From Candidatus Daviesbacteria bacterium GW2011_GWA1_41_61 (GTDB taxonomy: Bacteria; Patescibacteriota; Microgenomatia; Daviesbacterales; UBA10151), in assembly GCA_000997385.1 (NCBI GenBank), contig LCBT01000001.1:49707-113706 (forward strand): a stretch of DNA of 64,000 nt, written 5' to 3'. Below the pieces are notes generated by a model. It did no database searches. It was not told the origin of the DNA and was given only the letters and a program-made list of their open reading frames with translations. Positions within the stretch are counted from its first letter, which is position 1. The number at the start of each line of letters is the position of its first letter. Below are positions 1-64,000 of this stretch, piece after piece. A program made the translations under genes and the position numbers.

Positions 1-1120
1 TAATTTTCCTCACATCATCAGCTCCTAAATCATGGGAAGGTTCCAAAGGAAAGTTGGAATGGACATGAAGATCCCCTTTCATATCTTTTAGCTCCACCAG
101 GTGTGGTAATTGATGCCCTAATGCCGCTTCAATCTCCCCTCTATCCTCTCTTAGCTCCGGAGGGGGAACATCCATTTTCAAAAGCTTGTAAAACTCCTCC
201 TCTGTGGGTGTGGGATGAACTCTACCTGTTTTGACATTTTTTACCCCATACTCAGACAAGGATAATCCCATTTTTTCTGCAATTGTCCTAAGATGAATAT
301 TGTGCATTTTGGAACCGGTAAAATATTGAAGCAGTGAGCCATAAGAGTGAGGTTTTAAAATCACAAAATCCACCTGTAAACCGGAAGAAAGATTCACAGT
401 CACTTTAGTCTCCCCCTTGTCAACAACTCGGGAAACCCCCGGCATAGAGACAATCTTTTCTACAACTTTAGAGGGTTCCCGAGAGGCTACAGCAAAATCC
501 AAATCTCCCACAGTGACTACCATCCTCCTTAAACTGCCCAAGACATCAATCCTTTCTACTGCAGACTGATCCTTAAGATAATTGATAATTTTTTCCGCTT
601 GAGTAAAAGCATAGGGAAGAAGTATCCTCCCACTCTTAATTTGGGGAAGAGTTTTCCTAAAGACATCTTCCATTCTTTGAGCTAACTTTTCTGAAAAACC
701 CTTTTTGATTAAGGCTTTGGATTTAAGCTGGTTTTCAAGATCATTTACACTTCTCACACCCAGTTTGCTAAGTTTTAAAGCTGTTTTTGGGCCAATTCCG
801 GGAACATCTAAAAGTTCAAATATAACTTTGGGAATCCCCTTTTTGACCTCTTCCCAGTGATCAACTTTTCCAGTTTTAAACAACTCTTCCAGATGATCTC
901 TCAAGCTTTCCCCCACACCGGGAATTTGATCAAGTCTGCCTTCCTCCCACAAATCATGTATCTCTGAAGTAGAGCATTCAATAACATCAGCAGCTGTTTC
1001 ATAAGCCCTGATCTGAAAAATATTACCCTGCCCCGAGCTTATCGAATGGGCTTTTTTGATGGTATAAGCAGCAGCTACTTCCCGAAGCTTTCTAGCTATC
1101 TGCCCATTAGTAAAAACCAT
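1..1120 (-). CDS. polX: DNA polymerase X family protein, partial (3' end outside the window): Pol-beta-like N-terminal core running into the start of a PHP domain
   Basis: Translation of the minus strand from the ATG at 1118-1120 has helix-hairpin-helix/nucleotidyltransferase-like segments (GIGPKTA, LGSLRR, VGDLDF). It ends in DLHVHSNF, which is typical of a PHP domain start. The ORF is open to position 1 and is not in the ORF track because it is truncated. Confidence 0.55.
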   Translation of the reverse strand, partial: MVFTNGQIARKLREVAAAYTIKKAHSISSGQGNIFQIRAYETAADVIECSTSEIHDLWEEGRLDQIPGVGESLRDHLEELFKTGKVDHWEEVKKGIPKVIFELLDVPGIGPKTALKLSKLGVRSVNDLENQLKSKALIKKGFSEKLAQRMEDVFRKTLPQIKSGRILLPYAFTQAEKIINYLKDQSAVERIDVLGSLRRMVVTVGDLDFAVASREPSKVVEKIVSMPGVSRVVDKGETKVTVNLSSGLQVDFVILKPHSYGSLLQYFTGSKMHNIHLRTIAEKMGLSLSEYGVKNVKTGRVHPTPTEEEFYKLLKMDVPPPELREDRGEIEAALGHQLPHLVELKDMKGDLHVHSNFPLEPSHDLGADDVRKI

Positions 1121-1192
1121 AGTATTAATATACATCTAGCTCATTTAATTGACCATACCTAGAAGCTCTGGTAAAATATATCAGGTTATTTT

Positions 1193-1267
1193 GGGCTCGT
1201 AGTGTAGCGGTCATCACGCCTCCCTGTCACGGAGGAGATCGCCGGTTCGAATCCGGTCGAGCCCGCA
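1193..1267 (+). tRNA. tRNA-Asp (anticodon GTC)
   Basis: Cloverleaf folded by hand: acceptor GGGCTCG/CGAGCCC, anticodon stem CCTCC/GGAGG, loop CTGTCAC, T-loop TTCGAAT, discriminator G. Confidence 0.85.
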
Positions 1268-1313
1268 TAGGCACGAAATTTTAATAATTCTTTGAAAAAT
1301 AGTGGGTCTTGAA

Positions 1314-1342
1314 GCTAAAAGTGTTCGCATCCAGTCAAACGC
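1314..1342. repeat. Intergenic motif D (CTAAAAGTGTTCG...GTCAAAC), GTGTTCR motif family
   Basis: Shares the 13-mer CTAAAAGTGTTCG and a downstream GTCAAA with the copy at 4621-4648. It lies at the 3' end of the APH-like gene, 3' of tRNA-Asp. Confidence 0.35.
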
Positions 1343-2338
1343 TTATTTAAAATAATCTAAATCTCTTAAGAATTTCGCTTCTGCTTTTTCTACAGCTGGT
1401 TTATATTTCCGTTGATGATACCAATCTAAAATCTCTAAACCTTTAAATAATCTTAACATATGGAGCACATCTTCAAAATTATCTCCAAAAAGTGATTTAT
1501 CAGTATATCCTTCCTTTAACCATTCGGTTGGAATATATTCACCAAACCAGTAATCCCACATTGCAATGTCATATATTGGGGTATCGCTTCTAACCCCACC
1601 CCAGTCTAATATACCAGTGATTCTATTGTCTTTCATCATAAAGTGTTTGTGGCCAAAATCTCCATGGTTTAGGTGTGGTTTCACACCCCTATACCAATTT
1701 CTAAAACTGCCAATAATATCAAATGCTCGTCCAATTTGAGTTCTCTCAAGACCTTCCGCATCAGCTACACCCTCAAATTGCTTTCTTTTACCCATTAAAT
1801 AATCAATTAACTCATCAGAATTGGTATATTGGCCTTTTCCTGCTCCAATAATCCATCCTACTCCTTGAGTTTCAATAGAATGTATCCTTGACAGAATTTC
1901 CCCACCTTGTCTTATTAAATTTCTCTGTAAGGATAGATCTAGCTTTCCAAAGTCAATCCCACCTCTTTCCAGAGGCTCCCCATCTAATTTTTCCATTAAG
2001 CACAAAGAACGTTCTTCGCCTTCAACTTTTACATATTTCACCAAAAGGATTGTAGGGGCTGGAACCTTGACCTTTTTAGCTTCATTTATAGCCCAAATCT
2101 CTTGTTGAAAATCGGGATGACCATGAGGCGAGATTCTAAGTACTACATGCTGGCCCTTAGAAGTAGCAATATCATAAACCTCATTTGCTTCACCAGCAAC
2201 AATCTTTGTTTTAGAAACTACTTCTAATCCACACCCTTCTCTCACCACTCCTTCAATTACTTCATCAGGTGTTGCTAGTTTAGAGTGTACGGAAGCTAGA
2301 TATTTTTCATAATCAGTTGGTTCTTTTTTAGTATCCAT
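1343..2338 (-). CDS. Phosphotransferase-family (APH/choline-kinase-like) protein kinase-fold enzyme
   Basis: 331 aa with a catalytic-loop-like LNHGDFGHKHF and a downstream ILDWGG (the HGD...D motifs of aminoglycoside/choline kinase-like enzymes). Confidence 0.6.
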   Translation of the reverse strand: MDTKKEPTDYEKYLASVHSKLATPDEVIEGVVREGCGLEVVSKTKIVAGEANEVYDIATSKGQHVVLRISPHGHPDFQQEIWAINEAKKVKVPAPTILLVKYVKVEGEERSLCLMEKLDGEPLERGGIDFGKLDLSLQRNLIRQGGEILSRIHSIETQGVGWIIGAGKGQYTNSDELIDYLMGKRKQFEGVADAEGLERTQIGRAFDIIGSFRNWYRGVKPHLNHGDFGHKHFMMKDNRITGILDWGGVRSDTPIYDIAMWDYWFGEYIPTEWLKEGYTDKSLFGDNFEDVLHMLRLFKGLEILDWYHQRKYKPAVEKAEAKFLRDLDYFK

Positions 2339-2408
2339 GAAGTCAGTATATCAAATCTGAATTACTATCTGTTGCAAAGTTTTGTACTGGTATATGATGC
2401 TTTTGTAC

Positions 2409-2440
2409 AGGTGTTCAAGATTTTCACCCTTGAGTCCGCA
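2409..2440. repeat. Intergenic motif A (AGGTGTTCAAGATTTTCACCCTTGAGTCCGCA), GTGTTCR motif family
   Basis: Closely similar to motif B (4055-4086) and motif C (4995-5022). It lies 71 nt upstream of the APH-like gene start on the minus strand. Confidence 0.4.
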
Positions 2441-2483
2441 TAAGTATAACATAAGAAAAGACCCTAGAATTTACGATAGTAAT

Positions 2484-3920
2484 TTATGGTACTGCATACA
2501 GCCTTTGACTGTGACGAAAACTTACATCAAAAGATTGTATAAGCTTCAGCTCATCAATATTTTTAGGAATCCATTTATTAACTAAAACAAAGGTTGGTTT
2601 GTCATCCGTTTTTTGCACCGCCACTGGTGCGTGAGGTAAAAATTTGTCGCCAAGTCTAAACGATCGGAGTATAATATTATTGTTATTTTCCAACATTCGG
2701 CGTAACCCATATTCCATGACATAACTTCCATCTAAATAAACGATAATCAGTTGACTATTCGATATATCTTTGATAAATGATGCGATTTCAAAAAGAGTGG
2801 AACCAGAGGTATAATTTTCAAAATAGACAAATTTATCTTCTAAAGCCATTTCTGTCTGATTAGTGGATTGAGTAATTTCTAAGCTAAGTTCTAATCTTAA
2901 TAACAACATAATACCAAAAAATATTAGAGCAATTTTTTTTGGTATTTCTGATAAAATTCCTGAAACAAGGATAACTATTGGAAAAAGAAGAAGTAATGTA
3001 TGTCTGGGGAAATAAAATCTGTTAAAAATTATCATGGGAAGGGCAGCAGCCAATAACCAAATTAAGGCTATAAAATATATCGTGGTAAATTTCAGTTTTT
3101 TAAAAAAAAGAATAATGGGGACTAATATCAGAATAAAATGACCGTAATAAGTCCAAAACCAATGAAGAGTTAACCAAAGATTATTATAAATCTTATGAGT
3201 TATTTCTGAAAGTTGAAGATTGGTTATAAAACTAGACCCACTATCATCCAGAATAGGCTGAAAATGAGGCCATAATGTTATTGCCATTATTAAGATGGTA
3301 AGAAGATAAATGCAGGCAATTTTTAAATAAATTGCTTTATTTACTTTGATAGTTTTTGCATTAATCATTAATATTGCTACAGCTACCGGGATTCCAAAAA
3401 AGGCTGTTGCTTTGGTTAAGAAAGCAAATAGCAGACTAACAAACAATCCCGTGAAATTGAATTTAGTGGGGTTATTTAAGCTATTGATAGTGAAGTATAA
3501 GTACCAAGCCGTAAAAACTAGGACCAATGTATCAAGTAAGGCAACACCGGAATTGAGTAATAATACCGGCGAAAATAGTAAAAAAATAGAGGCAAAATAA
3601 AGAAAGTTATCAGGTAAATTATACAACCTCGCAAATTTAGCAACCCAAATAATCAAGGAGGATGCCAGTAAGATATTTACTACTCTTCCTGCAAGGAAAC
3701 TGTCTTTTATTAGGAAAGTGAATACAGCTACAAGCCAACCAAACATAGGCATAAGGCCATTTTCCGAAAAAATAAAAAAGTTATTTATGGGGTCTTTGAC
3801 TATCTCATCTGCAAGTAATAAGAACATTGCTTCATCTTCAAACAAAGGAAAATTCTTTAAATCAATTAAATGCAGAGCTATAAAGAGGGATATAATAAAG
3901 AAGATGAATTTATTCTTCAT
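2484..3920 (-). CDS. GT-C fold membrane glycosyltransferase (ArnT/PMT-like, GT39/GT83-type)
   Basis: 478 aa with at least 10 predicted TM helices. A DE-containing first loop (FPLFEDEAMF) follows the first TM helix, as in polyprenyl-phosphate-sugar-dependent GT-C enzymes. The C-terminal soluble domain is extracytoplasmic. Confidence 0.5.
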   Translation of the reverse strand: MKNKFIFFIISLFIALHLIDLKNFPLFEDEAMFLLLADEIVKDPINNFFIFSENGLMPMFGWLVAVFTFLIKDSFLAGRVVNILLASSLIIWVAKFARLYNLPDNFLYFASIFLLFSPVLLLNSGVALLDTLVLVFTAWYLYFTINSLNNPTKFNFTGLFVSLLFAFLTKATAFFGIPVAVAILMINAKTIKVNKAIYLKIACIYLLTILIMAITLWPHFQPILDDSGSSFITNLQLSEITHKIYNNLWLTLHWFWTYYGHFILILVPIILFFKKLKFTTIYFIALIWLLAAALPMIIFNRFYFPRHTLLLLFPIVILVSGILSEIPKKIALIFFGIMLLLRLELSLEITQSTNQTEMALEDKFVYFENYTSGSTLFEIASFIKDISNSQLIIVYLDGSYVMEYGLRRMLENNNNIILRSFRLGDKFLPHAPVAVQKTDDKPTFVLVNKWIPKNIDELKLIQSFDVSFRHSQRLYAVP

Positions 3921-4054
3921 ATTTTAATTTGGGTGTGTTTTCTAAAACCATTTTCTCAATTATACACTATGGTTACCCAGGGTTTTTACAATCTGCCCTA
4001 GGTATGAGTATCTATTTGTTGCAATGCTTTGTATTGATAAATTACTCTTTAAAG

Positions 4055-4086
4055 AAGTGTTCGAATTTTAAACCCTCAAGCCCGCA
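4055..4086. repeat. Intergenic motif B (AAGTGTTCGAATTTTAAACCCTCAAGCCCGCA), GTGTTCR motif family
   Basis: Aligns with motif A over GTGTTC..ATTTT.A.CCYT.AG.CCGCA. It lies 135 nt upstream of the GT-C gene start on the minus strand. Confidence 0.4.
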
Positions 4087-4161
4087 GAAATCAAAAGTCC
4101 GGTATTACAAAACTGTTTAGAACCCGATGTTGATATATTTAGCTCCTAAAGAATTATTTAA

Positions 4162-4491
4162 CTAAATAGGTAGTCCTAGGTGTTCTTTAATTTCATCAAT
4201 TTCTCTTTTTGCCTTATCTGATTCCAGAGAAATCTTATCCCAAATAGCTCCGGTTGTTTGTTGAAGATCTACTACATCGACTGTCAAAGCGTCAATTTTT
4301 TCTCCCAGAGATTCTATGTTACTGTCTAACCTGGCCAAATCCTTACTTAAATCTCGTAAATTATTATTAGCTTTTAATCTTTCGATATTAGATTCATCCA
4401 ATTTTTGCTTCAATTTAGCTACCTCTCCATGAAGAGGCTTGATTTCTTCTTGAAAAACGAGCTTTATCTTTTTTATATCTTCATCAGTCAT
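4162..4491 (-). CDS. Hypothetical coiled-coil protein (109 aa)
   Basis: Heptad-rich, charged sequence (KLKQKLDESNIERLKANNNLRDLSKDLARLDSNIESLGEKIDAL). No recognisable catalytic motif. Confidence 0.4.
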   Translation of the reverse strand: MTDEDIKKIKLVFQEEIKPLHGEVAKLKQKLDESNIERLKANNNLRDLSKDLARLDSNIESLGEKIDALTVDVVDLQQTTGAIWDKISLESDKAKREIDEIKEHLGLPI

Positions 4492-4620
4492 AAAAATAGA
4501 ATATCAAAAATGGATAAAAACTAAAAGATGATCAACTATATCAAATTTGTGGAAGTTTTTTAAATTTGAGGTTACAATCCTAATCACTTCGATAAACTCA
4601 GTGTAAACTGTGTCGAAGAA

Positions 4621-4648
4621 CTAAAAGTGTTCGAGTAGTGTCAAAAGG
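4621..4648. repeat. Intergenic motif E (CTAAAAGTGTTCGAGTAGTGTCAAAAGG), GTGTTCR motif family
   Basis: 13-mer CTAAAAGTGTTCG identical to motif D. It overlaps the NUDIX stop codon and lies about 130 nt upstream of the coiled-coil gene start. Confidence 0.35.
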
Positions 4649-4943
4649 AAGTAAATATATATTTTTTATAGAGAACTGCCGTATCGGGACATAGTTCATT
4701 ATCAATAAAATCATCTCCCTGGTAATTTATATCAAACAGGTATTTAACAGGAGTAGTAAGTCCTGTTTCCTCAAAAAATTCTCTTCTAGTCGCTTCTTCT
4801 GGCTTTTCGCCTTCATTAATGTGTCCACCAGCACCTAAACCATATTTGTTAGGGAAATTCTTCTTATGAGAACTTCTCTGATGTACAAAAAATTTTCCTT
4901 TATCATTCCGAACAATGATTACTACAATGGGAATAGAATTCAT
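4641..4943 (-). CDS. Minimal NUDIX hydrolase (100 aa)
   Basis: Perfect Nudix box GGHINEGEKPEEATRREFFEETGL (G-x5-E-x7-R-E-U-x-E-E-x-G-U). TATAAT sits 6 nt before the ATG, so the transcript is possibly leaderless. Confidence 0.7.
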   Translation of the reverse strand: MNSIPIVVIIVRNDKGKFFVHQRSSHKKNFPNKYGLGAGGHINEGEKPEEATRREFFEETGLTTPVKYLFDINYQGDDFIDNELCPDTAVLYKKYIFTSF

Positions 4944-4994
4944 AAAAAAATTATACTATTCAAAACCTCATATTGCTTGATCAAACTTTTATAA

Positions 4995-5022
4995 AGGTGT
5001 TCACATTTTGAACCCTCAAATC
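4995..5022. repeat. Intergenic motif C (AGGTGTTCACATTTTGAACCCTCAAATC), GTGTTCR motif family
   Basis: Shares GTGTTCA..ATTTTGAACCCTCAA with A and B and contains the inverted repeat GTTCA-N5-TGAAC. It lies 52 nt upstream of the NUDIX start. Confidence 0.4.
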
Positions 5023-5057
5023 AATGGACTCTGTAGTCTACAGAGATAATATACTAA

Positions 5058-5095
5058 ACCCAATCTAATTGGGTAAATATATTACCTAGGTAATA
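5058..5095. promoter_or_regulatory. Two adjacent perfect palindromes (ACCCAAT-CTA-ATTGGGT at 5058-5074; TATTACCTAGGTAATA at 5080-5095), candidate operator sites
   Basis: Perfect dyad symmetry read directly from the sequence, inside the 456-nt divergent intergenic region between the NUDIX gene (minus) and the LysM gene (plus). Confidence 0.35.
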
Positions 5096-5399
5096 AATAT
5101 ACTCTTTAGCGTCATTTGTTATAATTCCCGAGGTTTACCGTAATATTTTCAACACTTTTTTGTATTTGTTAAATCCTATAATTTCTCCCTTTTAGATTAA
5201 ATATATTCTTCTACTAAAACCTTTAAATATTTTTTAAATGTTAAGTTTTTTGTAAAAATAGTTATGCAAAGAGAGTTGAAATTTAAATCATTTAAATCCA
5301 GCTTTCTAGATTACCCCAGCCCAACCTCTTGACAAAAGTTAAATTATCAGGTAAATAGAAGCTACAAATCGACCTATCTGCCTAGGGAAGAGTAAGGAG

Positions 5400-6050
5400 G
5401 TGAGTAAATTGCCAAAAAATATAAAAAGAGGTTCTGAAAACAGATCCTTTGCCGATAAACTTCAATCCGAAGTTAAAGGAAACAAATCCTATATTAATTT
5501 AGTTTTGGGACTGCTGATAGTTTTTGTAGCTGGTATTTTAGTACTTAATTACTTTAAGAAAAACCAAGACAACTTGGGACCAGCTCAACAGGTAGCTACT
5601 GAGGAAAACCAAGGAGATGTCCAACCTGATAAACTACCTGGTAAATACACGGTTAAAGAAGGTGATACTCTTTATTTAATTGCTGAAAAATATTATCAAG
5701 ATGGTTACAAATTCCCTAAACTAGCTGAAGCTAACAAGCTCAATGATGTTAACACTTTAGAGGTAGGACAAGTCTTGGATATTCCTAAATTAGAGAAGAC
5801 TACCCTGGCTACAACAGAAACCACCGAAATAAAAGATAGTGGAACTGGTACAGGTGGAGCTGTCAACCAAACCGTTTGGGGTGAAACAATTTCCGGTGAT
5901 TCTTATACTGTTGTAGAAGGAGACTGGTTATCTAAAATAGCAGGAAGGGCTTATGGAGATATCATGGCTTTTGACAAAATTGCCAAAGCTAACAATATTG
6001 CCAATCCTGATGTTATAGAACCAGGCACGGTCTTAAAGATCCCAAGATAA
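5400..6050 (+). CDS. LysM-domain peptidoglycan-binding protein (N-terminal TM anchor, two LysM repeats)
   Basis: GGAGG SD precedes the start. There are two LysM signatures, YTVKEGDTLYLIAEKYY...LEVGQVLDIP and YTVVEGDWLSKIAGRAYGD...IEPGTVLKIP. Confidence 0.8.
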   Translation: MSKLPKNIKRGSENRSFADKLQSEVKGNKSYINLVLGLLIVFVAGILVLNYFKKNQDNLGPAQQVATEENQGDVQPDKLPGKYTVKEGDTLYLIAEKYYQDGYKFPKLAEANKLNDVNTLEVGQVLDIPKLEKTTLATTETTEIKDSGTGTGGAVNQTVWGETISGDSYTVVEGDWLSKIAGRAYGDIMAFDKIAKANNIANPDVIEPGTVLKIPR

Positions 6051-6109
6051 TCCACACGATCTCGTACTTGAGCCTGCTTTAAGGGAAGGATATAATAACC
6101 TCACAAAGT

Positions 6110-6183
6110 GCGGGATTGGTTCAGTGGCAGAACGCTACCTTCCCAAGGTAGAAATGCGAGTTCGATTCTCGTATCCCGCTCCA
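6110..6183 (+). tRNA. tRNA-Gly (anticodon CCC), CCA encoded
   Basis: Acceptor GCGGGAT/ATCCCGC, anticodon stem CTACC/GGTAG with loop TTCCCAA, T-loop TTCGATT, discriminator U and a 3' CCA. Confidence 0.85.
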
Positions 6184-6285
6184 TAGGATTTTTATCGAAC
6201 TGACAAATTTTAGCTTCGGAATGTCTCTAAAATTTCTCAGAATCTATGCTTATAACCTAATACCCTAACGGGGTTCGAACTAATC

Positions 6286-6459
6286 TTAAACGCGCCATTT
6301 CTCCTCTTGATCAACTTCTTCAAAATCTCCCATCCATTTTGAACCATAAACATGTTGCATAACAGCACATGCTAATAAATAAACAACTTCTTGTATCTCT
6401 TTCAGTTCCTCATCTGATAAAACAGGGTAATATTTTCTGATTACGTCTAATGGTAACAT
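6286..6459 (-). CDS. Small hypothetical protein (57 aa) with a strong Shine-Dalgarno site
   Basis: Open frame MLPLDVIRKYYPVLSDEELKEIQEVVYLLACAVMQHVYGSKWMGDFEEVDQEEKWRV, preceded by GGAGGTGA 9 nt upstream of the ATG. Not in the ORF track, probably because of its length. Confidence 0.4.
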   Translation of the reverse strand: MLPLDVIRKYYPVLSDEELKEIQEVVYLLACAVMQHVYGSKWMGDFEEVDQEEKWRV

Positions 6460-6540
6460 CTTAAATAATCACCTCCAGTTCTATTCTTTATTAAAACTTC
6501 CGTTTTGCTTTTGTAATCTAAATCTGCTATTAATTAGATA

Positions 6541-7188
6541 ATGTCTAATCAAAAGGGATTATCTATTATTTTTGTTTTATTAGGAGTTATTGCAGTAATT
6601 GGTTCAGCTGTAGGAGTATATTTTATAGGTAAATCCCAGCTTCCGAAATCTCAAACTCAGAATCAGTCTATTTCTCAAACTCCACAACCTGCTCCTGTTA
6701 TTTCTTCTTCTGACGAAACTGCGAACTGGAAAACATATACAAATACGGAAATTGGATTTAAGGTTAAGTATCCTATTGGATGGGAGTATTCCGAAGTGAG
6801 AGAAGGTGATCCTCTTCATTTGTATTTTTATCCTAAACACAGTAGCGATCTTAAACCTAGAGACTCCAACGAGGCTCTGGCGCCGATTGAACTGGTTATA
6901 TTAAACGATTCTAACGCTCTTCAATGTTTGGCTGAAGATCAGAAAGCATGTCTAGATTTCAAGGTTGATGGAGTTTCTGCTAAGAAATACTCCTTAAAGA
7001 ACTTCCATGAAGTAGTTGCCTTTAAAAACAAAAACGGTAATCTCTTTTTCGAATTAATGAGTCCTAAATTCGATAAAAATGCTTTTGCTCCAGGGTCTTA
7101 TAAGGAATACTACAACTTCTATAACATATCTGAAGCAGAACGTAAGAAAATTTTTGATCAAATACTTTCTACCTTTAGATTCTTCTAA
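6541..7188 (+). CDS. Hypothetical secreted or membrane-anchored protein (215 aa)
   Basis: N-terminal hydrophobic segment LSIIFVLLGVIAVIGSAVGVYFI, then a Ser/Thr/Gln-rich linker and a soluble domain. No recognisable family. Confidence 0.55.
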   Translation: MSNQKGLSIIFVLLGVIAVIGSAVGVYFIGKSQLPKSQTQNQSISQTPQPAPVISSSDETANWKTYTNTEIGFKVKYPIGWEYSEVREGDPLHLYFYPKHSSDLKPRDSNEALAPIELVILNDSNALQCLAEDQKACLDFKVDGVSAKKYSLKNFHEVVAFKNKNGNLFFELMSPKFDKNAFAPGSYKEYYNFYNISEAERKKIFDQILSTFRFF

Positions 7189-7243
7189 CACTCTGCGAAT
7201 CTCAATATCCAGTTAAGCATTGAAGAAGGTGACGCAACTGAGC

Positions 7244-8119
7244 TTATTTCTTCTGTAGTTTTTTATTTTGTTCCTTAGGTAAATAATTCTGTGATGTAAT
7301 CACTTTTCTGCCGGTTTCGCGTTCAAGATTTGACCTGGCATCTCCGGCAATTTTGCCACCACGTCTGGAAACCTTTTTATTTTTCTCAAACCCTCGAGGG
7401 TGTTCTGTTTTGGTAATCTCTGTGGTGGCTGCTTCACCAAGTTGCGAGAATAAAAGTTCCAAGTCACTCATATGATCACGTAGATTTTGACGCTTGAGTC
7501 CTTTTATTTTCTTATATTCAGATGGAGTAACACCGAAGGTTGCTTTGGATATTTCTGCAGTTAATATTTCGTACTCTTTTGCCAGTTCTACACCATGTTT
7601 TTGCCATTCGTCTGTTAATTCTTCCCTAATGGCAATAGAACGCATCCGTCTTTCGATCCAATCCTCCGGATATCCTTTGGCTTTGTAAAGTGCTCTAGCC
7701 CGCTTTTGAGCTAACTCAGGGTCTTCTATTTCCTGCACTCTTTCATAACCAACTCTGGCTAACCATCTTTTAAAAGGTTCTGCCTTAGGTGAAGGAATTG
7801 ATTGGATAATCCTAAAAATACCTTCAGTATTAGCACATCTTACTTTCTGTTTTCCTCCTGAGGTTTCAATTAAAAGGGGGTGTTCAATTTGAACCCACCC
7901 TTTAGCCAATTCATCATCTCGGTTAAGCATATTCTTTAGGTATTGCTTGGGGTTTTGCGAATCTGTTAAAGCAGCGATTACATCTGTAATAACAAACCAC
8001 CATTCATTTTGATAAATTGTTTTACGGATTTTCCTATTTCGGAAAATGGCTATTTTAGTTGTTTGCGCTGTTTCTTGATTCATCGTTGTTAAAAATTGTT
8101 GCTGTACTTTATTATACAT
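7244..8119 (-). CDS. Bro-N domain protein (phage antirepressor-like)
   Basis: The N-terminal region IAIFRNRKIRKTIYQNEWWFVITDVIAALTDSQNPKQYLKNM resembles the Bro-N/KilA-N-like DNA-binding domain of prophage antirepressors. The C-terminal half is a charged helical region. Confidence 0.5.
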   Translation of the reverse strand: MYNKVQQQFLTTMNQETAQTTKIAIFRNRKIRKTIYQNEWWFVITDVIAALTDSQNPKQYLKNMLNRDDELAKGWVQIEHPLLIETSGGKQKVRCANTEGIFRIIQSIPSPKAEPFKRWLARVGYERVQEIEDPELAQKRARALYKAKGYPEDWIERRMRSIAIREELTDEWQKHGVELAKEYEILTAEISKATFGVTPSEYKKIKGLKRQNLRDHMSDLELLFSQLGEAATTEITKTEHPRGFEKNKKVSRRGGKIAGDARSNLERETGRKVITSQNYLPKEQNKKLQKK

Positions 8120-8332
8120 AGAAAACCCGCAACTACCAGTGGTTTTATAAGAAAGAATCAGGTTACTTTCGAAAAAGAAAATTTTTCAGGGCTAAATTAG
8201 GCTCCAATTCATACAAAAAATCTGGTAAAATAAGCGGAGCTTGATACTCGCTGGTGCTCGTATTAGGCGAGGAGCTAAATTCTTGAATGAATCCTGGCAG
8301 TCTGGCTAAGATCACGTCAGGAGCTCCAAATC

Positions 8333-9448
8333 TCACTTTAAATACTTGTCAAAAAATTCTACAGATCTTTGCATAGCTGTATTAAAATCAGCTCCAGATA
8401 AATTATGATCTCCTCCTGGATAGGTGTAATACTCATAAGTTTTACCTTGTTTTTCTAACTCCTGACTTAAACTTTGAGAAAATTCCCAGGGAACCTCATC
8501 ATCGGCTAAGCCATGATGAATCTGAACCGGACCGGAAATATCTGAAAGGTAGTTTAATGGAGAAATTGAATCCCAAAATTGAGGATTCTGTTCTGGCAAC
8601 CCATATGTATCTATAAACCTTTGTCTGTTAGGCCTCATCACACTCTCCTCTCTTTGTGAAGGTCTCCAGGAGGTAGAATGCCTCCAATTATTCATCATAT
8701 CCTGGTAAGACCCTACTACTCCTCCCCAAATAACAGCTGCCTTAATATCAGAAGAAACTACTAAACTTCTTAAAGTAATATTGCCTCCTAAAGAATGTCC
8801 CCACATACCTATCTTTAGGGGATTTACTCCTGGGTATCTTTTTATAGAAGATAGGGCATTTAAAACATCAGTGGTATAAGCTGGAGAATAATATGCTCCC
8901 TCCGGTTCTCCTTGAGAGTTACCATTTCCCCGATAATCAGGTTTAAAAACAAGATAGCCATTTCTGGCAAAACCATCGACATAAGCGACATACCTTTCTG
9001 TTGTCCTATATTGCTCAGGTGGAATATAACCGTGGTTGAAGATAATTACCGGCCAGCCATTTTCCGGTTTTTGACCGCTTGGAACCGTCAACAATCCATA
9101 AATAATTAAGCCCTCAGATAGATAAGAAGCAATATAACGCTGGTAATTACTACCCGGATCCAGTTGCTCTTCAATCTTTAAATTACTGCCGGGATACTCT
9201 TTCTCCTTCATCTGCTCAATCATCAAAGGATGAACCTGCTTTTGATCTTCATTAGTTGGGGTATTTATAAAAGGTGTTCTCTCCGGTTTATTTAATAAAG
9301 TACTATTTTTAAAGATAGTTAAAGCTATAATTATTAAAATGAGTACAAAAATACCACTAAAGATAAAATTTTTACTCACTATTTTTAACAACTTTATAAA
9401 CCACCCCTGCTTTATCATCAGAGATATAAAGACTCCCTTCCTTATCAA
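8333..9448 (-). CDS. Alpha/beta-hydrolase, prolyl-oligopeptidase (S9)/dienelactone-hydrolase-like, N-terminally membrane anchored
   Basis: Nucleophile elbow GHSLGG (G-x-S-x-G), a downstream D and an HHGLADDEVP His motif. N-terminal TM helix. The start is uncertain: the longest ORF overlaps the upstream gene by 77 nt. Confidence 0.6.
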   Translation of the reverse strand: MIRKGVFISLMIKQGWFIKLLKIVSKNFIFSGIFVLILIIIALTIFKNSTLLNKPERTPFINTPTNEDQKQVHPLMIEQMKEKEYPGSNLKIEEQLDPGSNYQRYIASYLSEGLIIYGLLTVPSGQKPENGWPVIIFNHGYIPPEQYRTTERYVAYVDGFARNGYLVFKPDYRGNGNSQGEPEGAYYSPAYTTDVLNALSSIKRYPGVNPLKIGMWGHSLGGNITLRSLVVSSDIKAAVIWGGVVGSYQDMMNNWRHSTSWRPSQREESVMRPNRQRFIDTYGLPEQNPQFWDSISPLNYLSDISGPVQIHHGLADDEVPWEFSQSLSQELEKQGKTYEYYTYPGGDHNLSGADFNTAMQRSVEFFDKYLK

Positions 9449-10559
9449 ATTCTAAATCAACCGGCCTGCCCAAAGTTTGACTTCCTTGCAAAAATCCGCT
9501 GAGAAAATTTTCTTCCGAGATAATTTTATCACCTTCCGCCTCCATCCTGACTACTTTATAACCTACAGGGATAGAGCTATTCCAGGAACCATGGTAAGCT
9601 ACCAGCAGATCTCCCTGCCAATCAGCAGGAAACTGGGGAGAATTAATAAATACCAGGCCCAAGGGAGCAGAGTGAGCGCCTATTTCATAAACAGGAGGCT
9701 CAGTTGTTCCACAAGGAGGTTGAGGAATAATCTGAATATAAACCCTTTTATCAAAACCTGTATCATGGACTCTGTTGCCATAGCATAAAGGCCAGCCATA
9801 ATCCTGGCCCTCCTTGATAATATTAATCTCATCAGGAGGCTTATTATCCCCTAAAAAATCCCTTCCCATCTCTGTCCCCCAAAGCTTCCCTGTTTGAGGA
9901 TGAACTTTGATAAAAACAGCATTCCTCAGCCCCGTGGCAAAAACTTTTGGAGTATTCCCCTCCATATCAGAGATTAACACTGCTGCCAGCCTTTCATCAC
10001 TTTCAAAACAAACATTACAGGTTGAACCTATGGAAACAAATAATCTTCCTTGACTGTCAAAATCCAAACTTCTGGTATAATGCCCGTCTCCTGAAGGTAA
10101 GGAAAAAAGAACTTTATCTAAGCTGGCCTCTAGACGCTCCTCATCCCAGCTAAAACGGCTGACTTGAGTTTCTTCAGCCACAAACAGCTGATTGTTAAAA
10201 AAAGCCAACCCATGGGGCTTATCAAGACCTGATAAGACTTCTTTTGTCTCATCCGCCTGACCGTTTTGATCATTGTCAGGCAAAGCTACCACCCTCCCCC
10301 GATCATTAATTGATAAAAGCATGGTACCTCCAGGAGAAAGTTGTAAATCCCTGGCTTTAGCTAAATTTTTGGCAAAAAGACCAATTTTAAACCCTGAGGT
10401 TAAATTTAAAGAAAAATTTATAGCTTCTCCTGCCCTTTTTGATTCCACTTTAGGAGGCAGCACTGCTGGACCAACATTGCCTACTTTTTGAAAAAATCCC
10501 CAACTTATAAACAATCCAGCTGAAATGACCAGTAAAACAATTAATAAAAAATTTCTCAT
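9372..10559 (-). CDS. PQQ-dependent sugar dehydrogenase-like beta-propeller protein (soluble glucose/sorbosone dehydrogenase family), secreted
   Basis: Signal/TM peptide, then repeats with QDYGWPLCYG and DGSLYISDDKAGVVYKV motifs typical of YliI/SGL-type propellers. Confidence 0.55.
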   Translation of the reverse strand: MRNFLLIVLLVISAGLFISWGFFQKVGNVGPAVLPPKVESKRAGEAINFSLNLTSGFKIGLFAKNLAKARDLQLSPGGTMLLSINDRGRVVALPDNDQNGQADETKEVLSGLDKPHGLAFFNNQLFVAEETQVSRFSWDEERLEASLDKVLFSLPSGDGHYTRSLDFDSQGRLFVSIGSTCNVCFESDERLAAVLISDMEGNTPKVFATGLRNAVFIKVHPQTGKLWGTEMGRDFLGDNKPPDEINIIKEGQDYGWPLCYGNRVHDTGFDKRVYIQIIPQPPCGTTEPPVYEIGAHSAPLGLVFINSPQFPADWQGDLLVAYHGSWNSSIPVGYKVVRMEAEGDKIISEENFLSGFLQGSQTLGRPVDLEFDKEGSLYISDDKAGVVYKVVKNSE

Positions 10560-10643
10560 TTATCTTATTTTAACCTACTGGATCAAGAAAACTTTAAAGA
10601 TAGGTAAGGACCTGGTAAGTTAAGAGTGGTAAAATACACCTGT

Positions 10644-10716
10644 GCCAGTGTAGCTTAGAGGAAAAGCGCGACTTTCGTAAAGTCGAAACCGTGGGTTCGA
10701 GTCCCACCACTGGCTC
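10644..10716 (+). tRNA. tRNA-Thr (anticodon CGT)
   Basis: Acceptor GCCAGTG/CACTGGC, anticodon stem CGACT/AGTCG with loop TTCGTAA, T-arm GTGGG-TTCGAGT-CCCAC. Confidence 0.8.
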
Positions 10717-10767
10717 AGATTTTAGGGACTTGAGTAAATAAAAATTTGTTTTAATATTAATTAAGAT

Positions 10768-11499
10768 ATGAAAAGGCAGTCACCCCATTATCGATCATTT
10801 TCATCCCGCCGAGCCAACAAGGGAGGTAAAAGTAAATTAGTTTTTACCCTGATTATTATTGCTATAGTAGCTTATTTTTCCCTAACTTGGTTGATTCCTA
10901 ATCTGATTGGGGGACTCTCCTTTATCAACCGCTCTAACACCCCTCAACAAGCTAGTAAGAAGGAGGCTTTTATCTCCCCTCCTGTTTTAAATATTCCTTT
11001 TGAAGCTACCAATTCTGCCGCCATCAAGATTAAGGGTTACTCTATCCCGGAGGCAATTATTGAGATTTATATTGATGATGAGGTTCAATCAACCATTAAA
11101 GCTGCCTCTGATGGCAACTTTATCTCGGAAGAGGTAGAGTTGAATTTTGGCACTAATAATATTTATGGCAAAACAGTAGATCAGGAAGGTAATAAAAGTT
11201 TACCTTCTAAAACCATTCAGATTATTTATAGTAATGAAAAACCACTGCTGGAGATTACTCAGCCGGAAGATAACAAAATTATGACCGGCGGAGATAAAAA
11301 GGTCACTGTTTCTGGAACTACCAATACCGATAAAGATGTGACCATTGTTATTAATGACACCAGGGTAATTGTGGATTCAGCCGGAAAATTTTCTAAAGTT
11401 ATTAACCTTAATGAAGGGGACAATCAGATAGTCATCGTGGCTACTGACACTTCAGGAAATTCCACTCAACTGACCAGGCAAGTCACCTACCAGCCCTAA
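10768..11499 (+). CDS. Membrane-anchored extracytoplasmic protein with Ig-like (Big-type) beta-sandwich repeats
   Basis: Basic N-terminus plus a TM helix, then Thr/Asn/Asp-rich beta-strand repeats (KVTVSGTTNTDKDVTIVINDTRV...NQIVIVATDTSGNST). Confidence 0.45.
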   Translation: MKRQSPHYRSFSSRRANKGGKSKLVFTLIIIAIVAYFSLTWLIPNLIGGLSFINRSNTPQQASKKEAFISPPVLNIPFEATNSAAIKIKGYSIPEAIIEIYIDDEVQSTIKAASDGNFISEEVELNFGTNNIYGKTVDQEGNKSLPSKTIQIIYSNEKPLLEITQPEDNKIMTGGDKKVTVSGTTNTDKDVTIVINDTRVIVDSAGKFSKVINLNEGDNQIVIVATDTSGNSTQLTRQVTYQP

Positions 11500-11724
11500 A
11501 GTGGGCTGTAGGGGACCAAAACTGAACCACCTCTGCCAAGACATGATACAACAATTCATGGCTTTAGAAAAGTTGGGAATATTTGACGCTGAGAGTGGTA
11601 GTCCTACTGCTTTTTCTTATGCCTAGTTAACAATTCAAAAAGTAAAATTAATCGTGAACCCTGGTCTCTGGCTTCTTCATCAGTGAAATCAATATCATAG
11701 ACTTTGATGGTAGAATCTAAATAA

Positions 11725-12087
11725 ATGAGCCAAGTGATAATTGGTAAAGTATCAAGGCAACAAAAAGATCTCAAAGGCTGGTTAGTGGGCCAGTTCTTGC
11801 CTGAAGACACTCCTTTCAAAGATAATAATGTAGAAATTTATTACAAAACTTTTCCAGCTGGAGATAAAAGCGATAAATTACATAAGCATCCCCAAGGTAA
11901 GGAATATTTAATAGTCATCTCTGGCAAAGCTACGATGAGAATTGGGAACAAGATAGTAGAGCTTCAAGCAGGAGATTATGTGGCAATTCCCAATAATACT
12001 CCTTATTGTTTAGTGGAAGTCATCGAGGATCTCTCAATAATTGGAATTCGTTATCCCAGCATACCTAATAATAAGATACTTCCCTAA
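11725..12087 (+). CDS. Cupin-domain protein (120 aa)
   Basis: Cupin beta-barrel motifs HKHPQGKEYLIVISGKATMRIGNKIVELQAGDYVAIPNNTPY. Confidence 0.5.
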   Translation: MSQVIIGKVSRQQKDLKGWLVGQFLPEDTPFKDNNVEIYYKTFPAGDKSDKLHKHPQGKEYLIVISGKATMRIGNKIVELQAGDYVAIPNNTPYCLVEVIEDLSIIGIRYPSIPNNKILP

Positions 12088-12143
12088 ATATATTCGCTTG
12101 AGGCAAAATATTTTAAGTTAGGAGTAATGTTACAATTTAACCC

Positions 12144-12782
12144 ATGGGTAAACTAGAAAAAATAACCGTTGTTTTATTAAGCTGGAAACGACTTAAAAAT
12201 ATTCCAATAATACTAGATAGCCTTTACCGATCAAAAGATGTGGATGAAATTATTTTATGGAACAATAATACAACTGTCCAATTTTCTTATAAAAATAAGA
12301 AATTATTACTATTTAATTCTCCTAGTAATTTTGGGACCTCAGCAAGATGGTGTGTAGCTTTACTGGCTAAAAATCCCAATATATTGTTTATAGATGATGA
12401 TTTAGTCCTTACACCCTCACAAATCAATATACTACTAAAAAAATATTTATCAGATAATAAAAGAATATATGGTTGTTTTGGAAAAAATTTAGAGGATAAC
12501 AAATATGTTTTTAAGACAGCAAATGGTGAAGTAGACATCGTATTGGGTCGCGTAATGCTATTCAATAAACGATACTTATATCAGTTTTTCCAATGGTCTC
12601 AAGGAAAAGTTGGTAATGTGGAGGATGATATTTTGTTTTCTTTAATATTTAGAAAAAAGCATTATGTTGTGGATGTTGGGGAAATTAAGGAGCTACCAAG
12701 TCCCTATGCTTTATGGAGAAAAAAAGGTCATGGTCGTTTGCGCCAAGAAATGGTAGATTATTGTCTAAAATATATTACTTAA
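12144..12782 (+). CDS. Putative GT-A fold glycosyltransferase (212 aa)
   Basis: N-terminal ITVVLLSWKR segment (analogous to the GT2 xIIPTYN beta-strand) and an acidic FIDDDLVL DxD-like motif. The family assignment is tentative. Confidence 0.4.
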   Translation: MGKLEKITVVLLSWKRLKNIPIILDSLYRSKDVDEIILWNNNTTVQFSYKNKKLLLFNSPSNFGTSARWCVALLAKNPNILFIDDDLVLTPSQINILLKKYLSDNKRIYGCFGKNLEDNKYVFKTANGEVDIVLGRVMLFNKRYLYQFFQWSQGKVGNVEDDILFSLIFRKKHYVVDVGEIKELPSPYALWRKKGHGRLRQEMVDYCLKYIT

Positions 12783-12794
12783 GCCAAAATCCAT

Positions 12795-13376
12795 ATGACT
12801 ATTATCAGGAAATTAATAGCAATCGTTATAAATTTAGCTGTTGTAATATTTGTTTTGATAATTTTTTCCCTTTATAAATTAGTCTCATTTTTTTATACAG
12901 ATAAAAACAAGTGTTTTGAATATTTTTCTCAAACTTTAAGCATCATTCCATTTGATTTTGGTGTTCATACCCGAAGGTATTTTTATAGAAGAGCATTAAA
13001 GCATTGCGGCAAAAAATTTACTACAATGTTTGGAGTTGTATTAACGAAGCAGGAAAGCATTGTTGGCGATAATGTCTATATAAATAAATTCACTATTTTA
13101 GGAGACGTGAAGATTGGGAATAATACTATAATTTCTCAACACTGCTCTTTGTTGAGTGGGGGTAAACAGCATGTTAACCAGAGAACTTCTGAATATATAA
13201 AATTAACAATAGGAAATGATGTCTGGATAGGTGCAAATTCAGTAATCATGGCAAACATAGGAGACAATGCTATTATTGGAGCTGGATCAGTTGTAACAAA
13301 AAAAGTTGACCACCATGTAACAATAGCGGGAAATCCTGCCACAATAATAAAACATGAAGGTATTATTAGCAGTTGA
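12795..13376 (+). CDS. Hexapeptide-repeat (LbH) sugar O-acetyltransferase with an N-terminal TM segment
   Basis: Left-handed beta-helix repeats IGNDVWIGANSVIMANIGDNAIIGAGSVVTKKV of the maltose/galactoside acetyltransferase-like family. Hydrophobic N-terminus LIAIVINLAVVIFVLIIFSLY. Confidence 0.65.
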   Translation: MTIIRKLIAIVINLAVVIFVLIIFSLYKLVSFFYTDKNKCFEYFSQTLSIIPFDFGVHTRRYFYRRALKHCGKKFTTMFGVVLTKQESIVGDNVYINKFTILGDVKIGNNTIISQHCSLLSGGKQHVNQRTSEYIKLTIGNDVWIGANSVIMANIGDNAIIGAGSVVTKKVDHHVTIAGNPATIIKHEGIISS

Positions 13377-14460
13377 TGAATATCCTCCGTACATTTGGGG
13401 AGGAATGGGTAAATCCGTCCGTTTACTAGCGGAATCGCTCTTCTCTCTTAAGGTTGAAATAATTGTACTTACTGTTAACAGGCAGAGTGATAGTGTTATC
13501 CAAGACAGATACCATAATATAAATGTTTTTCGGGTACCTACAAAAAAAGAGAAAGTATTTTTAAAAACATTCTTAGCTAGGGAAAACCCCGATATAATTC
13601 ATATAAATGGTCGACATTATGGCAAACTTGCAAAGTTCTTTCATCAAAATAATATTAGGATTATTTATACCTCACGCTCAAATTTCTTGGAAGAAGTAAG
13701 AACAGGTTCTCTTAGATTTAATAAAAGAAAGCTGCAATATCAAGAGTTACTTCTGCGGTTAGCCAATTATGTTGTTACCACTAGCAAAAACGAAAGCGAA
13801 AGTTTGATGAGTGATTATCCTTGGATACAGAACAAACTTGTTATTATTCCTAATGGTATTGACCTCAAAGAGGATAAGCCTCTAGAGTTGGATGACAAAT
13901 TAAAGTTCTTGAGATCAAAAATGGTATTTTTTGCTGGTAGATTTGTTAAACAGAAAGGAATTGATACATTATTATCTTTAATCCCCCAAATTTTTAAAGA
14001 AAATGAAGAAGTTTCTATTGTTGTCGCTGGAGGACACGGAAAGATAAGCTATGAAAATGAACTATTAAAATTAGTTAATGAATACCCAAAATTAAAGTAT
14101 AAAGGTTGGCTAAATGAAAAGCAGCTTCAAAAATACTACAAACAGGCTAGTATTGTTCTTATGCTCAGCAGTTATGAGCCATTTGGGCTTGTCATTACCG
14201 AAGCTATGGTTAAAGGTTGTGTGGTAATTGCGCATCCTGCTAGTGGCCCTAGAGAAATAATAAGATCTGGATTAAATGGTTTTTTAGTTAATAGGACTGA
14301 ACGACCTCAAATTTTGCATCTAATTCATGATATTCTGGAAAATCAACTTCAAACAAATAAAATTAGAACACAAGCATGGAAAACTATTATGAATCAATAT
14401 ACAATTGATAAAATGGTTAAATTATATTTAAAACTGTATAAACAATGCCATGAAAATTAA
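13354..14460 (+). CDS. Glycosyltransferase family 4 (GT-B)
   Basis: GT4 signature EPFGLVITEAM plus a K/R-rich donor-binding region. Confidence 0.8.
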   Translation: MKVLLAVDEYPPYIWGGMGKSVRLLAESLFSLKVEIIVLTVNRQSDSVIQDRYHNINVFRVPTKKEKVFLKTFLARENPDIIHINGRHYGKLAKFFHQNNIRIIYTSRSNFLEEVRTGSLRFNKRKLQYQELLLRLANYVVTTSKNESESLMSDYPWIQNKLVIIPNGIDLKEDKPLELDDKLKFLRSKMVFFAGRFVKQKGIDTLLSLIPQIFKENEEVSIVVAGGHGKISYENELLKLVNEYPKLKYKGWLNEKQLQKYYKQASIVLMLSSYEPFGLVITEAMVKGCVVIAHPASGPREIIRSGLNGFLVNRTERPQILHLIHDILENQLQTNKIRTQAWKTIMNQYTIDKMVKLYLKLYKQCHEN

Positions 14461-14878
14461 AAAAGAATTATCAGCAGGAGGAGTCTTATTTAAAGAAGTA
14501 GATGGGGAATATTATGTAGCGGTAATACACAGATCTAAGCAAAATGACTGGACTCTTCCTAAAGGTCATGTTGAGCCTGGCGAAAGTTTGGAAGATACGG
14601 CATTAAGAGAAGTTGAGGAAGAAACTAATAATAAAGCGGTTGTGTTAAAAAAGATTGGCAGTTTTTCTTATTCTGTAGAAGACAAAGAAAAAGACATTAC
14701 ATATAAAAGGACTGTGCACTGGTTTTTAATGAAATCTAAGGGGGACAACTCTCATAAGCTTAATTTTGAGACTGATCAAGTCAGATGGTTAAAAGTTGAC
14801 GAAGATTTTAGTTTCATGAATTATGCGAACGATAAATCGATTTTAGGTCAGGGGATAAAATTAATCAATAATTTGTGA
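14450..14878 (+). CDS. NUDIX hydrolase (142 aa), possibly a nucleotide-sugar hydrolase given its context
   Basis: Nudix box GHVEPGESLEDTALREVEEETN. It sits between two glycosyltransferase genes. Confidence 0.7.
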   Translation: MKIKKELSAGGVLFKEVDGEYYVAVIHRSKQNDWTLPKGHVEPGESLEDTALREVEEETNNKAVVLKKIGSFSYSVEDKEKDITYKRTVHWFLMKSKGDNSHKLNFETDQVRWLKVDEDFSFMNYANDKSILGQGIKLINNL

Positions 14879-15751
14879 ACTCCGTTCCCAAGAGTAATTA
14901 GTTTTAGGCAGTAGATTAAATATAGTTCGAATAGTAGTATATGCAATACGGTAAATTAAAAAACAGATAAGATTGCCTATTGGAAGGCGTAAAATCTTCC
15001 CATAATCTAATATCCGCTTGTGTTGAATGTTATAGCTTTCATATATCTCCTTTCTAAAATATTTTTTAATTTGGTTTCTACCGTAATTAATTCTGAAAAA
15101 GCGATTGATATAGTCCCTTATTTCATGGACTCCCCTATAATAGACAAAAGCTTTCCTAATTAATTTAGAATTATTCATGAAATAAATTTGCAAAAATTGG
15201 TCATCGTTTATTAAATCATTTGGCAGCATGGGTAAAAACTTAGTTTTTACACAAAAACACATTCCCGTAAAGAAGGGGTCATTTCCGTTATATAAGTTTG
15301 AACAATATTGTATGTTAAAAATTTTCCATAATAATTTATTGAAAGGGTTAAGATGTGTTTCATTTATCAAACTTCTTGAAGGAAAAGTTATGTAGGTATT
15401 TTTACTTTGTATTTGCTCTATTAATAGCGATAGACTCATACTATCAATTAATACATCGTCATCAATAATTATTAATAACTCTGTCTGTGTTTGGAGATGT
15501 ATTTCATTAATTGCTCGCGATTTACCCTTTGCAAAATTTGGGGTATAAATAACTTTTATGTTTGGATTATTTCGGTAGAGCTTTTCGATTTTCCTATTGG
15601 GTTTCCCATTTAAACAAATAAGAATACGTAACTGTTGAATCCCGAGTAAATCTACACTCTTGATAATTGACTGTACAGTTAAGTTCAAAATTTCAAGGGA
15701 ACTATTATATGAAGGAATACCAAAGGTTATATTATTTTTCTTTTTATCCAT
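14861..15751 (-). CDS. Glycosyltransferase family 2 (GT-A)
   Basis: N-terminal ITFGIPSYNS (GT2 xxIPxYN motif) and an IIIDDD DxD motif. Confidence 0.65.
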   Translation of the reverse strand: MDKKKNNITFGIPSYNSSLEILNLTVQSIIKSVDLLGIQQLRILICLNGKPNRKIEKLYRNNPNIKVIYTPNFAKGKSRAINEIHLQTQTELLIIIDDDVLIDSMSLSLLIEQIQSKNTYITFPSRSLINETHLNPFNKLLWKIFNIQYCSNLYNGNDPFFTGMCFCVKTKFLPMLPNDLINDDQFLQIYFMNNSKLIRKAFVYYRGVHEIRDYINRFFRINYGRNQIKKYFRKEIYESYNIQHKRILDYGKILRLPIGNLICFLIYRIAYTTIRTIFNLLPKTNYSWERSSQIID

Positions 15752-16716
15752 TTCTTTATTTCCTCTATGGAACCATTTAATTCATAACCTTCAATATCTT
15801 GTGTGTCGATTAATTTTGCTATTTTCCTAAGTCGTTTGTTAGATAAAGTCTTATTATCAAAGCTAGGAGTAGCAAATTCTAGATTTATAATTGGGTTTAG
15901 ACAACTTCTGATTGTTTGAGTTATGTTGTTATATAGTTGTAGTTTAATATCAAAATTATTCAATTTAACTGTATAAAAAGGAATATTATTTAATTGTATC
16001 AAGCATAAATATTTAAGTTTTGCTTTTTTGGGTCTTCTTGTTTCTGGAAAATAGTATAATTTGTTAGTGGATGAACTTACCATAAACTTACCTTTCTCTG
16101 AAGTTGAAAACATTTCAGATTCGGCTATATTTTTTCTAAGAGATATCGCTTTGTTTCCTCCTAAGAATATACCACCTTCCGAATTTAATAACAGTCTTTC
16201 ATCAGAAAAATAACTTAAGGTATTATCTTTTGTTAATATTGAGGTTAGTGTTGACTTACCTGCCCTCTGTCCTCCTAGTAAGATTAAACCATTTTCAAAA
16301 TTACTAATAGCTGCACCAGAAATTGAATATATATCATTTTGCTCATAAAACATTTCAAGAATGGGTATTAGTAAAAAGATAATCTGGCTGTATTTAATAA
16401 CATCAGGTATATTTGCGTATATTTCTAAAGACCTCTCATCCATCGTGATTTGATTCTCACGACTAGATTTATGAATTATTTTAAAATCTGCTTGAAATGA
16501 GGTTCCAGGCAATATTTCGGCATCTGCAATATGTGCATGTAAGAAAGGGTCTTTTTGAATATAATCATACAAACCCTTAGAATCAGTTTGTAAACTAATT
16601 AAGACATTATGAGTACGAATTGTGCATTTATAGACATTCATATATTTTTTCGAACTTTTTGGCAACTGCTTGCCAAGAATAATTCTCCTCAATAAATTTT
16701 CGTAGGTTATTCCCAA
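15727..16716 (-). CDS. HprK-like P-loop protein (putative kinase), embedded in a glycosyltransferase cluster
   Basis: Segment SISGAAISNFENGLILLGGQRAGKSTLTSILTKDNTLSYFSDERLLL parallels the HPr kinase/phosphorylase C-terminal domain (Gly-rich strand, G-x-S/A-G-x-GKS-T/E Walker A, then the D-D/E-R motif). Confidence 0.45.
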   Translation of the reverse strand: MGITYENLLRRIILGKQLPKSSKKYMNVYKCTIRTHNVLISLQTDSKGLYDYIQKDPFLHAHIADAEILPGTSFQADFKIIHKSSRENQITMDERSLEIYANIPDVIKYSQIIFLLIPILEMFYEQNDIYSISGAAISNFENGLILLGGQRAGKSTLTSILTKDNTLSYFSDERLLLNSEGGIFLGGNKAISLRKNIAESEMFSTSEKGKFMVSSSTNKLYYFPETRRPKKAKLKYLCLIQLNNIPFYTVKLNNFDIKLQLYNNITQTIRSCLNPIINLEFATPSFDNKTLSNKRLRKIAKLIDTQDIEGYELNGSIEEIKKWIKRKII

Positions 16717-17782
16717 AATTTTTCCTTATATTTTTATTTCTAACTAAATACATTAAGTTCTGGTAGAATTTATTGTAACTATTCGCAGTTATGTAAGGTA
16801 ATAATTTACCTTTTATCAAAGTTTGGGCGACTCCTCCTTTGCTGGTTACTACAATCGGAAGAGAACACGACATCGCTTCTAATGAAACCATGGCAAAAGG
16901 TTCGTTCCATATAGAAGGTAATATAAAAATGTCTGATAATTGGTAATATTTTATTAATTCTTCCTGAGGAATTGCTCCAAGTAATACTACGGTTTTATTC
17001 TCTATATAAAGCTGTAGTTCACGTCCTAAATATTCTTTTAATGACCCATCTCCTGCAATAAAGAATTTAATTTTTTGATCCGCTGTTTGGCACTGTTTCA
17101 CTAACTTTGGTAACCATTTAACACCCTTTTCTTCTATTAGCCTTCCAGCAAATAACACCACCACATCTTCGTGACTGAGATCGTAATCTTTTCTGTATTT
17201 GTTATATAATTTTGGGTCCATTCTGAATTTATTTATATCCACGCCGGTTGACGCTATATTTATTTTTTGTTTCCCTACTCCCACCATTTTAACTATATCG
17301 TTAACTATAGTTTCTGAATCTGTTGCAAAGCCATCCAGTTTTTGTGCAACTTTTAAGAAATCAGTCATAGTTTGATTACCCTTAGATTCATGTGTTTCGC
17401 TGCCATGGCAAGTACCAATGGTTTTAAATTTACCAAAGTTTTTTGCGAATAATGCCGGTATTGGTGATACAAGCAGGTGTTGAACGTTTACAACATCTAA
17501 ATTAACGTTACGGTCAAGAGATAGCAAAGCTTTAGTGTAAACGGAAATGGTATCATTCAATTGATTTGCATCAAGAAAACAGTTTTTCCAGCTACCAAAT
17601 GGTTCTGTATCTAATTGAATCATTTTGGCATACTGTAAATGAACTAGCTTATTTGGTGTATCCGCAATTATATAAACTTCATGACCTCTCTGAGCTAGAG
17701 CCTCTCCTAATTCGCGTGTGTACAAGCAACTCCCTGCTGGCTTATCTAACCCCATATTGAAAAGTAATAAAGCTATCTTCAT
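16628..17782 (-). CDS. Glycosyltransferase family 4 (GT-B)
   Basis: GT4 signature NEPFAMVSLEAMSCSLPIVVTSKGG. Confidence 0.8.
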   Translation of the reverse strand: MKIALLLFNMGLDKPAGSCLYTRELGEALAQRGHEVYIIADTPNKLVHLQYAKMIQLDTEPFGSWKNCFLDANQLNDTISVYTKALLSLDRNVNLDVVNVQHLLVSPIPALFAKNFGKFKTIGTCHGSETHESKGNQTMTDFLKVAQKLDGFATDSETIVNDIVKMVGVGKQKINIASTGVDINKFRMDPKLYNKYRKDYDLSHEDVVVLFAGRLIEEKGVKWLPKLVKQCQTADQKIKFFIAGDGSLKEYLGRELQLYIENKTVVLLGAIPQEELIKYYQLSDIFILPSIWNEPFAMVSLEAMSCSLPIVVTSKGGVAQTLIKGKLLPYITANSYNKFYQNLMYLVRNKNIRKNFGNNLRKFIEENYSWQAVAKKFEKIYECL

Positions 17783-17786
17783 TTGT

Positions 17787-18215
17787 TTACTTCCTTTCTC
17801 CTAATACTTCCGGTATTAAAGTGAGTATATCTCTTTCTAATTCTTCTGGAGTTGCGGAACCATGAATTGCATTATATAAATAGTTTTCCGCATAAAGACC
17901 CCTCAAACCAGCCCCTTCCCTATTACTAAGTTTAGTATAACCTATGAGATTTCTTGTTCTTTGTATGGCATTTTCACCCTTTAGAAGCAAGACCTCCGAT
18001 TCTCCAGATGTTAGATAACTTTCAATTAAAGGCATAAGATGTCTTTCTCTCAATTTACCAGTTATTGTACGAGCTTGTTCCATAGTTAATTGAAGGATCT
18101 TTTTATATATTATTTCTAATCCAGCATCAATAAAGGCTTGTTCTATCACCGGAGCCAAACCTTTATTCATAGTATCTGGTTTAATCATCGCTAATGTTAA
18201 TTCATGCTCGCTCAT
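17787..18215 (-). CDS. ndk: Nucleoside diphosphate kinase
   Basis: LTLAMIKPD N-terminal motif and active-site histidine motif NAIHGS. Length 142 aa. Confidence 0.8.
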   Translation of the reverse strand: MSEHELTLAMIKPDTMNKGLAPVIEQAFIDAGLEIIYKKILQLTMEQARTITGKLRERHLMPLIESYLTSGESEVLLLKGENAIQRTRNLIGYTKLSNREGAGLRGLYAENYLYNAIHGSATPEELERDILTLIPEVLGERK

Positions 18216-18341
18216 AACTTAGTATTATAGGATAACGTACGTTTATTGTAAAATTGCCGATCGTTGACCTTATTTCATAAGGTCAACTGGGTGTTTTGTA
18301 TGGTCCATTTAATAAATGGATAGGATCAAAAAAGATAATTT

Positions 18342-18725
18342 ATGATAAAAGCGATTTTTGGGAAAATAGGAGGAGTCTTAATATTGAGCAGGCGAAAACA
18401 AGTTTTAGAGGATTGGTCAAAGAAATTCAACATAACTTCAGATTATTTGGTTAAAGTTGAGGCAAAACAAATAGATATAAGGTTAGTAACCAATAGAGTG
18501 GTATATTTTCTTGAACACCTGGGGAAAGGATTGTTGGGAATACCCGATCCTATTAAAAGAGCTGCAGCTTGGAGCACTGTTTTTACTGAACCACCAACCT
18601 ATGAAGATTTAGTTTCTAGAACCGCGAGATTACGCAGTCACATCAAGCTAATCTCCAAGGCCAAAAATGCCAAATCTCTTACAGTGGGCTCACCAGGACT
18701 CGAACCTGGGGCCTTTGCAATGTGA
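18342..18725 (+). CDS. Hypothetical ORF (127 aa), doubtful
   Basis: Open frame only. Its last ~40 nt run antisense through tRNA-Val, and it contains the 13-mer TCTTGAACACCTG that is also found in intergenic motif A. It may instead be non-coding. Confidence 0.25.
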   Translation: MIKAIFGKIGGVLILSRRKQVLEDWSKKFNITSDYLVKVEAKQIDIRLVTNRVVYFLEHLGKGLLGIPDPIKRAAAWSTVFTEPPTYEDLVSRTARLRSHIKLISKAKNAKSLTVGSPGLEPGAFAM

Positions 18726-18758
18726 ATGCAACGCTCTAACCAACTGAGCTATGAGCCC
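18685..18758 (-). tRNA. tRNA-Val (anticodon CAC)
   Basis: Reverse complement folds as acceptor GGGCTCA/TGAGCCC, anticodon stem TTGCA/TGCAA with loop TTCACAT, T-arm CCAGG-TTCGAGT-CCTGG, discriminator A. Confidence 0.8.
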
Positions 18759-18820
18759 AACAACACATTTTACCATCATACCTCTTGTCTTACAAACCTA
18801 ATCATTAGATAATATTAAGT

Positions 18821-19432
18821 ATGGATAATAATCTAAACCCTTATAGTTTAGAGTTTGACCCTGAAGGCCAGTCTTTGGGGGACAGAATAAAAAATAACTT
18901 AGTTGAACTTATTGAATTTATCGCCATTATCGGCGCTATTTTAGTAGTAGTGAGATTTTTTGTAGCTGAACCTCATAAAGTCTCCGGAAGCTCAATGGTT
19001 CCTAACTTCCACGATGGAGACTATATTATTACCAATAAAGTAGCCACCCAAATTTCCCAGCCCCAAAGAGGAGAGGTAATCATTCTAAAAAACCCCCGCA
19101 ATATGGATCAAGTCTTTATCAAAAGAGTCATTGGTTTACCAGGAGACCGGGTTATGGTAAGCGGAGGTAAGGTCTATATTAACGGGCAACCCACAGCGGA
19201 ACTCTATTTACCAAAAGGCACTAGGACTTATGGGGGAGCATCTCTCTCTGAAGGTGAGGAGCTGACGGTTCCTCAAGGCCGTTACTTTATAATGGGGGAT
19301 AACCGGGGAGGAAGCTCTGATTCCCGGGAATGGGGTACCATTGGTAAGGACTTAGTAGTAGGCCAAGCTTGGCTCAGATATTGGCCTCCTCAACAGTTTA
19401 CCCTCATTCAAGTGGACAAACCTTCCAGCTAA
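18821..19432 (+). CDS. lepB: Signal peptidase I
   Basis: Box B SGSSMVPNF (catalytic Ser), box D VIGLPGDRV, box E GDNRGGSSDSREWG. N-terminal TM helix. Confidence 0.85.
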   Translation: MDNNLNPYSLEFDPEGQSLGDRIKNNLVELIEFIAIIGAILVVVRFFVAEPHKVSGSSMVPNFHDGDYIITNKVATQISQPQRGEVIILKNPRNMDQVFIKRVIGLPGDRVMVSGGKVYINGQPTAELYLPKGTRTYGGASLSEGEELTVPQGRYFIMGDNRGGSSDSREWGTIGKDLVVGQAWLRYWPPQQFTLIQVDKPSS

Positions 19433-19455
19433 AAACTTAAGAAAGATCAGATAAT

Positions 19456-20307
19456 CTAGGCGGCACGGAAGTAGTTATTAATGGCTTCAGTGATCATCCT
19501 CATCATCTCGCTGGTTTTATCAGGTTCACCTGGTAACTTAATTTCCAGTTTGGCCTCATTACCTTTAAGGACATATTTAACTGCTGCTCTTCTCTCCTCT
19601 ACCGAAAGAGCATTGGCTAGACTCTCCTGAATCCGGTCAACTTCCTCACTAATAATATGAGTATCAGGCCTAACACCCTTGCCTACTCTAATCCCGTGGC
19701 GGGAACGCATTCTCCTAGCCAGTTCTTCCGCCCCCCTGACTGAAAGGTTTTTACGCAGCACTTCTTTATAGGCTTCAATAATTATATGAGGATCTTCTAA
19801 AGCAGCTAACGCCCTAACATGCCCTTCAGTTGTCTGCCCCGACATTAAAGCATCTTTTAAAGCATCCGGAAGGATTAACAAACGGATGGTATTGGAAATA
19901 TAAGCCGGACTTTTACCCACCCTCTGGGCAATATCAGCATTGGCCAATCCAAACTCATCCATCAGTCTCCGGTAAGCCTGAGCCCGTTCCAAAGGATTTA
20001 AATCCTGTCTTTGGACGTTCTCCACGATAGCCATCTCCAACATCCCTTGAGGAGAAGTTTCTTTAATAACTACCGGAACTCTGGTTAAACCGATGAGCTT
20101 GGAAGCCCTCCATCTTCTTTCTCCGGCAATAATCTGAAATCCAGCTGGAGTTTTAGCTATCACTAACGGTTCTAAAACACCATGCTCACGGATAGACTCA
20201 GCTAACTCGGCTAAAGATTCAGCCGTAATTAAACCACGGGGTTGCAAAGGATTAGGCTCAAGAAGGTTTATGTCCAATTCAAAGACCTGATCAATAGGAT
20301 TATCCAT
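19456..20307 (-). CDS. parB: ParB/Spo0J-family chromosome partitioning protein
   Basis: ParB box GVLEPLVIAKTPAGFQIIAGERRWRASKLIG and an HTH segment. No parA is adjacent. Confidence 0.8.
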   Translation of the reverse strand: MDNPIDQVFELDINLLEPNPLQPRGLITAESLAELAESIREHGVLEPLVIAKTPAGFQIIAGERRWRASKLIGLTRVPVVIKETSPQGMLEMAIVENVQRQDLNPLERAQAYRRLMDEFGLANADIAQRVGKSPAYISNTIRLLILPDALKDALMSGQTTEGHVRALAALEDPHIIIEAYKEVLRKNLSVRGAEELARRMRSRHGIRVGKGVRPDTHIISEEVDRIQESLANALSVEERRAAVKYVLKGNEAKLEIKLPGEPDKTSEMMRMITEAINNYFRAA

Positions 20308-20548
20308 GCACTTTAACGATCTGACGACCTTTTCTTCTGGTAAATTCTACTTGTCCTTCAGTTACTGCATAGATGGTAAAATCATTGCCTCTTTTGGTCC
20401 CTTCTCCGTCATTAAAATGAGTGCCTTTCTGGCGGATAATAATATTTCCTGACGTCACCATTTCCCCACCAAAACGTTTGACTCCCAATCTTTTGGAAAC
20501 AGAATCCCGATTAGTTTTAGTTGTTCCGCCTGCTTTTGTATGAGCCAC
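20300..20548 (-). CDS. rpmA: 50S ribosomal protein L27
   Basis: MAHTKAGGTTKTNRDSVSKRLGVKRFGGE...IIIRQKGT matches the L27 consensus. Confidence 0.9.
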   Translation of the reverse strand: MAHTKAGGTTKTNRDSVSKRLGVKRFGGEMVTSGNIIIRQKGTHFNDGEGTKRGNDFTIYAVTEGQVEFTRRKGRQIVKVHG

Positions 20549-20597
20549 GTTTTTTATCCTACCTTTCTGCCTCTATAATCCTTAAGGATAAAAAAGG

Positions 20598-20653
20598 CAA
20601 GGTTCTGATGTCTGAACTGTAAAATATTAGATACAGCGAAGACATCAGGTCCT
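20598..20653. other. Intercistronic stem-loop between rplU and rpmA (CTGATGTCT ... AGACATCAG, 9-bp stem extended by AGG/CCT)
   Basis: Inverted repeat read directly from the 137-nt gap between the two ribosomal protein genes. Confidence 0.3.
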
Positions 20654-20685
20654 TATAGTTAGTTTAACTTCTGTGAAAAGAATTG

Positions 20686-21015
20686 TCAATCTTTATTATT
20701 TTTCACGGGTTTACCTTCTTCTGCTAATCTTATCCTACTGACTTCCCGACGGGAGCCTATCACTCTCCGGTAGTTAGCCTTAGCCTTATAAGTAGCAACT
20801 CTAACTTTTGGTTTCTTTAGATGTTCCAAAACTTCAAAACCAACACTCTTTTTAAGATAGGGCTTGCCAACTTCTACTTTAGAATCATCTACCGCCAATA
20901 AAACTTTATCCACTACCAGGGTTTTAATATCTTCAGACAACTTATCCACTTCCACCACTTCATGGGGTTTAACCAGATATTGCCTTCCTCCTATTTGACA
21001 GACTAGGTATTGCAT
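20686..21015 (-). CDS. rplU: 50S ribosomal protein L21
   Basis: MQYLVCQIGGRQYLVKPHEVVEVDKL matches the L21 N-terminus. The start is taken at the internal ATG 21013-21015 rather than the ORF-track start at 21063, which would overlap rodA. Confidence 0.8.
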   Translation of the reverse strand: MQYLVCQIGGRQYLVKPHEVVEVDKLSEDIKTLVVDKVLLAVDDSKVEVGKPYLKKSVGFEVLEHLKKPKVRVATYKAKANYRRVIGSRREVSRIRLAEEGKPVKNNKD

Positions 21016-21040
21016 ATGACAAATTTTACCCTGAGTAGGC

Positions 21041-22120
21041 TTAAGTGTCAATGGAAGGAACATGCCTTATTCCAAATCTGGCTACTGAAACGATAAAGCT
21101 TAAAGAGATGAGGGTTGAAATCAAAGAGCTCCCCCCATAAGAGAGAAGCGGCAAAGTGATGCCGGTGACCGGTAAGGAGCCAATGTTCATACCAATGTTG
21201 ACCACAATTTGGAAAAACAGCATCCCTAATACCCCAAAGATTAATAAACTGCCAAACCTTTCATGACTAAGCCTGATGATGATCAAACTCCGGAAAATCA
21301 GAGTTCCATACAAAGCCAGCACTATCAGTGAACCCAAAAAACCAAACTCTTCCGCCATGGAGGCAAACATAAAGTCAGTCCGGTATTCAGGTAAAAAACG
21401 CAACCTTGACTGGGTACCATGACCCAAACCCCTTCCCCAAAAACTACCCGAACCCACAGCAATTTTTGATTGAATAACATTATAGCCTGTCCCCAAAGGA
21501 TCTTGATCAGGAGAGATAAAACTCATAATTCTCATCTTTTGGTAGTCTTTTAAAAAGAGCCACCCTAAAGGGGTTAGTACTGAGGAAACCAAACCCATAG
21601 CTAAAAGTTTCAGCCAAGAAATATTTGCTCCTACAACCATCATGAGCCAAATCATACCTAAGGTTAGAGAGGTTCCTAAATCTGGTTGTTTAAATACCAA
21701 AGCCAAAAAAGGGAGAACTATCAAGCAACTTTTAAGAATATTTTTCCAAGAAGGCAAGTGGGTTACCCAAAAGTTAGCTAAAAAGATTATTAGCACTGGC
21801 TTGGCCATCTCTGAAGGTTGAATTTGTACCGGACCAAGAGGGATCCACCGGAGCGATCCTCGTGTCTCAATGCCTAAAATAAAAACGATAACCAAAAGCA
21901 CCAAGGTTATAATATATAAATAAAGGGCATAATGTTGATAGTAGTGATAGTCTACAGAAGACAGAAACCAATAAATCAATAAGCCAATTAAAGCAATCAA
22001 GGTTTGTTGTAAAGCCAGCTGAGGGTCAGAGGAGTAAATTACTAAGATACCCAAAGAAAGCAGAAAAATAATTGGCAGGGTAATTAACAAATCAGGAATC
22101 AAGCTTATCCTTTGGCCCAT
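21041..22120 (-). CDS. rodA: SEDS-family peptidoglycan glycosyltransferase (RodA-like)
   Basis: 10-TM SEDS protein with GSGSFWGRGLGHGTQSRLRFLPEYRTDFMFASMAEEFGFLGS. Called RodA rather than FtsW because a second SEDS gene sits next to murG in the dcw cluster. Confidence 0.7.
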   Translation of the reverse strand: MGQRISLIPDLLITLPIIFLLSLGILVIYSSDPQLALQQTLIALIGLLIYWFLSSVDYHYYQHYALYLYIITLVLLVIVFILGIETRGSLRWIPLGPVQIQPSEMAKPVLIIFLANFWVTHLPSWKNILKSCLIVLPFLALVFKQPDLGTSLTLGMIWLMMVVGANISWLKLLAMGLVSSVLTPLGWLFLKDYQKMRIMSFISPDQDPLGTGYNVIQSKIAVGSGSFWGRGLGHGTQSRLRFLPEYRTDFMFASMAEEFGFLGSLIVLALYGTLIFRSLIIIRLSHERFGSLLIFGVLGMLFFQIVVNIGMNIGSLPVTGITLPLLSYGGSSLISTLISLSFIVSVARFGIRHVPSIDT

Positions 22121-22128
22121 TTTTTACT

Positions 22129-25038
22129 TTAAAGAACCTCAATCTTTAGTTGATCCCCATAAGTCAGATCAACGCTATTGGTTTGGCTTAAAACCATTTG
22201 AAACAGCTGTTTATCTTCAGGGATAAAAGGTGAGACAACTCTAACTTTGTCCTTTAAAGTCAACCCGGCTTCTTTTCTTTGCTGTTGGATCTGCCTAATT
22301 AACTCCCTGGCCTCACCTTCAGATTGAAGAGAAGGAGTAATATTTGTATCTAATTTACCTTGAGGCTCTTTTTCTGAAGACTTTTGGTATTCAACTTTCT
22401 TGACATTCAATTCATCCGCTAAAATCTTCTCCAGATCATCACTTAATTTTTCTGGTAAATAGTAAGTAAACATCTGTAAGGGTTGGCGAAGTTTGATACC
22501 GGCCTTTTTCCTTAAAGAATGCCCAATTTCTGCCAATTTTCTGACCTGATCCATATTCTTTATAAGTTGATCATCAATAAAAGCCTCATCTGATTGAGGA
22601 TAATCAGCCAGATGCACCGAAGTCTCACCTGTTAAGTTGCGGTACATCTCCTCAGCTACAAAAGGTATAAAAGGTGCCAAAAGTTTGCTTAAAGCCACAA
22701 AAATATGGTAAGCAGTATTTAAAAAGACCTCCTGATCTTCTGGGTTAGCAGCCGCCCCCACCCGATCCCTGGATCTTCTGATATACCAAGTAGACAAGTC
22801 ACTCACCACAAAGTCCTCAATCGCCCGGGAAGAAGTCATCGCATCATACTTTTCTAAATTTTTATTTACCAATAAAGCTAACTGATTCAATTTAGCTACA
22901 ATCCATCGGTCTAAAATTGTGAGTTTTACAGTGTCCAGATTCTTCTTTTTTGTTATCTCCCACTCAGACAAGAGGGCATATTCAACAAAAAATTTATAAC
23001 AGTTCCATAATATTAAATAAAACCTTCTTCTAACTTCATCAGCAACATTGAAACCAAAATGTAAATTATGTTCTGGATTTTGAGTAACATAAAGCCACCT
23101 CATCACATCAACTCCAATCTTGTCTGCAGCCTCATTAAATTCAATAGCATTGCCCTTAGATTTATGCATCTCTTCCCCCCTTTCATCCATCACCATGGCA
23201 TGTCCAAGTAGGTTTTCAAAAGGATTAGTCTTTTTTAAAGCCGTACTCATAGCAATCATGGAGTAAAACCAATTCTTAAACTGACCCGGGAAAGCTTCAG
23301 TGACAAAGTCTGCCGGAAACCAGTCCTCAGGAAGTGTCGAAAAAGGCACAATTCCGGCATCTAACCAAGGGTTGCCTACGTCAGGGATTCTGGAAGTTAA
23401 TTCCCCGCAGTTACCGCATTTAATCTTTATTTCATCAATCCAGGGTTTATGGGGAGAATGACCTTCAAACTTTTCCCAACCCTCTAAAGCTTTCTCCTTC
23501 AACTCCTCTTTACTACCCACCGTCTCAAAATGCCCGCATTTTAGGCACTCCCAAATAGGTAAAGCTAAACCCCAATATCTCTTTTTAGAGATTAGCCAAT
23601 CGTGCATATTTTTTAACCAATCTAGCTCTCGATCTAATCCCCACTTAGGAAGCCAAATAATTTTTTTTGCTACCTCTATCATTTGTTCTCTATAAGTTTG
23701 ACCTGACTCATCTTTCCTATCCATCTCAATGTACCATTCATCAACAACTCTCCATACAAGTTCCGTTTGACATCTCCAACAAGTAGGATAACGGTGAGTA
23801 TAAGGCACGACATCAAACAAAAATTTTCCTTCTTGACAGCTTTTTAGAAAATCAATAATTAATTCTGGGTTATTCTTGGCATTTTTCCCTGAAAAATCAT
23901 CCATACCATCTAAATAATTTGCTCCCTCATCAATCACTTCAATGATAGGTAACTTATTTTTCTTACCCAACTGGAAATCTTCAGATCCTGCACCAGGAGC
24001 AATGTGAACTAACCCAGTGCCTTCTTCGTCAATAACCGGTAAGATAACAGGATCTGTAGCGATAACCTGATGTTGATAACCAGAAAGTGCTTTTTGAACA
24101 CGAGGCAAATGATCAAATGGAGAGCTATACTCTAAACCCACCAACTCAAGACCCTTTAAGTTCTTCAAAATATCTAATTTTAATCTAGCCACTGCTTCTT
24201 TACCTAAGTAATAAATATTACCCTTAACCTTACCAGTTGCAGCCACATAATCTTTACCGGGATCTACAACCACAGCCACGTTGGCAGGAAGTGTCCAGGG
24301 AGTTGTAGTCCACACCAAAATGTATTCATTCTCTTTCCCCACTATTGGATACTCAACAAAAACTGAATCATGAGTTAACTCTTTATATTCTTCAGTTAAA
24401 ATTTCATGTTGAGAAATCGCTGTACCACATCTTGGACACCAAGGTACACTATCATATCCTTTATATAGCCAACCTTTTTCGTTTACCACTTTAAGGAAAT
24501 TCCAAATGGCATAATTATTCTGCTCAGAAGAGGTGTGATAAGAATGCTCCCAATCCATAAAGTATCCTAATCTTTTAGATTGTTCAGTTTGGATACTTGA
24601 GTACTTTTTGACTCTCTCCTTACAAAGATTGACGAACTTTTCAATTGAGGCAAATTTATCTCCAGGAATAAGATTTTCAATATCTTTTTTATCTTTTAAC
24701 CCTAAATCTTTCTCTACACCCACCTCTACCCAAAGTCCCTGCTCATCAAAACCATTCTGGAACCTCTGGGCAAAGCCCCGCATATTATAAAATCTCTGCC
24801 ACAGATCTTTATAAGTCCTTCCCCAGGCATGGTGAACACCCATGGGGTTATTAGCAGTTATTGGACCATCAAGGAAAGAAAATTTTTTGTCTGAAGAATC
24901 ATTTTTGTGAAGATATTTCTCCACAATTCCCTCTTTACCTTCTTCAGAAGGCAAGCTTTGCTTATACCAATAGTCTAAAAGTTCTCTCTCTAAAGCTGGA
25001 AAATCAACTTGTGATGAAACAAGCTTAAATCTTGTCAT
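22129..25038 (-). CDS. ileS: Isoleucine--tRNA ligase
   Basis: Class I aaRS with a HIGH-region variant PMGVHHAWG, KMSKS variant EMHKSKGN, and the IleRS-specific WTTTPWTLPANVAV and TGLVHIAPGAG segments. 969 aa. Confidence 0.85.
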   Translation of the reverse strand: MTRFKLVSSQVDFPALERELLDYWYKQSLPSEEGKEGIVEKYLHKNDSSDKKFSFLDGPITANNPMGVHHAWGRTYKDLWQRFYNMRGFAQRFQNGFDEQGLWVEVGVEKDLGLKDKKDIENLIPGDKFASIEKFVNLCKERVKKYSSIQTEQSKRLGYFMDWEHSYHTSSEQNNYAIWNFLKVVNEKGWLYKGYDSVPWCPRCGTAISQHEILTEEYKELTHDSVFVEYPIVGKENEYILVWTTTPWTLPANVAVVVDPGKDYVAATGKVKGNIYYLGKEAVARLKLDILKNLKGLELVGLEYSSPFDHLPRVQKALSGYQHQVIATDPVILPVIDEEGTGLVHIAPGAGSEDFQLGKKNKLPIIEVIDEGANYLDGMDDFSGKNAKNNPELIIDFLKSCQEGKFLFDVVPYTHRYPTCWRCQTELVWRVVDEWYIEMDRKDESGQTYREQMIEVAKKIIWLPKWGLDRELDWLKNMHDWLISKKRYWGLALPIWECLKCGHFETVGSKEELKEKALEGWEKFEGHSPHKPWIDEIKIKCGNCGELTSRIPDVGNPWLDAGIVPFSTLPEDWFPADFVTEAFPGQFKNWFYSMIAMSTALKKTNPFENLLGHAMVMDERGEEMHKSKGNAIEFNEAADKIGVDVMRWLYVTQNPEHNLHFGFNVADEVRRRFYLILWNCYKFFVEYALLSEWEITKKKNLDTVKLTILDRWIVAKLNQLALLVNKNLEKYDAMTSSRAIEDFVVSDLSTWYIRRSRDRVGAAANPEDQEVFLNTAYHIFVALSKLLAPFIPFVAEEMYRNLTGETSVHLADYPQSDEAFIDDQLIKNMDQVRKLAEIGHSLRKKAGIKLRQPLQMFTYYLPEKLSDDLEKILADELNVKKVEYQKSSEKEPQGKLDTNITPSLQSEGEARELIRQIQQQRKEAGLTLKDKVRVVSPFIPEDKQLFQMVLSQTNSVDLTYGDQLKIEVL

Positions 25039-25076
25039 ATGGCTAATTCTAACAGAAAAACTATCACGAGGCTAGA

Positions 25077-26243
25077 TTAGTTATTTCTTCTTAAAAAGGC
25101 GGGGATGTTAAAACGGGACTGCTCTTCATCATCCTCAGCTATAACTGGATCATCTGCCTGAGGAGATACCTGGGTATCATCTGAAGTACTGCTACTGCTG
25201 CTATAACTTCCTCCCAAACCTTTATTTAAATTAAGCTGAGGAATGGGGCTGGGAGCAGGACTACCCATAAACTCTCTAAATCTAGCCCTGGTACTATCAA
25301 AACCTGTAGCAATAACGGAAATCTTCAGCTGATCTATTTGATCCTCTTTAATAGTTGCCCCAAAGATAATATTGGCATCCGGGTCAGCAGCGGCAGAGAT
25401 AATCTTGGCAGCCTTATCCACCTCTTCCATGGTCAAATCATGACCACCAGTGATGTTGAAAAGAACTCCTTTGGCCCCTTCAATAGAAATTTCTAAAAGC
25501 GGTGAGGCAATGGCCATTCTGGCTGCCACCTCAGCCCTATTCTCTCCCCCTGCCTGCCCAATCCCCATTAAGGCTGAGCCGGCACTGGTCATAATGGTTC
25601 TAACATCAGCAAAATCAACGTTAATTAGGCCTGGAACAATAATTAAATCAGAGATTCCCTGTACTCCTTGACCTAAAACTGAATCCGCAGTCTTAAAAGC
25701 ATCCTGTAAGGTCATATTTTTATCAAAGACATCCAGCAGTCTTTGGTTAGGAATAACAATTAGGGCATCAACTTTGTCTTTGAGCTCTTCTAAGCCTTCT
25801 TCAGCGACTATCATTCTTCTAGTACCTTCAAAGTTGAATGGTTTAGTCACTACAGCCACCGTCAAAGCCCCAATCTTTTTAGAAATTGAAGCTGCAACGG
25901 AGATAGCTCCAGTTCCTGTGCCTCCTCCCATACCAGCAGTTAAAAAAACCATATCCGAATCTTTTAAAATATCCTCAATCTTCTGGGCTGATTCTTCAGC
26001 TGCCTGCTTACCAATGGAAGGATTACCTCCAGCTCCCAGACCCCGAGTTAAAGCTTCACCAATCTGAATTTTAGTAGGAGAGGGATGAGCTAAAAGGGCC
26101 TGGGCATCGGTATTAATAGCTATAAACTCAATACCTTGAATCTGCTGAAGGTTGATCATCGAAGATAAGGCATTACTGCCGCCACCGCCAATACCAATAA
26201 CTCTGATCTTAGCAAATTTCTGGACATCAGGCTTAATTAACAT
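25077..26243 (-). CDS. ftsZ: Cell division GTPase FtsZ
   Basis: Tubulin signature GGGTGTG ([13 protein letters not shown]) and N-terminal [10 protein letters not shown]. Confidence 0.95.
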
Positions 26244-26312
26244 AAACAGCTACTTTGGGCAGATTCTAACAATATTTTTTTATTTTGTCGAGTCCCCCTA
26301 CAATTACAAAAA

Positions 26313-27632
26313 TCAAGGCAGAAAAGATTTGACTAAATTTAATCCTCTTTGAAAAACATCCTTAAAAGGTAATCCCTTAGCCAACACCGGGATATTAAAC
26401 TGCGGTCCCGAAGCCATCTTAGACCCATATAAAATCAAACCTGCTGCTGTAGCAAAAGAAGGAGAGTCAATTTCATCAATTAATCCTACTAATCCTTCAT
26501 TTTTACCTACTCTGGCTGGGTATCCCAATACATATTTAGCTTGGTCTAAAAGCCCCACAGTTAAAGATCCTCCTCCACAGATAACTAAACCAGAAGGAGT
26601 TTGAGTACCGAAACCACTCTTTTTGATCTCCTTGCCTACCAGCTCAAATATTTCCCTCACTCTGGGTCTAATGATAGAGTCAACAACTGCTTTTTTGGAA
26701 ATTTTTTGTAAATCCTCACTGATACCAATACTTTTAACATCCAAAGGTTCTTCCTTTACGGATTTACTTGCTGAAACTCCTCTTTCCTCTTCTTTACCAT
26801 AGGCTTCTGGGAAGGCGGGAATTTTTGAAGTTCTTCCTAAGTAAACCTTGATTTTTTCAGCTGATTCTAAAGAAACTCGCAGCCCGACTGCTAAATCGGA
26901 GGTAATATGACGTGCACCCACGGGAATAACTGAGGAATGAGCAATCGCCCCATCAACATACATCACTACATCAGTCGTTTCTCCCCCGATATCCACTAAA
27001 ATAGCTCCTAGCTCCTTTTCTGTCTCAGTTAAGACAGCATAGGAGGAAGCAATACCGGAGAAAACTAACTCCTCCACATTCACCCCGACCAGTCCCATAC
27101 ATTTGACTAAATTTTTCATCGATGTGGTTGACCCGGTAATAATATGCGTATCTGTTTCTAGTCTTACCCCGGTCATGCCGATAGGATCCCTAATACCTTC
27201 TTGTCCATCCACAGTAAAAGTACGGGGAATTACATGAAGAATCTCTTTGGAAGAAGGTAACGGTATAGCTCTGGCAGCATCATTAACTCTTAAAACATCA
27301 TTTTCAGCAATCTCCCCTTCTGGTTTGGCTACTGCTACCACAGCATGGGAATTAGTACTTTCAATATGAGGTCCTCCAATAGAAACATAAACTGAGGAGA
27401 TGGAATAACCTGCCATCCTCTCTGATGCCTCAATACTCTCGGTGATAGCAGCGACAGCATCTTCAATATCAACAATCTGGGCTTTTCTGACTCCCCGGGA
27501 ATTCACAGCAGAAACCCCAATTAAATTAATCTTCCCATCCTCACCTAAAGAGGCAATAAGAGTAGCTATTTTCGAAGAACCAACATCAACGGCACAGATA
27601 ACTTTGTCTTTCGGCATATTTAACTTAACCAA
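26313..27632 (-). CDS. ftsA: Cell division protein FtsA
   Basis: Actin-fold ATPase motifs ICAVDVGSSKIA and DIGGETTDV. Positioned immediately upstream of ftsZ. Confidence 0.9.
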   Translation of the reverse strand: MVKLNMPKDKVICAVDVGSSKIATLIASLGEDGKINLIGVSAVNSRGVRKAQIVDIEDAVAAITESIEASERMAGYSISSVYVSIGGPHIESTNSHAVVAVAKPEGEIAENDVLRVNDAARAIPLPSSKEILHVIPRTFTVDGQEGIRDPIGMTGVRLETDTHIITGSTTSMKNLVKCMGLVGVNVEELVFSGIASSYAVLTETEKELGAILVDIGGETTDVVMYVDGAIAHSSVIPVGARHITSDLAVGLRVSLESAEKIKVYLGRTSKIPAFPEAYGKEEERGVSASKSVKEEPLDVKSIGISEDLQKISKKAVVDSIIRPRVREIFELVGKEIKKSGFGTQTPSGLVICGGGSLTVGLLDQAKYVLGYPARVGKNEGLVGLIDEIDSPSFATAAGLILYGSKMASGPQFNIPVLAKGLPFKDVFQRGLNLVKSFLP

Positions 27633-27738
27633 CTTGGCTGTAACAGACCTCTCCTACTAAATTAATTTTAAATCTTGTCTTTTGAGAAAGTCAAAAGATA
27701 GATCACCGCCTACTTACCTCATTAGCTTATCCCCAAAT

Positions 27739-28542
27739 TCAATCATTACTTTTGCTGGAAGAATATACAACTACAGGTTTATCAAAACGAAGATCAACAG
27801 TTTCCATTTCTTTCTCGTCTATTTTAGCTTTTTGTAAGATTAGTTGTAAAGAGCCCAGTTGCCGGAAAATATCTCCTGACAAAGAAAAAACTAATTTAGG
27901 CCTGGAGTACACCAGTAAAAAGTCTCCTGACTTTTTGAATTTGAAGAGAGAGCTGTCCTGGGCTTGAATCTCCAGTTTACCCAAATTTAAAATAACTTGC
28001 TCTAACTTAGTTAATAGGTCGCCTTCTATTTTTTGACCTAATTTAAGTTCATCTCCCAAGTAATATAAAATTGGTAACTGAAACTCCTGACCTTGAGCGA
28101 AAACATACCCCTCACTATCGGCAATATATAATTTCTTTACATCCTCAGGCAACGACCAGTCCAGTAAAGCCGTTGACGAGGAGGGAGAAGCGGTTAAATC
28201 CTCATCTAAGGCGGCTGTAGGGATAGGGGCAATTTTTATCAAAGGAACTCTTCCTTCGGCAATGATCTTTATTCCTTTGATAAATTTTCTTTCCCAGCGG
28301 AGGCTTTTGACACAAGGATAAAGTGAAACAGTTTTTTGAAAGATAGCTTTTTCATTAATATAGAAAAAATAGTTATGTTGGAGATTAATTTCTGATTTTA
28401 CCCTAGCCGTATCCAGACAAGCGGCATTTTTTGCTTCCCACTCGATTGAATCTGTTTTTAATAGATCAGTTTTAAAAATAGCCAAAGTTATCAAAACAAC
28501 CAGAAAAAACAGCAAGATAACGGTTTTTTTGCCTCTTATCAT
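27739..28542 (-). CDS. ftsQ: Cell division protein FtsQ/DivIB-like
   Basis: Single N-terminal TM helix plus a periplasmic POTRA-like domain. Canonical position between murG and ftsA. Confidence 0.55.
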   Translation of the reverse strand: MIRGKKTVILLFFLVVLITLAIFKTDLLKTDSIEWEAKNAACLDTARVKSEINLQHNYFFYINEKAIFQKTVSLYPCVKSLRWERKFIKGIKIIAEGRVPLIKIAPIPTAALDEDLTASPSSSTALLDWSLPEDVKKLYIADSEGYVFAQGQEFQLPILYYLGDELKLGQKIEGDLLTKLEQVILNLGKLEIQAQDSSLFKFKKSGDFLLVYSRPKLVFSLSGDIFRQLGSLQLILQKAKIDEKEMETVDLRFDKPVVVYSSSKSND

Positions 28543-29705
28543 CTTAAGTGGGACTCTCTGTCGCCTAAAAGTAAGGTCTCTAAAGCCAGTCTTTTAGCGG
28601 CATCCGCAATAGCTATTGGGTGAGCATTTTGAGCTTGTTTTTTTAACTGGGGTAAATTTTTTAACATCTTAGCAACAGTTTGATATAGTTTTTCAGCTGT
28701 TAAATCCACTTGCCACAAAACTTGAGCTAGTCCCAGTTTTCCAAAGTAGCAGGCGTTAGTTGTTTGTTCATCTTTATAAAGATAGGGTATTGGTATAACT
28801 AAAGTAGGTATAGAAAAATAAGCCAGTTCATAAAGAATATTGATACCACCCCGGGAAATTACCAAATCCACTTTCTTTAAAAGTTCAGCCAAATCTTCAA
28901 CTTCCAGCCATTTTTTTACTAAATATCTCTGGGGATGAGATAAAGATTTTTGTTTACTAGTCATTTTATCAAAATCGTTAAACTTAGAATCTCCAGTCTG
29001 GTGAACAATACAAGCTACTTTAGTCAAATCTTCCAAAATCTGGCGGATAGCTTCATTTATCAGATGGGAGCCCTGATTCCCCCCGGTAATATAAATTAGG
29101 GGTTTCTTTTCTTTTTGGGAGATTTTAACAATTTGGGTTATATCTGGACTCAAGGCAGTAACTTTATCTCTGCTGCGGTTTTCATAGGATTCTAGGATTG
29201 CCTTCCTCATGGGATTACCGGTAAAAACCATCCGCCGGTCTTTTCTTATCTGATCACCTTTAAAAGAAATGGCTACTTTGTTGGCAAAGAAAGCACTTAT
29301 TTCATTGGCGAGTCCCGAAACTAAAGTCTGTTCATGGATAATAATTGGAATAGATAAAAACCAGGCAGATATTACCACCGGCACTCCGACATAACCTCCG
29401 AAAGATAGCACCACATCCGGTTTTTCTTTTAAAAGCACATAAAAAGCCTGAATAAAACCAAAGGGAATTTTTAGCAGTGATGGTATGGTATGGACAGTAA
29501 AAACTCTCTGCAGTCTTCCGGTAGTCAAAGAGATAAATTTAACTCCTAAATTAGATAAAACCTGGGATTCCATGGAGGGAGTTTGATCCCCTTCCCGGGT
29601 GTAGCTTCTGCCCAGATAAACAATTTGCGTATGGGGATACTTTCGCAGCTGCTCAATCACTGCTTGGGCGGGGGTAAAATGTGAACCAGTAACAACAATT
29701 TTCAT
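28539..29705 (-). CDS. murG: UDP-GlcNAc:lipid I N-acetylglucosaminyltransferase MurG
   Basis: GT28 motifs MKIVVTGSHFTPAQAV, GGYVGVPV and ITGGNQGSHLINE. Confidence 0.85.
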   Translation of the reverse strand: MKIVVTGSHFTPAQAVIEQLRKYPHTQIVYLGRSYTREGDQTPSMESQVLSNLGVKFISLTTGRLQRVFTVHTIPSLLKIPFGFIQAFYVLLKEKPDVVLSFGGYVGVPVVISAWFLSIPIIIHEQTLVSGLANEISAFFANKVAISFKGDQIRKDRRMVFTGNPMRKAILESYENRSRDKVTALSPDITQIVKISQKEKKPLIYITGGNQGSHLINEAIRQILEDLTKVACIVHQTGDSKFNDFDKMTSKQKSLSHPQRYLVKKWLEVEDLAELLKKVDLVISRGGINILYELAYFSIPTLVIPIPYLYKDEQTTNACYFGKLGLAQVLWQVDLTAEKLYQTVAKMLKNLPQLKKQAQNAHPIAIADAAKRLALETLLLGDRESHLR

Positions 29706-30847
29706 CTTAAGTTTTGCTTTGAGATATTAAGTAATATACCTACTGCCACCAAATTTGCAAGTAGCGCTGATCCGCCATAAGATATAAAAGGCAGCGGAAC
29801 TCCGGTTAAGGGCATCAAAGAGACCATCGCTGCCAAATTAATAACCGCTTGAACTCCTAACCAGGTAGTCAGCCCGACGGCCAACAGTTTCCCATAGCTG
29901 TCTACAGCCGTTTGAGCTATTTTAAAACCTCTTAAAATCAAAAAACCAATAATAAAGATTAGTACCAGGCTTCCCAAAAAACCAAACTCTTCACCGATAA
30001 CTGAAAAAATAGAGTCGGTGGTCACCTCCGGAATGTAAGCAAATTTTTGCCTGGACTGCCCTACTCCCAACCCCAACAATCCTCCTGATCCTAAAGCTAT
30101 CAGGACTTGAGAAATATGATAAGAAAAGCCTTGAGGGTCAGCAAAAGGGTCTAAAAAGGCTAAAACTCTTTTGATACGATAAGGAGCAATTAAAATGAAA
30201 CCCATAGCTGAAACTAAACTGATTAGCGATAGACCAATAAAGTGAGCTAAAGGAGCTTCAGCAACGAAATAAACTGAAAAAGCAATCATGCTAAAGATTA
30301 TGGCTGAACCTAAGTCTTTTTGGAAAATCCCCAAAATGATCCCCACCAAACCTAAGATTACAAAAAAGGGGAAAGACTTACTGCTTTTACAAAAAATAGC
30401 TGATAAGAAGATAATGGCAGACAACTTAATGATCTCTGCCGGCTGAACATTGAAACCGGGAAACTTCAACCACCGATGAGCTCCTCCAGCAGAAATTCCC
30501 AACCCGGGAATAAAAACCAACAGCAGCAGCAAAACCGAAAAGATAAAAAACGGCAGGGCAAATTTTTGCAGGCGGTGATAATCAAAAAAACTGAAAAAAG
30601 CTAAAGCTCCTAGACCCATCAACAACCAAATAACTTGTTGTTTAATAAAATAATACTTATCTCCAAAATCTCTATAAGCTTCAAATTGGGAAGCGTCATA
30701 AACCATGAGCAGCCCAAAAAGGGATAAAAAAATTACGCTGCCTAAAAGGACCCAGTCAATTTTATGTTGCTGGGTAAAAACTCGGGGGGATTGATAAATG
30801 GACTTTTTCTCCTCTTTAGAAAAAGCCGGTACTTTAAGCCTTCTCAT
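29702..30847 (-). CDS. ftsW: SEDS-family lipid II flippase/polymerase FtsW
   Basis: SEDS motif IPEVTTDSIFSVIGEEFGFLGS. Located between mraY and murG. Confidence 0.8.
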   Translation of the reverse strand: MRRLKVPAFSKEEKKSIYQSPRVFTQQHKIDWVLLGSVIFLSLFGLLMVYDASQFEAYRDFGDKYYFIKQQVIWLLMGLGALAFFSFFDYHRLQKFALPFFIFSVLLLLLVFIPGLGISAGGAHRWLKFPGFNVQPAEIIKLSAIIFLSAIFCKSSKSFPFFVILGLVGIILGIFQKDLGSAIIFSMIAFSVYFVAEAPLAHFIGLSLISLVSAMGFILIAPYRIKRVLAFLDPFADPQGFSYHISQVLIALGSGGLLGLGVGQSRQKFAYIPEVTTDSIFSVIGEEFGFLGSLVLIFIIGFLILRGFKIAQTAVDSYGKLLAVGLTTWLGVQAVINLAAMVSLMPLTGVPLPFISYGGSALLANLVAVGILLNISKQNLR

Positions 30848-30904
30848 CTCTTCTTAGATTCTAGCAGTTTTAGAAGTGTTTAGTACAGATAAAGATCTAT
30901 TCCC

Positions 30905-31915
30905 TTACTGAGAAATCAGAGCTAGCCAAAGACCAAAGATGGCCAGAACTGCTCCGGCCAGCCAAAATCTGACCACAATCTTGGGTTCTTCCCAACCGAT
31001 ATATTTAAAATACATATGGATCGGAGCCACTGGCAGAAGCTTTCTTTTTAAAAACTTTTTGGAAAAGATTTGCAGTAAAGAGGAAAAAATAATCACCACA
31101 TAAACTCCCCCAATAACAGCTAACCCAAAAATTTTACCGGTTAAAAGCCCGATCACGGCTAAAGTTGCTCCAAACCCAAAAGCCCCAGCATCCCCCAGGT
31201 AAACTCTGGCGGGATAGATGTTAAAGTAAAGATAAGCAATTAAGACCCCAATCCATACACCGGTAAAGATAGCCAAATTTTGGTTTAAAACTGAACTGGC
31301 CAAAACCAAAAAGGCAAATAAACAAATAGTCAATAGGCCTGTAGAAAGCCCGTCAAGTCCGTCGGAGATGTTGTAAGCATTAGCAAAGGAAACAATGGCA
31401 AAAACAGCCAAAGGGATATACCACCAACCTAAAACGATGTTGCCAATGACAGGGACAAAGATATTGTTCAACCCCACCACAAAATAAAGTAACAGCGCTA
31501 CTAGTACTGCAAAGAGCAACTGCAAAAGAAACAAATATCTGCCCCTAATCCCGGAATATTTACCAGAAAAGGAGATAAAAATCTTTCTAATATCATCTAA
31601 CAAACCTATAGAACCAAAGGTTAAAATAGTAAAAACTAAAACATAAATGTCTTCACTGGGACCCTGCCTGGTAACAAAAGCTGCCAGTAAACTAAGTACT
31701 ACCACGATAGGTATAAGCAAAATTCCCCCGCCAATAGGGGTATCAATATCCTTGCCAGCAAGCAGCTGATTATGAATTGGAGTATTAACATCATGGGCTA
31801 AAATGGCTGATTTTTTATCTCTTCTCTTTAAATAAAAAAGTAAATCTATAAAAGGAACTAACAAAAAACTGGTCACAAAGAAAGAGATGATAATTAATCC
31901 TAAAAGTTCAATCAT
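30905..31915 (-). CDS. mraY: Phospho-N-acetylmuramoyl-pentapeptide transferase MraY
   Basis: NAYNISDGLDGLSTG motif, 10 TM helices. Confidence 0.9.
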   Translation of the reverse strand: MIELLGLIIISFFVTSFLLVPFIDLLFYLKRRDKKSAILAHDVNTPIHNQLLAGKDIDTPIGGGILLIPIVVVLSLLAAFVTRQGPSEDIYVLVFTILTFGSIGLLDDIRKIFISFSGKYSGIRGRYLFLLQLLFAVLVALLLYFVVGLNNIFVPVIGNIVLGWWYIPLAVFAIVSFANAYNISDGLDGLSTGLLTICLFAFLVLASSVLNQNLAIFTGVWIGVLIAYLYFNIYPARVYLGDAGAFGFGATLAVIGLLTGKIFGLAVIGGVYVVIIFSSLLQIFSKKFLKRKLLPVAPIHMYFKYIGWEEPKIVVRFWLAGAVLAIFGLWLALISQ

Positions 31916-33189
31916 TTGGATTTACTAATCCTCGCCACCACTTCATCAAGTTTAACAGCTCGGGAGCCTTTTATCAAAATTAAGTCACCTTTGCTGGCAG
32001 TTCTTAAAATTCTGGCCACAATTTGGGAATTGGATAAATTTACTTCAATCTTTTCTGGTAAATACCCTAATTTGATTAACTCATCCCCAATAAATCTGAC
32101 ATCTCCTCCTCCTAAAAAGACATAATCTATTTTGTCCTTATAGATCTTCCGGGCTATCTCCCGGTGCAACTGCTCTGAGTAAACACCCAACTCCCTCATT
32201 TCCCCCAAAACAGCAATTCTCCTTCTCGCTGAAAGTTCATTTAAGACATTCAAAGCTTCTTCCAAAGCTACCGGAGAAGAGTTATAAGTATCATCTAAAA
32301 CATAACAACCATTCAGACCTTCTAAAAGTTGTAGCCTATGAGGTGCAGAAGCTACCTTCTCCAACCCCTTTTTAATATTAATCAAATTCATTCCCAAACT
32401 GACTCCCAAAGCGGCAGCAGCTAAGGCGGAATAAACAAAATGCTTCCCCAAAAGATTTAGGAAAATTTCAACCCTCTCTACTCCATAATTTAGTTCAAAC
32501 CTGGTTAAGCCATTCTCCAGGCGGATATTACTGGCCCAAAAATTACAGCTTTGAGGGTCAGTGCCAAAAAAGATCACTTTTGCTTCTGTATCTTTTGCTA
32601 ATTTGCGGACATTTAAATCGTCCCAATTTAAGATAGCAAAACCGTCTTTAGGAAGTTGTCTGATAAGTTTGCCTTTCTCTTCTAAAATCTGATTGATATC
32701 ACCTAAAAACTGGCTATGGGCAAAAGAAATCCTGGTGACAACTGCAGTGGCCGGTTTTACCAGTGAAAGGTAAAAGTTCATCTCTCCAGGATATTCTATT
32801 CCCATCTCCAAAATTGCTTTTTGAGTATTTGGTCTCATCCTTAGGATAGTAGCCGGGATATTAAAGATAGGGTCAAAATTTTCCCGGGTAGCAACAACCT
32901 TAAACTTCTCGGCTAACACTGACAAACAGGTCTCTTTGGTAGTAGTTTTCCCTACTGAACCGGTAATACCGATAAAGGAGCTTCTGGGATATAACTTGGC
33001 CAGATTTCTAGCCAGAAAAAAGCGGGCCAAATGGGCCGGTTTTTTATAAGCTTTAAGATTATTCCAAACAGGATGCTGGTAAATTTCCATAACTTTTATA
33101 TTACTTCTTCCCTTAGCTGGCGGATAACTTAATATTATACTCCTATTTTTCCTGAGCTTTAAGTTTAAAAACTGCCGAAATAATAACAT
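31912..33189 (-). CDS. murF: UDP-MurNAc-tripeptide--D-Ala-D-Ala ligase MurF
   Basis: Mur ligase P-loop IGITGSVGKTTTKE and a C-terminal Mur ligase domain. Confidence 0.85.
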   Translation of the reverse strand: MLLFRQFLNLKLRKNRSIILSYPPAKGRSNIKVMEIYQHPVWNNLKAYKKPAHLARFFLARNLAKLYPRSSFIGITGSVGKTTTKETCLSVLAEKFKVVATRENFDPIFNIPATILRMRPNTQKAILEMGIEYPGEMNFYLSLVKPATAVVTRISFAHSQFLGDINQILEEKGKLIRQLPKDGFAILNWDDLNVRKLAKDTEAKVIFFGTDPQSCNFWASNIRLENGLTRFELNYGVERVEIFLNLLGKHFVYSALAAAALGVSLGMNLINIKKGLEKVASAPHRLQLLEGLNGCYVLDDTYNSSPVALEEALNVLNELSARRRIAVLGEMRELGVYSEQLHREIARKIYKDKIDYVFLGGGDVRFIGDELIKLGYLPEKIEVNLSNSQIVARILRTASKGDLILIKGSRAVKLDEVVARISKSK

Positions 33190-33796
33190 CTTCTTTACTC
33201 ACCAAATAAGGATCTTTTACCTCTACCTCCCCACTGCTGGTTAAAACCTTTACCTGATGAGCTTTTTCCCTGACTATAGGCAGAATATACAAAGATCCTC
33301 CCACTGTTCCCAAGGTATTTTGAAAGATCTCCAACCCTCCCAAGCGGTGTTCTAAAGCAAATTCAGCCAATCTTTTAAGGCTGGTTCCTGATTCAGCTTC
33401 CACTAATGCTTCCTCTATACCTATTCCTTGCCTTGAAACATTACCTTTAACTCCAAAAATTTTTAAATTATCGCTTCGGTTTTTAATCACCAGACTATTT
33501 ATTCCTTCCTTAGAAATAGCTATTTTACTGCCTGAGCCAATAATTAAAAAATCGAGTTTCAGTTCCCGGCAAAGCTGGACAATCTTAATAAGCTCCTCCA
33601 CAGTAGTAGCAATATAAAAAGCTGAGGCCGTACCTCCAAAACCAGATACTAAATGTTCCGAGATATCACAATCTCTTTTGACTCTACTGCCTCCCAGGTA
33701 ATCCTGAAGAATTTTCAGCCGGTCATGCATCTTATTATTTCTTTTGGATGATACGACGCACCGCTTCTTGGTCAGACCAAGGTTTTTCCACTCCAT
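33143..33796 (-). CDS. murB: Short MurB-like FAD-binding protein (UDP-N-acetylenolpyruvoylglucosamine reductase homologue lacking the C-terminal substrate-binding domain)
   Basis: N-terminal LGGSR...EELIKIVQLCRELKLDFLIIGSGSKI and LAEFALEHRLGGLEIFQNTLGTVGGSLY match the MurB FAD-binding domain. The protein ends about 37 aa after the LGTVGG motif (217 aa, versus about 300-340 aa). Its ends overlap murE by 62 nt and murF by 47 nt. Confidence 0.5.
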   Translation of the reverse strand: MEWKNLGLTKKRCVVSSKRNNKMHDRLKILQDYLGGSRVKRDCDISEHLVSGFGGTASAFYIATTVEELIKIVQLCRELKLDFLIIGSGSKIAISKEGINSLVIKNRSDNLKIFGVKGNVSRQGIGIEEALVEAESGTSLKRLAEFALEHRLGGLEIFQNTLGTVGGSLYILPIVREKAHQVKVLTSSGEVEVKDPYLVSKEDVIISAVFKLKAQEK

Positions 33797-34949
33797 GATA
33801 GTTCATTGATTTTTCATGTCCCTTGCCAAAAATTCCCACCACATCACCTTTATCAGTTAAAGATAAAGCCAACTTTATAGCTTTAGTTCTATCAGGTTCT
33901 TTGTAAAGAGTTTTTCCATTTTCCGCTCCATCCTGATAAGCTCCCTGAGCAATCTCTTCAATAATCTTATTTCTATCTTCAAATCTGGGGTCTTCATCAG
34001 TTAAAATTGTTACATCAGCCAATTTACCTGAGATTTTTCCCATTAAAGGTCTTTTTAATTTATCCCTTTGGGAAGCACAACCAAAAACTGCTATCAACTT
34101 ACCTGAAGTTTTAGGTCTTAGGGTCTGCAAAGCATTTTCCAAAGCATTAGGGGTATGGGCAAAATCCACAAACACCCTGATCCCCCGCCTGTTTTTAATC
34201 TCCTCCATCCTGCCGCAAAGTCCACTAAAACCCTCCAGGCTTTTTCTGATCAGTTGATCATCAAGACCTATAATCTTGCCTACCGCAGCTGAAGCTAAGG
34301 CATTACAGATATTATAATCTCCAGGTACTCTCAACTTTAAGGGAGTCTTTTGAGTGTTAATATCGGCCTTATTGCTCATCCCAAAACTTATTACTTTACC
34401 TGAAGTTTCTTCAGACAACCGGGAAAAGTTTACATCATCAGCGTTTAAAACAGCAAATTTAACATTCTGTATAAGTTTAGCTTTAGCCCGGAAGTAGTTT
34501 TCAAAAGTTTTATGGTAATCTAAATGTTCATGGGTAATATTGGTAATTACCCCAATCTCAAAAGGAACTCCCCATACTCTAAATTGATCCAAGGCATGAG
34601 AGGTGACCTCCAGTACCATAAACTCATCGCCATGTTTTAAGGCTTGTTGAAAATATTTTTGAATCACCGAAGAGTGAGGACTGGTCACATGAAAGCCGGT
34701 ATCATAACTTTTTCCAGCTATAACAGCATTAATAGTGGAGATCATGGAAGCTTTTTTACCGGCGTCATGAAGTATTTTGTAAATCATATTCACAGTGGTA
34801 GTTTTACCATCAGTCCCAGTCACCCCAATTACCTTCAGTCTTCTACCAGGAAAGCCATATTTAATATTTGCCAACACTGCCTCCGGCAAATGCTTGGCAT
34901 AATTTACTAAAGAGTGAGGAATTAACTTCCTAATCTTTCTAATCATCAA
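33735..34949 (-). CDS. murE: UDP-MurNAc-L-Ala-D-Glu:diamino-acid ligase MurE
   Basis: Mur ligase P-loop VIGVTGTDGKTTTVNM, a central domain, and a C-terminal DEDPR motif at the DNPR position. Confidence 0.85.
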   Translation of the reverse strand: MMIRKIRKLIPHSLVNYAKHLPEAVLANIKYGFPGRRLKVIGVTGTDGKTTTVNMIYKILHDAGKKASMISTINAVIAGKSYDTGFHVTSPHSSVIQKYFQQALKHGDEFMVLEVTSHALDQFRVWGVPFEIGVITNITHEHLDYHKTFENYFRAKAKLIQNVKFAVLNADDVNFSRLSEETSGKVISFGMSNKADINTQKTPLKLRVPGDYNICNALASAAVGKIIGLDDQLIRKSLEGFSGLCGRMEEIKNRRGIRVFVDFAHTPNALENALQTLRPKTSGKLIAVFGCASQRDKLKRPLMGKISGKLADVTILTDEDPRFEDRNKIIEEIAQGAYQDGAENGKTLYKEPDRTKAIKLALSLTDKGDVVGIFGKGHEKSMNYHGVEKPWSDQEAVRRIIQKK

Positions 34950-34961
34950 GGGTATTATAAC

Positions 34962-35720
34962 TCAAACGCTTCTCACATAATGTGCTAACTCTTTATAAGC
35001 ATCTTGAAAATGATGCAGCCTTCCTAAAACAGAAGTTGCAGGCACAATTCCCGCCTTAATTAAACCGTCAAAAGTAATTTCCACTACAAATGGGGTTTGA
35101 GGAGCTGCATCTTTTACCATCCTAATCATCTGCCCTAGCTCAGTATTATAATTGGGATTTGTTCCCACCATCTCTCGAAGCCAAGCAAAGCTTGGAACAG
35201 TGGGGTCATTGTGAGGCACTCTTCCGGCCTGAACATGTACCTCCTTTAAAACTCCAGCTTCTAAGAAAGCTCCTAAAGATTTCTTCCAATCCCCTAAGGG
35301 TCTGTTCCCTGATTTGGTGGCCTCTTGAGCATGATAGCAGTCATAAACAATACCTGCTGCAGCCTGACTTTGAACCTGACGAATAAGATCACCAGCATTA
35401 CTTTCATCATTAAACACTGCCGGATGGGTCTGCAGCAAAGGTTGACGGAAATTTCCATACATTTTCCTTCCATTGACTTTATAATTGTAAGTTACAACTG
35501 GAAAATTCCCTCTAAAGGCAGTTTCTAGGCTATGAAGGGCTTTTTGTGCCTGCGCATTTTCAGCCAACAATAAATTATAAAAAGATAGTTTCTCTCCTGG
35601 TCTTAGGGGATCCTCTTTTCTTTTTAAAACAGATCCCAGAGTAGCATAAGGATTGAAAATCACATGACCGCTGCGGACCTCTTTCCACTCCTTTAAAACA
35701 TGCAAAGGCGTTTTTAACAC
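34962..35720 (-). CDS. Hypothetical protein (252 aa, GTG start) inserted between murE and ftsI
   Basis: Clean ORF with no TM segment and no motif I can assign (contains VYDCYHAQE, VHVQAGRVPHNDPTVPSF). Canonical dcw clusters have no gene at this position. Confidence 0.45.
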   Translation of the reverse strand: MLKTPLHVLKEWKEVRSGHVIFNPYATLGSVLKRKEDPLRPGEKLSFYNLLLAENAQAQKALHSLETAFRGNFPVVTYNYKVNGRKMYGNFRQPLLQTHPAVFNDESNAGDLIRQVQSQAAAGIVYDCYHAQEATKSGNRPLGDWKKSLGAFLEAGVLKEVHVQAGRVPHNDPTVPSFAWLREMVGTNPNYNTELGQMIRMVKDAAPQTPFVVEITFDGLIKAGIVPATSVLGRLHHFQDAYKELAHYVRSV

Positions 35721-35927
35721 ATCTTTGGTAGCACCTTTTAAGGCATGAAATTCTACGCTGTCAAATCCAGCTTCTTTGGCCCATCGTTGAAAATGGTCAA
35801 CCTTCCAACTTAAGGGGATATCTGGTCTCGTCCCTGTTAAAACTGCAGTACAAGGAAACCTGACGTCTAGCTGTCTTTACATTCGGTGTATCTTACCATA
35901 ATTGTCCCAATATCACTATGAGATAGA

Positions 35928-37646
35928 TTATTCCGTAGGAACTGTGTTGTAATAGGGTAAAAGCTCTTTAGCTATTTCAAAGAAGGTGGGAGCAGCTGTT
36001 TCTGAACCATAGATGGAAGATGAGGGCTCCCTGAAAATCACCAGCATTACAAATTTAGGATTATCTGCTGGAGCAAAACCTATAAAAGAAGCGATAGTTT
36101 TTTCGGCATCGTAGTGTCCGGCTACCGGAATCTGGGCTGTTCCAGTTTTACCAGCAATTTGATATCCTTTAGGAACCATTCTTTTAGTCTCCCCGTTTTC
36201 TACTGCCTCCACCATCATCTCTTTAATTATCGTAGCAGTTTCTTCTGAAATTAGCTGTCTTAGAACCCGGGGTTTAATCAAAGTTACTTTATTATCTCCC
36301 TCGATGGATTTGGTGATGTGTGGTTCCATTAGCTTCCCGCCGTTAGCAATAGCTGCCACAGCCCGAACCATTTGGATGGGTGTCACCGCTATCCCCTGGC
36401 CAAAAGAGGCAGTCGCTAAATCTATCTCCCTCCATTCATCTTTTGGCCTAATATCAGGAGTTAATTCATCCAGCAGATCAATTTGGGTTAAAGATCCAAA
36501 ACCAAAATCCTGGATATATTGGTACATCTTATCTAAACCCAGTTTTCTACTGACAAAGACCATCCCAGTGTTATCCGAATGGATAATTACCTCAGCCATC
36601 GTGGAATCATCATAATATTTATTATTCCAAGTTCTGATAGTATAACCCCCAGTAGTAATCGGTCCAGAGCAAATATCACAACTGGTCTGGGGATCAATTA
36701 AACCCTCATTAATCCCAGCGGCCATAATTAAAACTTTAAAGGTTGATCCTGGCTCATAGCTTTCAGCCAGTACCGGATTTTTGTAAGTTTGGGTGGAAAA
36801 CTCAAAAAAACTGTTGGGATCAAAGTTAGGGTAAGAAGCCAAAGCTAAAATCTCACCGGTTTGAGGATTCATAACTACCGCTGAGGCTGATTTAGCCCCA
36901 TATTTTTCCATCCCAGCTCGAAGATCCCTCTCCACAATCCGCTGTACCCCCCGGTCCACAGTTAAAGTGACTGTATGCCCGTTTTTGGGTTCTTTTTTAT
37001 AATATTTACCGGATAAAATGGGTGCCCCCTGAGCATCCCTCTCCTCTGTTAAAACCCCGCCAATGCCTTTCAACTCCCGGTCATAAGATCCTTCAATACC
37101 AAAATAACCCTTTTGCCTGCCTAAAGAATCTGAACCGACAAAACCTAAAATATGAGCTGAAGAAGAACCTTCAGGATAAAAACGAACCACCTGATTTTCA
37201 AAACCAATCCCCGTTAAACCCAGATCCTCAATCTGCTTTTTTAAGGAAAAATCTATATTCCTTTCTAAAGCCACCCAGGATAAATCTTTGGATAATTTGT
37301 CCGCTATTTCAGCCTTTTTTATCTTTAGAGTTTCTTTAAGATCAATCTCAGCAGAGGGTGAGGCGTTACTTAGTAAAATCTTAGCCAGCTTAGCAGATAC
37401 TTCCTCTTTGTCTTTAATAATTTTAGGCAGTCCATAAAGGACGAAAGCTGGCCTGTTGGCGGCCAGTATGCCTCCGTCAGCAGAGAGAATTAAACCCCGG
37501 GGAGCTTCAATGGCAGAGGTAGCAGTATGTTGCTGCTCAGCCCGGGCGGCCAAATCATCAGCCTGTACTACCTGCCAGTAGAAAAGCCTAAAAGCTACCA
37601 TCGCCAAAGCCACAATATAAAAGGTTTTTAAAAGCCTCAGCCTCAT
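35928..37646 (-). CDS. ftsI: Class B penicillin-binding protein / transpeptidase FtsI
   Basis: N-terminal TM helix, SxxK (GSTFK), SDN (HSDNTG) and KTG (AGKTGTAQ) motifs. Confidence 0.85.
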   Translation of the reverse strand: MRLRLLKTFYIVALAMVAFRLFYWQVVQADDLAARAEQQHTATSAIEAPRGLILSADGGILAANRPAFVLYGLPKIIKDKEEVSAKLAKILLSNASPSAEIDLKETLKIKKAEIADKLSKDLSWVALERNIDFSLKKQIEDLGLTGIGFENQVVRFYPEGSSSAHILGFVGSDSLGRQKGYFGIEGSYDRELKGIGGVLTEERDAQGAPILSGKYYKKEPKNGHTVTLTVDRGVQRIVERDLRAGMEKYGAKSASAVVMNPQTGEILALASYPNFDPNSFFEFSTQTYKNPVLAESYEPGSTFKVLIMAAGINEGLIDPQTSCDICSGPITTGGYTIRTWNNKYYDDSTMAEVIIHSDNTGMVFVSRKLGLDKMYQYIQDFGFGSLTQIDLLDELTPDIRPKDEWREIDLATASFGQGIAVTPIQMVRAVAAIANGGKLMEPHITKSIEGDNKVTLIKPRVLRQLISEETATIIKEMMVEAVENGETKRMVPKGYQIAGKTGTAQIPVAGHYDAEKTIASFIGFAPADNPKFVMLVIFREPSSSIYGSETAAPTFFEIAKELLPYYNTVPTE

Positions 37647-37731
37647 GATTTTTTTCTTGCATCAAACCCTAATATTTAGGGGAGATTCCTTAACCTATAC
37701 TAAACTGAGAGCCCAATTTGTGCAAGAAAAT

Positions 37732-38052
37732 TTAATATGCTGAAGCTAAATTAAGAGGTTTAAGATATTGCCAGCTTTTGACAGCCGTAAAACCTAAAGA
37801 GACGGCCTTGGTTTCAATTGAGGCCAGAGAAGACTGCTGGGCGATCTGATTCTCCAAGACCTGATTTTCCAGATCTAAAGCCATTTTAGCACTTTTGATG
37901 TCTTGGATTTTATCCCCATAAGTTGAAAGTCTGTTGACAGCCCAAATTTCGAGAAACAAAACAGCTAAAAGTATCACTGCTCCTAAACGGATAAATTTAA
38001 CAACTCTTTTTCTGGGTCTTCTTTCCTCTTCTTGTTTTAAGTGTTTCATCAA
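37732..38052 (-). CDS. ftsL: FtsL-like cell division protein
   Basis: Small bitopic protein with a basic N-terminus, a TM helix LGAVILLAVLFLEIWAV and a coiled-coil ectodomain. Sits in the canonical slot upstream of ftsI. Confidence 0.5.
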   Translation of the reverse strand: MMKHLKQEEERRPRKRVVKFIRLGAVILLAVLFLEIWAVNRLSTYGDKIQDIKSAKMALDLENQVLENQIAQQSSLASIETKAVSLGFTAVKSWQYLKPLNLASAY

Positions 38053-38060
38053 TTAATTTC

Positions 38061-38456
38061 TCAAATCATTAACTCGCTGATAAGCTTTTGCCACTTTAGG
38101 GGATCCCAAATCTCAAAATGGTCCCCGGCTCCGACAATCACTACTTCACCTTTAAGCTGAGCATAATCCAAAAGCAACTTAGAGATTATAAACCTTCCCT
38201 GATCATCTAAAACCACACTTTCAGCAGCTGAGAATAAGTACCTTCTTAAATTCCTTGCCTTCTCCTCAGTGGCTGTTATCTCAAGCTGCTTTTCAGCTTC
38301 ATTTTTCCATTTCTCAATAGAGAATCCCCAGATGCACCCCTCAAACCCTCGGCTCAAAATAAGCTCTTTCCCACCTGACAGCTCAAATCTGAACTTTTTG
38401 GGCAAGATAATCCGGCCTTGTCCTGTAAACTTGGTATGATACTCGCCCAAAAACAC
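38061..38456 (-). CDS. mraZ: Transcriptional regulator MraZ
   Basis: VFLGEYHTKFTGQGRIILPKKFRFEL matches the MraZ N-terminus. A GTG start at 38454-38456 is preferred: it has an AAGGA SD 8 nt upstream and matches the MFxGEY consensus. The ORF track extends it to 38489. Confidence 0.75.
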   Translation of the reverse strand: MFLGEYHTKFTGQGRIILPKKFRFELSGGKELILSRGFEGCIWGFSIEKWKNEAEKQLEITATEEKARNLRRYLFSAAESVVLDDQGRFIISKLLLDYAQLKGEVVIVGAGDHFEIWDPLKWQKLISELMI

Positions 38457-38554
38457 CGCTGGTGTCCTTTCTGGGCAGCCCTGTACCACTTACTAAGTTC
38501 GGGTACAGGTTAAAATATCTTGTTAAAAACATAGAGGGTGTATCGACTGGTACA

Positions 38555-38626
38555 TCCCCATATTTCACCATCTCTAACCATAATGAACCATTAACCTACA
38601 CCCTGTCAAGTCCCCTTTTCACCATC
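38555..38626. promoter_or_regulatory. mraZ upstream region: two direct repeats GATGGTGAAA(W2-3)GGGGA (minus-strand sense, at 38555-38572 and 38611-38626) flanking a TTGACA hexamer (38604-38609)
   Basis: Repeats and hexamer read from the sequence. MraZ proteins are known to bind direct repeats in their own promoter. Confidence 0.35.
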
Positions 38627-38676
38627 ATAAAGATAAGATTTATGGGATAAAAATGGATAAAGAAAAAAGGGGTTAA

Positions 38677-39537
38677 CTACTTTAAAGGAGCCAGCACACT
38701 AAAAATACCGCCGCTTTCTGACTGGGCAAACAGACTGCTGCCTTCAATCTTGGTTTCATACTCCACCCATTGGTTGCCGGTTTCATCAAAACGGGCAATT
38801 TTAAGCTCTGAGGAGGGTGTTTGGACCAGCTCGATAGTTACCATACCCTCAGGCAGTGATTTGGATTGAGGTGTATTTAAAGCATAAACTTTCCCTAAAA
38901 CAGCCTTTCCTGAAGGCAATTTAGGAGCCCCGGTTAAATCATTAATAATGGTGAACTTTACCAAAGACAGTTGGACTGATTCAGTAGCTAGGTCATAAGC
39001 AAAATGGGCATCACCAGAAAAAAGTTTCCCTAACTGAAGATCAGGTTTCTGCAAATGCCACTGGGTAGTCATCCTAAAAGCCTTGTTGCCTTTTTTAATC
39101 CTCAAGATTAAGGTTCCGTTTTCCACTCCCTTATCATAAACACAGGTTCCCCCCGTAGAACAGGTGCCGAACAAGATCTCCTGTTCATATTCACTCCTGT
39201 TTTTAGGCAGTTTTATCCAGGTATCCAAAGATCCAGCCCCTCTGTCCACCCCTGTTTCATCAGCATAAGCTATCTGATAAGAGAACTCCTCAAAAGAAGC
39301 CACCCTTTTAATAACTAAATTTAAGGCATTTCCATCCCTTCTGGGAAAAAGCAAAGCATAAGGCCCCTCGGGATCAAAAGTTAAATCAACTTCTTCTAAA
39401 GGCAAACTAGTACTACCTCTCACAAAAAATTTCTGGTAAGAAAACAAACCTGCAACAACCACTAAAATTATAAAAATGATCAAAAGAAGAAGGGGTTTAT
39501 TTTGTATGACACTTTTAAGAAATTGTCCCATTAACAA
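38677..39537 (-). CDS. Hypothetical membrane-anchored extracytoplasmic protein (286 aa)
   Basis: N-terminal TM helix LLLLIIFIILVVVAGLF plus a Cys-containing beta-rich domain. No family assigned. Confidence 0.5.
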   Translation of the reverse strand: MLMGQFLKSVIQNKPLLLLIIFIILVVVAGLFSYQKFFVRGSTSLPLEEVDLTFDPEGPYALLFPRRDGNALNLVIKRVASFEEFSYQIAYADETGVDRGAGSLDTWIKLPKNRSEYEQEILFGTCSTGGTCVYDKGVENGTLILRIKKGNKAFRMTTQWHLQKPDLQLGKLFSGDAHFAYDLATESVQLSLVKFTIINDLTGAPKLPSGKAVLGKVYALNTPQSKSLPEGMVTIELVQTPSSELKIARFDETGNQWVEYETKIEGSSLFAQSESGGIFSVLAPLK

Positions 39538-39799
39538 CCAGCATCCTCCTGACCTCTTCAGTCTCAGACGGAAAATCTATAAAAGAAGAACAGGGAATAT
39601 AAGGCATAGATCCATAACCCTTCAACCAATCATTAATCCTACCAATGCGAACTGCACCCATGGCTCCTGGAAAATCTTCTTCACTTTGGACCAGACGTCT
39701 GAAAGTAGCATCATCAGTAACTTCGATAGAACCTCCGGGGAGGTCTTTTCTAAAAATACCTGTAATATCAGTCGGTCTGATGGTTATTGATTCGGTCAT
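39515..39799 (-). CDS. Small hypothetical ORF (94 aa), uncertain
   Basis: Open frame overlapping both neighbours (23 and 32 nt). No SD and no recognisable motif. Confidence 0.25.
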   Translation of the reverse strand: MTESITIRPTDITGIFRKDLPGGSIEVTDDATFRRLVQSEEDFPGAMGAVRIGRINDWLKGYGSMPYIPCSSFIDFPSETEEVRRMLVVNGTIS

Positions 39800-41102
39800 T
39801 AATAAAATTTCTTAGCTGATTAATTTCTGCTCTTTCCTGTTTAGCTGTATCCCTATCCCTAACGGTAACTGTTTCATCTTCCAAGGTCTGGAAATCAACA
39901 GTAATACAAAAAGGTGTGCCGATCTCATCTTGGGAGGCATACCTTTTACCAATATTACCCCGCTCATCCCACGCTACCATGAAATCCTTTTTCAGGTCAA
40001 GATGGATCTTTTTAGCTTTCTCCACTAGCTCTGGCTTATTAGCCAAAAGTGGAAAAACAGCAGCCTTATAGGGGGCAAGCTGAGGATGAAGTTTCAAAAT
40101 CACCCGACCTTTATTTTCAGAGTAAGCATCAATTAAGAAAAACAAAGCTGATCTATCTACTCCCATTGACGACTCAATATCCCAAGGAATATATTCTTCC
40201 CCAGTTTCCGGGTCTTTATATTTCATCTCTTTAGAGCTATATTGCTGATGTCGGCTCAAATCCCAGTCCCCTCTATGGTGCACCCCCATAAACTCTGCCC
40301 ATCCCCAAGGAGCTTGATATTCAATGTCTGTAGCAGCCCGGGCGTAATGAGCCCTTTCATCCGGAGCATGATCCTTAAACTTTAGTTTATCTTTACTGAT
40401 TCCTAGTTTTATATACCAATCCATCCAATATTTCTTCCAGTATTCAAAGGTTTTCAAGCTATCTTTTTCATCAGGTTTAACAAAATACTGCACTTCCATC
40501 TGTTCAAACTCTCTTGATCTAAAGGTAAAGTTTCCCGGGGTAATCTCATTGCGGAAAGCCTTACCGATCTGGGCAATACCAAAGGGAATCCTTATTCTGG
40601 TAGAGTCCACCACATTTTTAAAATTTACATGAACGCCTTGAGTAATCTCTCCCCGTAAAAATATTTCCTGTTGTTTTCCCTCAATCACCCCTAGGTAAGC
40701 CTTAACTAAGAGGTTAAACTTCTGAGGCTCTGTCCAATCACTTTTGCCGGGGTGGTGCTTTTTCTCATGGGCTTTAATTTCATCCTCGTGATCTGCCCGT
40801 AACCTTTCATGGTCAATACGGCATTCTACTAACGGATCAGTGAAGGCCTCCACATGACCAGAAGCCTCCCAAACCCTAGGATTCATCATAATAGCAGCAT
40901 CTATTCCGACAATATCTTCCCTAATCTGCACCATGCTTTTCCACCACATATTTTTAAGGTTACGCTTGAGCTCCACTCCCACCGGACCATAATCCCATAT
41001 TCCAGCCAAACCACCATAGATCTCCGAACCAGGGTAAATAAACCCGCGGCGTTTAGCCAAAGCCACTATTTTATCCATTAAGTTATTATTTTGATCTACC
41101 AT
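39768..41102 (-). CDS. glyQS: Glycine--tRNA ligase, alpha2 (eukaryote/archaeal-like) form
   Basis: N-terminus RRGFIYPGSEIYGGLAGIWDYGPVG is diagnostic of class II GlyRS alpha2. 444 aa. Confidence 0.9.
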   Translation of the reverse strand: MVDQNNNLMDKIVALAKRRGFIYPGSEIYGGLAGIWDYGPVGVELKRNLKNMWWKSMVQIREDIVGIDAAIMMNPRVWEASGHVEAFTDPLVECRIDHERLRADHEDEIKAHEKKHHPGKSDWTEPQKFNLLVKAYLGVIEGKQQEIFLRGEITQGVHVNFKNVVDSTRIRIPFGIAQIGKAFRNEITPGNFTFRSREFEQMEVQYFVKPDEKDSLKTFEYWKKYWMDWYIKLGISKDKLKFKDHAPDERAHYARAATDIEYQAPWGWAEFMGVHHRGDWDLSRHQQYSSKEMKYKDPETGEEYIPWDIESSMGVDRSALFFLIDAYSENKGRVILKLHPQLAPYKAAVFPLLANKPELVEKAKKIHLDLKKDFMVAWDERGNIGKRYASQDEIGTPFCITVDFQTLEDETVTVRDRDTAKQERAEINQLRNFINDRINNHQTD

Positions 41103-41149
41103 ATTATTTCAGATTATATTTGATCTATCTTGATTTTGCACCCTACTTT

Positions 41150-41812
41150 TTAGCTTTTTGTTCTAAGCTTCTGAATTATCTTAACACTTCTTAAAGGAGA
41201 TTCTAAGACTTTTTCTAAATAAGATCTTAAAATTCTTTCCAGCTCCTCTGATTGAACTTGGGTTACCTCTATTTGGGCAATCTCCTCCCAACTCCCTTTC
41301 TGGAGTTTTTCCAGTATTTCCCTAACCCCCCTTACTTCCCCTACCTGATCTAAAGACCAAAAACCTAAAACTGTCAAAAGTTTGACCTCAAAAGCTCTGA
41401 TAAAAATCTGCCGGGGATTATTTTCCAAGAGATTTAAAACAATTACCAGTAAATTATAAGCTTGGGGATTAGGTTGCTCCTCGGGCAATAATCTATCAGC
41501 TAGTTCAGCTATATGAGAACTATAAGTAGAGATCATTAAATCATTTTTAATCTTAGAAAAAGTCTTAAGGGACTCTGCTTCTGTTAACAGATCCATTCCT
41601 TTCCCCTGAAAAACCTGAATTTTTACTTTATTTAAAAGCTCTACATTACCGCCACGTCTGGAGGTAATTCTTCTGACCCCTTTGGCCACCACCTTAATCT
41701 TTCCTTTAAAAGGGGTAACAATGGTTAAAATCCTATCCGCCTCCCCAAAGTTAGACCTTTTAACAATAATCCCTTCTGTAGTAAACACTGGCATAGTAAA
41801 GGAATTATACAC
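41150..41812 (-). CDS. recO: DNA repair protein RecO
   Basis: N-terminal OB-fold EGIIVKRSNFGEADRILTIVTPFKGKIKVVAKGVRRITSRRGG matches the RecO family. Confidence 0.7.
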   Translation of the reverse strand: MYNSFTMPVFTTEGIIVKRSNFGEADRILTIVTPFKGKIKVVAKGVRRITSRRGGNVELLNKVKIQVFQGKGMDLLTEAESLKTFSKIKNDLMISTYSSHIAELADRLLPEEQPNPQAYNLLVIVLNLLENNPRQIFIRAFEVKLLTVLGFWSLDQVGEVRGVREILEKLQKGSWEEIAQIEVTQVQSEELERILRSYLEKVLESPLRSVKIIQKLRTKS

Positions 41813-41842
41813 TTACTTAAGTCACTTAAGGTACTTAAAAAG

Positions 41843-43750
41843 TTAAAAAGTTAAATCGAGTTGCTTGTCTGAGGTCAAATCAAATTCTGCTTTTTTATTA
41901 CCATTAATTTTAACAATATACTTGTGGTTTTTGGCTCCCGGTTGTTTTTGGATAAGCAGGGGATAATTTTTCTCCGTCACTTTTACTGGAGACGTATACT
42001 CTAAAGATAAAGTCAGGGAGTTTTGGGGACGGACCACCACAAAGGCCTCAAAATAAATTTTATTCAGATCATTGTCTAAAGCTGTAGTAACCTTCTCAGC
42101 AGAACCTTTTGAATCAGTTAAAACGCTTCCTTTGGGAACAAAAATTCTGACATAATCCCTTAAAATCCCATTTAACCAAGTATTGTAAGGTTGAGGATTT
42201 TTATACTCAATAGTTATTTTATGTTTTGCTGAACCATCTTTAGTTGTAGTAATTTCTAAAGTCACTTTCTCATCAACATAAAGATTTGATTTACCTCCAG
42301 CGAAGTTGGAATCATTAAGGTGTAAGTAATCCCCCTCAGGATCTCTCTTAATCTCTCCTGTCCAATTAAGCTTGCTAAAAGACTGCTGGATCTTCCCATT
42401 ATGCATATAAGCCATCAGATGTTTATCATTGGCTAACTTAATAGTAGTATTGAGTAAAGTAGGCAACTGGTCTGGTCCTAAAGTTAAAAGTTTGGCCATC
42501 AGTTGCTGCATTAAAGCTCCCAAAATAGCTTTTCTATCAGATTCTCCCTTGGCAGTTATCTCAGCGTAATGTTCCAACTCGTAAATTACATTGGGGCAAT
42601 TACACCGCTTGTCCTTCTCAGCACTATACGTAGTCCCTAAAACATCAATCGGGCCGGTCACCGCAATCAGCTCTTCTACTACCTGAGTATCAATAGTAAA
42701 GATACCATCAAAGGAAATTCCATCTCCCAGCATCTCATACATCCTTTCAAATTGCTGGAGTGAGGTAGGCAGATCAGGTGATAAATTAGAATCTCTCATT
42801 GACCAAGCGCTTCGGGGCTTGCCATCTGCTTCAGGTAAATATTTAACGATTGGGGCAGGAGGAGAGAGAGGGCAAATTTTATTTAAACAAACCTTCAAAA
42901 GCCTCTCATCAAGGCGGTAAATATCATCAGAGGCAGTGGTAGATAACTTTCCATTGTCTAACCTTAAGAAAGCATAGGCAGTAATAAAACCCCCGGTAGC
43001 CCGAAGCTCCTTATCATTTTGAAATAAAAGCAGGTAGTTTTTAGCCCCTTTTTGTCCTAAAAGTTCTGGTAAAACTTCAATCAAACCCTTATTTTCAGAA
43101 ACCGCAATATCAGCTCCAACGATAAAATTTTTAGCCTCCTCTATTCTGCCTCTTAACTTCTTTGAACCAAAATTTTCCGGGTATTTACCGGTATCGACAC
43201 TTTCTATCTCTCTGCGGGCTTTTTTCAAAAATGGCTCAACTTTATCTAAACTTGGTAAAGTTTTATCCAGGATCTTGACTGCTTGAGCTACCCTGTCCTG
43301 CCCAGGTGTTCCTTGTCCGGTTAACCCGATCTCATTTTTATAAGGCTCTAAAGAATCAGTGAGGATCTTGACCGCTTCCAGTTCGTACTCGAAAGCCGTA
43401 ACAAAGTGTTTGGCGTCACTGTAAAAACCCCCAACAAAAGGCAAGGCCCTCATCCAAAAAAAGAAATTTAAAGCTCCATTTAAACTGCTTACTGATTTTT
43501 GGGTATCAACCACTCCCTGCCTTACTAAATCAAGATTTTCCTGCTTTGCTCCCAGTATTATCTGGCGGCTGCTTTGCATTACCTGCTTGGTGGACTGGTA
43601 GATACTTCGGGCAGGCAAATAAATCAAGACAAAAAGAATGATAAAAATAATGACAAGTCTGATAAGCCACCCTTTCCCCTTTCTCTCTGGGGAAGAGGAA
43701 TTTTTCTTTCCCACACCATCAATTTTTTTATTTAAATTAATAAAAGGCAT
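41843..43750 (-). CDS. Large bitopic extracytoplasmic protein, possibly DUF4012-like (635 aa)
   Basis: N-terminal TM helix and a large soluble domain containing NYLLLFQNDKELRATGGFITAYAF. Adjacent to a polyprenyl-phosphate sugar transferase, as DUF4012 genes typically are. The family assignment is from memory and not verified. Confidence 0.4.
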   Translation of the reverse strand: MPFINLNKKIDGVGKKNSSSPERKGKGWLIRLVIIFIILFVLIYLPARSIYQSTKQVMQSSRQIILGAKQENLDLVRQGVVDTQKSVSSLNGALNFFFWMRALPFVGGFYSDAKHFVTAFEYELEAVKILTDSLEPYKNEIGLTGQGTPGQDRVAQAVKILDKTLPSLDKVEPFLKKARREIESVDTGKYPENFGSKKLRGRIEEAKNFIVGADIAVSENKGLIEVLPELLGQKGAKNYLLLFQNDKELRATGGFITAYAFLRLDNGKLSTTASDDIYRLDERLLKVCLNKICPLSPPAPIVKYLPEADGKPRSAWSMRDSNLSPDLPTSLQQFERMYEMLGDGISFDGIFTIDTQVVEELIAVTGPIDVLGTTYSAEKDKRCNCPNVIYELEHYAEITAKGESDRKAILGALMQQLMAKLLTLGPDQLPTLLNTTIKLANDKHLMAYMHNGKIQQSFSKLNWTGEIKRDPEGDYLHLNDSNFAGGKSNLYVDEKVTLEITTTKDGSAKHKITIEYKNPQPYNTWLNGILRDYVRIFVPKGSVLTDSKGSAEKVTTALDNDLNKIYFEAFVVVRPQNSLTLSLEYTSPVKVTEKNYPLLIQKQPGAKNHKYIVKINGNKKAEFDLTSDKQLDLTF

Positions 43751-43754
43751 AAAT

Positions 43755-44525
43755 TTAGACAGCTCCTTTTCCCAGTAATACTGCCGGGATAGTATTTAAA
43801 ATAAGCCATAGATCATACAAAATTGACCTTCGCTGGACATATTTGGCATCCAATTCCACTCTTTTATCAAAGTTGATCTCTGATCTGCCTGAAACCTGCC
43901 ATAACCCGGTCAGTCCTGGTTTCGCTGACAAAATGATTTTCACAAACCTCTTTGTAGAAGGATACTTTTCCTGTTGTTCCTCAAGTTCAAAAGGGTTGTA
44001 AGCCCGAGGGCCAACTAAACTCATCTCCCCTTTTAAAACATTAAAAAATTGCGGCAGTTCATCAATAGAGGTCTTTCTGATAAACTTACCTGCCCTAGTA
44101 ATCCGCGGATCTTCATCTCTGTCTAATTTATAGCTGTTGTGTTGATATTTTTCCAAAAGCTCTTTAAACTGGGGATCCTTATGCAACAACTCATGGGCTC
44201 CCACAATCATCGACCTGAACTTATACATTTTAAACAACTTACCATCTTTCCCCACTCTCTTAGGGATGTCAGCCAGTATCGGACCTTTAGAATCCAGTTT
44301 AATCAGGAAAGCCATGATCAACATTAAAGGAGAAAGAATAATAATACCAACCAGCGATCCGACTATATCAATCAACCTTTTAAATGTTTCATAACTGAAA
44401 AGACCAACTGAAGGGGTTACTCCTGCCAAAACCTTACTATCTAAGACCAAGGTTTGATCTTGGCTACGCGGGGGAAAAGCTGGATCATTTTCGGAGGAAA
44501 GAACTTGTTCGTTTACTACAGTCAT
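43755..44525 (-). CDS. Polyprenyl-phosphate sugar-1-phosphate transferase (monotopic PGT, WbaP/PglC-like)
   Basis: Bacterial sugar transferase motifs KMYKFRSM, DELPQFFNVLKGEMSLVGPRA and GLWQVSGRS. Confidence 0.8.
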   Translation of the reverse strand: MTVVNEQVLSSENDPAFPPRSQDQTLVLDSKVLAGVTPSVGLFSYETFKRLIDIVGSLVGIIILSPLMLIMAFLIKLDSKGPILADIPKRVGKDGKLFKMYKFRSMIVGAHELLHKDPQFKELLEKYQHNSYKLDRDEDPRITRAGKFIRKTSIDELPQFFNVLKGEMSLVGPRAYNPFELEEQQEKYPSTKRFVKIILSAKPGLTGLWQVSGRSEINFDKRVELDAKYVQRRSILYDLWLILNTIPAVLLGKGAV

Positions 44526-45583
44526 AAGTCGTTGATAACACTTTGAAATCTTTTAATGAAATTTGTCTTGGAAAAATAGGCAGCGTTATTAAAGCACATT
44601 TTCTGATTATAACCCCTTTTGTCCAGAGTCTCTAGCGCTTCAATTAAGCTTTCTACTGTCTGTTCACTAAAAAAATAGCCTGTTTCCCCCTCAATAACAG
44701 TTTCCAAGGATCCCCCTTGCCCATAAGCTATCACCGGTTTACCTAAAGCTTGAGCTTCTAAGGAAACCATCCCAAAATCTTCTTCCCCGGCTACCACTAA
44801 AGCTTTACATCCGGATAAAAGCAAAGTCAACAAATCTTCATCCACACTTCCTAAAAGCTCTACTGTTGGTCCTGCCATCAAAGCTAGATTATGATACTCC
44901 GGACCACTACCAACAATCTTCAAGGACACCTTTAACCTGTTGGCTGCCCCAACCACTAAGTCTACCCTTTTATATTTATTTAGTCTAGTAATCACCAACA
45001 AATATCCCCCATCAAATGTTTGGACACTAGCAAATCTTTCTAAATCCACAAAAGGATAAATTACTTTAGCTTCAGCTTGGTAAATCTTATAAATTCTCTG
45101 TTTAACATTTAGGGAATTGGCTAGCCAAAAATCAACCCTTTTGGATGCCAGGTGATCATAAAGTCTTAAAAAGCTGAGATAAGGAGAAAATATCCCCTCA
45201 ACCCTTTCTCCTGAGAAATTCCACAAAAATCTGGGAGGAGTAGGACAAAAACATACATGTTTTGTCCCGGGTTTGGTAATAATACACTTGGCAAAACGGG
45301 TGGAGTGGGAGATCACCAAATCAAACTTGGAAAAATCAAATTGTTCAAAAGCCAAGGGGTGAAGCGGTAATAAAGTCTTGTATAATTTTTTCCATCCCGG
45401 AATTTTTTGAATAAAAGAGGTGATAATTTTTTTAGAGTGAAAATTTTCTTTTAATAACTTATTATTATCATCATGGGCTAAAGTATAAATTGGAGCTTGG
45501 GGAAAGATCTCTGATAAAGTCACCAGTACCCTCTCAGCTCCCCCCCATTGCACCAGGTCATCATGAACAAGCGCTACCTTCAT
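44522..45583 (-). CDS. Glycosyltransferase family 4 (GT-B)
   Basis: N-terminal MKVALVHDDLVQWGGAERV and a C-terminal EEDFGMVSLEAQALGKPVIA GT4 signature. Confidence 0.7.
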   Translation of the reverse strand: MKVALVHDDLVQWGGAERVLVTLSEIFPQAPIYTLAHDDNNKLLKENFHSKKIITSFIQKIPGWKKLYKTLLPLHPLAFEQFDFSKFDLVISHSTRFAKCIITKPGTKHVCFCPTPPRFLWNFSGERVEGIFSPYLSFLRLYDHLASKRVDFWLANSLNVKQRIYKIYQAEAKVIYPFVDLERFASVQTFDGGYLLVITRLNKYKRVDLVVGAANRLKVSLKIVGSGPEYHNLALMAGPTVELLGSVDEDLLTLLLSGCKALVVAGEEDFGMVSLEAQALGKPVIAYGQGGSLETVIEGETGYFFSEQTVESLIEALETLDKRGYNQKMCFNNAAYFSKTNFIKRFQSVINDL

Positions 45584-45617
45584 TGTCCTAATTGTACCAA
45601 AAGTATAAAATACACCT

Positions 45618-46532
45618 ATGAATACCTATCACATTCCAGTGATGCTTAAGGAGACTCTTCAATTCCTTCAGGTTAAACCTAAAGCTTGGTATATCGATGC
45701 TAATTTAGGAGGCGGAGGTCATACAGAAGGGATTATTAAAGCAAGAAGTAAGGTTTTAGGGATAGATTTAGACCCGGAAGCTATTAGGGAAGTGGCTAAA
45801 AACCATCACCTGGAGGTGAAACTCATTAATGACCACCTTCAGGCTATCTCTGCTGATTTAATCCTTTATCAGTCAAACTTTGCCCACATGGGAGAAGTTG
45901 TTAAAAAACTGCAGTTAGATAAAATCTTAGGAGTACTTTTTGATTTAGGAGTCTCTTCTCATCAGTTGGAGAAACCACAAAGAGGGTTTAGTTTTAACCT
46001 TGAAGCTCCTTTAGACATGAGGATGGACCCACAGCATATGACAGTTACCGCTGCTGATCTAATCAACGCTTTACATGAAAATGAGCTTACCCAACTTATT
46101 CAAAAATATGGGGAAGAAAGATATGCTAAAAGAATCGCCAAGAAAATTGTTGAAGAAAGAAAAAAACAAAGAATAGCCACTACCAACCATCTTGCTCAAA
46201 TCATTACCTCTGTTAGACCCAAATCCAAAGCTGACAGAACTCATCCGGCTACCAGAACTTTTCAAGCGCTGAGGATTGCCGTCAATGACGAGCTCCATAG
46301 TTTAAAGGAAGCTTTACCTCAAGTCTTAGAAGTACTCAGTCCAGGAGGAAGATTGGTAGTGATTAGCTTTCATTCCCTAGAAGATCGGATTGTTAAAAAC
46401 TTTTTTAAAGATGAGAACAAAAAGGGTTCGATCAAAATTATTACTCAAAAACCTTTAATTCCTTCTGAAGAAGAAGTTAAAACTAACCCCCGTTCCAGAA
46501 GCGGTAAACTCCGTGTAGCTGAGAAACTCTAA
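45618..46532 (+). CDS. rsmH: 16S rRNA (cytosine1402-N4)-methyltransferase RsmH (MraW)
   Basis: N-terminus YHIPVMLKETLQFL...YIDANLGGGGHTEGI matches the RsmH consensus. It lies on the opposite strand and about 7 kb from mraZ/ftsL. Confidence 0.9.
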   Translation: MNTYHIPVMLKETLQFLQVKPKAWYIDANLGGGGHTEGIIKARSKVLGIDLDPEAIREVAKNHHLEVKLINDHLQAISADLILYQSNFAHMGEVVKKLQLDKILGVLFDLGVSSHQLEKPQRGFSFNLEAPLDMRMDPQHMTVTAADLINALHENELTQLIQKYGEERYAKRIAKKIVEERKKQRIATTNHLAQIITSVRPKSKADRTHPATRTFQALRIAVNDELHSLKEALPQVLEVLSPGGRLVVISFHSLEDRIVKNFFKDENKKGSIKIITQKPLIPSEEEVKTNPRSRSGKLRVAEKL

Positions 46533-46533
46533 C

Positions 46534-47643
46534 TTAACCAACTTCATTATAGTAAAAACTATTTATCTTTCCACAGATATAATCAACTTGTTGTATTGTC
46601 ATCTGGGGATGACAAGGCAAAGATAAAATTCTCTTAACAAATTTTTTAGCATTAGGTAGATTTTGACAATTGTAAAAACCCTTTAGAAATAGTTGCTGCG
46701 GAATAAGTAACGGATAGTGAACTGCAACAGGGATATCGCTTTTTTCTAAATAAAGTTTCAACTGATCCCTTTCTCGGGTCTGAATAACAAAAAGATGGAA
46801 ATTCCCTTTTGAATCGCCTGGTGGCTTAATTACCTTTATTTGGGGGAACTTCGACAAATTGTGCATATACCTTAATGCCAACTGCTCTCTTTTGTCATTA
46901 TTTTTATCTAAATTTTTAAGTTTTACTTTTAAAATTGCCGCCTGTATCTCGTCTAATCTGCTGTTAAGGCCATATCTTACATGTTTGTATTTACCTTTTT
47001 GTCCATAATCCCTTATCTGATAGCACAGAGAAGCAAGCTTATTTTTGTTAGTCACAATCGCTCCTCCATCACCCAACCCCCCTAAATTTTTAGTGGGATA
47101 GAAACTGAAGCATCCTAGATCCCCAAAAGTACCGAGTTTACGACTTCTATACTGCGACCCGTGAGCTTGGCAAGCATCTTCGATTAAATAAAGCTTATGT
47201 CTTTTACAAAGGGCCAGAATCTTACTAAGTTCTACAGAATTTCCGTAAAGATGTACGGGGAGAATTACTTTAGTGTGTTTTGTCAAAGCTTGACTAATCT
47301 TATTAGTATCTATTAAACCATCCTCTGTAGTGTCGACAAATACAGGTCTAGCTTTTACAGCAAGTATTGCTAAAGTAGTAGCAACTGCAGATATAGGTGT
47401 GGTTATTACTTCATCCCCTTCCCTAATACCCAAGGCCATCAGGGAAATTTGTAAAGCCTCCAGGCCGTTACCTACACCAATGCAGTGTTTTGCTCCTAGA
47501 TAGTTTGCAAATTCCTTCTCAAATGCTAAAACCTCACGGCCTAAAATATACCAGCCGGAAAACAAAACAGCCTCTACCGCGGCTATGAATTCTTCTTGAT
47601 ATTCCTTAACCTCTTCCTGAAAATTATTAAATTTTATCTTCAT
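46534..47643 (-). CDS. DegT/DnrJ/EryC1-family PLP-dependent sugar aminotransferase (FdtB/QdtB-like)
   Basis: PLP-lysine region SFYPTKNLGGLGDGGAIVTN plus the N-terminal fold. Its stop is 1 nt from the convergent rsmH stop. Confidence 0.85.
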   Translation of the reverse strand: MKIKFNNFQEEVKEYQEEFIAAVEAVLFSGWYILGREVLAFEKEFANYLGAKHCIGVGNGLEALQISLMALGIREGDEVITTPISAVATTLAILAVKARPVFVDTTEDGLIDTNKISQALTKHTKVILPVHLYGNSVELSKILALCKRHKLYLIEDACQAHGSQYRSRKLGTFGDLGCFSFYPTKNLGGLGDGGAIVTNKNKLASLCYQIRDYGQKGKYKHVRYGLNSRLDEIQAAILKVKLKNLDKNNDKREQLALRYMHNLSKFPQIKVIKPPGDSKGNFHLFVIQTRERDQLKLYLEKSDIPVAVHYPLLIPQQLFLKGFYNCQNLPNAKKFVKRILSLPCHPQMTIQQVDYICGKINSFYYNEVG

Positions 47644-48058
47644 TCTGATTCTTTTGTTTAACTAATTTTACGAATTCATTATAATCCCGAATATAATCCT
47701 CTGGTTTATAAACATCTGAGGCAAGAACTAATAAAATCGTGTTTTCTTGAAAATCATGCATTTCATGCCAAATCATTTTATTTAAAAAGATTCCCTCCTC
47801 TGGTTTATCCAAAATAACCTCTTCTCTTCTAATTCCATCATCAAGCACCATTTTAATGTGTCCTTGAATACAAAAAAGAACTTGATGTGTCTGATGATGG
47901 GCATGAAATCCGCGCCCAATTTGTCTTTTAGCCTGAGTAATATAATAAATTCTCTTAATAGAAAAGGGGATATGATCATAATTTTGGGCAAAATAAAGAT
48001 AACAATCATCAAAAATTTTGGGGATAGTAATTAATCTAACCAAGGAATCTCTAATCAT
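47627..48058 (-). CDS. dTDP-sugar 3,4-ketoisomerase, FdtA/QdtA (WxcM-like cupin) family
   Basis: GFHAHHQTHQVLFCIQGHIKMVLDDG...MIWHEMHDF...LLVLASDVYKPEDYIRDYNEF closely parallels the FdtA consensus (RGGHAHK..HQVLIC..DDG..MIWRE..LVLASD.Y...DYIRDYDEF). Confidence 0.75.
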   Translation of the reverse strand: MIRDSLVRLITIPKIFDDCYLYFAQNYDHIPFSIKRIYYITQAKRQIGRGFHAHHQTHQVLFCIQGHIKMVLDDGIRREEVILDKPEEGIFLNKMIWHEMHDFQENTILLVLASDVYKPEDYIRDYNEFVKLVKQKNQNEDKI

Positions 48059-49181
48059 TCAAATCTGTCACCTCTTTGTAAATATCTAACGTTTGTTTAG
48101 CCATTTTACTCCAATCAAACAACTTGTATCTTCTCTCTCCTTTTCTAATTAACTCTTTTCTTAACTTCTCATCAGTTAAAACTCTTTTAATTTTTAAAAC
48201 CATATCCTCTGTGTCTTGTGGATCAAAATAAAAGGCGGCCTCCCCTCCTACTTCCGGCAATGATCCGGCTTTTGAACAAACAACTGGACAACCACTGGCC
48301 ATCGCCTCCAAAAGTGGTATCCCAAACCCCTCTTCCAGAGAAGGAAAAACATAAGCCCTAGCATTTTTATAAAGTACCACCAGCTCTCTATCAGATACCG
48401 GACCAGTAAAAATAACTTCTTTAATTTTAGTTGATTGTTTTAAAAATTTATAAAAATGACTCTCAGGTCCTGATAAAACCAAATTAAGACCAGACCAATC
48501 GTTCTTTAATATAGTGAATGCTTTGATGAGTTGATGAATGTTTTTATGAGGATAAGCATTACCGACATAAAAAAGATAGGGCTTTTTAAAACCAAATTTT
48601 GCAGATAATTTTAGAAAATCTTTTTCACTTAATTCATCTAATAACTTAAGGAAACCTCCTTCAACTCCTTCATAAGTTACCATAATCTTATCTCTTTTTA
48701 CTCTCCACTCGTTTATTAATTGTTCTTTTACAAAGTTGGAGGGAGTGATAATTTTGTCAGATTTACTAAGGGCTTTCAGAAAAATTTTCTCAAAACCAAT
48801 TTTCTTTATTTGATATGTTAAATAATTATGTATCGTGGCCTCTTTAAGTTGAAAATGTTGGTGAATAAGGTCATGAATTGTTACTATATATTGACCGGAA
48901 TAAAAAATAGGGACGTTAAAATGAGGAAAATGAACCACATCTAATTGATATTTTTTAAGTAACGGAGGAAATTTTAATTGTTCAGCAAATCCATACCAAG
49001 GAAAATCTGCCAAGACCGGATGAAAATTACCAGCTAATTTTAAACTATCAAAATCCTCTTTTTGTAAAAAGATGTAATATTGATTTTCCTGATCAATTAG
49101 TTGTAAGTTAGCTATTAAATTACGGATGTATCTGCCAATCCCTGATTGGCGATACATCCTAGCATCTATCCCAATCTTCAT
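48051..49181 (-). CDS. Glycosyltransferase family 4
   Basis: EEGFGIPLLEAMASGCPVVCS. Confidence 0.8.
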   Translation of the reverse strand: MKIGIDARMYRQSGIGRYIRNLIANLQLIDQENQYYIFLQKEDFDSLKLAGNFHPVLADFPWYGFAEQLKFPPLLKKYQLDVVHFPHFNVPIFYSGQYIVTIHDLIHQHFQLKEATIHNYLTYQIKKIGFEKIFLKALSKSDKIITPSNFVKEQLINEWRVKRDKIMVTYEGVEGGFLKLLDELSEKDFLKLSAKFGFKKPYLFYVGNAYPHKNIHQLIKAFTILKNDWSGLNLVLSGPESHFYKFLKQSTKIKEVIFTGPVSDRELVVLYKNARAYVFPSLEEGFGIPLLEAMASGCPVVCSKAGSLPEVGGEAAFYFDPQDTEDMVLKIKRVLTDEKLRKELIRKGERRYKLFDWSKMAKQTLDIYKEVTDLND

Positions 49182-50275
49182 AAGCTATTTCTAAAAATAT
49201 TATGTAATTTTTGAGCAGATTTATCCCAACTGAATCTTTTTAAGTTTTCTCTTCCCCTATCAATAAGCTTTTGCTGTACTTTTTTATCCTTTAAAATTTT
49301 CAAAATCACCGCAGCCATATCTTGGTCATCTTGAGGGTTAAAATATAAAGCTCCTTCCCCGCCTACTTCAGGAAGTGTGGAAGCTTGGCTTACAGCCACC
49401 GGAACATCCATATATTGAGCTTCTAAAATTGGCAAACCAAAACCCTCATAGAGGGAAGGAAAAACAAAAACATCTGCCAGTCCAAAATAATTAGCAAGCT
49501 CTACCTCAGGAATAAATCCACTAACAATTATATCTTTTTTAAATGGATGTTGTTCAATTAACTCTAAAATCTCACTACTTGGCATACCGCCAAGTAATAA
49601 ACGGGCTTCTGTTTTAGTGCGAATTTTTTGAAATGCCGAAAGTAAAACGGGGATGTTTTTATGGGGACGCCATCCCCCAACATAAAATATTACTGGACAA
49701 TGAATGCCCAATTTCTGTTTTAATCTTAACATCTGTTTTCTGTCCTGTTTAAACCTGGAAAAATCTACTCCCAGGGGAATAACTTCAATTTTTTTAGGAT
49801 GAGCTCCTAATCTTTTAACAAACTCATCTTTTCCTATTTGAGTATCTGCCAGTATCTTGTAAGCGCATTTTCCCCCCATCCACAACACCAAAAAGTACCC
49901 CCATTTAAAGACAGGACCTTTTAATAAATTTCCTGGAAATTGTAAATAGGCCAAATCATGGACTGTGGTTATAAATTTCCCTGGATAAAAAATTGGGTGA
50001 TTAAAATTGGGAAAATACATTAAATCTAATTTATGAATCAGAAGTTTTAGGGGAAAAATAAATTGTTCCGACAAACTAAAATGTTTGATATCAACAACCT
50101 CTACCTGAAAATTACTGACATTAAGGTCCCACTCTTCTAAGCCATTCTTTCTTAGAAATACGATATATTTATTTTCTTTATCATATTTTGCCAGCGCTTT
50201 AACTATCCCCTTAGTGTGTTGGGAAAGACCGGCATTGCTACTGTGCCAAAATCTGCCATCAATACCAATCCGCAT
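49178..50275 (-). CDS. Glycosyltransferase family 4
   Basis: YEGFGLPILEAQYMDVPVAVS. Confidence 0.8.
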   Translation of the reverse strand: MRIGIDGRFWHSSNAGLSQHTKGIVKALAKYDKENKYIVFLRKNGLEEWDLNVSNFQVEVVDIKHFSLSEQFIFPLKLLIHKLDLMYFPNFNHPIFYPGKFITTVHDLAYLQFPGNLLKGPVFKWGYFLVLWMGGKCAYKILADTQIGKDEFVKRLGAHPKKIEVIPLGVDFSRFKQDRKQMLRLKQKLGIHCPVIFYVGGWRPHKNIPVLLSAFQKIRTKTEARLLLGGMPSSEILELIEQHPFKKDIIVSGFIPEVELANYFGLADVFVFPSLYEGFGLPILEAQYMDVPVAVSQASTLPEVGGEGALYFNPQDDQDMAAVILKILKDKKVQQKLIDRGRENLKRFSWDKSAQKLHNIFRNSL

Positions 50276-50279
50276 ATCT

Positions 50280-51185
50280 TTATACTTTAAGCTTCCTTTT
50301 AGCTAAGGCCCATCTTAAGTTGATACCAAGGTAGACCAACCAATTTATAAAAAATGGGTAGTCGGCAGCTAAATTTTTTTGATAAAAAATTTTCATTGTT
50401 TCATAAAAAAAGTTGACAGAGCGCAGCCTTGATACAAGATCGGTAGTAGTAAGCTGCTGACTATGTTTCTTGATACCTGAACTAATTCCTTTATAGTGAA
50501 TAATTTTTACTTGTGGCAAGTACACAATTTTATACCCGGCTTTTTTTATTCTAAAGCACAGATCAATATCCTCGGCGTACATATAATAATCTTCATCAAA
50601 CAGTCCTACCTTATCCAGTACCGACTTTCTGGTTAAAATAAACGCCCCAGTTAAACTATCCACTTCATGAGGTTTAGAAAAATCCCGATTACTCAGATGA
50701 TAAAGGCTATCATTTTTAAAAAAATAGTAGAGCAAAGAAGCTAGTGGTGTGGGAAAACCGCGATGGGAAGCCCAATCTAAGGAACCATCAGCCAGTTCTA
50801 CCCGAGGACTAACAGTTCCCACTTGAGGATGCTCTTCCAGATAATCCAACAAAGTCTTAAGTGTTGTGGGAAGTATTTTAGTATCAGGATTGAGAATTAA
50901 GACATATTCACTTTTTACCTTCCGAAGAGCCAAATTGTTACCCTTAGTAAATCCTAAATTATCACCGCTTTGAATATAATTAAATTTAGGAAAAAATCTC
51001 TGGGCTTTTTTCAAACTCTCATCTGATGAATTATTGTCTACCACCCAAATATCTAAATTTGCCTCCTCTTCAACTTCATGCAGAGAATTAAGACATTCAC
51101 TAAGATAATTTCCAGTATTGTAGTTTAAAATCACAACTGACAGGTTTTTTTTAACTGCCATTTTTAACCTCCGTGTAAATACCAT
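50280..51185 (-). CDS. Glycosyltransferase family 2
   Basis: LSVVILNYNTGNYLSECL and DxD-type acidic motifs. Confidence 0.7.
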   Translation of the reverse strand: MVFTRRLKMAVKKNLSVVILNYNTGNYLSECLNSLHEVEEEANLDIWVVDNNSSDESLKKAQRFFPKFNYIQSGDNLGFTKGNNLALRKVKSEYVLILNPDTKILPTTLKTLLDYLEEHPQVGTVSPRVELADGSLDWASHRGFPTPLASLLYYFFKNDSLYHLSNRDFSKPHEVDSLTGAFILTRKSVLDKVGLFDEDYYMYAEDIDLCFRIKKAGYKIVYLPQVKIIHYKGISSGIKKHSQQLTTTDLVSRLRSVNFFYETMKIFYQKNLAADYPFFINWLVYLGINLRWALAKRKLKV

Positions 51186-52344
51186 CTAATTTGTGGGCAA
51201 TTGCTTGATAGGAGTATTTTTCTTCGACCAACTTGCGGGCATTAAGGGCCAGTTTTTTATAAAGATCCTTATTTTGAAGCAACCTAATTGCCAAAGTGGA
51301 TAATTCTTCGGGAGTCCTGCCAACTAAGACTGACTGCCCATCTAGGGCATCAATACCTTCAATACCAATATTGGTAGTCACTACCGGAAGCTTGGCTCCC
51401 ATCGCTCCTAAAATTTTCAACCTGCTGCCTCCCGGACCATATAAGGGGGCTACCAAAATACCGCTTTCCTGATAAGCCTTCTTTACTCCCTTGATATCTT
51501 CAATCTTTAAATCTACAAGTCGGACATTTTCCGCTTTTAAGTTAGCGATCTTTTCGATATGTTGTCCGGCAATTAAAAGTTTCGCTTGAGGAATTTCTTT
51601 TAAAATTGCCGGGAAAAGTTGGGTCACTAAAATTTTAGCTGCCTCAATATTTTGCATCCAATCATAATTGGCCATAAAAAGAATATTTTGGGAAAAGTGC
51701 AGCGGCACCTCTTCCATCAAATCTTCACCAACTCCGTTAGGAACTACCGAAACATTCATTGTAGGACTGGAGACTCTCATTTTTTTAGCATCTGATTCAG
51801 AGACAGCCACTGCCCTAGCAGCTTTGCGCCAGTAATAAGTTTCCCAATATTTTATTTTTAAAACGTCCAGCCAAAGTAAAGGCTTTAAAAACCACCATTT
51901 AAAGGTTTCAACGTAATGCTGGTAAACCTGGTATTCAATAGTTTGATCAACCAACACTACGGGTACGGCAGTATTAGGGATATGGGGAGATACATAGAAG
52001 GTCTCCGCATGAATAATATCAAACTCTTCTTTTTTTAAAATGTCTGCTACACTTCTCTTTTCTTCAGAAGAAAAATTCCTGATGACTAAAAAGGGATTTA
52101 AACTAAAACATGTTTTTAAAATATTCTGTAAAGTCCAAGGTCTCTCTGGCCTTTTAAAAACCCTGACATTTTGACAATATCTTTCCAGTTCTCCAACATA
52201 CTCTGTCTCTTTTTCATACTTTATTAAGGAATAAAGAGTAATTTGATGTTTTTTAGAAAGTTGTTTGATCAAATTATAAGAACGTATTTGCCCTCCTGAA
52301 GAAGGAGGATAAGGTAGATATGGCGTAAGCATTAATATCTTCAT
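51151..52344 (-). CDS. Glycosyltransferase family 4-like (GT-B)
   Basis: N-terminal MKILMLTPYLPYPPSSGGQIR and a C-terminal GT-B Rossmann domain. Confidence 0.65.
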   Translation of the reverse strand: MKILMLTPYLPYPPSSGGQIRSYNLIKQLSKKHQITLYSLIKYEKETEYVGELERYCQNVRVFKRPERPWTLQNILKTCFSLNPFLVIRNFSSEEKRSVADILKKEEFDIIHAETFYVSPHIPNTAVPVVLVDQTIEYQVYQHYVETFKWWFLKPLLWLDVLKIKYWETYYWRKAARAVAVSESDAKKMRVSSPTMNVSVVPNGVGEDLMEEVPLHFSQNILFMANYDWMQNIEAAKILVTQLFPAILKEIPQAKLLIAGQHIEKIANLKAENVRLVDLKIEDIKGVKKAYQESGILVAPLYGPGGSRLKILGAMGAKLPVVTTNIGIEGIDALDGQSVLVGRTPEELSTLAIRLLQNKDLYKKLALNARKLVEEKYSYQAIAHKLDGIYTEVKNGS

Positions 52345-52347
52345 CGC

Positions 52348-53862
52348 TTATTTTAAATCTTTGGGTGCAGTATATTCAGGTTTTGGCCGGGTTAAGTCCA
52401 AAATTATAAATTGGGGTGTTTGGGATATAATCTCATACTGTCCCATCAGAGATTTGGTATCGGCATCTAAACTTACGGAAACATAATGAGTCACTCCATA
52501 CATCTTCTTTAAGTTATCCACAGAGGAGACCATCACCGGAAATCCCGGCCGGTTAACTTGATACAAAAAAGCGGTATCCCCGCCATAAGGAGCTACCACT
52601 ACCGCCTCTTTAGGTAAAATTTTATCAGCAAACCGGCCGGCTTCAACAATAGCCCAGTTATTAACTTGAAATAGACCTTTCACTTCCAGCCATCCTAGAT
52701 ATATTGTCAGAAATAATAATAACATGGCCAAAGGAATAGTCACTAAACGTGGCAGAAAATTTCCCACACCCCGCAGCAGCAAGACAACCCCCCGGGCAGT
52801 AAAAATTGATAAAGCGGGAATAATAAAAGTCTGATAGTAATCATGCATGACATTACCAGTGGCAAAAACCACTAAAAATAACAATGAAGAAGCTAAAAAG
52901 AGATGTAAAATGTAACCTTCCCGGATATTTGGTTTAATTAATGACCCCAAGGCAAAAAGGACTGATCCCGCCACTGTCAGAATTTCCCGGCCGAATCTAT
53001 CTCCGACAATCCATTTCCAAAAAGCCGGCCTAAACCTAATGCCGTTACCATTGAACAGCCAGTTGGAAGCCGGAATGCCATCCGGGTATTGGTTAATCCA
53101 TATCCTCCAAGCCACAATAGGCCAAAAAGATAAAATAATCCACAAGAAGTATCTTTTAGGGATCGGCCAAATCTGGCCTTCCTTTTGCCAGTAAGAAAGA
53201 ATCAGCGGCAAAAGGTAAAAAGCAGCCATCGGTTTAGTTAGAAAAGCTACAGCTGTAAAAAATACGCTGCCCAAAAAGAGCTTACGGCTATTTTCGAAGA
53301 TCCAGCGCTCAGTAAAATAAAACATTCCTAAGGAGAAAAAAACCAATGATGGTTCAGGTAAAATAACCCGGGAAAAATAAATATTAAAAGGCAATACGGC
53401 AAAAATAAAGGCTGATAGGAGGGCTGTAAAATAATCCCAATGCCTTTTGGTAATCAAGTAGATAAAAACCAATGAACCCAAAGACATAAAAATGGAGACT
53501 AACCGGGCCAAACGTTCATCAACCCCTCCGTTTAACAGATAAAGGAAATAAACTAAGCTGTTATAGATCGGAAGTTCCACAAAGCGCAGACGTCTTAAAT
53601 TCGGGTTGTCTTTACCCATCGGTGACATATCATCACCCCGGGGCATTAGAGGAGTAAAACCTTCCTTGTAAAAATTCCTGGCTACAGCTGCTGTGTCAGC
53701 TTGTCTCCAGGAATGCCAGTCAGCCACCGGATTATCAATTTTATAAAATCTGACCCCAAAAGCGACGAAAATAATAAGGACCAACCAAAACAAATGGCTT
53801 TTTAATAACTTAATTAAATATAAACTGAGTACCTTAAGCATTACCGGACTTCTCATGATCAT
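52348..53862 (-). CDS. GT-C fold membrane glycosyltransferase (ArnT/PMT-like)
   Basis: 504 aa with at least 11 TM helices. A first periplasmic loop with acidic/aromatic residues (DWHSWRQADTAAVARNF) and a C-terminal soluble domain. Confidence 0.5.
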   Translation of the reverse strand: MIMRSPVMLKVLSLYLIKLLKSHLFWLVLIIFVAFGVRFYKIDNPVADWHSWRQADTAAVARNFYKEGFTPLMPRGDDMSPMGKDNPNLRRLRFVELPIYNSLVYFLYLLNGGVDERLARLVSIFMSLGSLVFIYLITKRHWDYFTALLSAFIFAVLPFNIYFSRVILPEPSLVFFSLGMFYFTERWIFENSRKLFLGSVFFTAVAFLTKPMAAFYLLPLILSYWQKEGQIWPIPKRYFLWIILSFWPIVAWRIWINQYPDGIPASNWLFNGNGIRFRPAFWKWIVGDRFGREILTVAGSVLFALGSLIKPNIREGYILHLFLASSLLFLVVFATGNVMHDYYQTFIIPALSIFTARGVVLLLRGVGNFLPRLVTIPLAMLLLFLTIYLGWLEVKGLFQVNNWAIVEAGRFADKILPKEAVVVAPYGGDTAFLYQVNRPGFPVMVSSVDNLKKMYGVTHYVSVSLDADTKSLMGQYEIISQTPQFIILDLTRPKPEYTAPKDLK

Positions 53863-55264
53863 ATACCCTCATCATCCCCCAACCAAGACCTAAAATCAGC
53901 CAAAAAATTTCCGCCACCTTAGAAGCCTCTAAAACGTCAATAAAAGTTGCTGTTACCAAAAAAACGATTATAGAACAGAGTAGTCCCACAATAAAAAATC
54001 TGGGGAAACCAGAAGACCCTTTGAGGAACCTTAACATCTTTTTTATGATGATAAAAAAGATTAAGCCTAGGGATAAGGTGCCCAAGAGCCCAGTTTCTCC
54101 TAGAGATCTTAAGTAACCGTTATCGGTAGCGATGGTTAAGGATGAATACCCCGTACCAAGTAATGGATTTTTATAAAATGCATTTAAGGCTCTGGGCCAC
54201 TCAACATTAAACCTGATGCCGAAGGACCTATAGACTCCCAGCTCAGTAGTATTAATCGGTTCTCCCGGAACAGTGTCAACAGCAATAGCTCCCGTTTCAG
54301 CAGCGGAAGAAGTAGAGACCGGAGAATTTATGCCGTCTGCCTGTTTTTGTTTAGGGGTAAATTTAGTCACTGTTCCCGGAGGCGGGGTATATTTTGGACC
54401 TCCACCCCCCATTAAATTAACCGTCACCGTCGCTACCATCCGGTGTCTTAAATCCGGCACTGCTGCCAAAATAGCCAAGGTTGCTATTACTAAACCTACC
54501 AAAAGCAACCTTTTTTTATTTAACCAAAAAACCAAGGCTATTCCCAAAAGTGTCGCCACAAAGGAAACTCTGGCAGCAGTGAAGCCTAAAAGGATAAAGC
54601 TGGAAATTGCAGTCACCATCACCGGTACCCTGACAATAATCTTTTTATAATAAAAAAATAGGCTGGCGGCGATGACTAGAACCAAGGAAAGGTAAACCGC
54701 TAAATCATAGTGACCGGCAAAGGTAGAATTAACCCTGGCTCCATTAGTTAAAGCCAAGACCAACCCTTTGGAAAACTCCTTATTAGTAGTAGAAATTACC
54801 GGAAATTCCAACCAAATCTGCCCAAATCCATAAACTATCACTGCCAAAGCAGTTACAAATAATACCCCCACCGACCACTTTGCTTGTTTGATAGAAGATA
54901 CCGAGGTGGCAGCAATGATAAACAAAGACATGTATTCAACACGCCTAAACCAATGCAAAAAACCGAGATGAGGAGTTACAAAATAAGTTACCAGTATGGC
55001 TGAAAGTAATGACAAGCCTCCAATTAACCAAAACAAGACAAAAGCTTGATAAACAGTCTCTGATACATAACCTTTTAGCTTAAAGAGGTGGCCAATCAAC
55101 CATAGAAAAATAGCAGCGGCAATTAAAAAATCCTCAGCTCTGACAGCCACATAAGTACCAGGAATATTAAACAGGGGAAATTTAGGATAAAGCGGTATAA
55201 ATACCAAAAGTAATAGTATCACCCCAAAAAAATATTTCTTAAATACTAAAGATAATCTTGGCAT
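53834..55264 (-). CDS. O-antigen ligase/polymerase family membrane protein (Wzy_C-like)
   Basis: Multi-TM protein with a large Pro/Gly/Thr-rich periplasmic loop. That loop ends in LLGTGYSSLTIATDNGYLRSLGETGLLG, analogous to the Wzy_C H-N-x-Y-L...E-x-G motif region. Confidence 0.5.
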   Translation of the reverse strand: MPRLSLVFKKYFFGVILLLLVFIPLYPKFPLFNIPGTYVAVRAEDFLIAAAIFLWLIGHLFKLKGYVSETVYQAFVLFWLIGGLSLLSAILVTYFVTPHLGFLHWFRRVEYMSLFIIAATSVSSIKQAKWSVGVLFVTALAVIVYGFGQIWLEFPVISTTNKEFSKGLVLALTNGARVNSTFAGHYDLAVYLSLVLVIAASLFFYYKKIIVRVPVMVTAISSFILLGFTAARVSFVATLLGIALVFWLNKKRLLLVGLVIATLAILAAVPDLRHRMVATVTVNLMGGGGPKYTPPPGTVTKFTPKQKQADGINSPVSTSSAAETGAIAVDTVPGEPINTTELGVYRSFGIRFNVEWPRALNAFYKNPLLGTGYSSLTIATDNGYLRSLGETGLLGTLSLGLIFFIIIKKMLRFLKGSSGFPRFFIVGLLCSIIVFLVTATFIDVLEASKVAEIFWLILGLGWGMMRVYDHEKSGNA

Positions 55265-56129
55265 AAGTTTTAGAAACTGCTGTTTTTCCTAAAGCTAAAA
55301 AGGCTACTATTCTCAAAGTAACAAACAAATAGATCAAAATTCGCAGTCCTAAACTTGCTAGAAAACCATAATACTTTTTGTAAATATATAAAAGTCCCCT
55401 AAACTCTCCCCTCCATTGACTGTATTTGGGTTGAGAAGAACTTTTACCCCCTAAATGAATTATTTGAGCATCTTTAGTCCAACCGACTTTAAAACCATGC
55501 TTTTGGGCCCTTAAACAATACTCCACATCCTCACCATACATAAAGATATTCTCATCCAGATAGCCGATTGTTTGCCAAACTTTGGATCTAATTATCATCA
55601 CTGATCCGGAGACCCAACCAACTTCTCTATCTTTATTATAATAATTTAAATCTCTGGCCTGATAGGAAAAATTTGAGACTATATCTCCCAAAAGGTCATC
55701 TGCCCCGCTAAGCCAGGCAAATATCGGTAAAAATGCCGGCAGTTGCCCAGCATTAGGTTGAAAATTTCCCTCTCCATCCATCAATTTGCAAGAAGCAATA
55801 TCATAGTCAGTTTTGTCCATAAAATCTATTAGCTTATCCAAGGAACCATCTAAAATTTTGGTATCGGAGTTTAACAGCAAGGCATATTTTGACTTAACTT
55901 CTTTTAGCCCTAAATTATTCCCTCCGGTAAAACCCAAATTTTGGCCGCTTTCTACAAAATTTACCTGTGGGAAGTTCTTTTTAACTAATGCGGCTGAGCC
56001 ATCAGAAGAACCGTTATCAACGATCATCACCTCAATACGATGCTGCCATTTTTTGTCAAAGATGCTTTGCAAACAGCTGTTCAATAAATCTTTAGTATTA
56101 AAATTGAGGATCAGAACTGTTAAATCCAT
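55239..56129 (-). CDS. Glycosyltransferase family 2
   Basis: DLTVLILNFNTKDLLNSCLQSI and VDNGSSD. Confidence 0.7.
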   Translation of the reverse strand: MDLTVLILNFNTKDLLNSCLQSIFDKKWQHRIEVMIVDNGSSDGSAALVKKNFPQVNFVESGQNLGFTGGNNLGLKEVKSKYALLLNSDTKILDGSLDKLIDFMDKTDYDIASCKLMDGEGNFQPNAGQLPAFLPIFAWLSGADDLLGDIVSNFSYQARDLNYYNKDREVGWVSGSVMIIRSKVWQTIGYLDENIFMYGEDVEYCLRAQKHGFKVGWTKDAQIIHLGGKSSSQPKYSQWRGEFRGLLYIYKKYYGFLASLGLRILIYLFVTLRIVAFLALGKTAVSKTYAKIIFSI

Positions 56130-56133
56130 CTTT

Positions 56134-56739
56134 TTAATCTTTTAAGGCTTTAAGAAAAAGTTTATATATTAAAACCGCTGCCAGCCAGATACCCGTATAA
56201 ACCAGAACTCTTCCCAGGATATTAGTAGGATAGAACCTAACAGTCGCTTTGGAATTAAAAAACAGCTCTTCTCCCACCCCGTTGTTTCTAACAATAATAT
56301 GATTACCTGTAAAATCACTCCCGCGGTTATAAATTCTATTTTCTACTTCCGGCTCATAACCGTTGACAAAAAACGATTCTCTTAAAGGATAAACATATTC
56401 TTCCAAAAAAGTACTCTCTTGCTGATCCCGAATGTATTGATAGGCATATTCCGGAGGATGATTTAAAGTCAGCGGCGGTAAAATTCTCCCAAAAATATGG
56501 AGGCTGGCAAATTTTTGTTTGTAATAATCAGTAATATAGTCTCTTCTAAAATCCGAAAAATAGGCTGCAATATTAGGGTTCTGGATAGTGTCCCCTTCTA
56601 AGGTTGACTTCAGCGAGGGGGTGAGTGGAGGAAAATCCTCTATTTTAGTGGGGCCGGGCAAGATAAGGTAAACCAGGCCCAAGATAAAAATTAAACTTAA
56701 AATCTTTCTTTTCATTTCCGCAGGAAAGAACTTGTTCAT
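56134..56739 (-). CDS. Hypothetical membrane protein (N- and C-terminal TM helices, 201 aa)
   Basis: [15 protein letters not shown] and [18 protein letters not shown] hydrophobic segments. No family assigned. Confidence 0.45.
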
Positions 56740-57386
56740 TGAAAAAGCCTGGCTCGGCCCAGCTTATAATGAAGATCTTTTAACTGTCTTTCCCCAATCA
56801 CCTTGGCCGGAACCCCACCCACAATGGCAAAATCTGGTACATCTTTGGTGACCACTGCCCCGGCAGCGATTATTGCCCCGAAACCCACTTTTACCCCCGG
56901 CAGGATAATAGATTTGGGGCCAATAAATACATAATCGCCAATTTCAACGGGTGCATTAATAGGCTGAAAATCCTCAGTATTAATATCATGTTCTGAGTTA
57001 TAAATCATCACCTCAGAAGCAATGTCAGTATAGTTACCAATCTTTAATCTTTCCCGGCCATCCAGAAAAGCATTTTGGCCCACAATGGTTCCTTCCCCAA
57101 TTTCCACCCCAGCTGGATTAAAAAACTGCGTCCCAATATGCAGATGGGATTTTTTACCAATCTTTACCCCAGCCAAACGGTAAAAAAACCATCTAATAGT
57201 ATAAATAGGAATAATACCAACTAAGCGAAGAAAGAGTAGCTCAAAATCTAAAAAGTAGTTATAAAAACGGTCAATAATCTTTCTTACAGCAGTAGTCAAA
57301 TCTAAAGATCTTCCCATTCTATCCTTAAAAACAATAGTAGGAATCCCTTTATTCAACCTTATTTGAACATTATCTGAAAACAACAT
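56736..57386 (-). CDS. Hexapeptide-repeat (LbH) acetyltransferase, candidate N/O-acetyltransferase for the FdtA/FdtB product
   Basis: LbH repeats [31 protein letters not shown] and an N-terminal hydrophobic segment. Confidence 0.65.
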
Positions 57387-57395
57387 CTGGATTAA

Positions 57396-58331
57396 TTATA
57401 CTTGAGTTTGGTTAAAAATACTAAATACTTCCTCATCTGTTAATTTTGCCTGAGCCTTTTCTATTTTCCTTTTGGATAAAATTTGTGGTAGCCTTTTTAA
57501 AGCTGATAAAAAGATTTTACTGTATCCTGGATGCTTCAGTAATCTAAGCACTAAGGTCTTTTGATGATCTGAAATTAACTTTTGACTGGTAATATTTTTC
57601 CAAGTAAAGATCAAAAGGTTTCTTTCAGCAGTTTGAGATACTATTTTTTGAGAATAATTTGTTTCAATTACTCCTGGCTCTTTATAATGTTCCACTAAAC
57701 TTTTGGGTTCCCAAAGATTGATATAGCCTCTTTTCCAGGCTCTATAGCCCAAATCTAGGTCTTCCAAATAGAAAGGATCATAGAGAGTATCTAAACCTCC
57801 CATCTCATCCCATAAACTCTTACGGAATACTCCACTCCCCCCTGAAACCCACAAAGTTATATGCGCTTTAGCCTCACAGGTGGACGTCTTTCGTGCCTGA
57901 TCGTGCCAGAAGAAGCCATCATGAAAAGTAGCTGTGGCCCAAAGCCCTCCGGTGTTACAACCGACGCTAAAAACCTTAGGATCATCAAAGTGAGATAAAA
58001 TTGGCTTAAGAAAATCTTTTGAAGGGGCAGCATCAGTATTAAAAAGTACTATCAAATCACCCTTGGCCTCCCTTACCCCCTTATCAACATTAGAAGAAAA
58101 ACCTAAATTCCTTTCAATCTTACTTTCTAAAACCACCACCTCTTTGAACTGGGATTTTACAATTTTTAGACTATCATCGGTAGAGGCATCATCTGACATA
58201 ATTATTTCCTCTACCTGGCTAAATTTTGTTGCCTTAAGTACCCTGGGTAAATTTCTTTGCAGCTTTTCTGCACCATTCCAATTAGGAATTACTATTGATA
58301 TTTTCATTTTAATTATTCGCGACTTCTTCAA
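57396..58331 (-). CDS. Glycosyltransferase family 2
   Basis: KISIVIPNWNGAEKLQRNL and DDASTDDS. Confidence 0.7.
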   Translation of the reverse strand: MKKSRIIKMKISIVIPNWNGAEKLQRNLPRVLKATKFSQVEEIIMSDDASTDDSLKIVKSQFKEVVVLESKIERNLGFSSNVDKGVREAKGDLIVLFNTDAAPSKDFLKPILSHFDDPKVFSVGCNTGGLWATATFHDGFFWHDQARKTSTCEAKAHITLWVSGGSGVFRKSLWDEMGGLDTLYDPFYLEDLDLGYRAWKRGYINLWEPKSLVEHYKEPGVIETNYSQKIVSQTAERNLLIFTWKNITSQKLISDHQKTLVLRLLKHPGYSKIFLSALKRLPQILSKRKIEKAQAKLTDEEVFSIFNQTQV

Positions 58332-59451
58332 ATACCTTTAAAACCTGTCTGGCCATCTTCTCCCAAGAAAATTTTTTGGCCTGTCGAAGCCCCTCTTTAG
58401 ATTTTTCCATTCTCAACCTTTTATCAAAAGCTAAAACCCGGATAGATTGCTCTATCTGCTCTGTATTATAAGGATCAACTAAAATCCCGGCTGAGCCCAC
58501 AACCTCGGGCAAAGATGAAACATTAGAAACAATCACCGGAGTACCACAGGCCATGGACTCTAAAGCCGGAATCCCAAAGCCCTCCCACAAAGAAGGAAGG
58601 AGAAAAACTTGGGCTCCACCAATTAGATAAGGCAAATCTTCATCAGGCACAAAACCTGTAAAAACTACTTTCTCTTCAATCCCCAACTCTTTAGGTTTTC
58701 TTAAAATCTCTTCAAACATCCAAGCCTGTCTTCCTAAACCAGTGGTTTTTCCCACTACCACCAGCTTTAATTGATCAATATTTTTGAAAGCTTCAATCAA
58801 ACGGACTAAATTTTTCCGGGGTTGAACTGTACCAATAAAAATAGCGTAATTACCGATAATTTTATATTTGTCTTTAATCTGATCAATCTGGGCTTTATTT
58901 TTAAAATGGTGGAAACTGGCTGAGTTGTAGCCTGGATAAGCAATGGTAATTTTATCTTTATTAATACCATAATATTTAATGATATCATCCCGGGAGGATT
59001 TAGATATGGTAATAATACGATCGGCTTGCATCAGTGATATCTTAGTCCAAAGTCGCATCTGATAAAGATCCTGGGGCTTAAAAAACTGCGGAAAACGCAA
59101 ATAGGCAAGGTCAAAGATCATCATCACCCTGGGAACTGGAGACACCACCGGAGCATAGTGGGTAGGAGAAAAAAAGAGGTTAGGTTTCTCCTTAGCCGTA
59201 AAAAGTATCCAGGGCAAAACGAGATATGTTTTAAACTTGTTAAATTTTAATATTTTATATTTCCAGCCAGGTCTCTCTTTAGGCAAGTCATCCATAGGAG
59301 GACCGGCTAAAATAACGGTGTAGTTATTTTTCTGATCAATCTTCTCCAGATTTCTTAACAGCTCAAAAGCTACCTGAGATGAACCCAATCTTTGAGGAAC
59401 ATTTGCTTCATATCCGTCAATCCAAATTTTTAAATTAGCCAGTTGGGACAT
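58309..59451 (-). CDS. Glycosyltransferase family 4
   Basis: WEGFGIPALESMACGTPVIVSN. Confidence 0.8.
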   Translation of the reverse strand: MSQLANLKIWIDGYEANVPQRLGSSQVAFELLRNLEKIDQKNNYTVILAGPPMDDLPKERPGWKYKILKFNKFKTYLVLPWILFTAKEKPNLFFSPTHYAPVVSPVPRVMMIFDLAYLRFPQFFKPQDLYQMRLWTKISLMQADRIITISKSSRDDIIKYYGINKDKITIAYPGYNSASFHHFKNKAQIDQIKDKYKIIGNYAIFIGTVQPRKNLVRLIEAFKNIDQLKLVVVGKTTGLGRQAWMFEEILRKPKELGIEEKVVFTGFVPDEDLPYLIGGAQVFLLPSLWEGFGIPALESMACGTPVIVSNVSSLPEVVGSAGILVDPYNTEQIEQSIRVLAFDKRLRMEKSKEGLRQAKKFSWEKMARQVLKVFEEVANN

Positions 59452-59471
59452 ACTTAATAATATTATTTAGA

Positions 59472-60485
59472 TTATCTAACCAAATCCCTATAAACAGAAG
59501 CTGTCTGATGAGCACATCTTTTCCAGGAAAACTTTTTAACCTGCTGAAAACCTTTATCAATCATATCATCTCTTATCTGTTTGTCATTCATTGCTGCCTT
59601 CAGCTTCTTTTTTATATCCTCAACATCCTCCGGGTCAACATAAAAGGCAGCCTCTCCTCCCACTTCCGGCATACTGGATAGATTAGAAGTAATTACCGCT
59701 GTTCCGCAAGCCATAGCTTCCAAGATCGGCAAACCGAAACCCTCATAAAAAGATGGATAGAGTAACACTTTGGCAGCTGAATATAAAAGCGGCATCTGAT
59801 CATCAGACAAGTAGGGTAAATCCTGGCCACTAATAACCAGATTGTACTCTTTAGCTGCTTCTTTTACCCTTTCTAAATTTCTTCTTTCCCCTACTCCGCC
59901 AATAGCTAAAACAAATTCCTTGGGCAGATGATACTTACTTCTAAACTCCTTTATTTCTTTTTCATTTTGAGGCTGGAAATGTTCTCCTGCTGCCTCGTAA
60001 ACGACGATTATCTTCTCATTTGGGATCTGAGAAATTTCCATCAAATCTTTTTTGGTGGCTTCAGAAACCGTAATGACAATATCAATTTCTTTTTCTACCA
60101 GTTGCAACCTTCTTTTATGAACTGCTACAACTTTAGGATGGGACCACTGAGGATATTTTAAAGGAATGACATCATGATAAGTAGTAACCTTTTTAGCTTT
60201 GGTTTTGGGCTGCAGCCAGTCGCTGCTGTGAAAGATATCTAAAGGACCAATAAACTTTTCGATAGGGATAACTCTTAACCGGTTAAATAAAATCTCAGCC
60301 AGCGTGGGAGGAATTTTAAAAGACTTTACTCCTTTCAAATTACCTTTATAGCTCTTGCGTAAAGAGGTATAAAAAAAGACCATCTGAAGATCGGCAAGGC
60401 TACTCAACTCCTGGGCTAAATTCTTAGTATAAGTTGCCACCCCTCCGTGGTGAGCTGTTTGGGAGATATCAAATCCAACCTTCAT
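59472..60485 (-). CDS. Glycosyltransferase family 4
   Basis: YEGFGLPILEAMACGTAVITSN. Confidence 0.8.
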   Translation of the reverse strand: MKVGFDISQTAHHGGVATYTKNLAQELSSLADLQMVFFYTSLRKSYKGNLKGVKSFKIPPTLAEILFNRLRVIPIEKFIGPLDIFHSSDWLQPKTKAKKVTTYHDVIPLKYPQWSHPKVVAVHKRRLQLVEKEIDIVITVSEATKKDLMEISQIPNEKIIVVYEAAGEHFQPQNEKEIKEFRSKYHLPKEFVLAIGGVGERRNLERVKEAAKEYNLVISGQDLPYLSDDQMPLLYSAAKVLLYPSFYEGFGLPILEAMACGTAVITSNLSSMPEVGGEAAFYVDPEDVEDIKKKLKAAMNDKQIRDDMIDKGFQQVKKFSWKRCAHQTASVYRDLVR

Positions 60486-60499
60486 CTAATCTAATTGTA

Positions 60500-62023
60500 T
60501 CAGAATTTAAAGTTGTAGAAATCCAGTTGATCTTTTTGATCTTTGGTTAAAGTGGGTACCTTTTCTTTTAAAACCATCAATTTTGTCTCTTGGCCATCTC
60601 TGGTTAATTTGACATACCTTAGGAAATACTCTTCTAAACCAAAATACCCCCATTTACAATCACAATATAAATAAGTAGGTGGGGTTTGGGCAAAAATTTG
60701 ATATAAGGGATCTCTAATCTGGGGTACTTTGCTCATCCAGGCATAGTAGTTAACCATTACCGAAGCGTGATCAATATCCGCCTGCCAATAAATCAGCCAT
60801 TCATCTGGTACCACCATTAACTTTTCCCCGGGGGTTTTCATGATTTTAACAGCTTGGCCAAAATCAGTCTGCCGGGAATAGTTAATATAAAAATCTTTAT
60901 TAATATCATAAGTTGCAAACAAAGATCCTTGAGCTTCTTTTACCGTAACCGACAAAGCTCCTATTAATAAAATCGTACCTGAAAGCTGCCACCGCCTTAC
61001 CTGATAACTTTTCCAGACAATAAAAGTAGTTATCGCTGCCATTAATATTAAAGAAGCAAACCAGGGGAGGAGATGAAAACCGGAATAAGTTTGCTGGCCA
61101 GGCATAACGTATCTTATATTAATCAGGCCCAAAGCTAAAAACATCAAAATTACTAACTTCCATTGTTTTTTTGTCAACATTAAACCCCAATTTAAAATTA
61201 ACAGCCCGGATAGAAATTGAGTTACTTGTAAAGTAGCGCTTCTTCCTTCCCAGGATAGTAGAGACAAAAAAGGGGTAAAAAAAGCTGCCAGAGCAGTTTG
61301 AGTTAAAGGTGGCTGACCAGACAGCGGGATATAATATTTAAAATTAATATAGAAAACATCATTAAAATAGGCGGCGGGAGTCATAAAAAGTAAACTTACT
61401 GCTAAAAGCGGTAAAGACCCTAAAAAAAATGGTAACAAGTCTGAAATCAAAAGCTTCTTTTGCCACAAAAGCATCCCGAAAAGAAAGATCGTCGCTGGCC
61501 AGAGCGGGGCAAGGAGTAACCAAGTTAGTATAAAACAAAAACCTAAAAATACGCTTTCATATTTTGTCGGCGGATGATGGGATAAGAAAGCCCAACTTAA
61601 AAGATAAACTAAAGGATAAACTACCAAAGATTCTGATAAAAAAAGATTTCCCAAAAGAAAAATTTTCAGCGGTTCAAAAATTATTACCGTCAGCAGCATG
61701 GGTAAACCAAATCTTGCCACTAAAAAGATTGACCAGGCTGCAGCCCAAAAAATTACTGCCTCACGGTGCCTTTTAATTAGTAAAAAGATCGAGTTTGGTG
61801 AAGTTAACTTTTGCACCCCGGCGCTAAAAACATAAGATAAGGGTTGATGGTGGGAAAACAGATCTTCATATAATTTTTCTCCCTGCAGCAGATATTTCCC
61901 CAACACTAGGTTGTCCTCCTCGTCTACAAAGTGGAAAGATAAAGCCTGGTTTTGATAAGAGCGTGAGGTAATAAGTAAGACTACTAAAGTAGCTAAGATG
62001 ATTAAAATTTTATGGACATTCAT
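60500..62023 (-). CDS. Polytopic membrane protein, probable GT-C-type glycosyltransferase
   Basis: 507 aa with about 11 TM helices. Acidic DEED motif in the first extracytoplasmic loop (HFVDEEDNLVLGKY) and a C-terminal soluble domain. Confidence 0.4.
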   Translation of the reverse strand: MNVHKILIILATLVVLLITSRSYQNQALSFHFVDEEDNLVLGKYLLQGEKLYEDLFSHHQPLSYVFSAGVQKLTSPNSIFLLIKRHREAVIFWAAAWSIFLVARFGLPMLLTVIIFEPLKIFLLGNLFLSESLVVYPLVYLLSWAFLSHHPPTKYESVFLGFCFILTWLLLAPLWPATIFLFGMLLWQKKLLISDLLPFFLGSLPLLAVSLLFMTPAAYFNDVFYINFKYYIPLSGQPPLTQTALAAFFTPFLSLLSWEGRSATLQVTQFLSGLLILNWGLMLTKKQWKLVILMFLALGLINIRYVMPGQQTYSGFHLLPWFASLILMAAITTFIVWKSYQVRRWQLSGTILLIGALSVTVKEAQGSLFATYDINKDFYINYSRQTDFGQAVKIMKTPGEKLMVVPDEWLIYWQADIDHASVMVNYYAWMSKVPQIRDPLYQIFAQTPPTYLYCDCKWGYFGLEEYFLRYVKLTRDGQETKLMVLKEKVPTLTKDQKDQLDFYNFKF

Positions 62024-63435
62024 CGCTCTAAAAGTTTAATTAAGCCCACCCCGTAAAAATTATAGACATCTGATATCTTCCATCCCAAATTCGCCAACTT
62101 TTTTTCCAACAGCCTTTGAGGATCAGTTATCTCAACTAAATATTCAAAGACATAGACTTGCTCCTTATCAATTAAAATTTTTTCCAAATCGACCACATCA
62201 TCATCAGTCTTCGCTTCCACTCTTTTTAAACCGGGATAAGAGTTAGCTAAGTTCGGCTGATAGTATAAATAAGGGAATTTCACATGGTTATCTTCAAATA
62301 ACACCACAGATCTTTCATTTAACCTTTGATTTAAAAAATTAGCTGCCCCTCTCCAATCTTCCCTTTGAAACTGAGGGTTAGTGTAATAAATGCTTAAAAA
62401 AATTAAACTGCTTAAAACTACCACCCCTAAAGCCAACCTAAAAAATTGCAAGGGTAAAGAAAATATACCCCGAGCAATTAGCAGGTAAAAGGCTGGCAAA
62501 ATAAAGATCATTCTAAAATAAGAAAGCATGGGGATAAAAGGTGAAATTAACACTGCCAAAACTATTGGGATGATCATCCAGGCCGTTAAAAACTTAATGG
62601 TCTTGTCAGTTTTTCTAAAGGAAAGCCATAATATTACTCCATAAAAAAAGGCCATTAAGATAGAGATGCCACCATAAACAATTTTGTTATCAAAACTAAT
62701 CCTGCCAAAAACAGTCTTTATAAAAACTAAAGCTAGATTTTTCAGATCTGCTCCACCAGCTACTCTCTTCCAACCCGGCAAGTTTAAGGCAGCCTCCTTT
62801 CCTTCCAAAAACTGTTGGAAAAAAACTGTTAGCCACGGTGAGAAAATTAAAAAGGAAAGACTCAAAGAAAGCAGCCATTTTTTTAAGATCTTAGATCTAA
62901 TCCATAGTAGAAAAATTAGATGGGCTGGAAAAATTAAATAAGTTACATAATCAGAAGATAGAACCAACAGAGAACTGAAGGTATATCCGACAGTCGACCA
63001 TTTTTTATTATTTACAAGTTGGAGCAAAAAATAAGATAAAACAGCCACACTAAAAGCTGACAAAGAATACATTCTAGCTTCCTGAGAATAATAAACATGC
63101 AATGGAGCTGAAGCTAAAAAGAAAGCTGCCAAAAGAGCAACATTTTTAGAAAAAAGCTCTTTTCCTAAAAGGTAGGTTAAAAAAACTGTCCCTATTCCCA
63201 GCAGGATCGAAGGAAGTCTGACTACAGCTTCAGAAAAGCCAAAAAGATGAGACCAGACCCAAAGTAAAATAAAAAAACCCGGAGGATGATAATCACCAAT
63301 AGGATACTTGGTGATAAAAGAGACAAAATCCAGCATCTTGGCTGCCACGACATTATCAGCCTCATCCAGCCATAAAGATTGATTAATCGTAATCAGCCTT
63401 AGAATTAGGGCAATCGTTAAAACTATCCAAATCAT
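62020..63435 (-). CDS. GT-C fold membrane glycosyltransferase (ArnT/PMT-like)
   Basis: 471 aa, polytopic. Conserved DE motif after TM1 (LWLDEADNVVAAKM) as in polyprenyl-P-sugar-utilising GT-C enzymes. Confidence 0.5.
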   Translation of the reverse strand: MIWIVLTIALILRLITINQSLWLDEADNVVAAKMLDFVSFITKYPIGDYHPPGFFILLWVWSHLFGFSEAVVRLPSILLGIGTVFLTYLLGKELFSKNVALLAAFFLASAPLHVYYSQEARMYSLSAFSVAVLSYFLLQLVNNKKWSTVGYTFSSLLVLSSDYVTYLIFPAHLIFLLWIRSKILKKWLLSLSLSFLIFSPWLTVFFQQFLEGKEAALNLPGWKRVAGGADLKNLALVFIKTVFGRISFDNKIVYGGISILMAFFYGVILWLSFRKTDKTIKFLTAWMIIPIVLAVLISPFIPMLSYFRMIFILPAFYLLIARGIFSLPLQFFRLALGVVVLSSLIFLSIYYTNPQFQREDWRGAANFLNQRLNERSVVLFEDNHVKFPYLYYQPNLANSYPGLKRVEAKTDDDVVDLEKILIDKEQVYVFEYLVEITDPQRLLEKKLANLGWKISDVYNFYGVGLIKLLER

Positions 63436-64000
63436 CGGTATTTTTGTTCACCTAAAAAAGACTTAAGAAGAGAAATTTCTATGGCTAAATCATAGACCAT
63501 CTTAAAAATAAAAAAATGCCATAAAGTAAACTTAACACTTTTATAAACGCCATAAAATAAAGACAAAGGGAAGCTATAACGGATTAAAACTACCAGTCTC
63601 ATCCAATTTTCGTTGCTGATTTTCCTTTTTTTAAATTCGCTTTTGCCAATCCATCTGGCTTGCCGGTAAATCTCTGTCAAGCTTTCCGGGTTGCGGTGAT
63701 AGAAAACCGCCCCCGGGGCCAAAACAGCTAAAACCCCCAGCTTATCGGCTAATGTATGATCGTCAACATAACCAATTGTTTCAAACCCGTCAACTTTAGC
63801 AAATTCCTTTTTTAAAATAGCCCGGAAAACAGTTTGTCTGGCAGGATAATTTTTAGGGTGCATTCTATCTTCAGGTAAATTACGGTTGATATTCCAGCAT
63901 TTACTCCAAACATTGTCCTTATTTAAAACATATTCTTCTTTACTAAATGTACCGATAGTATTCCCTTCCCTAATGGGTCCTATTAATCGTTCAATAAATT
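63432..64000 (-). CDS. Polyprenyl-phosphate sugar synthase-like GT2 (GtrB/ArnC/DPM1-like), C-terminal part only (5' end outside the window)
   Basis: The frame stays open upstream of the ATG at 63863 up to the window end. The C-terminal region has a charged juxtamembrane helix (EIYRQARWIGKSEFKKRK) followed by two TM helices, as in GtrB-type enzymes. Confidence 0.45.
   Translation of the reverse strand, partial: FIERLIGPIREGNTIGTFSKEEYVLNKDNVWSKCWNINRNLPEDRMHPKNYPARQTVFRAILKKEFAKVDGFETIGYVDDHTLADKLGVLAVLAPGAVFYHRNPESLTEIYRQARWIGKSEFKKRKISNENWMRLVVLIRYSFPLSLFYGVYKSVKFTLWHFFIFKMVYDLAIEISLLKSFLGEQKYR

What the first reader, a model, noticed from the sequence alone, without database searches (positions are those of the whole stretch)
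15727..16716. HprK-like P-loop protein inside a glycosyltransferase cluster
The 329-aa protein carries a G-x-x-x-x-GKST Walker A preceded by a Gly-rich strand and followed by DERLLL. This mirrors the HPr kinase/phosphorylase catalytic domain (GDSGVGKSE...DDR). It overlaps the GT2 gene downstream (15727-15751) and the GT4 gene upstream (16628-16716), which suggests translational coupling. HprK-like kinases are otherwise known from carbon-catabolite signalling and a few RiPP clusters, so one wedged between GT2 and GT4 genes (with a NUDIX and ndk nearby) suggests phosphorylation of a glycan intermediate or a regulatory step in glycan assembly.
Basis: partly seen in the sequence, partly recalled or inferred. 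Interest (0 to 1): 0.5.

Follow-up and report, generated by a model that had tools for sequence, protein, structure and literature searches.

The report
Kinase-fold enzyme partnered with a glycosyltransferase
This is a real gene in a Candidatus Daviesbacteria genome for a small, uncharacterised enzyme with the fold of PEP carboxykinase and HPr kinase. It is always encoded just after, and overlapping, one particular glycosyltransferase gene, so it probably adds a phosphate in a sugar-building pathway whose product is unknown.

Summary
ORF 15727-16716(-) exists, but the likely start is ATG 16641 (304 aa, identical to a deposited Daviesbacteria protein). That cuts the overlap with the upstream GT4 gene to 14 nt.

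The HprK-like reading is right at superfamily level:
- Of 82 full-length relatives, 56 hit HprK_rel_A, 53 HprK_rel_B and 37 Pfam Hpr_kinase_C.
- hhalign against HprK/P gives 94.5% probability.
- The Walker A lysine/serine and the D-E pair align with HprK K161/S162 and D178/D179.

It is not a member of HprK/P, HprK_rel_A/B or PEPCK. All curated thresholds fail, the N-domain differs, there is no EIRGLG signature, and the conserved His is Ser108 here.

The new result is context. An orthologous GT4 lies immediately upstream, overlapping, in 13 of 14 informative loci. NDK and a GT2 recur in both subfamilies (27-61% identity), and a phosphohydrolase (NUDIX, HD or HAD) is usually present. No RiPP, PTS, phage or defence links were found.

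Best model (inferred): an NTP-dependent kinase acting consecutively with its GT4 partner on a phosphorylated glycoside intermediate. The substrate is unknown. Interest is moderate.

The parts
15727..16641 (-). Gene X: 304-aa PEPCK/HprK-superfamily P-loop protein. The stop codon is included. The likely start is ATG 16641, not TTG 16716.
   Evidence: Searches support the start codon and the identity to P0001. AlphaFold model, pLDDT 96.3. PEPCK and HprK fold matches; hhalign.
16249..16275 (-). Walker A / P-loop, G123-G-Q-R-A-G128-K129-S130-T131
   Evidence: G128 and K129 are in 82 of 82 relatives, and position 130 is S or T in 82 of 82. It aligns with HprK G155..K161-S162 and PEPCK K254-T255.
16195..16206 (-). 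S146-D147-E148-R149, the 'kinase-2' acidic pair
   Evidence: It aligns with HprK D178-D179 and E. coli PEPCK D268-D269. D147 is D in 60 and N in 19 of 82. E148 is E in 56 and D in 20 of 82.
16318..16320 (-). Ser108, at the position of the family's conserved His (HprK His140 / PEPCK His232)
   Evidence: His in 72 of 82 relatives. Ser or Cys only in the window's own subclade.
16628..17782 (-). Partner glycosyltransferase GT4 ('GT4up'). Its stop overlaps the start of X by 14 nt.
   Evidence: Pfam Glycos_transf_1 4e-32 and Glyco_transf_4 1e-13. An ortholog (28-72% identity) lies directly upstream of X in L001-L004, L006, L007, L013 and L015-L018, and 2.6 kb upstream in L012. The best solved relatives are BshA, SPS and MshA.
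17787..18215 (-). Nucleoside-diphosphate kinase, first gene of the unit. Its stop lies 4 nt before the GT4 ATG.
   Evidence: Pfam NDK 2e-25. NDK is also upstream in L001, L002, L004 and L016-L018. In L016-L018 it is fused to a PolyA_pol-head nucleotidyltransferase; the domain scan was run on L018, and L016/L017 are inferred from ORF size.
14861..15751 (-). GT2 glycosyltransferase, last gene of the unit. Its start overlaps the end of X by 25 nt.
   Evidence: Pfam Glycos_transf_2 9e-12. The same position is conserved in L001-L003 and L008. A GT2 is also in the sister operon.
18224..18252 (-). Promoter-like site (TTTACA-17-TATAAT, 11 of 12) just upstream of NDK
   Evidence: Best consensus match in 14300-18900. 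The total number of sites is not above chance, so this is only suggestive.
14450..14878 (+). NUDIX hydrolase, convergent with GT2. Their 3' ends overlap by 18 nt.
   Evidence: Pfam NUDIX 1e-19. Conserved in L001-L003.
13354..14460 (+). Second GT4 glycosyltransferase ('GT4b') of the convergent unit
   Evidence: Pfam Glycos_transf_1 2e-31. Conserved in L001-L003.
12795..13376 (+). Hexapeptide-repeat acyl/acetyltransferase with a hydrophobic N-terminus
   Evidence: Pfam Hexapep 1.7e-15. Conserved in L001-L003.
12144..12782 (+). GT64/GT2-like glycosyltransferase
   Evidence: Pfam Glyco_transf_64 1e-10. Present in L001.

Best explanation
Gene X (15727-16641, minus strand) encodes a soluble, roughly 300-residue, NTP-binding phosphotransferase of the PEP-carboxykinase/HPr-kinase P-loop superfamily.

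It belongs to a distinct, uncharacterised family that is neither HprK/P, nor the RiPP-associated HprK-related kinases, nor PEPCK. It is the third gene of a compact, probably translationally coupled unit, NDK-GT4-X-GT2.

Shown:
- the fold
- the conserved Walker A Lys/Ser and acidic D-E pair
- the obligatory pairing with one orthologous GT4
- the recurrence of NDK, a GT2 and a phosphohydrolase

Inferred: X uses a nucleoside triphosphate to phosphorylate either the acceptor or the product of its partner GT4. That GT4 is a retaining GT-B enzyme whose best solved relatives, BshA, MshA and sucrose-phosphate synthase, glycosylate small anionic or phosphorylated acceptors. Phosphorylation and glycosylation would then be consecutive steps on one intermediate.
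- GT2 and the variable tailoring enzymes extend it. These are acetyltransferase, GT4b and GT64 here, and carbamoyltransferase, methyltransferase or a radical SAM (rSAM) enzyme in relatives.
- NDK rebalances NDP and NTP.
- A NUDIX, HD or HAD hydrolase removes the phosphate or nucleotide.

The chemical identity of the substrate and product is unknown.
For: Real gene:
- Relatives at 52-85% identity sit in the same gene order.
- AlphaFold pLDDT is 96.3 with an 82-sequence alignment.

Fold:
- Foldseek PDB: the top 35 hits are all ATP-PEPCK, E down to 2.6e-11.

Profiles:
- Of 82 relatives, 56 hit HprK_rel_A, 53 HprK_rel_B, 33 hpr-ser, 37 PF07475 and 9 PEPCK.
- The family profile finds HprK/P structures at E 1.4e-6.
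- hhalign gives 94.5% against HprK and 89.6% against E. coli PckA.

Catalytic motifs are retained. K129/S130 align with K161/S162 and K254/T255. D147/E148 align with D178/D179 and D268/D269. G161-G162 align with the PEPCK GG.

Partnering:
- A GT4up ortholog is immediately upstream and overlapping X in the window, L001-L004, L006, L007, L013 and L015-L018.
- It is 2.6 kb upstream in L012. In L010 there is no GT4 within the 5.4 kb contig.
- NDK and a GT2 are present in both the window subfamily and the sister subfamily (X 27-29% identical).
- A phosphohydrolase is present in nearly every sufficiently long locus: NUDIX in the window, L001-L003 and L013 (with a short NUDIX-hit ORF in L007); HD in L004, L005 and L015-L018; HAD in L012, L013 and L018.

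Gene packing: NDK stop, 4 nt, GT4 ATG. GT4/X overlap 14 nt. X/GT2 overlap 25 nt. The best promoter-like site lies upstream of NDK.

The full-length best solved relatives of GT4up are BshA and MshA. SPS also scores well but only over the C-terminal half.
Against: - No biochemical evidence exists, and no characterised member of this family was found.
- The window protein alone is only weakly HprK-like: TIGR04352 E 7e-4, 18.7 bits, and no Pfam hit.
- The His conserved in 72 of 82 relatives (HprK His140 / PEPCK His232, a metal or active-site residue) is Ser108 here. The PEPCK Mn-ligand Lys213 has no counterpart. Catalysis may therefore differ or be weakened.
- The similarity of GT4up to small-acceptor GT4s is not specific. 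The control GT4b also hits SPS, GlgA and BshA, though only over its C-terminal half.
- Characterised non-PTS relatives of HprK phosphorylate peptide serines (PMC8498205), which favours a protein substrate.
- The phosphohydrolases belong to three unrelated, very common families, so their recurrence could be coincidental.
Confidence: 0.5

Rival explanations
1. X is a protein or peptide serine kinase, like HprK/P and the lasso-peptide kinases. It would either phosphorylate a Ser on a secreted or surface protein that the neighbouring GTs then decorate (phosphoglycosylation, as in pseudomycoidin), or phosphorylate GT4/GT2 to regulate glycan synthesis. The latter would be functionally analogous to BY-kinases in capsule loci.
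For: - All biochemically characterised members on the HprK side of the superfamily act on Ser of proteins or peptides. A kinase-plus-glycosylation precedent exists in pseudomycoidin (PMC8498205).
- Sequence profiles place the family nearer HprK_rel_A/B than PEPCK.
- The PEPCK small-molecule and Mn ligands K213 and H232 are not conserved in the window protein.
- The sister operon also carries a nucleotidyltransferase domain.
Against: - No precursor peptide, PqqD/RRE, lasso cyclase or protease, or rSAM gene lies in the window cluster or in L001-L003. Intergenic space is minimal.
- All curated RiPP-kinase thresholds are missed by more than 180 bits.
- The whole-protein fold, including the N-domain, matches PEPCK, which encloses a small substrate.
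Confidence: 0.25
2. The GT4-X module belongs to a nucleotide or nucleic-acid modification pathway, making a modified nucleotide or hypermodified base, rather than to glycan assembly. X would act as a base or nucleotide kinase.
For: - Distant relatives (L012, L013) sit with thymidylate-synthase-like genes, a small NMP-kinase-like P-loop protein, HAD, a methyltransferase, a carbamoyltransferase and NUDIX. They lie in mobile-element-like neighbourhoods with T4SS, RM, PIN/MazE and AbiE genes.
- The sister operon starts with a PolyA_pol-head NTase-NDK fusion plus HD.
- The window has NDK and NUDIX.
Against: - The window has no thymidylate-synthase-like, NMP-kinase, HAD, HD, carbamoyl- or methyltransferase homologue.
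- Its accessory genes are ordinary glycan enzymes, including an acetyltransferase with a hydrophobic N-terminus.
- X has no relatives in GenBank phages, plasmids or IMG/VR. It has no kinase PHROG hit.
- The only viral structural matches are giant-virus PEPCKs.
- There is no PADLOC system membership.
Confidence: 0.08
3. X is catalytically degenerate, or is not a kinase. Candidates are an NTP-binding scaffold or chaperone for GT4, an NTPase, or a Pi-dependent phosphorylase like the reverse reaction of HprK/P.
For: - The conserved His is lost in the window subclade (Ser or Cys).
- 19 of 82 relatives have N at D147.
- The strict physical coupling of the genes is also compatible with a structural partner.
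Against: - The Walker A Gly/Lys/Ser-Thr are invariant in all 82 relatives. The acidic pair is kept in the window protein. R245, D262, R270 and G290 are conserved.
- This pattern is typical of an active enzyme under purifying selection.
Confidence: 0.1
4. X is a genuine HPr kinase/phosphorylase working in carbon-catabolite signalling, as the UniRef name 'HPr kinase' implies.
For: The UniRef cluster name, and the P-loop and DD-type motif alignment.
Against: - No PF07475, PF02603 or TIGR00679 hit for the window protein.
- The N-domain differs, there is no EIRGLG signature and no His140 equivalent.
- The conserved context is glycosyltransferases, not PTS genes.
Confidence: 0.02

Closest known systems
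HPr kinase/phosphorylase (HprK/P; PF07475, TIGR00679; PDB 1ko7, 1jb1, 1knx)
   Same: - hhalign 94.5% over 81 columns.
- The Walker A Lys/Ser and the acidic pair 17-18 residues downstream align residue for residue.
   Different: - No hit to the family models.
- No MurE/F-like N-domain.
- No EIRGLGII signature or R245 region.
- His140 equivalent is Ser.
- No PTS context.
- The partner is a glycosyltransferase.
ATP-dependent phosphoenolpyruvate carboxykinase (PF01293; PDB 1ii2, 1yvy, E. coli PckA)
   Same: - hhalign 89.6% over 188 columns.
- The P-loop, the DD(E) motif and the GG motif align.
   Different: - About 300 aa against 540 aa, a 'mini' version.
- The Mn2+ ligands Lys213 and His232 are not conserved in the window protein.
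- No family-model hit.
- Non-metabolic, glycosyltransferase-linked context.
HprK-related kinases A/B and lasso-peptide kinases (TIGR04352, TIGR04355; paeninodin and pseudomycoidin kinases), and ScmC (TIGR04249 / PF27840)
   Same: - Nearest curated sequence families: 56, 53 and 17 of 82 relatives give sub-threshold hits.
- Similar size of about 280-350 aa.
- A precedent for an HprK-type kinase working together with glycosylation (PMC8498205).
   Different: - Scores are far below the cut-offs (18.7 against 200 bits).
- No RiPP genes (precursor, PqqD/RRE, cyclase, rSAM) next to the window gene.
- The conserved partners are GT4, GT2 and NDK.
Kinase / GT4 / phosphatase logic of phosphorylated-acceptor glycoside pathways (MshA + MshA2, sucrose-phosphate synthase + phosphatase, BshA)
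   Same: - The best solved relatives of GT4up are BshA, SPS and MshA.
- A phosphohydrolase (NUDIX, HD or HAD) accompanies GT4-X in almost every long locus.
   Different: - Those pathways take their phosphorylated acceptor from central metabolism and have no dedicated PEPCK/HprK-fold kinase.
- The resemblance is functional analogy only and is not specific (control).
BY-kinases (Wzc/CapB) and sugar kinases of LPS cores (WaaP, KdkA, WbdD)
   Same: Kinases embedded in polysaccharide gene clusters that regulate or phosphorylate glycans (from general knowledge).
   Different: Unrelated folds (MinD-like P-loop, or eukaryotic-protein-kinase-like). No sequence or structural match here.

Membership tests
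HPr kinase/phosphorylase (TIGR00679 / PF07475 + PF02603) | Scores above the curated threshold of the family models | tested here: not met
   The window protein has 0 Pfam families at E<=1 and no TIGR00679 hit. Only 33-37 of 82 relatives give sub-threshold hits.
HPr kinase/phosphorylase (TIGR00679 / PF07475 + PF02603) | Walker A GxSGxGKS followed about 17 residues later by the catalytic DD | tested here: met
   GGQRAGKS and D147-E148 align with G155..K161-S162 and D178-D179. L. casei numbering was checked on the 1jb1 sequence.
HPr kinase/phosphorylase (TIGR00679 / PF07475 + PF02603) | Conserved His before the P-loop (His140) | tested here: not met
   Ser108 in the window protein. His in 72 of 82 relatives.
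HPr kinase/phosphorylase (TIGR00679 / PF07475 + PF02603) | Family signature EIRGLGII and the downstream Arg (R245) region | tested here: not met
   The hhalign and hmmsearch alignments stop at the GG motif. No E-[IV]-R-G-x-G motif is in the sequence.
HPr kinase/phosphorylase (TIGR00679 / PF07475 + PF02603) | MurE/F-like N-terminal domain | tested here: not met
   [not shown]
HPr kinase/phosphorylase (TIGR00679 / PF07475 + PF02603) | PTS / HPr (ptsH) partner in the genome | not tested
   Only the ORFs between about 7 and 22 kb of the window were annotated, and none is a PTS gene. The whole genome is not available.
HprK-related kinase A / B (TIGR04352 / TIGR04355), lasso-type RiPP kinases | Scores above the curated threshold (200 bits) | tested here: not met
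   18.5-18.7 bits (E 7-9e-4) and 11.7 bits (E 0.099).
HprK-related kinase A / B (TIGR04352 / TIGR04355), lasso-type RiPP kinases | Neighbouring RiPP genes (precursor, PqqD/RRE, cyclase/protease, NTP_transf_5) | tested here: not met
   None in window 10.5-19.5 kb or in L001-L003. All flanking genes are GTs, NDK, NUDIX and an acetyltransferase.
ATP-PEPCK (PF01293 / TIGR00224) | Scores above the family threshold; about 540 aa with full N- and C-domains | tested here: not met
   No Pfam or NCBIfam PEPCK hit for the window protein. It is 304 aa.
ATP-PEPCK (PF01293 / TIGR00224) | Mn2+ and substrate ligands Lys213, His232, Asp269 | tested here: not met
   In the hhalign alignment these correspond to I87/F88, S108 and E148. 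Only the acidic position is kept.
PEP-carboxykinase-like / HprK P-loop superfamily (fold level) | Fold match clearly above other P-loop kinases, with profile-profile support | tested here: met
   [not shown]
ScmC (TIGR04249 / PF27840) | Hit to the family model and a SynChlorMet rSAM cassette context | tested here: not met
   No hit for the window protein at E<=1. 17 of 82 relatives hit weakly. PF27840 is precomputed only on P0006, and weakly on P0010 and P0014. PF27840 is not in the local Pfam copy, so it could not be scored directly.
[quoted passage not shown] | Sequence or structural similarity to phage kinases, with a dU/dC hydroxymethylase nearby | tested here: not met
   No tblastn hit in phages. 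No kinase PHROG. BFVD gives only giant-virus PEPCK. No TS-like gene in the window.

The most novel reading that the evidence does not exclude
NDK-GT2-GT4-X is a self-contained 'phospho-glycoside' module of ultra-small (CPR-type) bacteria. In it, a miniature PEPCK/HprK-fold kinase creates a phosphate handle on a small acceptor, or on a protein serine. The partner GT4 and GT2 then build the glycan on or next to that handle. This would be the first PEPCK/HprK-superfamily kinase dedicated to glycoconjugate biosynthesis. Its product could be a new class of phosphodiester-linked glycan or a carbamoylated or acetylated phosphoglycoside.
Probability: 0.2. Interest if true: 0.7.

Novelty: new variant of a known kind. 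Interest (0 to 1): 0.45.

Why it matters
Kinases of the HprK/PEPCK superfamily are so far known from three settings: central carbon metabolism (PEPCK), carbon-catabolite signalling (HprK/P), and tailoring of a few ribosomal peptides.

A separate family with at least about 270 representative clusters, hard-wired to a glycosyltransferase and to NDK, would extend this fold to glycoconjugate biosynthesis. The family occurs in organisms with CPR-like, low-GC genomes.

It would also give a handle on the almost unknown envelope and glycan chemistry of Candidate Phyla Radiation bacteria. The four-gene core is small enough to express and assay directly.

If the function turns out to be routine, such as a regulatory ATPase, the finding is only an annotation improvement. 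This exact protein is named 'HPr kinase' by UniRef and 'hypothetical protein' by NCBI. Neither name is adequate.

Tried and rejected
- Single-sequence searches were nearly blind. Pfam gave 0 hits, PDB phmmer gave nothing, and the word-indexed protein search found 4 relatives. A 4-sequence profile against PDB also failed.
- AlphaFold with 4 sequences gave pLDDT 46.7 and was discarded. The 82-sequence alignment fixed this.
With A1 on GTDB genomes it returned only one short extra locus, L008.
- RiPP reading: no precursor, PqqD, rSAM or lasso genes lie near the window gene. Kept only as a rival through the protein-Ser-kinase idea.
- Phage DNA hypermodification and 5-HMUDK reading, prompted by the TS-like, NMP-kinase and carbamoyltransferase neighbours in L012 and L013. 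There are no phage, plasmid or IMG/VR relatives, no PHROG kinase hit, no BFVD match and no such genes in the window.
- Defence-system reading: PADLOC gave only a marginal P-loop hit (PD-T4-6, E 0.014) and a generic NUDIX hit.
- Rosetta-stone fusion with GT4: not found. The one long fusion, P0110, is with a BpsA_C polyamine-synthase-like domain.
- The AFDB fold libraries were unavailable.
- Literature searches for HprK-like kinases in glycosyltransferase clusters, and for ScmC, found nothing relevant. The paeninodin kinase paper (PMC4919450) is not held.
Full report
**Observation**

The window comes from a Candidatus Daviesbacteria (CPR, Microgenomates) genome. The protein is 100% identical to deposited entries KKR81449 and related accessions. 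NCBI calls them 'hypothetical protein', and one UniRef cluster calls them 'HPr kinase'.

The deposited protein is 304 aa, and the homologues P0002 and P0003 begin at the same Met (MNVYKC / MKIFKH / MKTFKY). The real start is therefore ATG 16641.

With that start the gene packing is tight:
- The gene overlaps the stop of the upstream GT4 by 14 nt (ATGAATGTCTATAA).
- It overlaps the start of the downstream GT2 by 25 nt.
- The NDK stop lies 4 nt before the GT4 ATG.
- The best sigma-70-like match of the region (TTTACA-17-TATAAT) sits just upstream of NDK. The overall number of such matches is at chance level.

The neighbours are as described:
- GT2 at 14861-15751
- GT4 at 16628-17782
- NDK at 17787-18215
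- convergent NUDIX at 14450-14878
- a second GT4 at 13354-14460
- a hexapeptide acyltransferase at 12795-13376
- a GT64/GT2-like enzyme at 12144-12782

The motifs GGQRAGKST and SDERLLL are present.

**What the protein is**

Alone, the sequence is almost silent:
- No Pfam family at E<=1.
- No PDB sequence match.
- A single weak NCBIfam hit to HprK-related kinase A: E 7-9e-4, 18.5-18.7 bits against a cut-off of 200, covering residues 107-170.
- Only four relatives in the word-indexed search.

A profile of those four, run with full HMMER against 1.84 billion representatives, found 271 proteins at E<=1e-3 and 50 at E<=1e-10. Most of the 150 best hits listed are full-length matches of 280-330 aa.

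I aligned 82 of them (A2) and scanned each member. The counts were 56 hits to HprK_rel_A, 53 to HprK_rel_B, 33 to HPr(Ser) kinase, 37 to Pfam Hpr_kinase_C, 17 to ScmC and 9 to PEPCK models. All were below the curated thresholds.

Further profile evidence:
- The A2 profile finds the solved HprK/P structures (1ko7 at E 1.4e-6, also 1jb1, 2qmh, 1knx, 3tqf) over 57-80 residues. Generic AAA+ hits cover only the 28-30-residue P-loop.
- hhalign of A2 against an HprK/P alignment gives 94.5% probability, E 7.5e-8, over 81 columns. Three of the four HprK sequences came from the PDB alignments. The fourth is my recalled B. subtilis sequence, validated there at E 6e-125.
- hhalign of A2 against E. coli PckA gives 89.6%, E 1.9e-6, over 188 columns.

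**Structure**

With the four-sequence alignment AlphaFold failed (pLDDT 46.7). With A2 it gave pLDDT 96.3 and pTM 0.92.
- Foldseek against the PDB returns ATP-dependent PEPCKs as the top 35 hits. The best is E 2.6e-11 with TM 0.62 on the query.

The protein is therefore a 'mini-PEPCK'-like two-domain member of the PEPCK/HprK P-loop superfamily. Its sequence is nearest to the HprK branch. Its overall architecture is nearest to PEPCK.

**Active site**

In the profile alignments (L. casei numbering verified on the 1jb1 sequence):
- K129/S130 correspond to HprK K161/S162 and PEPCK K254/T255.
- D147/E148 correspond to HprK D178/D179 and PEPCK D268/D269.
- G161-G162 correspond to the PEPCK GG motif, and K164 to K288.

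Across the 82 relatives:
- G128, K129 and S/T130 are invariant.
- D147 is D in 60 and N in 19. E148 is E in 56 and D in 20.
- G162 (76), R245 (64), S260 (67), D262 (76), R270 (81) and G290 (80) are also strongly conserved.

There is one notable deviation. The His found in 72 of 82 relatives aligns with HprK His140 and PEPCK His232. It is Ser108 in the window protein, and Ser or Cys in its close relatives. The PEPCK Mn ligand Lys213 has no counterpart. The protein keeps the phosphoryl-transfer core but may use metal differently.

**Membership**

The protein fails the defining tests for HprK/P:
- no model hit
- no MurE/F-like N-domain
- no EIRGLG signature
- no His140

It also fails for HprK_rel_A/B (scores more than 180 bits below cut-off, and no RiPP neighbours), for PEPCK (size, ligands, model) and for ScmC. 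It passes only at the superfamily level.

**Context, the most informative result**

The three closest relatives (52-61% identity) have the same arrangement. That is NDK-GT4-X-GT2, convergent with hexapeptide transferase-GT4b-NUDIX. The upstream genes are cut off at the contig end in L002 (partial NDK) and L003 (GT4 fragment, no NDK). An 85% relative, on a contig that begins inside X, has X-GT2.

Relatives at only 24-29% identity still have an orthologous GT4 directly upstream and overlapping. This GT4 is 28-35% identical to the window's upstream GT4, and clearly closer to it than to GT4b. It is seen in L004, L006, L007, L013 and L015-L018, and 2.6 kb upstream in L012. Only L010 lacks a GT4 within its 5.4 kb contig; there X is followed by an NAD-dependent sugar epimerase.

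The sister subfamily has a rigid operon: [PolyA_pol-head nucleotidyltransferase fused to NDK]-GT2-HD-GT4-X-carbamoyltransferase. L004 has the same order, but its first gene is cut at the contig end so only the NDK part is seen. One locus adds a B12-rSAM gene, and another a methyltransferase plus HAD.

The core conserved across both subfamilies is thus NDK, GT2, GT4 and X. A phosphohydrolase (NUDIX, HD or HAD) is present in almost every locus long enough to judge. The tailoring genes vary.

The window cluster also has these features:
- It lies in a low-GC stretch, 0.28-0.34 against 0.36-0.46 in the flanks.
- It sits between tRNA-Thr and tRNA-Val.
- X is single-copy in the window.

**Mechanism**

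Shown: the fold, the retained phosphotransfer motifs, the obligate GT4 partnership and the compact operon.

Inferred: X is an NTP-dependent kinase that acts on the acceptor or the product of its partner GT4.
- The best solved relatives of that GT4 are BshA (full length), sucrose-phosphate synthase and MshA. These enzymes glycosylate small anionic or phosphorylated acceptors.
- This hint is weak, because the unrelated GT4b also hits SPS, GlgA and BshA over its C-terminal half.
- The recurring kinase + GT4 + phosphohydrolase triad resembles pathways that run through a phosphorylated glycoside intermediate.
- NDK would rebalance the NDP released by the GTs and the NTP used by X.

I put about 0.5 on this model, and about 0.8 on the narrower statement that X is an active phosphotransferase working in the same pathway as GT4.

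**Rivals**

- A protein or peptide Ser kinase, as in HprK/P and the lasso-peptide kinases. Pseudomycoidin even combines such a kinase with glycosylation of the phosphate (PMC8498205). There are no RiPP genes or precursor ORFs here. I give 0.25, which includes regulatory phosphorylation of the GTs.
- A nucleotide or DNA-modification module. This was suggested by thymidylate-synthase-like, NMP-kinase-like, HAD, methyltransferase and carbamoyltransferase neighbours in mobile-element-like loci L012 and L013.
  - The window has none of these genes.
  - X has no phage, plasmid or IMG/VR relatives.
  - There is no kinase PHROG hit.
  - BFVD gives only giant-virus PEPCKs.
  - I give 0.08.
- A degenerate or non-kinase NTP-binding partner, because of the lost His. 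I give 0.1.
- A true HprK/P, as the UniRef name implies. This is effectively excluded.

No defence-system membership was found.

**Novelty and verdict**

What appears unreported is a distinct, sizeable family of PEPCK/HprK-fold proteins genetically welded to a glycosyltransferase, and to NDK and GT2, in CPR-like genomes. This was checked against the curated libraries and in a limited literature search.

I class it as a new variant of a known kind, of moderate interest (0.45). It is real, conserved and testable with a four-gene construct, but its substrate and product are unknown.

Noticed in passing
window 10644-18758: The glycosyltransferase cluster lies between tRNA-Thr(cgt) at 10644-10716(+) and tRNA-Val(cac) at 18684-18758(-). 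GC is lower here (0.28-0.34 for 12-17 kb) than in the flanks (0.36-0.46). This may be a horizontally acquired island.
   Followed up: partly
window 18342-18725 (+): This 127-aa ORF has no Pfam hit and runs into tRNA-Val on the opposite strand. Its C-terminal peptide (..GSPGLEPGAFAM) looks like translated tRNA sequence. It is probably not a gene, at least at its 3' end.
   Followed up: no
window 7244-8119 (-): A BRO-N domain protein (Pfam Bro-N 8e-15), a domain typical of phages and mobile elements, lies about 1 kb from tRNA-Gly (6110-6183). This hints at a prophage or mobile-element remnant in this CPR genome.
   Followed up: no
window ~44500-63900 (-): A long run of same-strand, tightly packed ORFs includes at least two more GT2-like genes (tblastn hits at 50460-51152 and 55440-56138). 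This looks like a second, larger glycan-type gene cluster in the same window.
   Followed up: no
L018:5978-7231 (also the similar-sized NDK-matching ORFs L016:184-1455 and L017:2148-3401): The sister-subfamily operon begins with a 417-423-aa ORF. In L018 it is a fusion of a PolyA_pol-head (Pol-beta type) nucleotidyltransferase domain with NDK, and it is followed by GT2-HD-GT4-X-carbamoyltransferase. I know of no description of an NTase-NDK fusion.
   Followed up: partly
L012 and L013 (loci of distant relatives P0016 and P0014): GT4 and X sit with thymidylate-synthase-like proteins of odd length (205 aa archaeal type, and 457 aa), an NMP-kinase-like P-loop protein, HAD, a methyltransferase and a NodU-like carbamoyltransferase. 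The regions also carry T4SS, Fic, RM, PIN/MazE and AbiE genes. This could be a nucleotide-modification cassette on mobile elements.
   Followed up: partly
protein P0110 (639 aa, distant relative): The C-terminal two thirds of an X-like domain (residues 435-638) are fused to a BpsA_C domain, which is branched-chain polyamine synthase-like (Pfam 2e-25). This suggests some family members act in small-molecule (polyamine) chemistry.
   Followed up: no
window 14861-14878: The convergent GT2 (minus strand) and NUDIX (plus strand) genes overlap by 18 nt at their 3' ends. No terminator-like hairpin lies between them. The only terminator-like site in 14300-18900 is at 18263-18287(+), upstream of NDK.
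   Followed up: no

Follow-up and report, generated by a model that had tools for sequence, protein, structure and literature searches.

In the window, a 64,000-nucleotide stretch of the genome of a groundwater Daviesbacteria (CPR, Microgenomates) containing the dcw/mra cluster, rsmH is not found between mraZ and ftsL but lies upstream of mraZ, inverted, at the far edge of a conserved gene block. This displacement is a real change common to a few related species, though it departs only modestly from a well-known gene cluster. How rsmH came to its new site is less certain; that the resident gene was rearranged locally appears to us reasonably likely.

Gene order in the window

Matches to Pfam, NCBIfam, and PDB entries support the minus-strand order mraZ–ftsL–ftsI–[252-aa ORF]–murE–[MurB-like]–murF–mraY–ftsW–murG–ftsQ–ftsA–ftsZ (Table 1). 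Both this order and the coordinates agree with a preliminary description of the locus, as does the broken mraZ–rsmH–ftsL linkage, with the inverted rsmH identified by its TIGR00006 match. The ftsL gene has a homolog in a sister genome (L037), where that ORF lies between rsmH and ftsI, and the ftsQ-like ORF has no Pfam or NCBIfam HMM match. From the start of mraZ to rsmH is 7.1 kb, holding unk286, a 94-aa ORF, and the genes for GlyRS, RecO, the DUF4012 protein, the phosphoglycosyl transferase (PGT), and one GT4 glycosyltransferase. On its other side rsmH is convergent with DegT, and the stop codons are, as had been described, separated by 1 nt: the TAA of rsmH ends at 46532, and that of DegT, read as TTA on the plus strand, begins at 46534. 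The displaced RsmH keeps 75 of 76 conserved columns and, judged by its sequence, is intact.

Table 1. Features of the dcw/mra cluster and its upstream neighborhood, in window coordinates
Feature	Position	Strand	Basis or remark
ftsZ	25077–26243	-	Tubulin and FtsZ_C domains, E 3e-47 and 1.5e-34
ftsA	26313–27632	-	FtsA and SHS2_FTSA domains
ftsQ-like	27739–28542	-	Position between murG and ftsA; UniRef label "POTRA domain-containing protein"
murG	28539–29705	-	Glyco_transf_28 N- and C-terminal domains; TIGR01133, 202 bits, below cutoff of 250
ftsW	29702–30847	-	FTSW_RODA_SPOVE, E 2e-100
mraY	30905–31915	-	Glycos_transf_4; TIGR00445, 176 bits, slightly below cutoff of 192
murF	31912–33189	-	TIGR01143, 306 bits (cutoff 289)
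Short MurB-like FAD-binding protein (sMurB)	33143–33730	-	PF01565 only
murE	33735–34949	-	TIGR01085, 393 bits; without N-terminal domain 1
Species-specific inserted gene ("orphan")	34962–35881	-	Callable ORF of 252 aa, 34962–35720
ftsI	35928–37646	-	PBP_dimer and Transpeptidase domains
ftsL	37732–38052	-	Weak FtsL_Actino match (E 4.6e-5) and position
mraZ	38061–38489	-	TIGR00242, 103 bits (cutoff 98)
mra promoter and MraZ-box-like repeats	38552–38609	-	Sequence pattern
Conserved unknown, 286 aa (unk286)	38677–39537	-	One N-terminal hydrophobic helix; usual upstream neighbor of mraZ in Microgenomates
glyQS (alpha2-type GlyRS)	39768–41102	-	PDB 8u2q, E 3e-133
recO	41150–41812	-	RecO_N and RecO_C domains
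DUF4012 protein	41843–43750	-	PF13196, E 2.5e-24
Phosphoglycosyl transferase (PGT, Bac_transf)	43755–44525	-	PF02397, E 4e-61
GT4a, GT4 glycosyltransferase	44522–45583	-	
Putative rsmH promoter	45583–45611	+	TTGTCC-17-TAAAAT
rsmH, displaced and inverted	45618–46532	+	PF01795, 345 bits; TIGR00006, 328 bits (cutoff 154)
DegT aminotransferase and FdtA-like gene	46534–48058	-	Between rsmH and GT4b in window species only
GT4b, GT4 glycosyltransferase	48051–49181	-	Ancestral direct neighbor of GT4a

Because gene order is a deterministic observation, chance is not at issue, and the relevant artifact is misassembly. The preliminary description had raised this concern, as a chimeric junction between 38.6 and 45.6 kb. 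It is true that the NCBI contig LBZY01000002.1 stops inside DegT, just past rsmH, and that the glycan locus varies among strains, both as a misjoin might lead one to expect. However, six or more independent assemblies, drawn from ENA, Logan, NCBI, and JGI, have the same order, the exact RsmH sequence is present on 23 contigs read, and the mraZ…GT4a–rsmH–DegT joins are identical across different assemblers and samples, on contigs of up to 630 kb. Moreover, the derived order recurs in L007 and L010, which are separate species and come from unrelated projects, and base composition is smooth over the region. A misjoin is thus effectively excluded.

Ancestral and derived arrangements

Synteny was compared across 80 fetched loci of relatives, designated here by L numbers. 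The order GT4b–GT4a–PGT–DUF4012–recO–glyS–(unk286)–mraZ–rsmH–(ftsL)–ftsI is found in L012, L015, L016, L020, L027, L030, L033, L034, L037, L045, and L084 (GT4b was not seen in L012, L016, and L034), and in part in L075. On these sequence comparisons, the order GT4b…mraZ–rsmH–ftsL, present in about a dozen Microgenomates genomes, is the ancestral state. In the window, L007, and L010, rsmH instead stands on the opposite strand between GT4b and GT4a…mraZ; mraZ abuts ftsL with no rsmH between them in the window and in L007, and the L010 contig ends just past mraZ. The preliminary description had allowed that the order might be the norm for the lineage. For the subclade of these three species, it is. 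It does not extend to the sister genomes L037 and L021, whose rsmH remains within the dcw cluster, immediately upstream of ftsL, or to L008 and L009, where rsmH occupies yet another site, between hrcA and lepA. Of these sisters only L037 shows mraZ–rsmH adjacency, since L021 yielded no mraZ match. Nor are the genes between mraZ and rsmH insertions, as had been supposed: the 7-kb block is the conserved upstream neighbor of mraZ across Microgenomates. By this comparison, it is rsmH that moved (or was replaced) past the block to the GT4a/GT4b junction, and the block that stayed.

In canonical dcw/mra clusters, of the E. coli and B. subtilis type, the order is mraZ–rsmH–ftsL–ftsI–murE–murF–mraY–murD–ftsW–murG–murC–(murB)–ddl–ftsQ–ftsA–ftsZ. 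The window array resembles these in being co-directional, in having mraZ first, behind a promoter with 10-bp G-rich repeats, and in the relative order ftsL–ftsI–murE–…–murF–mraY–ftsW–murG–ftsQ–ftsA–ftsZ. It differs in that rsmH lies on the opposite strand 7 kb upstream of the operon, that the cluster lacks murD, murC, and ddl, that murB is reduced to an FAD-binding module and MurE lacks domain 1, and that an unrelated gene stands between ftsI and murE. The upstream block GT4b–GT4a–PGT–DUF4012–recO–glyS–unknown–mraZ and the short MurE are shared with Microgenomates-type loci (L037, Levybacteria, and Gottesmanbacteria), and the short MurB with L037 and L021. Unlike the window, these loci keep mraZ–rsmH–ftsL in the cluster (rsmH–ftsL in L021), L037 keeps murA between sMurB and murF, and in Levybacteria-type clusters murE is followed by murC, murA, and, in most cases, a full-length murB.

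In E. coli, MraZ represses the mra promoter, and Eraso et al. reportedly found in 2014 that lethal MraZ overproduction is relieved by co-expression of RsmH. The window likewise has both proteins, each above its NCBIfam equivalog threshold, and keeps a MraZ-box-like promoter architecture. In contrast to the E. coli pair, however, mraZ and rsmH here are not co-transcribable, so any balance in their expression would need other means. The reduced Mycoplasma cluster, mraZ–rsmH–ftsA–ftsZ (cited in bioRxiv 10.1101/2022.02.09.479790), is also strongly remodeled in a reduced genome. But there the mraZ–rsmH pair was kept and wall genes were lost, whereas the window keeps wall and division genes and splits the pair.

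Origin and expression of the displaced rsmH

In the 34-nt spacer upstream of rsmH, the promoter-like element has a -10 box that stops 6 nt short of the ATG, and the start region has no Shine–Dalgarno sequence; together these features suggest that the rsmH mRNA is probably leaderless. The region is AT-rich, and promoter-like matches in it are mildly enriched (13 versus 8.1 ± 2.9 in shuffles). The same -10-to-ATG geometry occurs upstream of rsmH in L007, L010, and L008; the canonical rsmH of L037 abuts mraZ and has an AGGAG Shine–Dalgarno sequence. The mra promoter upstream of mraZ (TTGACA-18-CATTAT) is overlapped by four 10-bp repeats (ATGGTT, ATGGTT, ATGGTG, and ATGGGG) that resemble MraZ boxes. 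MraZ of B. subtilis binds GTGG[A/T]G motifs repeated every 10 bp (bioRxiv 10.1101/2022.02.09.479790).

These features are consistent with a clean loss of rsmH from between mraZ and ftsL in the shared ancestor of a small Daviesbacteria subclade and its re-establishment about 7 kb upstream, at the GT4a/GT4b junction, in the opposite orientation. The mraZ stop and ftsL start are only 8 nt apart, which points to clean excision, and an inversion would fit both the new site, precisely at the block's far end, and the reversed orientation of the gene. The most likely route would be local rearrangement of the resident gene, either by two nested inversions (GT4a..rsmH first and GT4a..mraZ second) or through an inverted copy at the new site and later loss of the original. 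No repeats or mobile-element remnants were found at the junctions, however, to mark such an event. The relocated gene would be an autonomous, monocistronic unit with a putative sigma-70-like promoter, and the mra promoter would still drive mraZ–ftsL–ftsI…ftsZ. With its own putative promoter, rsmH would no longer be transcribed from the MraZ-controlled mra promoter and would, if this is true, be uncoupled from transcription of that operon.

The RsmH phylogeny is, however, at odds with that of its neighbors, a pattern that fits replacement by a foreign gene about as well as relocation. In simple neighbor-joining and parsimony analyses of 20–34 sequences, FtsI, DUF4012, and MraZ group the window species with L007 and L010, with L037 and L021 as sisters (199, 200, and 171 of 200 bootstraps; quartet support of 17 versus 7–8, 42 versus 5–7, and 6 versus 1–2 sites, respectively). 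The five displaced RsmH proteins also form a tight clade (197/200) but join the sister canonical RsmH in a Daviesbacteria clade in only 4/200, with flat quartets (5.2/5.0/6.0 sites); the window protein is 47% identical to that of L037, no higher than the 50% to Levybacteria. By relative-rate distances the displaced lineage is slightly accelerated at most, and not accelerated versus outgroups. One could therefore imagine that the resident rsmH was lost and that one from another Microgenomates or CPR lineage, carrying its own promoter, was inserted in the strain-variable glycan locus, later being inserted or moved again to the hrcA/lepA site in L008 and L009; the occurrence of rsmH at two sites within the clade would fit such a history. 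Yet local inversions would be expected to leave the gene where it is, only 7 kb from the old site and right at the edge of the conserved block, whereas an insertion at random into a genome of about 1 Mb would have hit this position by coincidence. Nor can a donor be seen: outside the clade, the closest RsmH proteins are all about 50–53% identical and belong to Microgenomates or other CPR. Further, RsmH identities level off at 45–53% across very distant lineages, so that resolution is poor, and the canonical L037 and L021 proteins look slightly fast-evolving. On balance we consider a foreign origin possible but rather doubtful. An old duplication, giving canonical and glycan-locus copies, the latter being retained in the window clade and the former in L037/L021, would account for both the incongruent RsmH tree and the nearby location. 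But none of the 80 fetched loci has two rsmH matches, and the paralogs must have persisted for a long time, although CPR genomes are small and seldom keep housekeeping paralogs; this history seems quite improbable.

Absent, shortened, and inserted genes

In a scan covering nearly all non-nested window ORFs of 90 aa or longer, we found no MurC, MurD, or other Mur ligase beyond MurE and MurF, and no Ddl, MurA, or full MurB, which bears out the reported absence of murC, murD, and ddl; called genes up to 10 kb beyond either window end likewise include none of these. None of the Microgenomates loci examined has murD or ddl in the cluster, so their absence is the lineage norm. Levybacteria-type clusters have murC, whereas those of the Daviesbacteria type lack it.

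The "short murB" is not an oddity of this genome. Its longest ORF reaches 33796 (33143–33796), and translation probably begins at the ATG at 33730, for a product of 195 aa. The protein scores far under the cutoff of MurB models (TIGR00179, 38 versus 144.5 bits) and aligns to residues 37–157 of a 322-residue MurB (PDB 3tx1). Its structure model (pLDDT 90.9) matches MurB structures at a TM score of 0.74–0.80 on the query and about 0.5 on the target. Homologs in the best 120 clusters listed are all 166–224 aa, nearly all 193–216 aa, and have PF01565 only. By sequence, then, sMurB is a conserved, Daviesbacteria-wide family (193–216 aa) that consists of the FAD-binding module and sits at the ancestral murB position. 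MurE aligns to residues 86–481 of a 498-residue MurE (PDB 4bub).

As judged from the compared loci, the only true species-specific insertions are the 252-aa "orphan" and the DegT/FdtA pair beside rsmH. The orphan has no family match, has no homolog at the same position in L007 or L037, and gives only weak, TIM-barrel-like matches in fold searches. Members of its protein family are about 300 aa long, and the homologous N-terminal codons of the orphan run on in frame to an ATG at about 35881–35879, followed at once by TAA as codon 2.

Gene order of the cluster and the place of rsmH

Few gene adjacencies in bacteria are as conserved as that of mraZ and rsmH at the head of the dcw cluster. A listing of ORFs together with HMM scans verifies the minus-strand order of the preliminary description, mraZ–ftsL–ftsI–orphan–murE–sMurB–murF–mraY–ftsW–murG–ftsQ-position ORF–ftsA–ftsZ, where the orphan is a 252-aa ORF and sMurB a short MurB-like FAD-binding protein. 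The cluster is headed by mraZ, preceded by a promoter with predicted MraZ-binding repeats, as in the canonical dcw/mra cluster; the canonical placement of rsmH directly 3' of mraZ on the same strand is lost, however, and ftsL follows mraZ after 8 nt. The genes ftsL–ftsI, murE, murF, mraY, ftsW and murG keep their canonical relative order, with a weak ftsL assignment and with mraY and murG scoring slightly under the equivalog cutoffs. The identity of ftsA, which precedes ftsZ at the 3' end, is clear from the HMM scan, and the 267-aa ftsQ-position ORF has no HMM match, its POTRA label coming from UniRef alone. As described, rsmH lies outside the cluster, inverted relative to mraZ and ftsL, and it converges on a DegT gene, with the two stop codons 1 base apart. 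Of the credible genes between parB (19456) and a point at least 10 kb past the window end, it alone is not on the minus strand.

RsmH is the 16S rRNA m4C1402 methyltransferase (TIGR00006/PF01795). The displaced gene scores 328 bits against TIGR00006 (cutoff 154), spanning residues 2–303 of 304, and 345 bits against PF01795; it keeps the GGGGH motif and matches 75 of 76 alignment columns whose conservation across 34 RsmH sequences reaches 90% or more. By its full-length score and its SAM-binding and family-invariant residues, the product is predicted to be a regular member of the family. An assembly error between 38.6 and 45.6 kb, raised earlier as a possibility, can be dismissed because the joins from mraZ through GT4a to rsmH and DegT are identical across samples, assemblers and databases, and because the same order recurs in other species. 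Base composition shows no break across the region. The NCBI contig LBZY01000002.1 stops inside DegT, a point that other assemblies bridge. Proteins identical to those of the window are encoded by four NCBI metagenome-assembled genomes (Candidatus Daviesbacteria bacterium GW2011_GWA2_40_9 and siblings) and by many ENA, Logan and JGI Rifle groundwater assemblies, on contigs of up to 630 kb. Our literature search found no description of the rearrangement.

Relatives were collected by an RsmH scan of one genome per GTDB species, and the window proteins were then mapped by tblastn onto 80 fetched loci. About a dozen Microgenomates genomes (Levybacteria, Gottesmanbacteria and others; loci L012, L015, L016, L020, L027, L030, L033, L034, L037, L045, L084 and L075) share the order GT4b–GT4a–PGT–DUF4012–recO–glyS–(unknown)–mraZ–rsmH–(ftsL)–ftsI, with the block incomplete in some (GT4b unseen in L012, L016 and L034; L075 covering DUF4012 onward only). 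The 7-kb block is therefore the ancestral upstream neighbor of mraZ. Thus, glyQS, recO and the DUF4012/PGT/GT4 genes do separate rsmH from mraZ in the window, as had been claimed, but they were not inserted there. In the window and in two related loci, L007 and L010 (RsmH 63 and 59% identical to that of the window, respectively), the block is unaltered, and rsmH occupies the GT4a–GT4b junction at the block end farthest from mraZ, on the opposite strand. In the window and L007, mraZ and ftsL are directly adjacent, with gaps of 8 and 81 nt, respectively; the L010 contig stops just past mraZ, so that this join falls outside its span. The notion of extra genes holds for the orphan, which has no counterpart between ftsI and murE in L007 or L037, and for the DegT and FdtA genes adjoining rsmH, which are found in the window species only.

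Two further Daviesbacteria, L008 and L009, place a displaced-type rsmH at a second location, between hrcA and lepA and on the strand opposite to both; hrcA is divergent from it, and lepA is convergent in L009. Canonical order persists in L037, which retains mraZ–rsmH–ftsL, and in L021, which retains rsmH–ftsL and where mraZ went undetected. The window species groups with L037 and L021 in the FtsI tree (199 of 200 bootstraps) and with L037, in trees without L021, by DUF4012 (200 of 200) and MraZ (171 of 200). Because the derived order of the window, L007 and L010 stands beside canonical order in these grouped genomes, the displacement is a derived character of a Daviesbacteria subclade, neither the quirk of a single assembly nor the norm of all Daviesbacteria. 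The preliminary description had named a shared lineage norm as a refutation of its claim; such a norm exists within the subclade (window, L007 and L010) and not beyond it. Overall, its observation of gene order stands, and its interpretation is supported in part. Taken alone, the rearrangement is a modest variation that one lineage has made on a well-known cluster and does not constitute a new type of system; it offers a usable synapomorphy for the subclade.

Coordinates of the features discussed, in the window and in related loci
Feature	Locus	Position	Strand	Basis or remark
small ORF	window	4162-4491		weak Phi29 scaffolding-protein match
Bro-N domain protein	window	7244-8119		
APH-family kinase	window	1343-2338		no AmgK match
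GC-poor segment	window	11000-17000		
ftsZ	window	25077-26243	minus	HMM scan, clear
sMurB	window	33143-33796	minus	
sMurB	L037	14221-14820		
sMurB	L021	3739-4320		
murE	window	33735-34949	minus	TIGR01085, 393 bits (cutoff 257); central and C-terminal Mur ligase domains
N-terminal codons of the orphan family	window	35721-35881	minus	in frame
ftsL	window	37732-38052	minus	weak match
mraZ	window	38061-38489	minus	TIGR00242, 103 bits (cutoff 98)
10-bp units upstream of mraZ	window	38552-38609	minus	
surface-glycan locus	window	41843-64000		
rsmH	window	45618-46532	plus	
rsmH	L008	9343-10323		
rsmH	L009	2195-3175		

Predicted transcription of rsmH and of the remaining cluster

The start of GT4a and rsmH are 34 nt apart, and this spacer contains a promoter-like TTGTCC-17-TAAAAT whose −10 box ends 6 nt 5' of the ATG, and no Shine-Dalgarno sequence precedes the gene. 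The spacing between −10 box and ATG is identical in L007 (TGaTAAAAT), L010 (TATAAT) and L008 (TAGAAT), so that, with the window, four of five displaced genes show this arrangement and have no Shine-Dalgarno sequence. The canonical rsmH of L037 has AGGAG and abuts mraZ. The displaced rsmH of the window is thus probably an autonomous, monocistronic unit with a leaderless mRNA. With no room for a terminator between them, rsmH and DegT probably give convergent transcripts that overlap.

Upstream of mraZ, the minus strand carries the promoter TTGACA-18-CATTAT, with four tandem 10-bp units (ATGGTTcatt, ATGGTTagag, ATGGTGaaat and ATGGGGatgt; consensus ATGGKK) overlapping the −10 box. The same site in relatives holds TGGGA-N5-TGGGA repeats. 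The units look like MraZ-binding repeats and are comparable to the GTGG[A/T]G repeats of B. subtilis (bioRxiv 10.1101/2022.02.09.479790). The predicted MraZ-controlled operon hence looks intact, with rsmH no longer included. In MraZ itself, the D of the first DXXXR motif is T or S throughout the Daviesbacteria clade, canonical L037 included, with the R kept; that R is missing from several MraZ proteins of Levybacteria. A connection between this divergence and the move of rsmH was considered and rejected, as the D to S/T change is uncorrelated with rsmH position.

A clade with both genes intact, yet physically and transcriptionally apart, amounts to a small natural experiment. To our knowledge, the reason why mraZ and rsmH travel together is still unclear. 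The arrangement here suggests that the two need not be co-transcribed, at any rate in the reduced CPR genomes of this subclade.

Short Mur proteins, the orphan and missing genes

The more consequential leads are a truncated MurB family and a MurE without domain 1, both of which bear on peptidoglycan synthesis in CPR bacteria. In MurB, the UDP-N-acetylenolpyruvoylglucosamine reductase, the C-terminal substrate-binding domain PF02873 carries the catalytic Ser and Glu. In sMurB the FAD-binding PCMH module is present (PF01565, E 2e-9), PF02873 has no match, TIGR00179 reaches 38 bits against a cutoff of 144.5, and no coding room is left before murF. The protein, of about 195 aa, aligns only to residues 37–157 of a 322-residue MurB (PDB 3tx1), and its confident structure model (pLDDT 90.9) gives TM scores, normalized on the query, of 0.74–0.80 to MurB structures, the match covering roughly half of the target. 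It therefore does not qualify as a MurB, and only an FAD-module remnant of murB is present here. Among the 242 significant hits of a homologue search, the best 120 clusters are all 166–224 aa long (nearly all 193–216), have PF01565 alone, are 42–70% identical and are mostly labeled Daviesbacteria; NCBI names such proteins "FAD-binding protein." Judged from these sequences, sMurB is a conserved, Daviesbacteria-wide family. Its position corresponds to that of a full-length, 325-aa murB in the Levybacteria-type locus L033 (murE–murC–murB–murA). The order in L037 is murE–sMurB–murA–murF, and murA is gone from that slot in the window; in some Daviesbacteria genomes, murA still adjoins sMurB.

The window MurE, with a longest possible ORF of 404 aa, has no N-terminal UDP-binding domain 1; its alignment covers residues 86–481 of 498 in T. 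maritima MurE (PDB 4bub) and positions 89–484 of NF001126. Microgenomates orthologues likewise lack this domain (384–426 aa in L012, L015, L033, L034 and L037), the exception among the sized loci being a 458-aa ORF in L045.

The orphan belongs to a small family of ~300-aa proteins with 29 representatives. It has no sequence match in the PDB and none in Pfam or NCBIfam, and a fold search returned only weak TIM-barrel-like matches. The idea that the family is a usual dcw member was dropped, since five metagenome loci show unrelated neighbors. Some 50-odd N-terminal codons of the family lie in frame ahead of it, but they begin ATG TAA AGA CAG…, which suggests either that codon 2 recently mutated to a stop or that translation starts at a downstream GTG. 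The gene would accordingly be either N-terminally truncated or decaying.

A scan that took in almost every non-nested ORF of 90 aa or longer bore out the absence of murC, murD and ddl from the window; murA and full-length murB were likewise not among these ORFs, and none of the five was found among the genes called in the 10 kb beyond either window end. Every Microgenomates cluster examined is without murD and ddl, and murC occurs in Levybacteria-type clusters only. A homologue search with Levybacteria MurC was dominated by Levybacteria MurC, and one with the L037 MurA returned many Daviesbacteria MurA proteins of 67–91% identity, none attributable to GW2011_GWA2_40_9 or its 630-kb contig. AmgK/MurU-type MurNAc salvage was considered on account of an APH-family kinase and rejected.

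Origin of the displaced rsmH and its surroundings

Relocation within the locus seems to us the better account of how rsmH reached its present site. Two nested inversions sharing the block ends, the first spanning GT4a to rsmH and the second GT4a to mraZ, would fit the geometry, in which rsmH lies 7 kb off, exactly at the block edge, and inverted. An inverted copy placed nearby, followed by loss of the original, would have the same outcome. A repeat search of 37.6–47 kb turned up short matches at chance level only, and the rsmH junctions carry neither direct or inverted repeats nor remnants of mobile elements. The serious rival is replacement of the operon copy by an rsmH from another CPR lineage, because RsmH does not share the phylogenetic signal of its neighbors. 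The five displaced RsmH proteins group together (197 of 200 bootstraps), in a clade that joins L037/L021 in only 4 of 200, and the RsmH gene tree is incongruent with those of FtsI, MraZ and DUF4012. The window RsmH is 47% identical to that of L037 versus 50% to that of Levybacteria; the equivalent FtsI values are 61 and 49%. Parsimony counted over all quartets (a consensus-based version had too few informative sites) is flat for RsmH, at 5.2, 5.0 and 6.0 sites, but decisive for FtsI (17.1 versus 6.9–7.9) and also for MraZ and DUF4012. Nor do outgroup distances indicate more than a little acceleration of the displaced lineage. Nevertheless, RsmH identities plateau at ~45–53% across very distant groups, so that simple trees resolve poorly, and it would be a coincidence for a foreign gene to insert at a block boundary 7 kb away from the original position. 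For these two reasons we rank replacement below local relocation.

A broader form of the replacement idea seems improbable to us. It would combine the lineage-wide sMurB, the lack of the UDP-binding domain in MurE across Microgenomates and the lack of murA, murC, murD and ddl within 84 kb around the cluster into a wider remodeling of the Daviesbacteria cell wall, of which the rsmH move would be one symptom, with rsmH as a leaderless cassette that arrived by horizontal transfer with its own promoter and took the place of the operon copy. If, as part of that same improbable reading, the four mur/ddl genes were truly missing genome-wide, peptidoglycan would have to be made from scavenged precursors or by an undescribed split or alternative enzyme set.

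Several features of the surroundings may be recorded here. Directly adjoining the dcw cluster is a very large surface-glycan locus, which continues for at least 10 kb beyond the window (loci L094 and L095) and comprises DUF4012, PGT, many GT4/GT2, PMT_2, Wzy-like, DegT, FdtA, hexapeptide-transferase, flippase and methyltransferase genes; its PMT/Wzy part shows strain-level differences between assemblies. A second glycan island, gained by horizontal transfer, may be represented by a GC-poor segment (GC 0.29–0.34 versus ~0.39 elsewhere) that has positive GC skew and bears GT, hexapeptide-transferase and NUDIX genes on the plus strand. The Bro-N protein and the ORF resembling a Phi29 scaffolding protein may be phage-derived remnants. 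Finally, TPA genomes titled "uncultured Gammaproteobacteria/Pseudomonadales bacterium" (L007, L010, L014, L015, L019, L022 and others) have typical Microgenomates dcw neighborhoods and are evidently mislabeled CPR genomes.

Follow-up and report, generated by a model that had tools for sequence, protein, structure and literature searches.

The window, meaning the whole 64,000-nucleotide stretch of DNA that was analysed, carries 16 complete minus-strand ORFs between positions 46534 and 64000 and one more ORF that runs off its end. Neighbouring genes overlap by up to 35 nt or stand at most 20 nt apart, in agreement with the tightly packed run of seventeen genes given in an earlier, preliminary description of this DNA. 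The 17.5-kb string is the central part of a cell-envelope glycan assembly locus of about 33 kb (~32.7 kb), which in this Daviesbacteria-like CPR bacterium consists of 28 co-directional genes and an inverted rsmH. CPR assemblies from Rifle groundwater include contigs that are identical to the window; on these the co-directional string continues past position 64000 for nine more genes, up to a Wzx-type Polysacc_synt gene, with junction gaps of at most 8 nt or overlaps. At the opposite end a DUF4012 gene is the last gene of the locus and RecO comes after it; a peptidoglycan/division (dcw) cluster lies on the same strand a few kb downstream. Unless stated otherwise, all genes below lie on the minus strand.

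Amino-sugar genes and cytoplasmic glycosyltransferases

The gene at 46534..47643 encodes a nucleotide-sugar 3-aminotransferase of 369 aa (DegT; FdtB/QdtB-like; Pfam DegT_DnrJ_EryC1, 367 bits). QdtB (3FRK, 288 bits) was among its best PDB matches, further top matches being other sugar 3-aminotransferases (2OGA DesV, 5U1Z and WbpE), and the protein groups with these enzymes. Next to it, at 47627..48058, a 143-aa dTDP-6-deoxy-hex-4-ulose 3,4-ketoisomerase of the FdtA type is encoded (Pfam FdtA, 146 bits; gene GC 0.30), with the 3,4-ketoisomerase 2PA7 as best PDB match (122 bits) and the RGFHAH motif aligned. The pairing of a DegT aminotransferase with FdtA, as described earlier, was therefore confirmed. 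RmlA and RmlB, required upstream of FdtA, were not found in the window.

Neither FdtA nor DegT has a counterpart in the relatives L010 and L011. The 365-aa GT4 glycosyltransferase at 49178..50275 (Glycos_transf_1, 100 bits) was the best match to no gene in these two relatives and has no positional orthologue there, and is thus regarded as an accessory addition. By this comparison FdtA, DegT and one GT4 are additions specific to this genome, the FdtA/DegT pair being an accessory insertion that is absent from the conserved locus of the relatives.

Four further GT4 enzymes are encoded in the range: 376 aa at 48051..49181 (Glycos_transf_1, 131 bits; orthologues in L010 and L011 at 49-56% identity), 397 aa at 51151..52344 (Glyco_trans_1_4, 59.6 bits; 49%), 380 aa at 58309..59451 (Glycos_transf_1, 126 bits; 54-62%) and 337 aa at 59472..60485 (Glycos_transf_1, 88.5 bits; 59-67%). 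The count is five where six had been given, in a family tally that summed to 18 proteins for 17 genes.

Three complete GT2 enzymes and one partial one were found, as previously reported. The complete ones, all matching Glycos_transf_2, are a 301-aa protein at 50280..51185 (86.5 bits; orthologues at 54-58%), a 296-aa protein at 55239..56129 (74.9 bits) and a protein at 57396..58331 (70.6 bits; 50-56%) of 311 aa when read from a TTG start. The last is 303 aa long in public gene calls. Hydropathy gave one C-terminal hydrophobic helix for the 296-aa enzyme, and none of its PDB matches is GtrB, DPMS or ArnC. Of the partial GT2 at 63432..64000, whose frame is still open where the window stops, 188 C-terminal codons are present; it overlaps the GT-C gene at 62020..63435 by 4 nt. 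In full, on an identical contig (L001, 9150-10004), it has 284 aa and carries PF00535. Its proposed likeness to GtrB was not upheld and we regard it as a generic GT2: no TM helix was predicted, the best PDB matches were chondroitin synthase, GalT1 and 5TZE/5TZ8, the NCBIfam matches were to generic GT2 models, and the match to GtrB (35 bits) was confined to the N-terminal 110 residues. More generally, no GT2 of the locus reached any polyprenyl-phosphate-sugar synthase model at the NCBIfam cutoffs, showed likeness to GtrB, ArnC or DPMS outside the generic GT-A half at the N-terminus, or had two C-terminal TM helices.

A single LbH acetyltransferase is present (216 aa, 56736..57386; Pfam Hexapep, 53 bits), where two had been proposed. 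It scored 89 bits against the NCBIfam WcaF family, below the cutoff; WcaF and maltose O-acetyltransferase are the types that it most resembles. Relatives without FdtA and DegT also have orthologues of it (60-65% identity); the enzyme thus belongs to the conserved core and is not specifically an FdtC. The other candidate, a conserved 201-aa protein at 56134..56739, was rejected as LbH because it has hydrophobic segments at both ends, no hexapeptide repeats and no match in Pfam or NCBIfam. Its orthologues (48-56% identity) always come after the Hexapep gene. Over the whole locus we counted seven GT4, five GT2 and five to six GT-C transferases.

GT-C enzymes and the WaaL/Wzy-fold protein

The three GT-C proteins proposed for 46534-64000 were confirmed, two by PMT_2 matches and one by its predicted fold. 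The first is a polytopic 504-aa protein at 52348..53862 (PMT_2, 40.5 bits; PMT, 31.4 bits), whose first-loop motif DWHxWRQADTA is kept in orthologues at 52-59% identity. The 471-aa protein at 62020..63435 (PMT_2, 61.3 bits) carries QSxWLDEA after TM1, conserved in 5 orthologues, and identity in relatives is 33-52%. Between them, at 60500..62023, a 507-aa protein was found without match in Pfam or NCBIfam. In a Foldseek search of the PDB with its AF2 model (pLDDT 94.5) the top 15 matches were all GT-C proteins (ALG9, STT3/PglB/AglB, Pmt4, AftA/B/D and Emb), and by this predicted fold we assign it to GT-C. D34 and E35 of its first-loop motif HFVDEEDN are invariant in 46 sequences. The family counts 957 cluster representatives at E<=1e-3, and the source-given organism names of 171 homologues were all Patescibacteria/CPR or 'uncultured bacterium'.

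Two more GT-C proteins are encoded beyond the window, which makes five for the locus, or six if a polytopic protein of 912 aa is one as well. In every GT-C family of the locus the first loop contains a conserved Asp. The preliminary description had also counted the protein at 2484-3920 and spoken of four GT-C paralogues in the window. That protein scored 24.0 bits against PMT_2, below the threshold of 26.1, and the four are not close paralogues, as no significant pairwise similarity was detected beyond a 53-residue stretch. Twice a GT2 gene lies directly upstream of a GT-C gene, with a 4-nt overlap or an 8-nt gap: the 284-aa GT2 precedes the 471-aa GT-C protein and a 283-aa GT2 precedes one of 509 aa. 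The 283-aa enzyme is weakly similar (26-29 bits) to the protein-glycosylating GT2s GmaR and SunS.

At 53834..55264 a polytopic protein of 476 aa was found that scored 26.2 bits against Pfam Wzy_C, below the cutoff of 31.7. The Wzy_C-like character assigned to it earlier was supported by its homologues, 36 of 39 of which match Wzy_C; there are more than 3000, under the NCBI name 'O-antigen ligase family protein'. In the PDB its AF2 model (pLDDT 79.6) matched the WaaL ligase best (7TPG, E 4.7e-6), with FtsW and RodA next. On this modelled fold the protein is a candidate glycan ligase or polymerase. Ligase, polymerase and O-oligosaccharyltransferase cannot be separated by fold alone, the Wzy_C/WaaL fold being common to O-oligosaccharyltransferases as well. 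We give even odds to a transfer of the completed glycan to an envelope acceptor other than LPS, and polymerisation of the glycan seems a somewhat less probable function.

The two ends of the locus and its conservation

The priming end lies ~2 kb beyond the 46534 end. A polyprenyl-phosphate phosphoglycosyltransferase (PGT) of the small Bac_transf type (256 aa, 43755..44525; Bac_transf, 206 bits) has one hydrophobic helix and scored 260 bits against EPS_sugtrans and 238 bits against WbaP of NCBIfam, each below its cutoff; its orthologues in the L010 and L011 arrays are 66-67% identical. Its gene overlaps by 4 nt that of a 353-aa GT4 (44522..45583; Glycos_transf_1, 77 bits), orthologues of which (50-55% identity) stand directly ahead of the PGT in both relatives. 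Directly behind the PGT, in both relatives as well (54-58% identity), follows the DUF4012 protein (635 aa, 41843..43750; DUF4012, 86.9 bits), which has a single N-terminal TM helix and a large extracytoplasmic part and is a conserved partner of the priming transferase. The pair resembles the arrangement of a Gram-positive EPS locus, as in the B. longum EPS cluster a DUF4012 gene adjoins the priming GT (PMC5412050), and the family has been noted as common to CPR and Gram-positive bacteria (PMC6744442).

Between this end and the DegT gene, rsmH (mraW; 16S rRNA methyltransferase, 45618..46532, plus strand; Methyltransf_5, 345 bits) interrupts the array from the opposite strand, 1 nt away from DegT and 34 nt away from the start of the GT4 gene. 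It stands outside the glycan pathway, and because of its position the two parts may be transcribed separately in this genome. In L010 and L011 it is absent at the corresponding position, and there PGT and DUF4012 are contiguous with the array.

At the other end, the identical contigs carry in order the 284-aa GT2, a GT4 of 338 aa, a PMT_2 protein of 462 aa, two methyltransferases, the 912-aa polytopic protein, the 509-aa PMT_2 protein, the 283-aa GT2 and the 435-aa Polysacc_synt protein. The last, a Wzx-type flippase ~9.2 kb past position 64000, was identified in this genome only by precomputed Pfam matches and the last 142 residues of the protein; the orthologues in L007 and L008 scored 85 and 82 bits on Polysacc_synt. 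The preliminary description had reported no exporter, and had taken one just beyond the window as the sign of a conventional O-antigen or capsule locus. Its observation is true only inside the window and is an artefact of the window edge, as the flippase stands in the same string. The reported lack of Wzz did hold: neither a chain-length regulator (Wzz/PCP) nor an LCP ligase was found in the window or a 10-kb extension, nor a GtrA-type flippase or a recognisable polyprenyl-phosphate-sugar synthase, which leaves the GT-C donors and the final attachment step unaccounted for. In three-component systems a MATE-family flippase exports Und-P-sugar donors (PMC11127046), and by analogy the single MOP flippase could do this instead.

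Synteny, proposed earlier as a check, was found in L007-L011 (the lineages compared are mostly Daviesbacteria or Patescibacteria), which keep the same gene order with orthologues at 33-68% amino-acid identity. In L010/L012 and L011/L013 the array that holds the 912-aa family gene and Wzx runs without a break to GT4, PGT, DUF4012 and RecO. Accessory insertions occur at fixed junctions; in relatives GT4e and GT4d are separated by a 582-aa PMT_2 protein or by another protein, of 444 aa. One order, one strand and overlapping genes at such identities argue for a single functional unit.

Proposed pathway and alternatives

We consider it probable that the locus encodes a Wzx/WaaL-Wzy-type pathway that builds an envelope glycan on a lipid carrier and in which the extracytoplasmic GT-C stage is unusually large. 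From gene content, families and folds, the contiguity with flippase and priming enzyme and the conserved gene order we infer the steps, donors, lipid carrier, acceptor and polymer location as follows. The PGT would prime polyprenyl phosphate, presumably undecaprenyl phosphate (with Und-PP as the presumed carrier), and up to twelve cytoplasmic GT4/GT2 enzymes would extend the lipid-linked glycan, which may be decorated by the O-acetyltransferase-like LbH enzyme and two SAM methyltransferases and, in this genome only, by a dTDP-3-amino-3,6-dideoxyhexose from FdtA and the QdtB-like aminotransferase. The MOP flippase of Wzx type, whose gene is the first one visible in the array, would then bring the glycan, still linked to its lipid, to the outer face, where five GT-C enzymes, and maybe the 912-aa protein as a sixth, would add sugars from polyprenyl-phosphate-sugar donors. 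Finally the WaaL/Wzy-fold protein would either pass the glycan on to an envelope acceptor other than LPS or polymerise it. Thirteen cytoplasmic transfer steps are many for a single repeat unit, so that possibly more than one product is made.

That large number would be easier to reconcile with an oligosaccharide lacking repeats than with a repeat unit, and a long Und-PP oligosaccharide could be transferred en bloc to S-layer proteins, pilins or others by a WaaL-fold enzyme of the PglL/WsaB type. The fold itself, the missing Wzz/PCP and the 2PA7 match of FdtA agree with such O-linked protein glycosylation, the FdtA pathway having originally been reported for an S-layer glycan, that of Aneurinibacillus thermoaerophilus. 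CPR cells are described as monoderm and lacking LPS, and a lipid A-core acceptor is thus not anticipated. However, no S-layer or pilin gene adjoins the locus in the window or the relatives, the fold fits ligases and polymerases equally, and the dcw adjacency together with the PGT-DUF4012 pair favours a wall or exopolysaccharide-type product (PMC5412050); we regard this route as unlikely. The transferase tally, more than one product usually needs, could also reflect a mosaic of at least two co-located pathways, a Wzx/Wzy heteropolysaccharide and a separate GT-C-built extracytoplasmic polymer or lipoglycan likened to mycobacterial LM/LAM or arabinan. AftA, AftB, AftD and Emb among the fold matches of the 507-aa protein point this way, as do the accessory insertions, here FdtA/DegT, and the Polysacc_synt protein would possibly flip Und-P-sugar donors, which MOP/MATE flippases can carry (PMC11127046). 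The single priming enzyme, the single flippase and the one conserved order of the whole set make a mosaic rather improbable.

The preliminary description had favoured an exporter-less system without an Und-PP-linked oligosaccharide route, in which a GtrB-like GT2 makes polyprenyl-P sugars and ArnT/PMT-like GT-C enzymes put single sugars on S-layer, pilin or an existing polymer. The GT-C enzymes, three in range and five in the locus, the GT2 genes immediately upstream of two of them and the weak GmaR and SunS likeness are in line with it. We nevertheless hold it to be very improbable, as flippase, PGT and WaaL/Wzy-fold protein all stand in the same conserved array, no GT2 has the sequence or the TM helices of a donor synthase, the window contains neither a GtrA-like gene nor a candidate target protein, and seven GT4 enzymes would be left without a role. 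Its wider idea, that GT-C enzymes of a small-genome (CPR) bacterium act outside the cytoplasm on a surface glycoconjugate, is reasonable, and glycosylation of S-layer or pilin proteins is possible. As a whole, its observation was partly confirmed and its interpretation partly supported.

Two features of the locus are unusual: five or six membrane-embedded GT-C sugar transferases are brought together in it, and its order is kept gene for gene across tiny-genome (CPR) relatives.

Extent and gene content of the glycan locus

The region 46534-64000 was found to contain 16 complete minus-strand ORFs and one further ORF whose frame stays open to the window end. Neighbouring ORFs overlap by up to 35 nt or are separated by up to 20 nt, and ten junctions are overlaps of 4-35 nt. 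Families were assigned to the window ORFs by Pfam scans. Read from the window end, all on the minus strand, the array comprises a partial GT2 (63432 to beyond 64000), a PMT_2 protein of 471 aa (62020-63435; 61 bits), a 507-aa polytopic protein without Pfam match (60500-62023), two GT4 (59472-60485 and 58309-59451), a GT2 (57396-58331), a Hexapep acetyltransferase of the LbH type (56736-57386), a 201-aa protein without any match (56134-56739) and a GT2 (55239-56129). These are followed by a Wzy_C-like protein (53834-55264; a weak match, 26 bits against a cutoff of 31.7), a PMT_2/PMT protein of 504 aa (52348-53862), a GT4 (51151-52344), a GT2 (50280-51185), two GT4 (49178-50275 and 48051-49181), FdtA (47627-48058; 146 bits) and DegT (46534-47643; 367 bits). 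Rfam and tRNA scans gave nothing in the glycan region.

This amounts to five GT4, four GT2 (one of them partial), one LbH enzyme and three GT-C candidates. The preliminary description had counted six GT4, in a list that summed to 18 proteins for 17 genes, and two LbH acetyltransferases. The 201-aa protein was considered as the second acetyltransferase and rejected: it has no hexapeptide repeats and carries hydrophobic segments at both ends. All three GT-C proteins named for this range were recovered, two by PMT_2 matches and the 507-aa protein by its predicted fold.

The absence of an exporter had been claimed at a window edge, where the flanks needed checking. The 471-aa GT-C protein is encoded in identical form on 23 public contigs, including contigs of GCA_000994095.1 and GCA_000994545.1 and groundwater-metagenome contigs, which we take to originate from the Rifle aquifer. 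Over 11,981 nt, one contig (L004) shows 100% identity to the window. On identical contigs the same-strand array runs on past 64000 with overlaps or gaps of at most 8 nt and encodes, in order, the GT2 (284 aa in full), a GT4 (338 aa), a PMT_2 protein (462 aa), two SAM methyltransferases (275 and 208 aa), a 912-aa polytopic protein, a PMT_2 protein (509 aa), a GT2 (283 aa) and a Polysacc_synt/Polysacc_synt_3 protein. The latter, a Wzx-type MOP flippase of 435 aa, lies about 9.2 kb beyond 64000, and its family was confirmed on the 48-53% identical orthologues of two relatives' contigs, L007 and L008 (85 and 82 bits). The missing exporter was thus an effect of the window edge.

For the 5' boundary of the locus we relied on a relative's contig (L009): the array there begins with Wzx, since the genes that precede it are encoded on the opposite strand. 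In the window's own population, 54 nt of the Wzx gene, searched for exact matches in metagenome contigs, yielded no sequence beyond it, and a protein search with a 142-aa Wzx fragment returned one 61%-identical relative only and not the protein itself.

At the opposite end the array resumes past rsmH (mraW; 45618-46532, plus strand), which is inverted within the glycan locus. On the minus strand follow a GT4 (44522-45583), a Bac_transf phosphoglycosyltransferase (PGT; 43755-44525, 206 bits) and a DUF4012 protein (41843-43750), and then RecO and a class II tRNA synthetase, probably GlyRS. The full locus in the window genome is about 32.7 kb long and consists of 28 genes plus rsmH, with seven GT4, five GT2, five GT-C (and the 912-aa candidate), one WaaL/Wzy-fold protein, one PGT and one flippase. 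A few kb further downstream, the same strand carries the division and peptidoglycan (dcw) cluster, which extends from mraZ at 38061 to ftsZ at 25077, with ftsI, mur ligases, mraY, ftsW, murG and ftsA in between.

Gaps of 1 nt and 34 nt separate rsmH from the DegT stop and the GT4 start, respectively, and the gene is missing from its usual dcw place after mraZ (38061-38489, minus strand); ftsI is located at 35928-37646 on the minus strand. Transcripts reading through the glycan array would run antisense to rsmH, and the terminators predicted around it by a promoter/terminator scan were not above shuffled expectation. Two relatives' contigs, L010 and L011, have no rsmH at this junction, L011 having a 148-aa reverse-strand ORF there. 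The dcw cluster is complete; the window holds two SEDS (FtsW/RodA) genes (21041-22120 and 29702-30847), and ftsZ is separated from the rodA-like gene by an inserted IleRS gene (22129-25038).

Elsewhere in the window a second, small glycosylation island (12144-17782) was observed. It occupies both strands at a GC content of 0.30-0.33 against about 0.39, with genes for a GT64/GT2-like protein, a Hexapep protein, a GT4, a NUDIX protein, a GT2, a 329-aa unknown protein and a GT4, and may represent a surface-sugar cassette that is variable or was acquired horizontally. A BRO-N domain protein (7244-8119) is encoded between tRNA-Gly (6110-6183) and tRNA-Thr (10644-10716); this family is usually tied to phages and mobile elements.

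Conservation in related genomes and the amino-sugar branch

Synteny in related genomes, called for in the preliminary description, was borne out, with gene order kept among orthologues that are 33-68% identical to the window-genome proteins. In two more distant genomes, represented by the 764-kb contig ERZ27297427:k119_905664 (L010/L012) and Daviesbacteria GCA_030650035.1 (L011/L013), the locus is a single uninterrupted co-directional array. It starts with the 912-aa family gene, Wzx, GT2, methyltransferase, GT-C (462), GT4, GT2 and GT-C (471), continues with the 507-aa family, GT4, a variable gene (a PMT_2 of 582 aa or a 444-aa protein), GT4, GT2, Hexapep and the 201-aa family, and ends with GT2, Wzy_C, PMT (504), GT4, GT2, GT4, GT4, Bac_transf, DUF4012 and RecO. 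From these uninterrupted arrays it follows that the PGT-DUF4012 pair belongs to the locus and that the coordinates 46534-64000 cut it at both ends. On the 764-kb contig the locus spans at least 28 kb, about 3.7% of the contig. Its order is conserved between lineages, unlike that of strain-variable O-antigen or capsule loci.

The same locus, with 35-66% identity to the window proteins, was also seen on CAYMZD010000003.1 (L008), labelled 'uncultured Gammaproteobacteria bacterium', which is probably a mis-binned or mislabelled CPR contig. Within the window's own population, indels of L001 and L002 relative to the window, at 53071-53109, 59691-59759 and 63460-63553, strike transferase genes. In GCA_000994095.1 a 37-nt deletion splits the 504-aa GT-C, and in GCA_000994545.1 deletions remove 69 nt from a GT4 and 94 nt from the 284-aa GT2, and the 462-aa GT-C is split as well. 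Either assembly errors or genuine population variants with inactivated surface-glycan genes would account for these differences.

Compared with L010 and L011, the window genome has in addition the GT4 at 49178-50275, FdtA, DegT and the inverted rsmH. The assignment of FdtA and its aminotransferase, whose genes overlap, was upheld. FdtA was best matched in the PDB by the 3,4-ketoisomerase 2PA7 (122 bits, RGFHAH aligned) and has the lowest GC content of the locus (0.30). The top PDB matches of DegT were QdtB (3FRK, 288 bits) and also 2OGA, 5U1Z and WbpE, the last three of which we take to be 3-aminotransferases; ArnB and perosamine synthetase, presumably 4-aminotransferases, scored about 150 bits. 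The pair thus resembles the dTDP-D-Fuc3NAc/dTDP-D-Qui3NAc pathway (RmlA, RmlB, FdtA/QdtA, FdtB/QdtB, FdtC/QdtC) in its FdtA-type ketoisomerase and QdtB-like 3-aminotransferase. In contrast to that pathway no dedicated N-acetyltransferase accompanies it: the sole LbH enzyme (56736-57386) has its nearest counterparts in WcaF and maltose O-acetyltransferases and occurs also in relatives without FdtA and DegT. No nucleotidyltransferase or 4,6-dehydratase match indicative of RmlA and RmlB was obtained among the scanned window ORFs or in the 10-kb extension, and the two may be encoded elsewhere in the genome. The amino-sugar branch is an accessory decoration and not part of the core.

GT-C enzymes, sugar donors and the WaaL/Wzy-fold protein

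The 507-aa protein (60500-62023) has at least about eight hydrophobic helices and 171 homologues, none with a Pfam domain; the organism names given by the sources are all Patescibacteria/CPR or "uncultured bacterium". When 1.84 billion cluster representatives were scanned in full with HMMER, 957 family members were obtained at E<=1e-3. The AlphaFold2 model had a pLDDT of 94.5, and its best 15 Foldseek PDB matches were all GT-C enzymes (ALG9, STT3/PglB/AglB, Pmt4, AftA, AftB, AftD, ALG3, EmbA/B and Pmt1/2) with a probability of 0.98-1.0 and a TM-score of about 0.45. The model therefore identifies the protein as a predicted GT-C of an uncurated family. In its HFVDEEDN motif F32, D34 and E35 are invariant in an alignment of 46 sequences.

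An Asp-containing motif just after the first TM helix recurs in each GT-C family of the locus (DWHxWRQADTA, QSxWLDEA, YKD..PY.P, FDQARD and HFVDEEDN). The acidic residue in the first extracytoplasmic loop was thus found together with the PMT_2 matches and the 507-aa fold. The PMT_2 proteins of 471 and 504 aa had no PDB sequence match. No similarity among the GT-C proteins was detectable by BLASTP, which rules out that their genes are recent paralogues.

The 912-aa protein is encoded beyond the window (L001, 2577-5315), with orthologues in L007, L008, L009, L012 and L013. Members of its family (about 860-910 aa) have about ten N-terminal TM helices, a large extracytoplasmic domain, a C-terminal anchor and an invariant SWGDAPYFY motif after TM1. 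Its sole Pfam match was marginal (Golvesin_C, 17.3 bits), its sole NCBIfam match was the MmpA family (29.9 bits against a cutoff of 210), its profile found no sequence match in the PDB, and comparing its profile with that of the 507-aa family gave no significant result (probability 10%). From topology and the invariant GDAP it may be a sixth, AftD/YfhO-like GT-C.

Outside the locus, a sub-threshold PMT_2-like polytopic protein with EDE after TM1 (2484-3920) adjoins an APH/Kdo-kinase-family protein (1343-2338), and in L008 an APH-family gene (11965-12756) lies inside the conserved glycan locus. APH-family genes near GT-C and glycan genes hint at glycan phosphorylation.

The partial GT2 at the window end had been read as a GtrB-like polyprenyl-phosphate-sugar synthase; this reading was rejected. 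The complete protein has no predicted TM helix, and its best PDB matches were the generic GT2 enzymes chondroitin synthase, GalT1 and 5TZE/5TZ8. The match to GtrB (5EKP) reached 35 bits and was confined to the first 110 residues, and the ArnC and PgfS NCBIfam models gave 49-54 bits against cutoffs of about 500. The other GT2s of the locus behaved likewise (20-54 bits in all): PDB matches to GtrB, ArnC or DPMS extended over the N-terminal ~110 residues only or were absent, and in no GT2 were two C-terminal TM helices predicted. Neither a GtrB/ArnC/DPM1-type synthase nor GtrA was found in the window and its 10-kb extension. Synthases without TM helices exist, and such a function is possible for the GT2s of the locus. 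By position only, those abutting GT-C genes (284 aa before 471 aa, 283 aa before 509 aa) are candidate donor synthases. Thus most of what had been observed in the preliminary description stood, and its central inference, an exporter-less system of GtrB and GT-C enzymes, was not supported.

The Wzy_C-like assignment of 53834-55264 held. The protein has more than 3000 homologues, to which NCBI gives the name "O-antigen ligase family protein", and 36 of 39 aligned homologues matched Pfam Wzy_C, its own match being below threshold. The AF2 model (pLDDT 79.6) was most similar to the WaaL ligase 7TPG (E 4.7e-6, TM 0.57/0.65), followed by the SEDS proteins FtsW and RodA; a sequence profile of the family found no chain in the PDB. 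The family carries the motif ATDN[D/G]xLRSLGETGLLG, in which WaaL-type proteins presumably have His in place of the D (D381). As monoderms without LPS, CPR bacteria would not offer lipid A-core as the acceptor, and another one is expected. The modelled fold would fit a polymerase and a ligase alike. We lean slightly towards ligase-like en-bloc transfer over polymerisation, because no Wzz/PCP was found and 13 cytoplasmic steps are many for one repeat unit.

A putative envelope-glycan pathway

We propose that the locus encodes a polyprenyl-carrier pathway, presumably on undecaprenyl phosphate. It would be primed by the PGT, whose gene adjoins the array without interruption in L010 and L011. The GT4 and GT2 enzymes would extend the glycan in the cytoplasm with acetyl and methyl decoration and, in the window genome, a 3-amino-3,6-dideoxyhexose. 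The MOP protein would flip the lipid-linked glycan, GT-C enzymes would act on it in the extracytoplasmic stage, and the WaaL/Wzy-fold enzyme would polymerise or transfer it.

Much of this resembles Gram-positive Wzx/Wzy loci, where Bac_transf beside DUF4012, many GT4 and GT2, an acetyltransferase, a Polysacc_synt flippase and a polytopic protein of the Wzy_C superfamily are likewise found. The EPS cluster of Bifidobacterium longum 105-A combines a priming GT, DUF4012 and Wzz (PMC5412050), and DUF4012 has been flagged as a family common to CPR and Gram-positives (PMC6744442). However, no Wzz/PCP or tyrosine-kinase module was found here; for Wzz/PCP this covers the scanned window ORFs and the precomputed Pfam matches of the extension and of the relatives' loci. 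Moreover, five to six GT-C genes are embedded, the 12 cytoplasmic transferases are an unusually high number, and gene order is kept between species-level lineages instead of varying between strains. The GT-C content recalls three-component systems, such as GtrA/GtrB/GtrC, CsbB/YfhO and MATE-flippase with GT136 (PMC11127046; reviewed in PMC8035078). The locus shares with these the polytopic GT-C enzymes with a first-loop Asp, whose presumed role is to modify a glycan on the outer side of the membrane with polyprenyl-phosphate sugars; it likewise has GT2 genes immediately preceding GT-C genes, as well as a flippase of the MOP type. By analogy with other three-component systems, in which a MATE-family flippase was shown to carry Und-P-sugars (PMC11127046), the flippase here might do the same. 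But no recognisable synthase of the GtrB/ArnC/DPM1 type and no GtrA were found, and the locus contains five to six very divergent GT-C genes in one array, not one per system, inside the main assembly locus and not in a separate modification cassette.

A third likeness is that to mycobacterial and corynebacterial arabinogalactan and LM/LAM synthesis and to the eukaryotic ALG pathway. There, too, a cytoplasmic phase of GT-A/GT-B enzymes uses nucleotide sugars on a polyprenyl carrier, and several different GT-C enzymes act after flipping; the 507-aa fold matches ALG9, Pmt4, AftA/B/D and Emb. Orthology at the sequence level is absent, and the final enzyme here has a WaaL/Wzy fold, unlike the STT3-type oligosaccharyltransferase or LCP ligase. 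No published account of this locus, or of GT-C-rich loci in CPR, emerged from a literature search.

A far-reaching reading, which we regard as rather unlikely, is that such ALG-like logic is a core-genome trait in a CPR lineage. A single large lipid-linked oligosaccharide would be assembled through about 13 cytoplasmic steps, flipped, extended in five to six GT-C steps (including the Pfam-less family, whose named members are all Patescibacteria) and transferred en bloc by the WaaL-fold enzyme to a non-LPS acceptor in wall, lipid or protein. The resulting conserved envelope glycoconjugate may mediate the episymbiotic lifestyle.

The locus offers concrete targets, namely the Pfam-less GT-C family, the very conserved WaaL-fold protein, which would act on a non-LPS acceptor, and the recurrent PGT-DUF4012 pair. 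Genomes of CPR/Patescibacteria are about 1 Mb in size, and their cell envelopes are chemically uncharacterised. That the lineage keeps about 30 kb with conserved gene order for one glycan pathway suggests an envelope polymer that matters to the cells, perhaps in host attachment or phage resistance.
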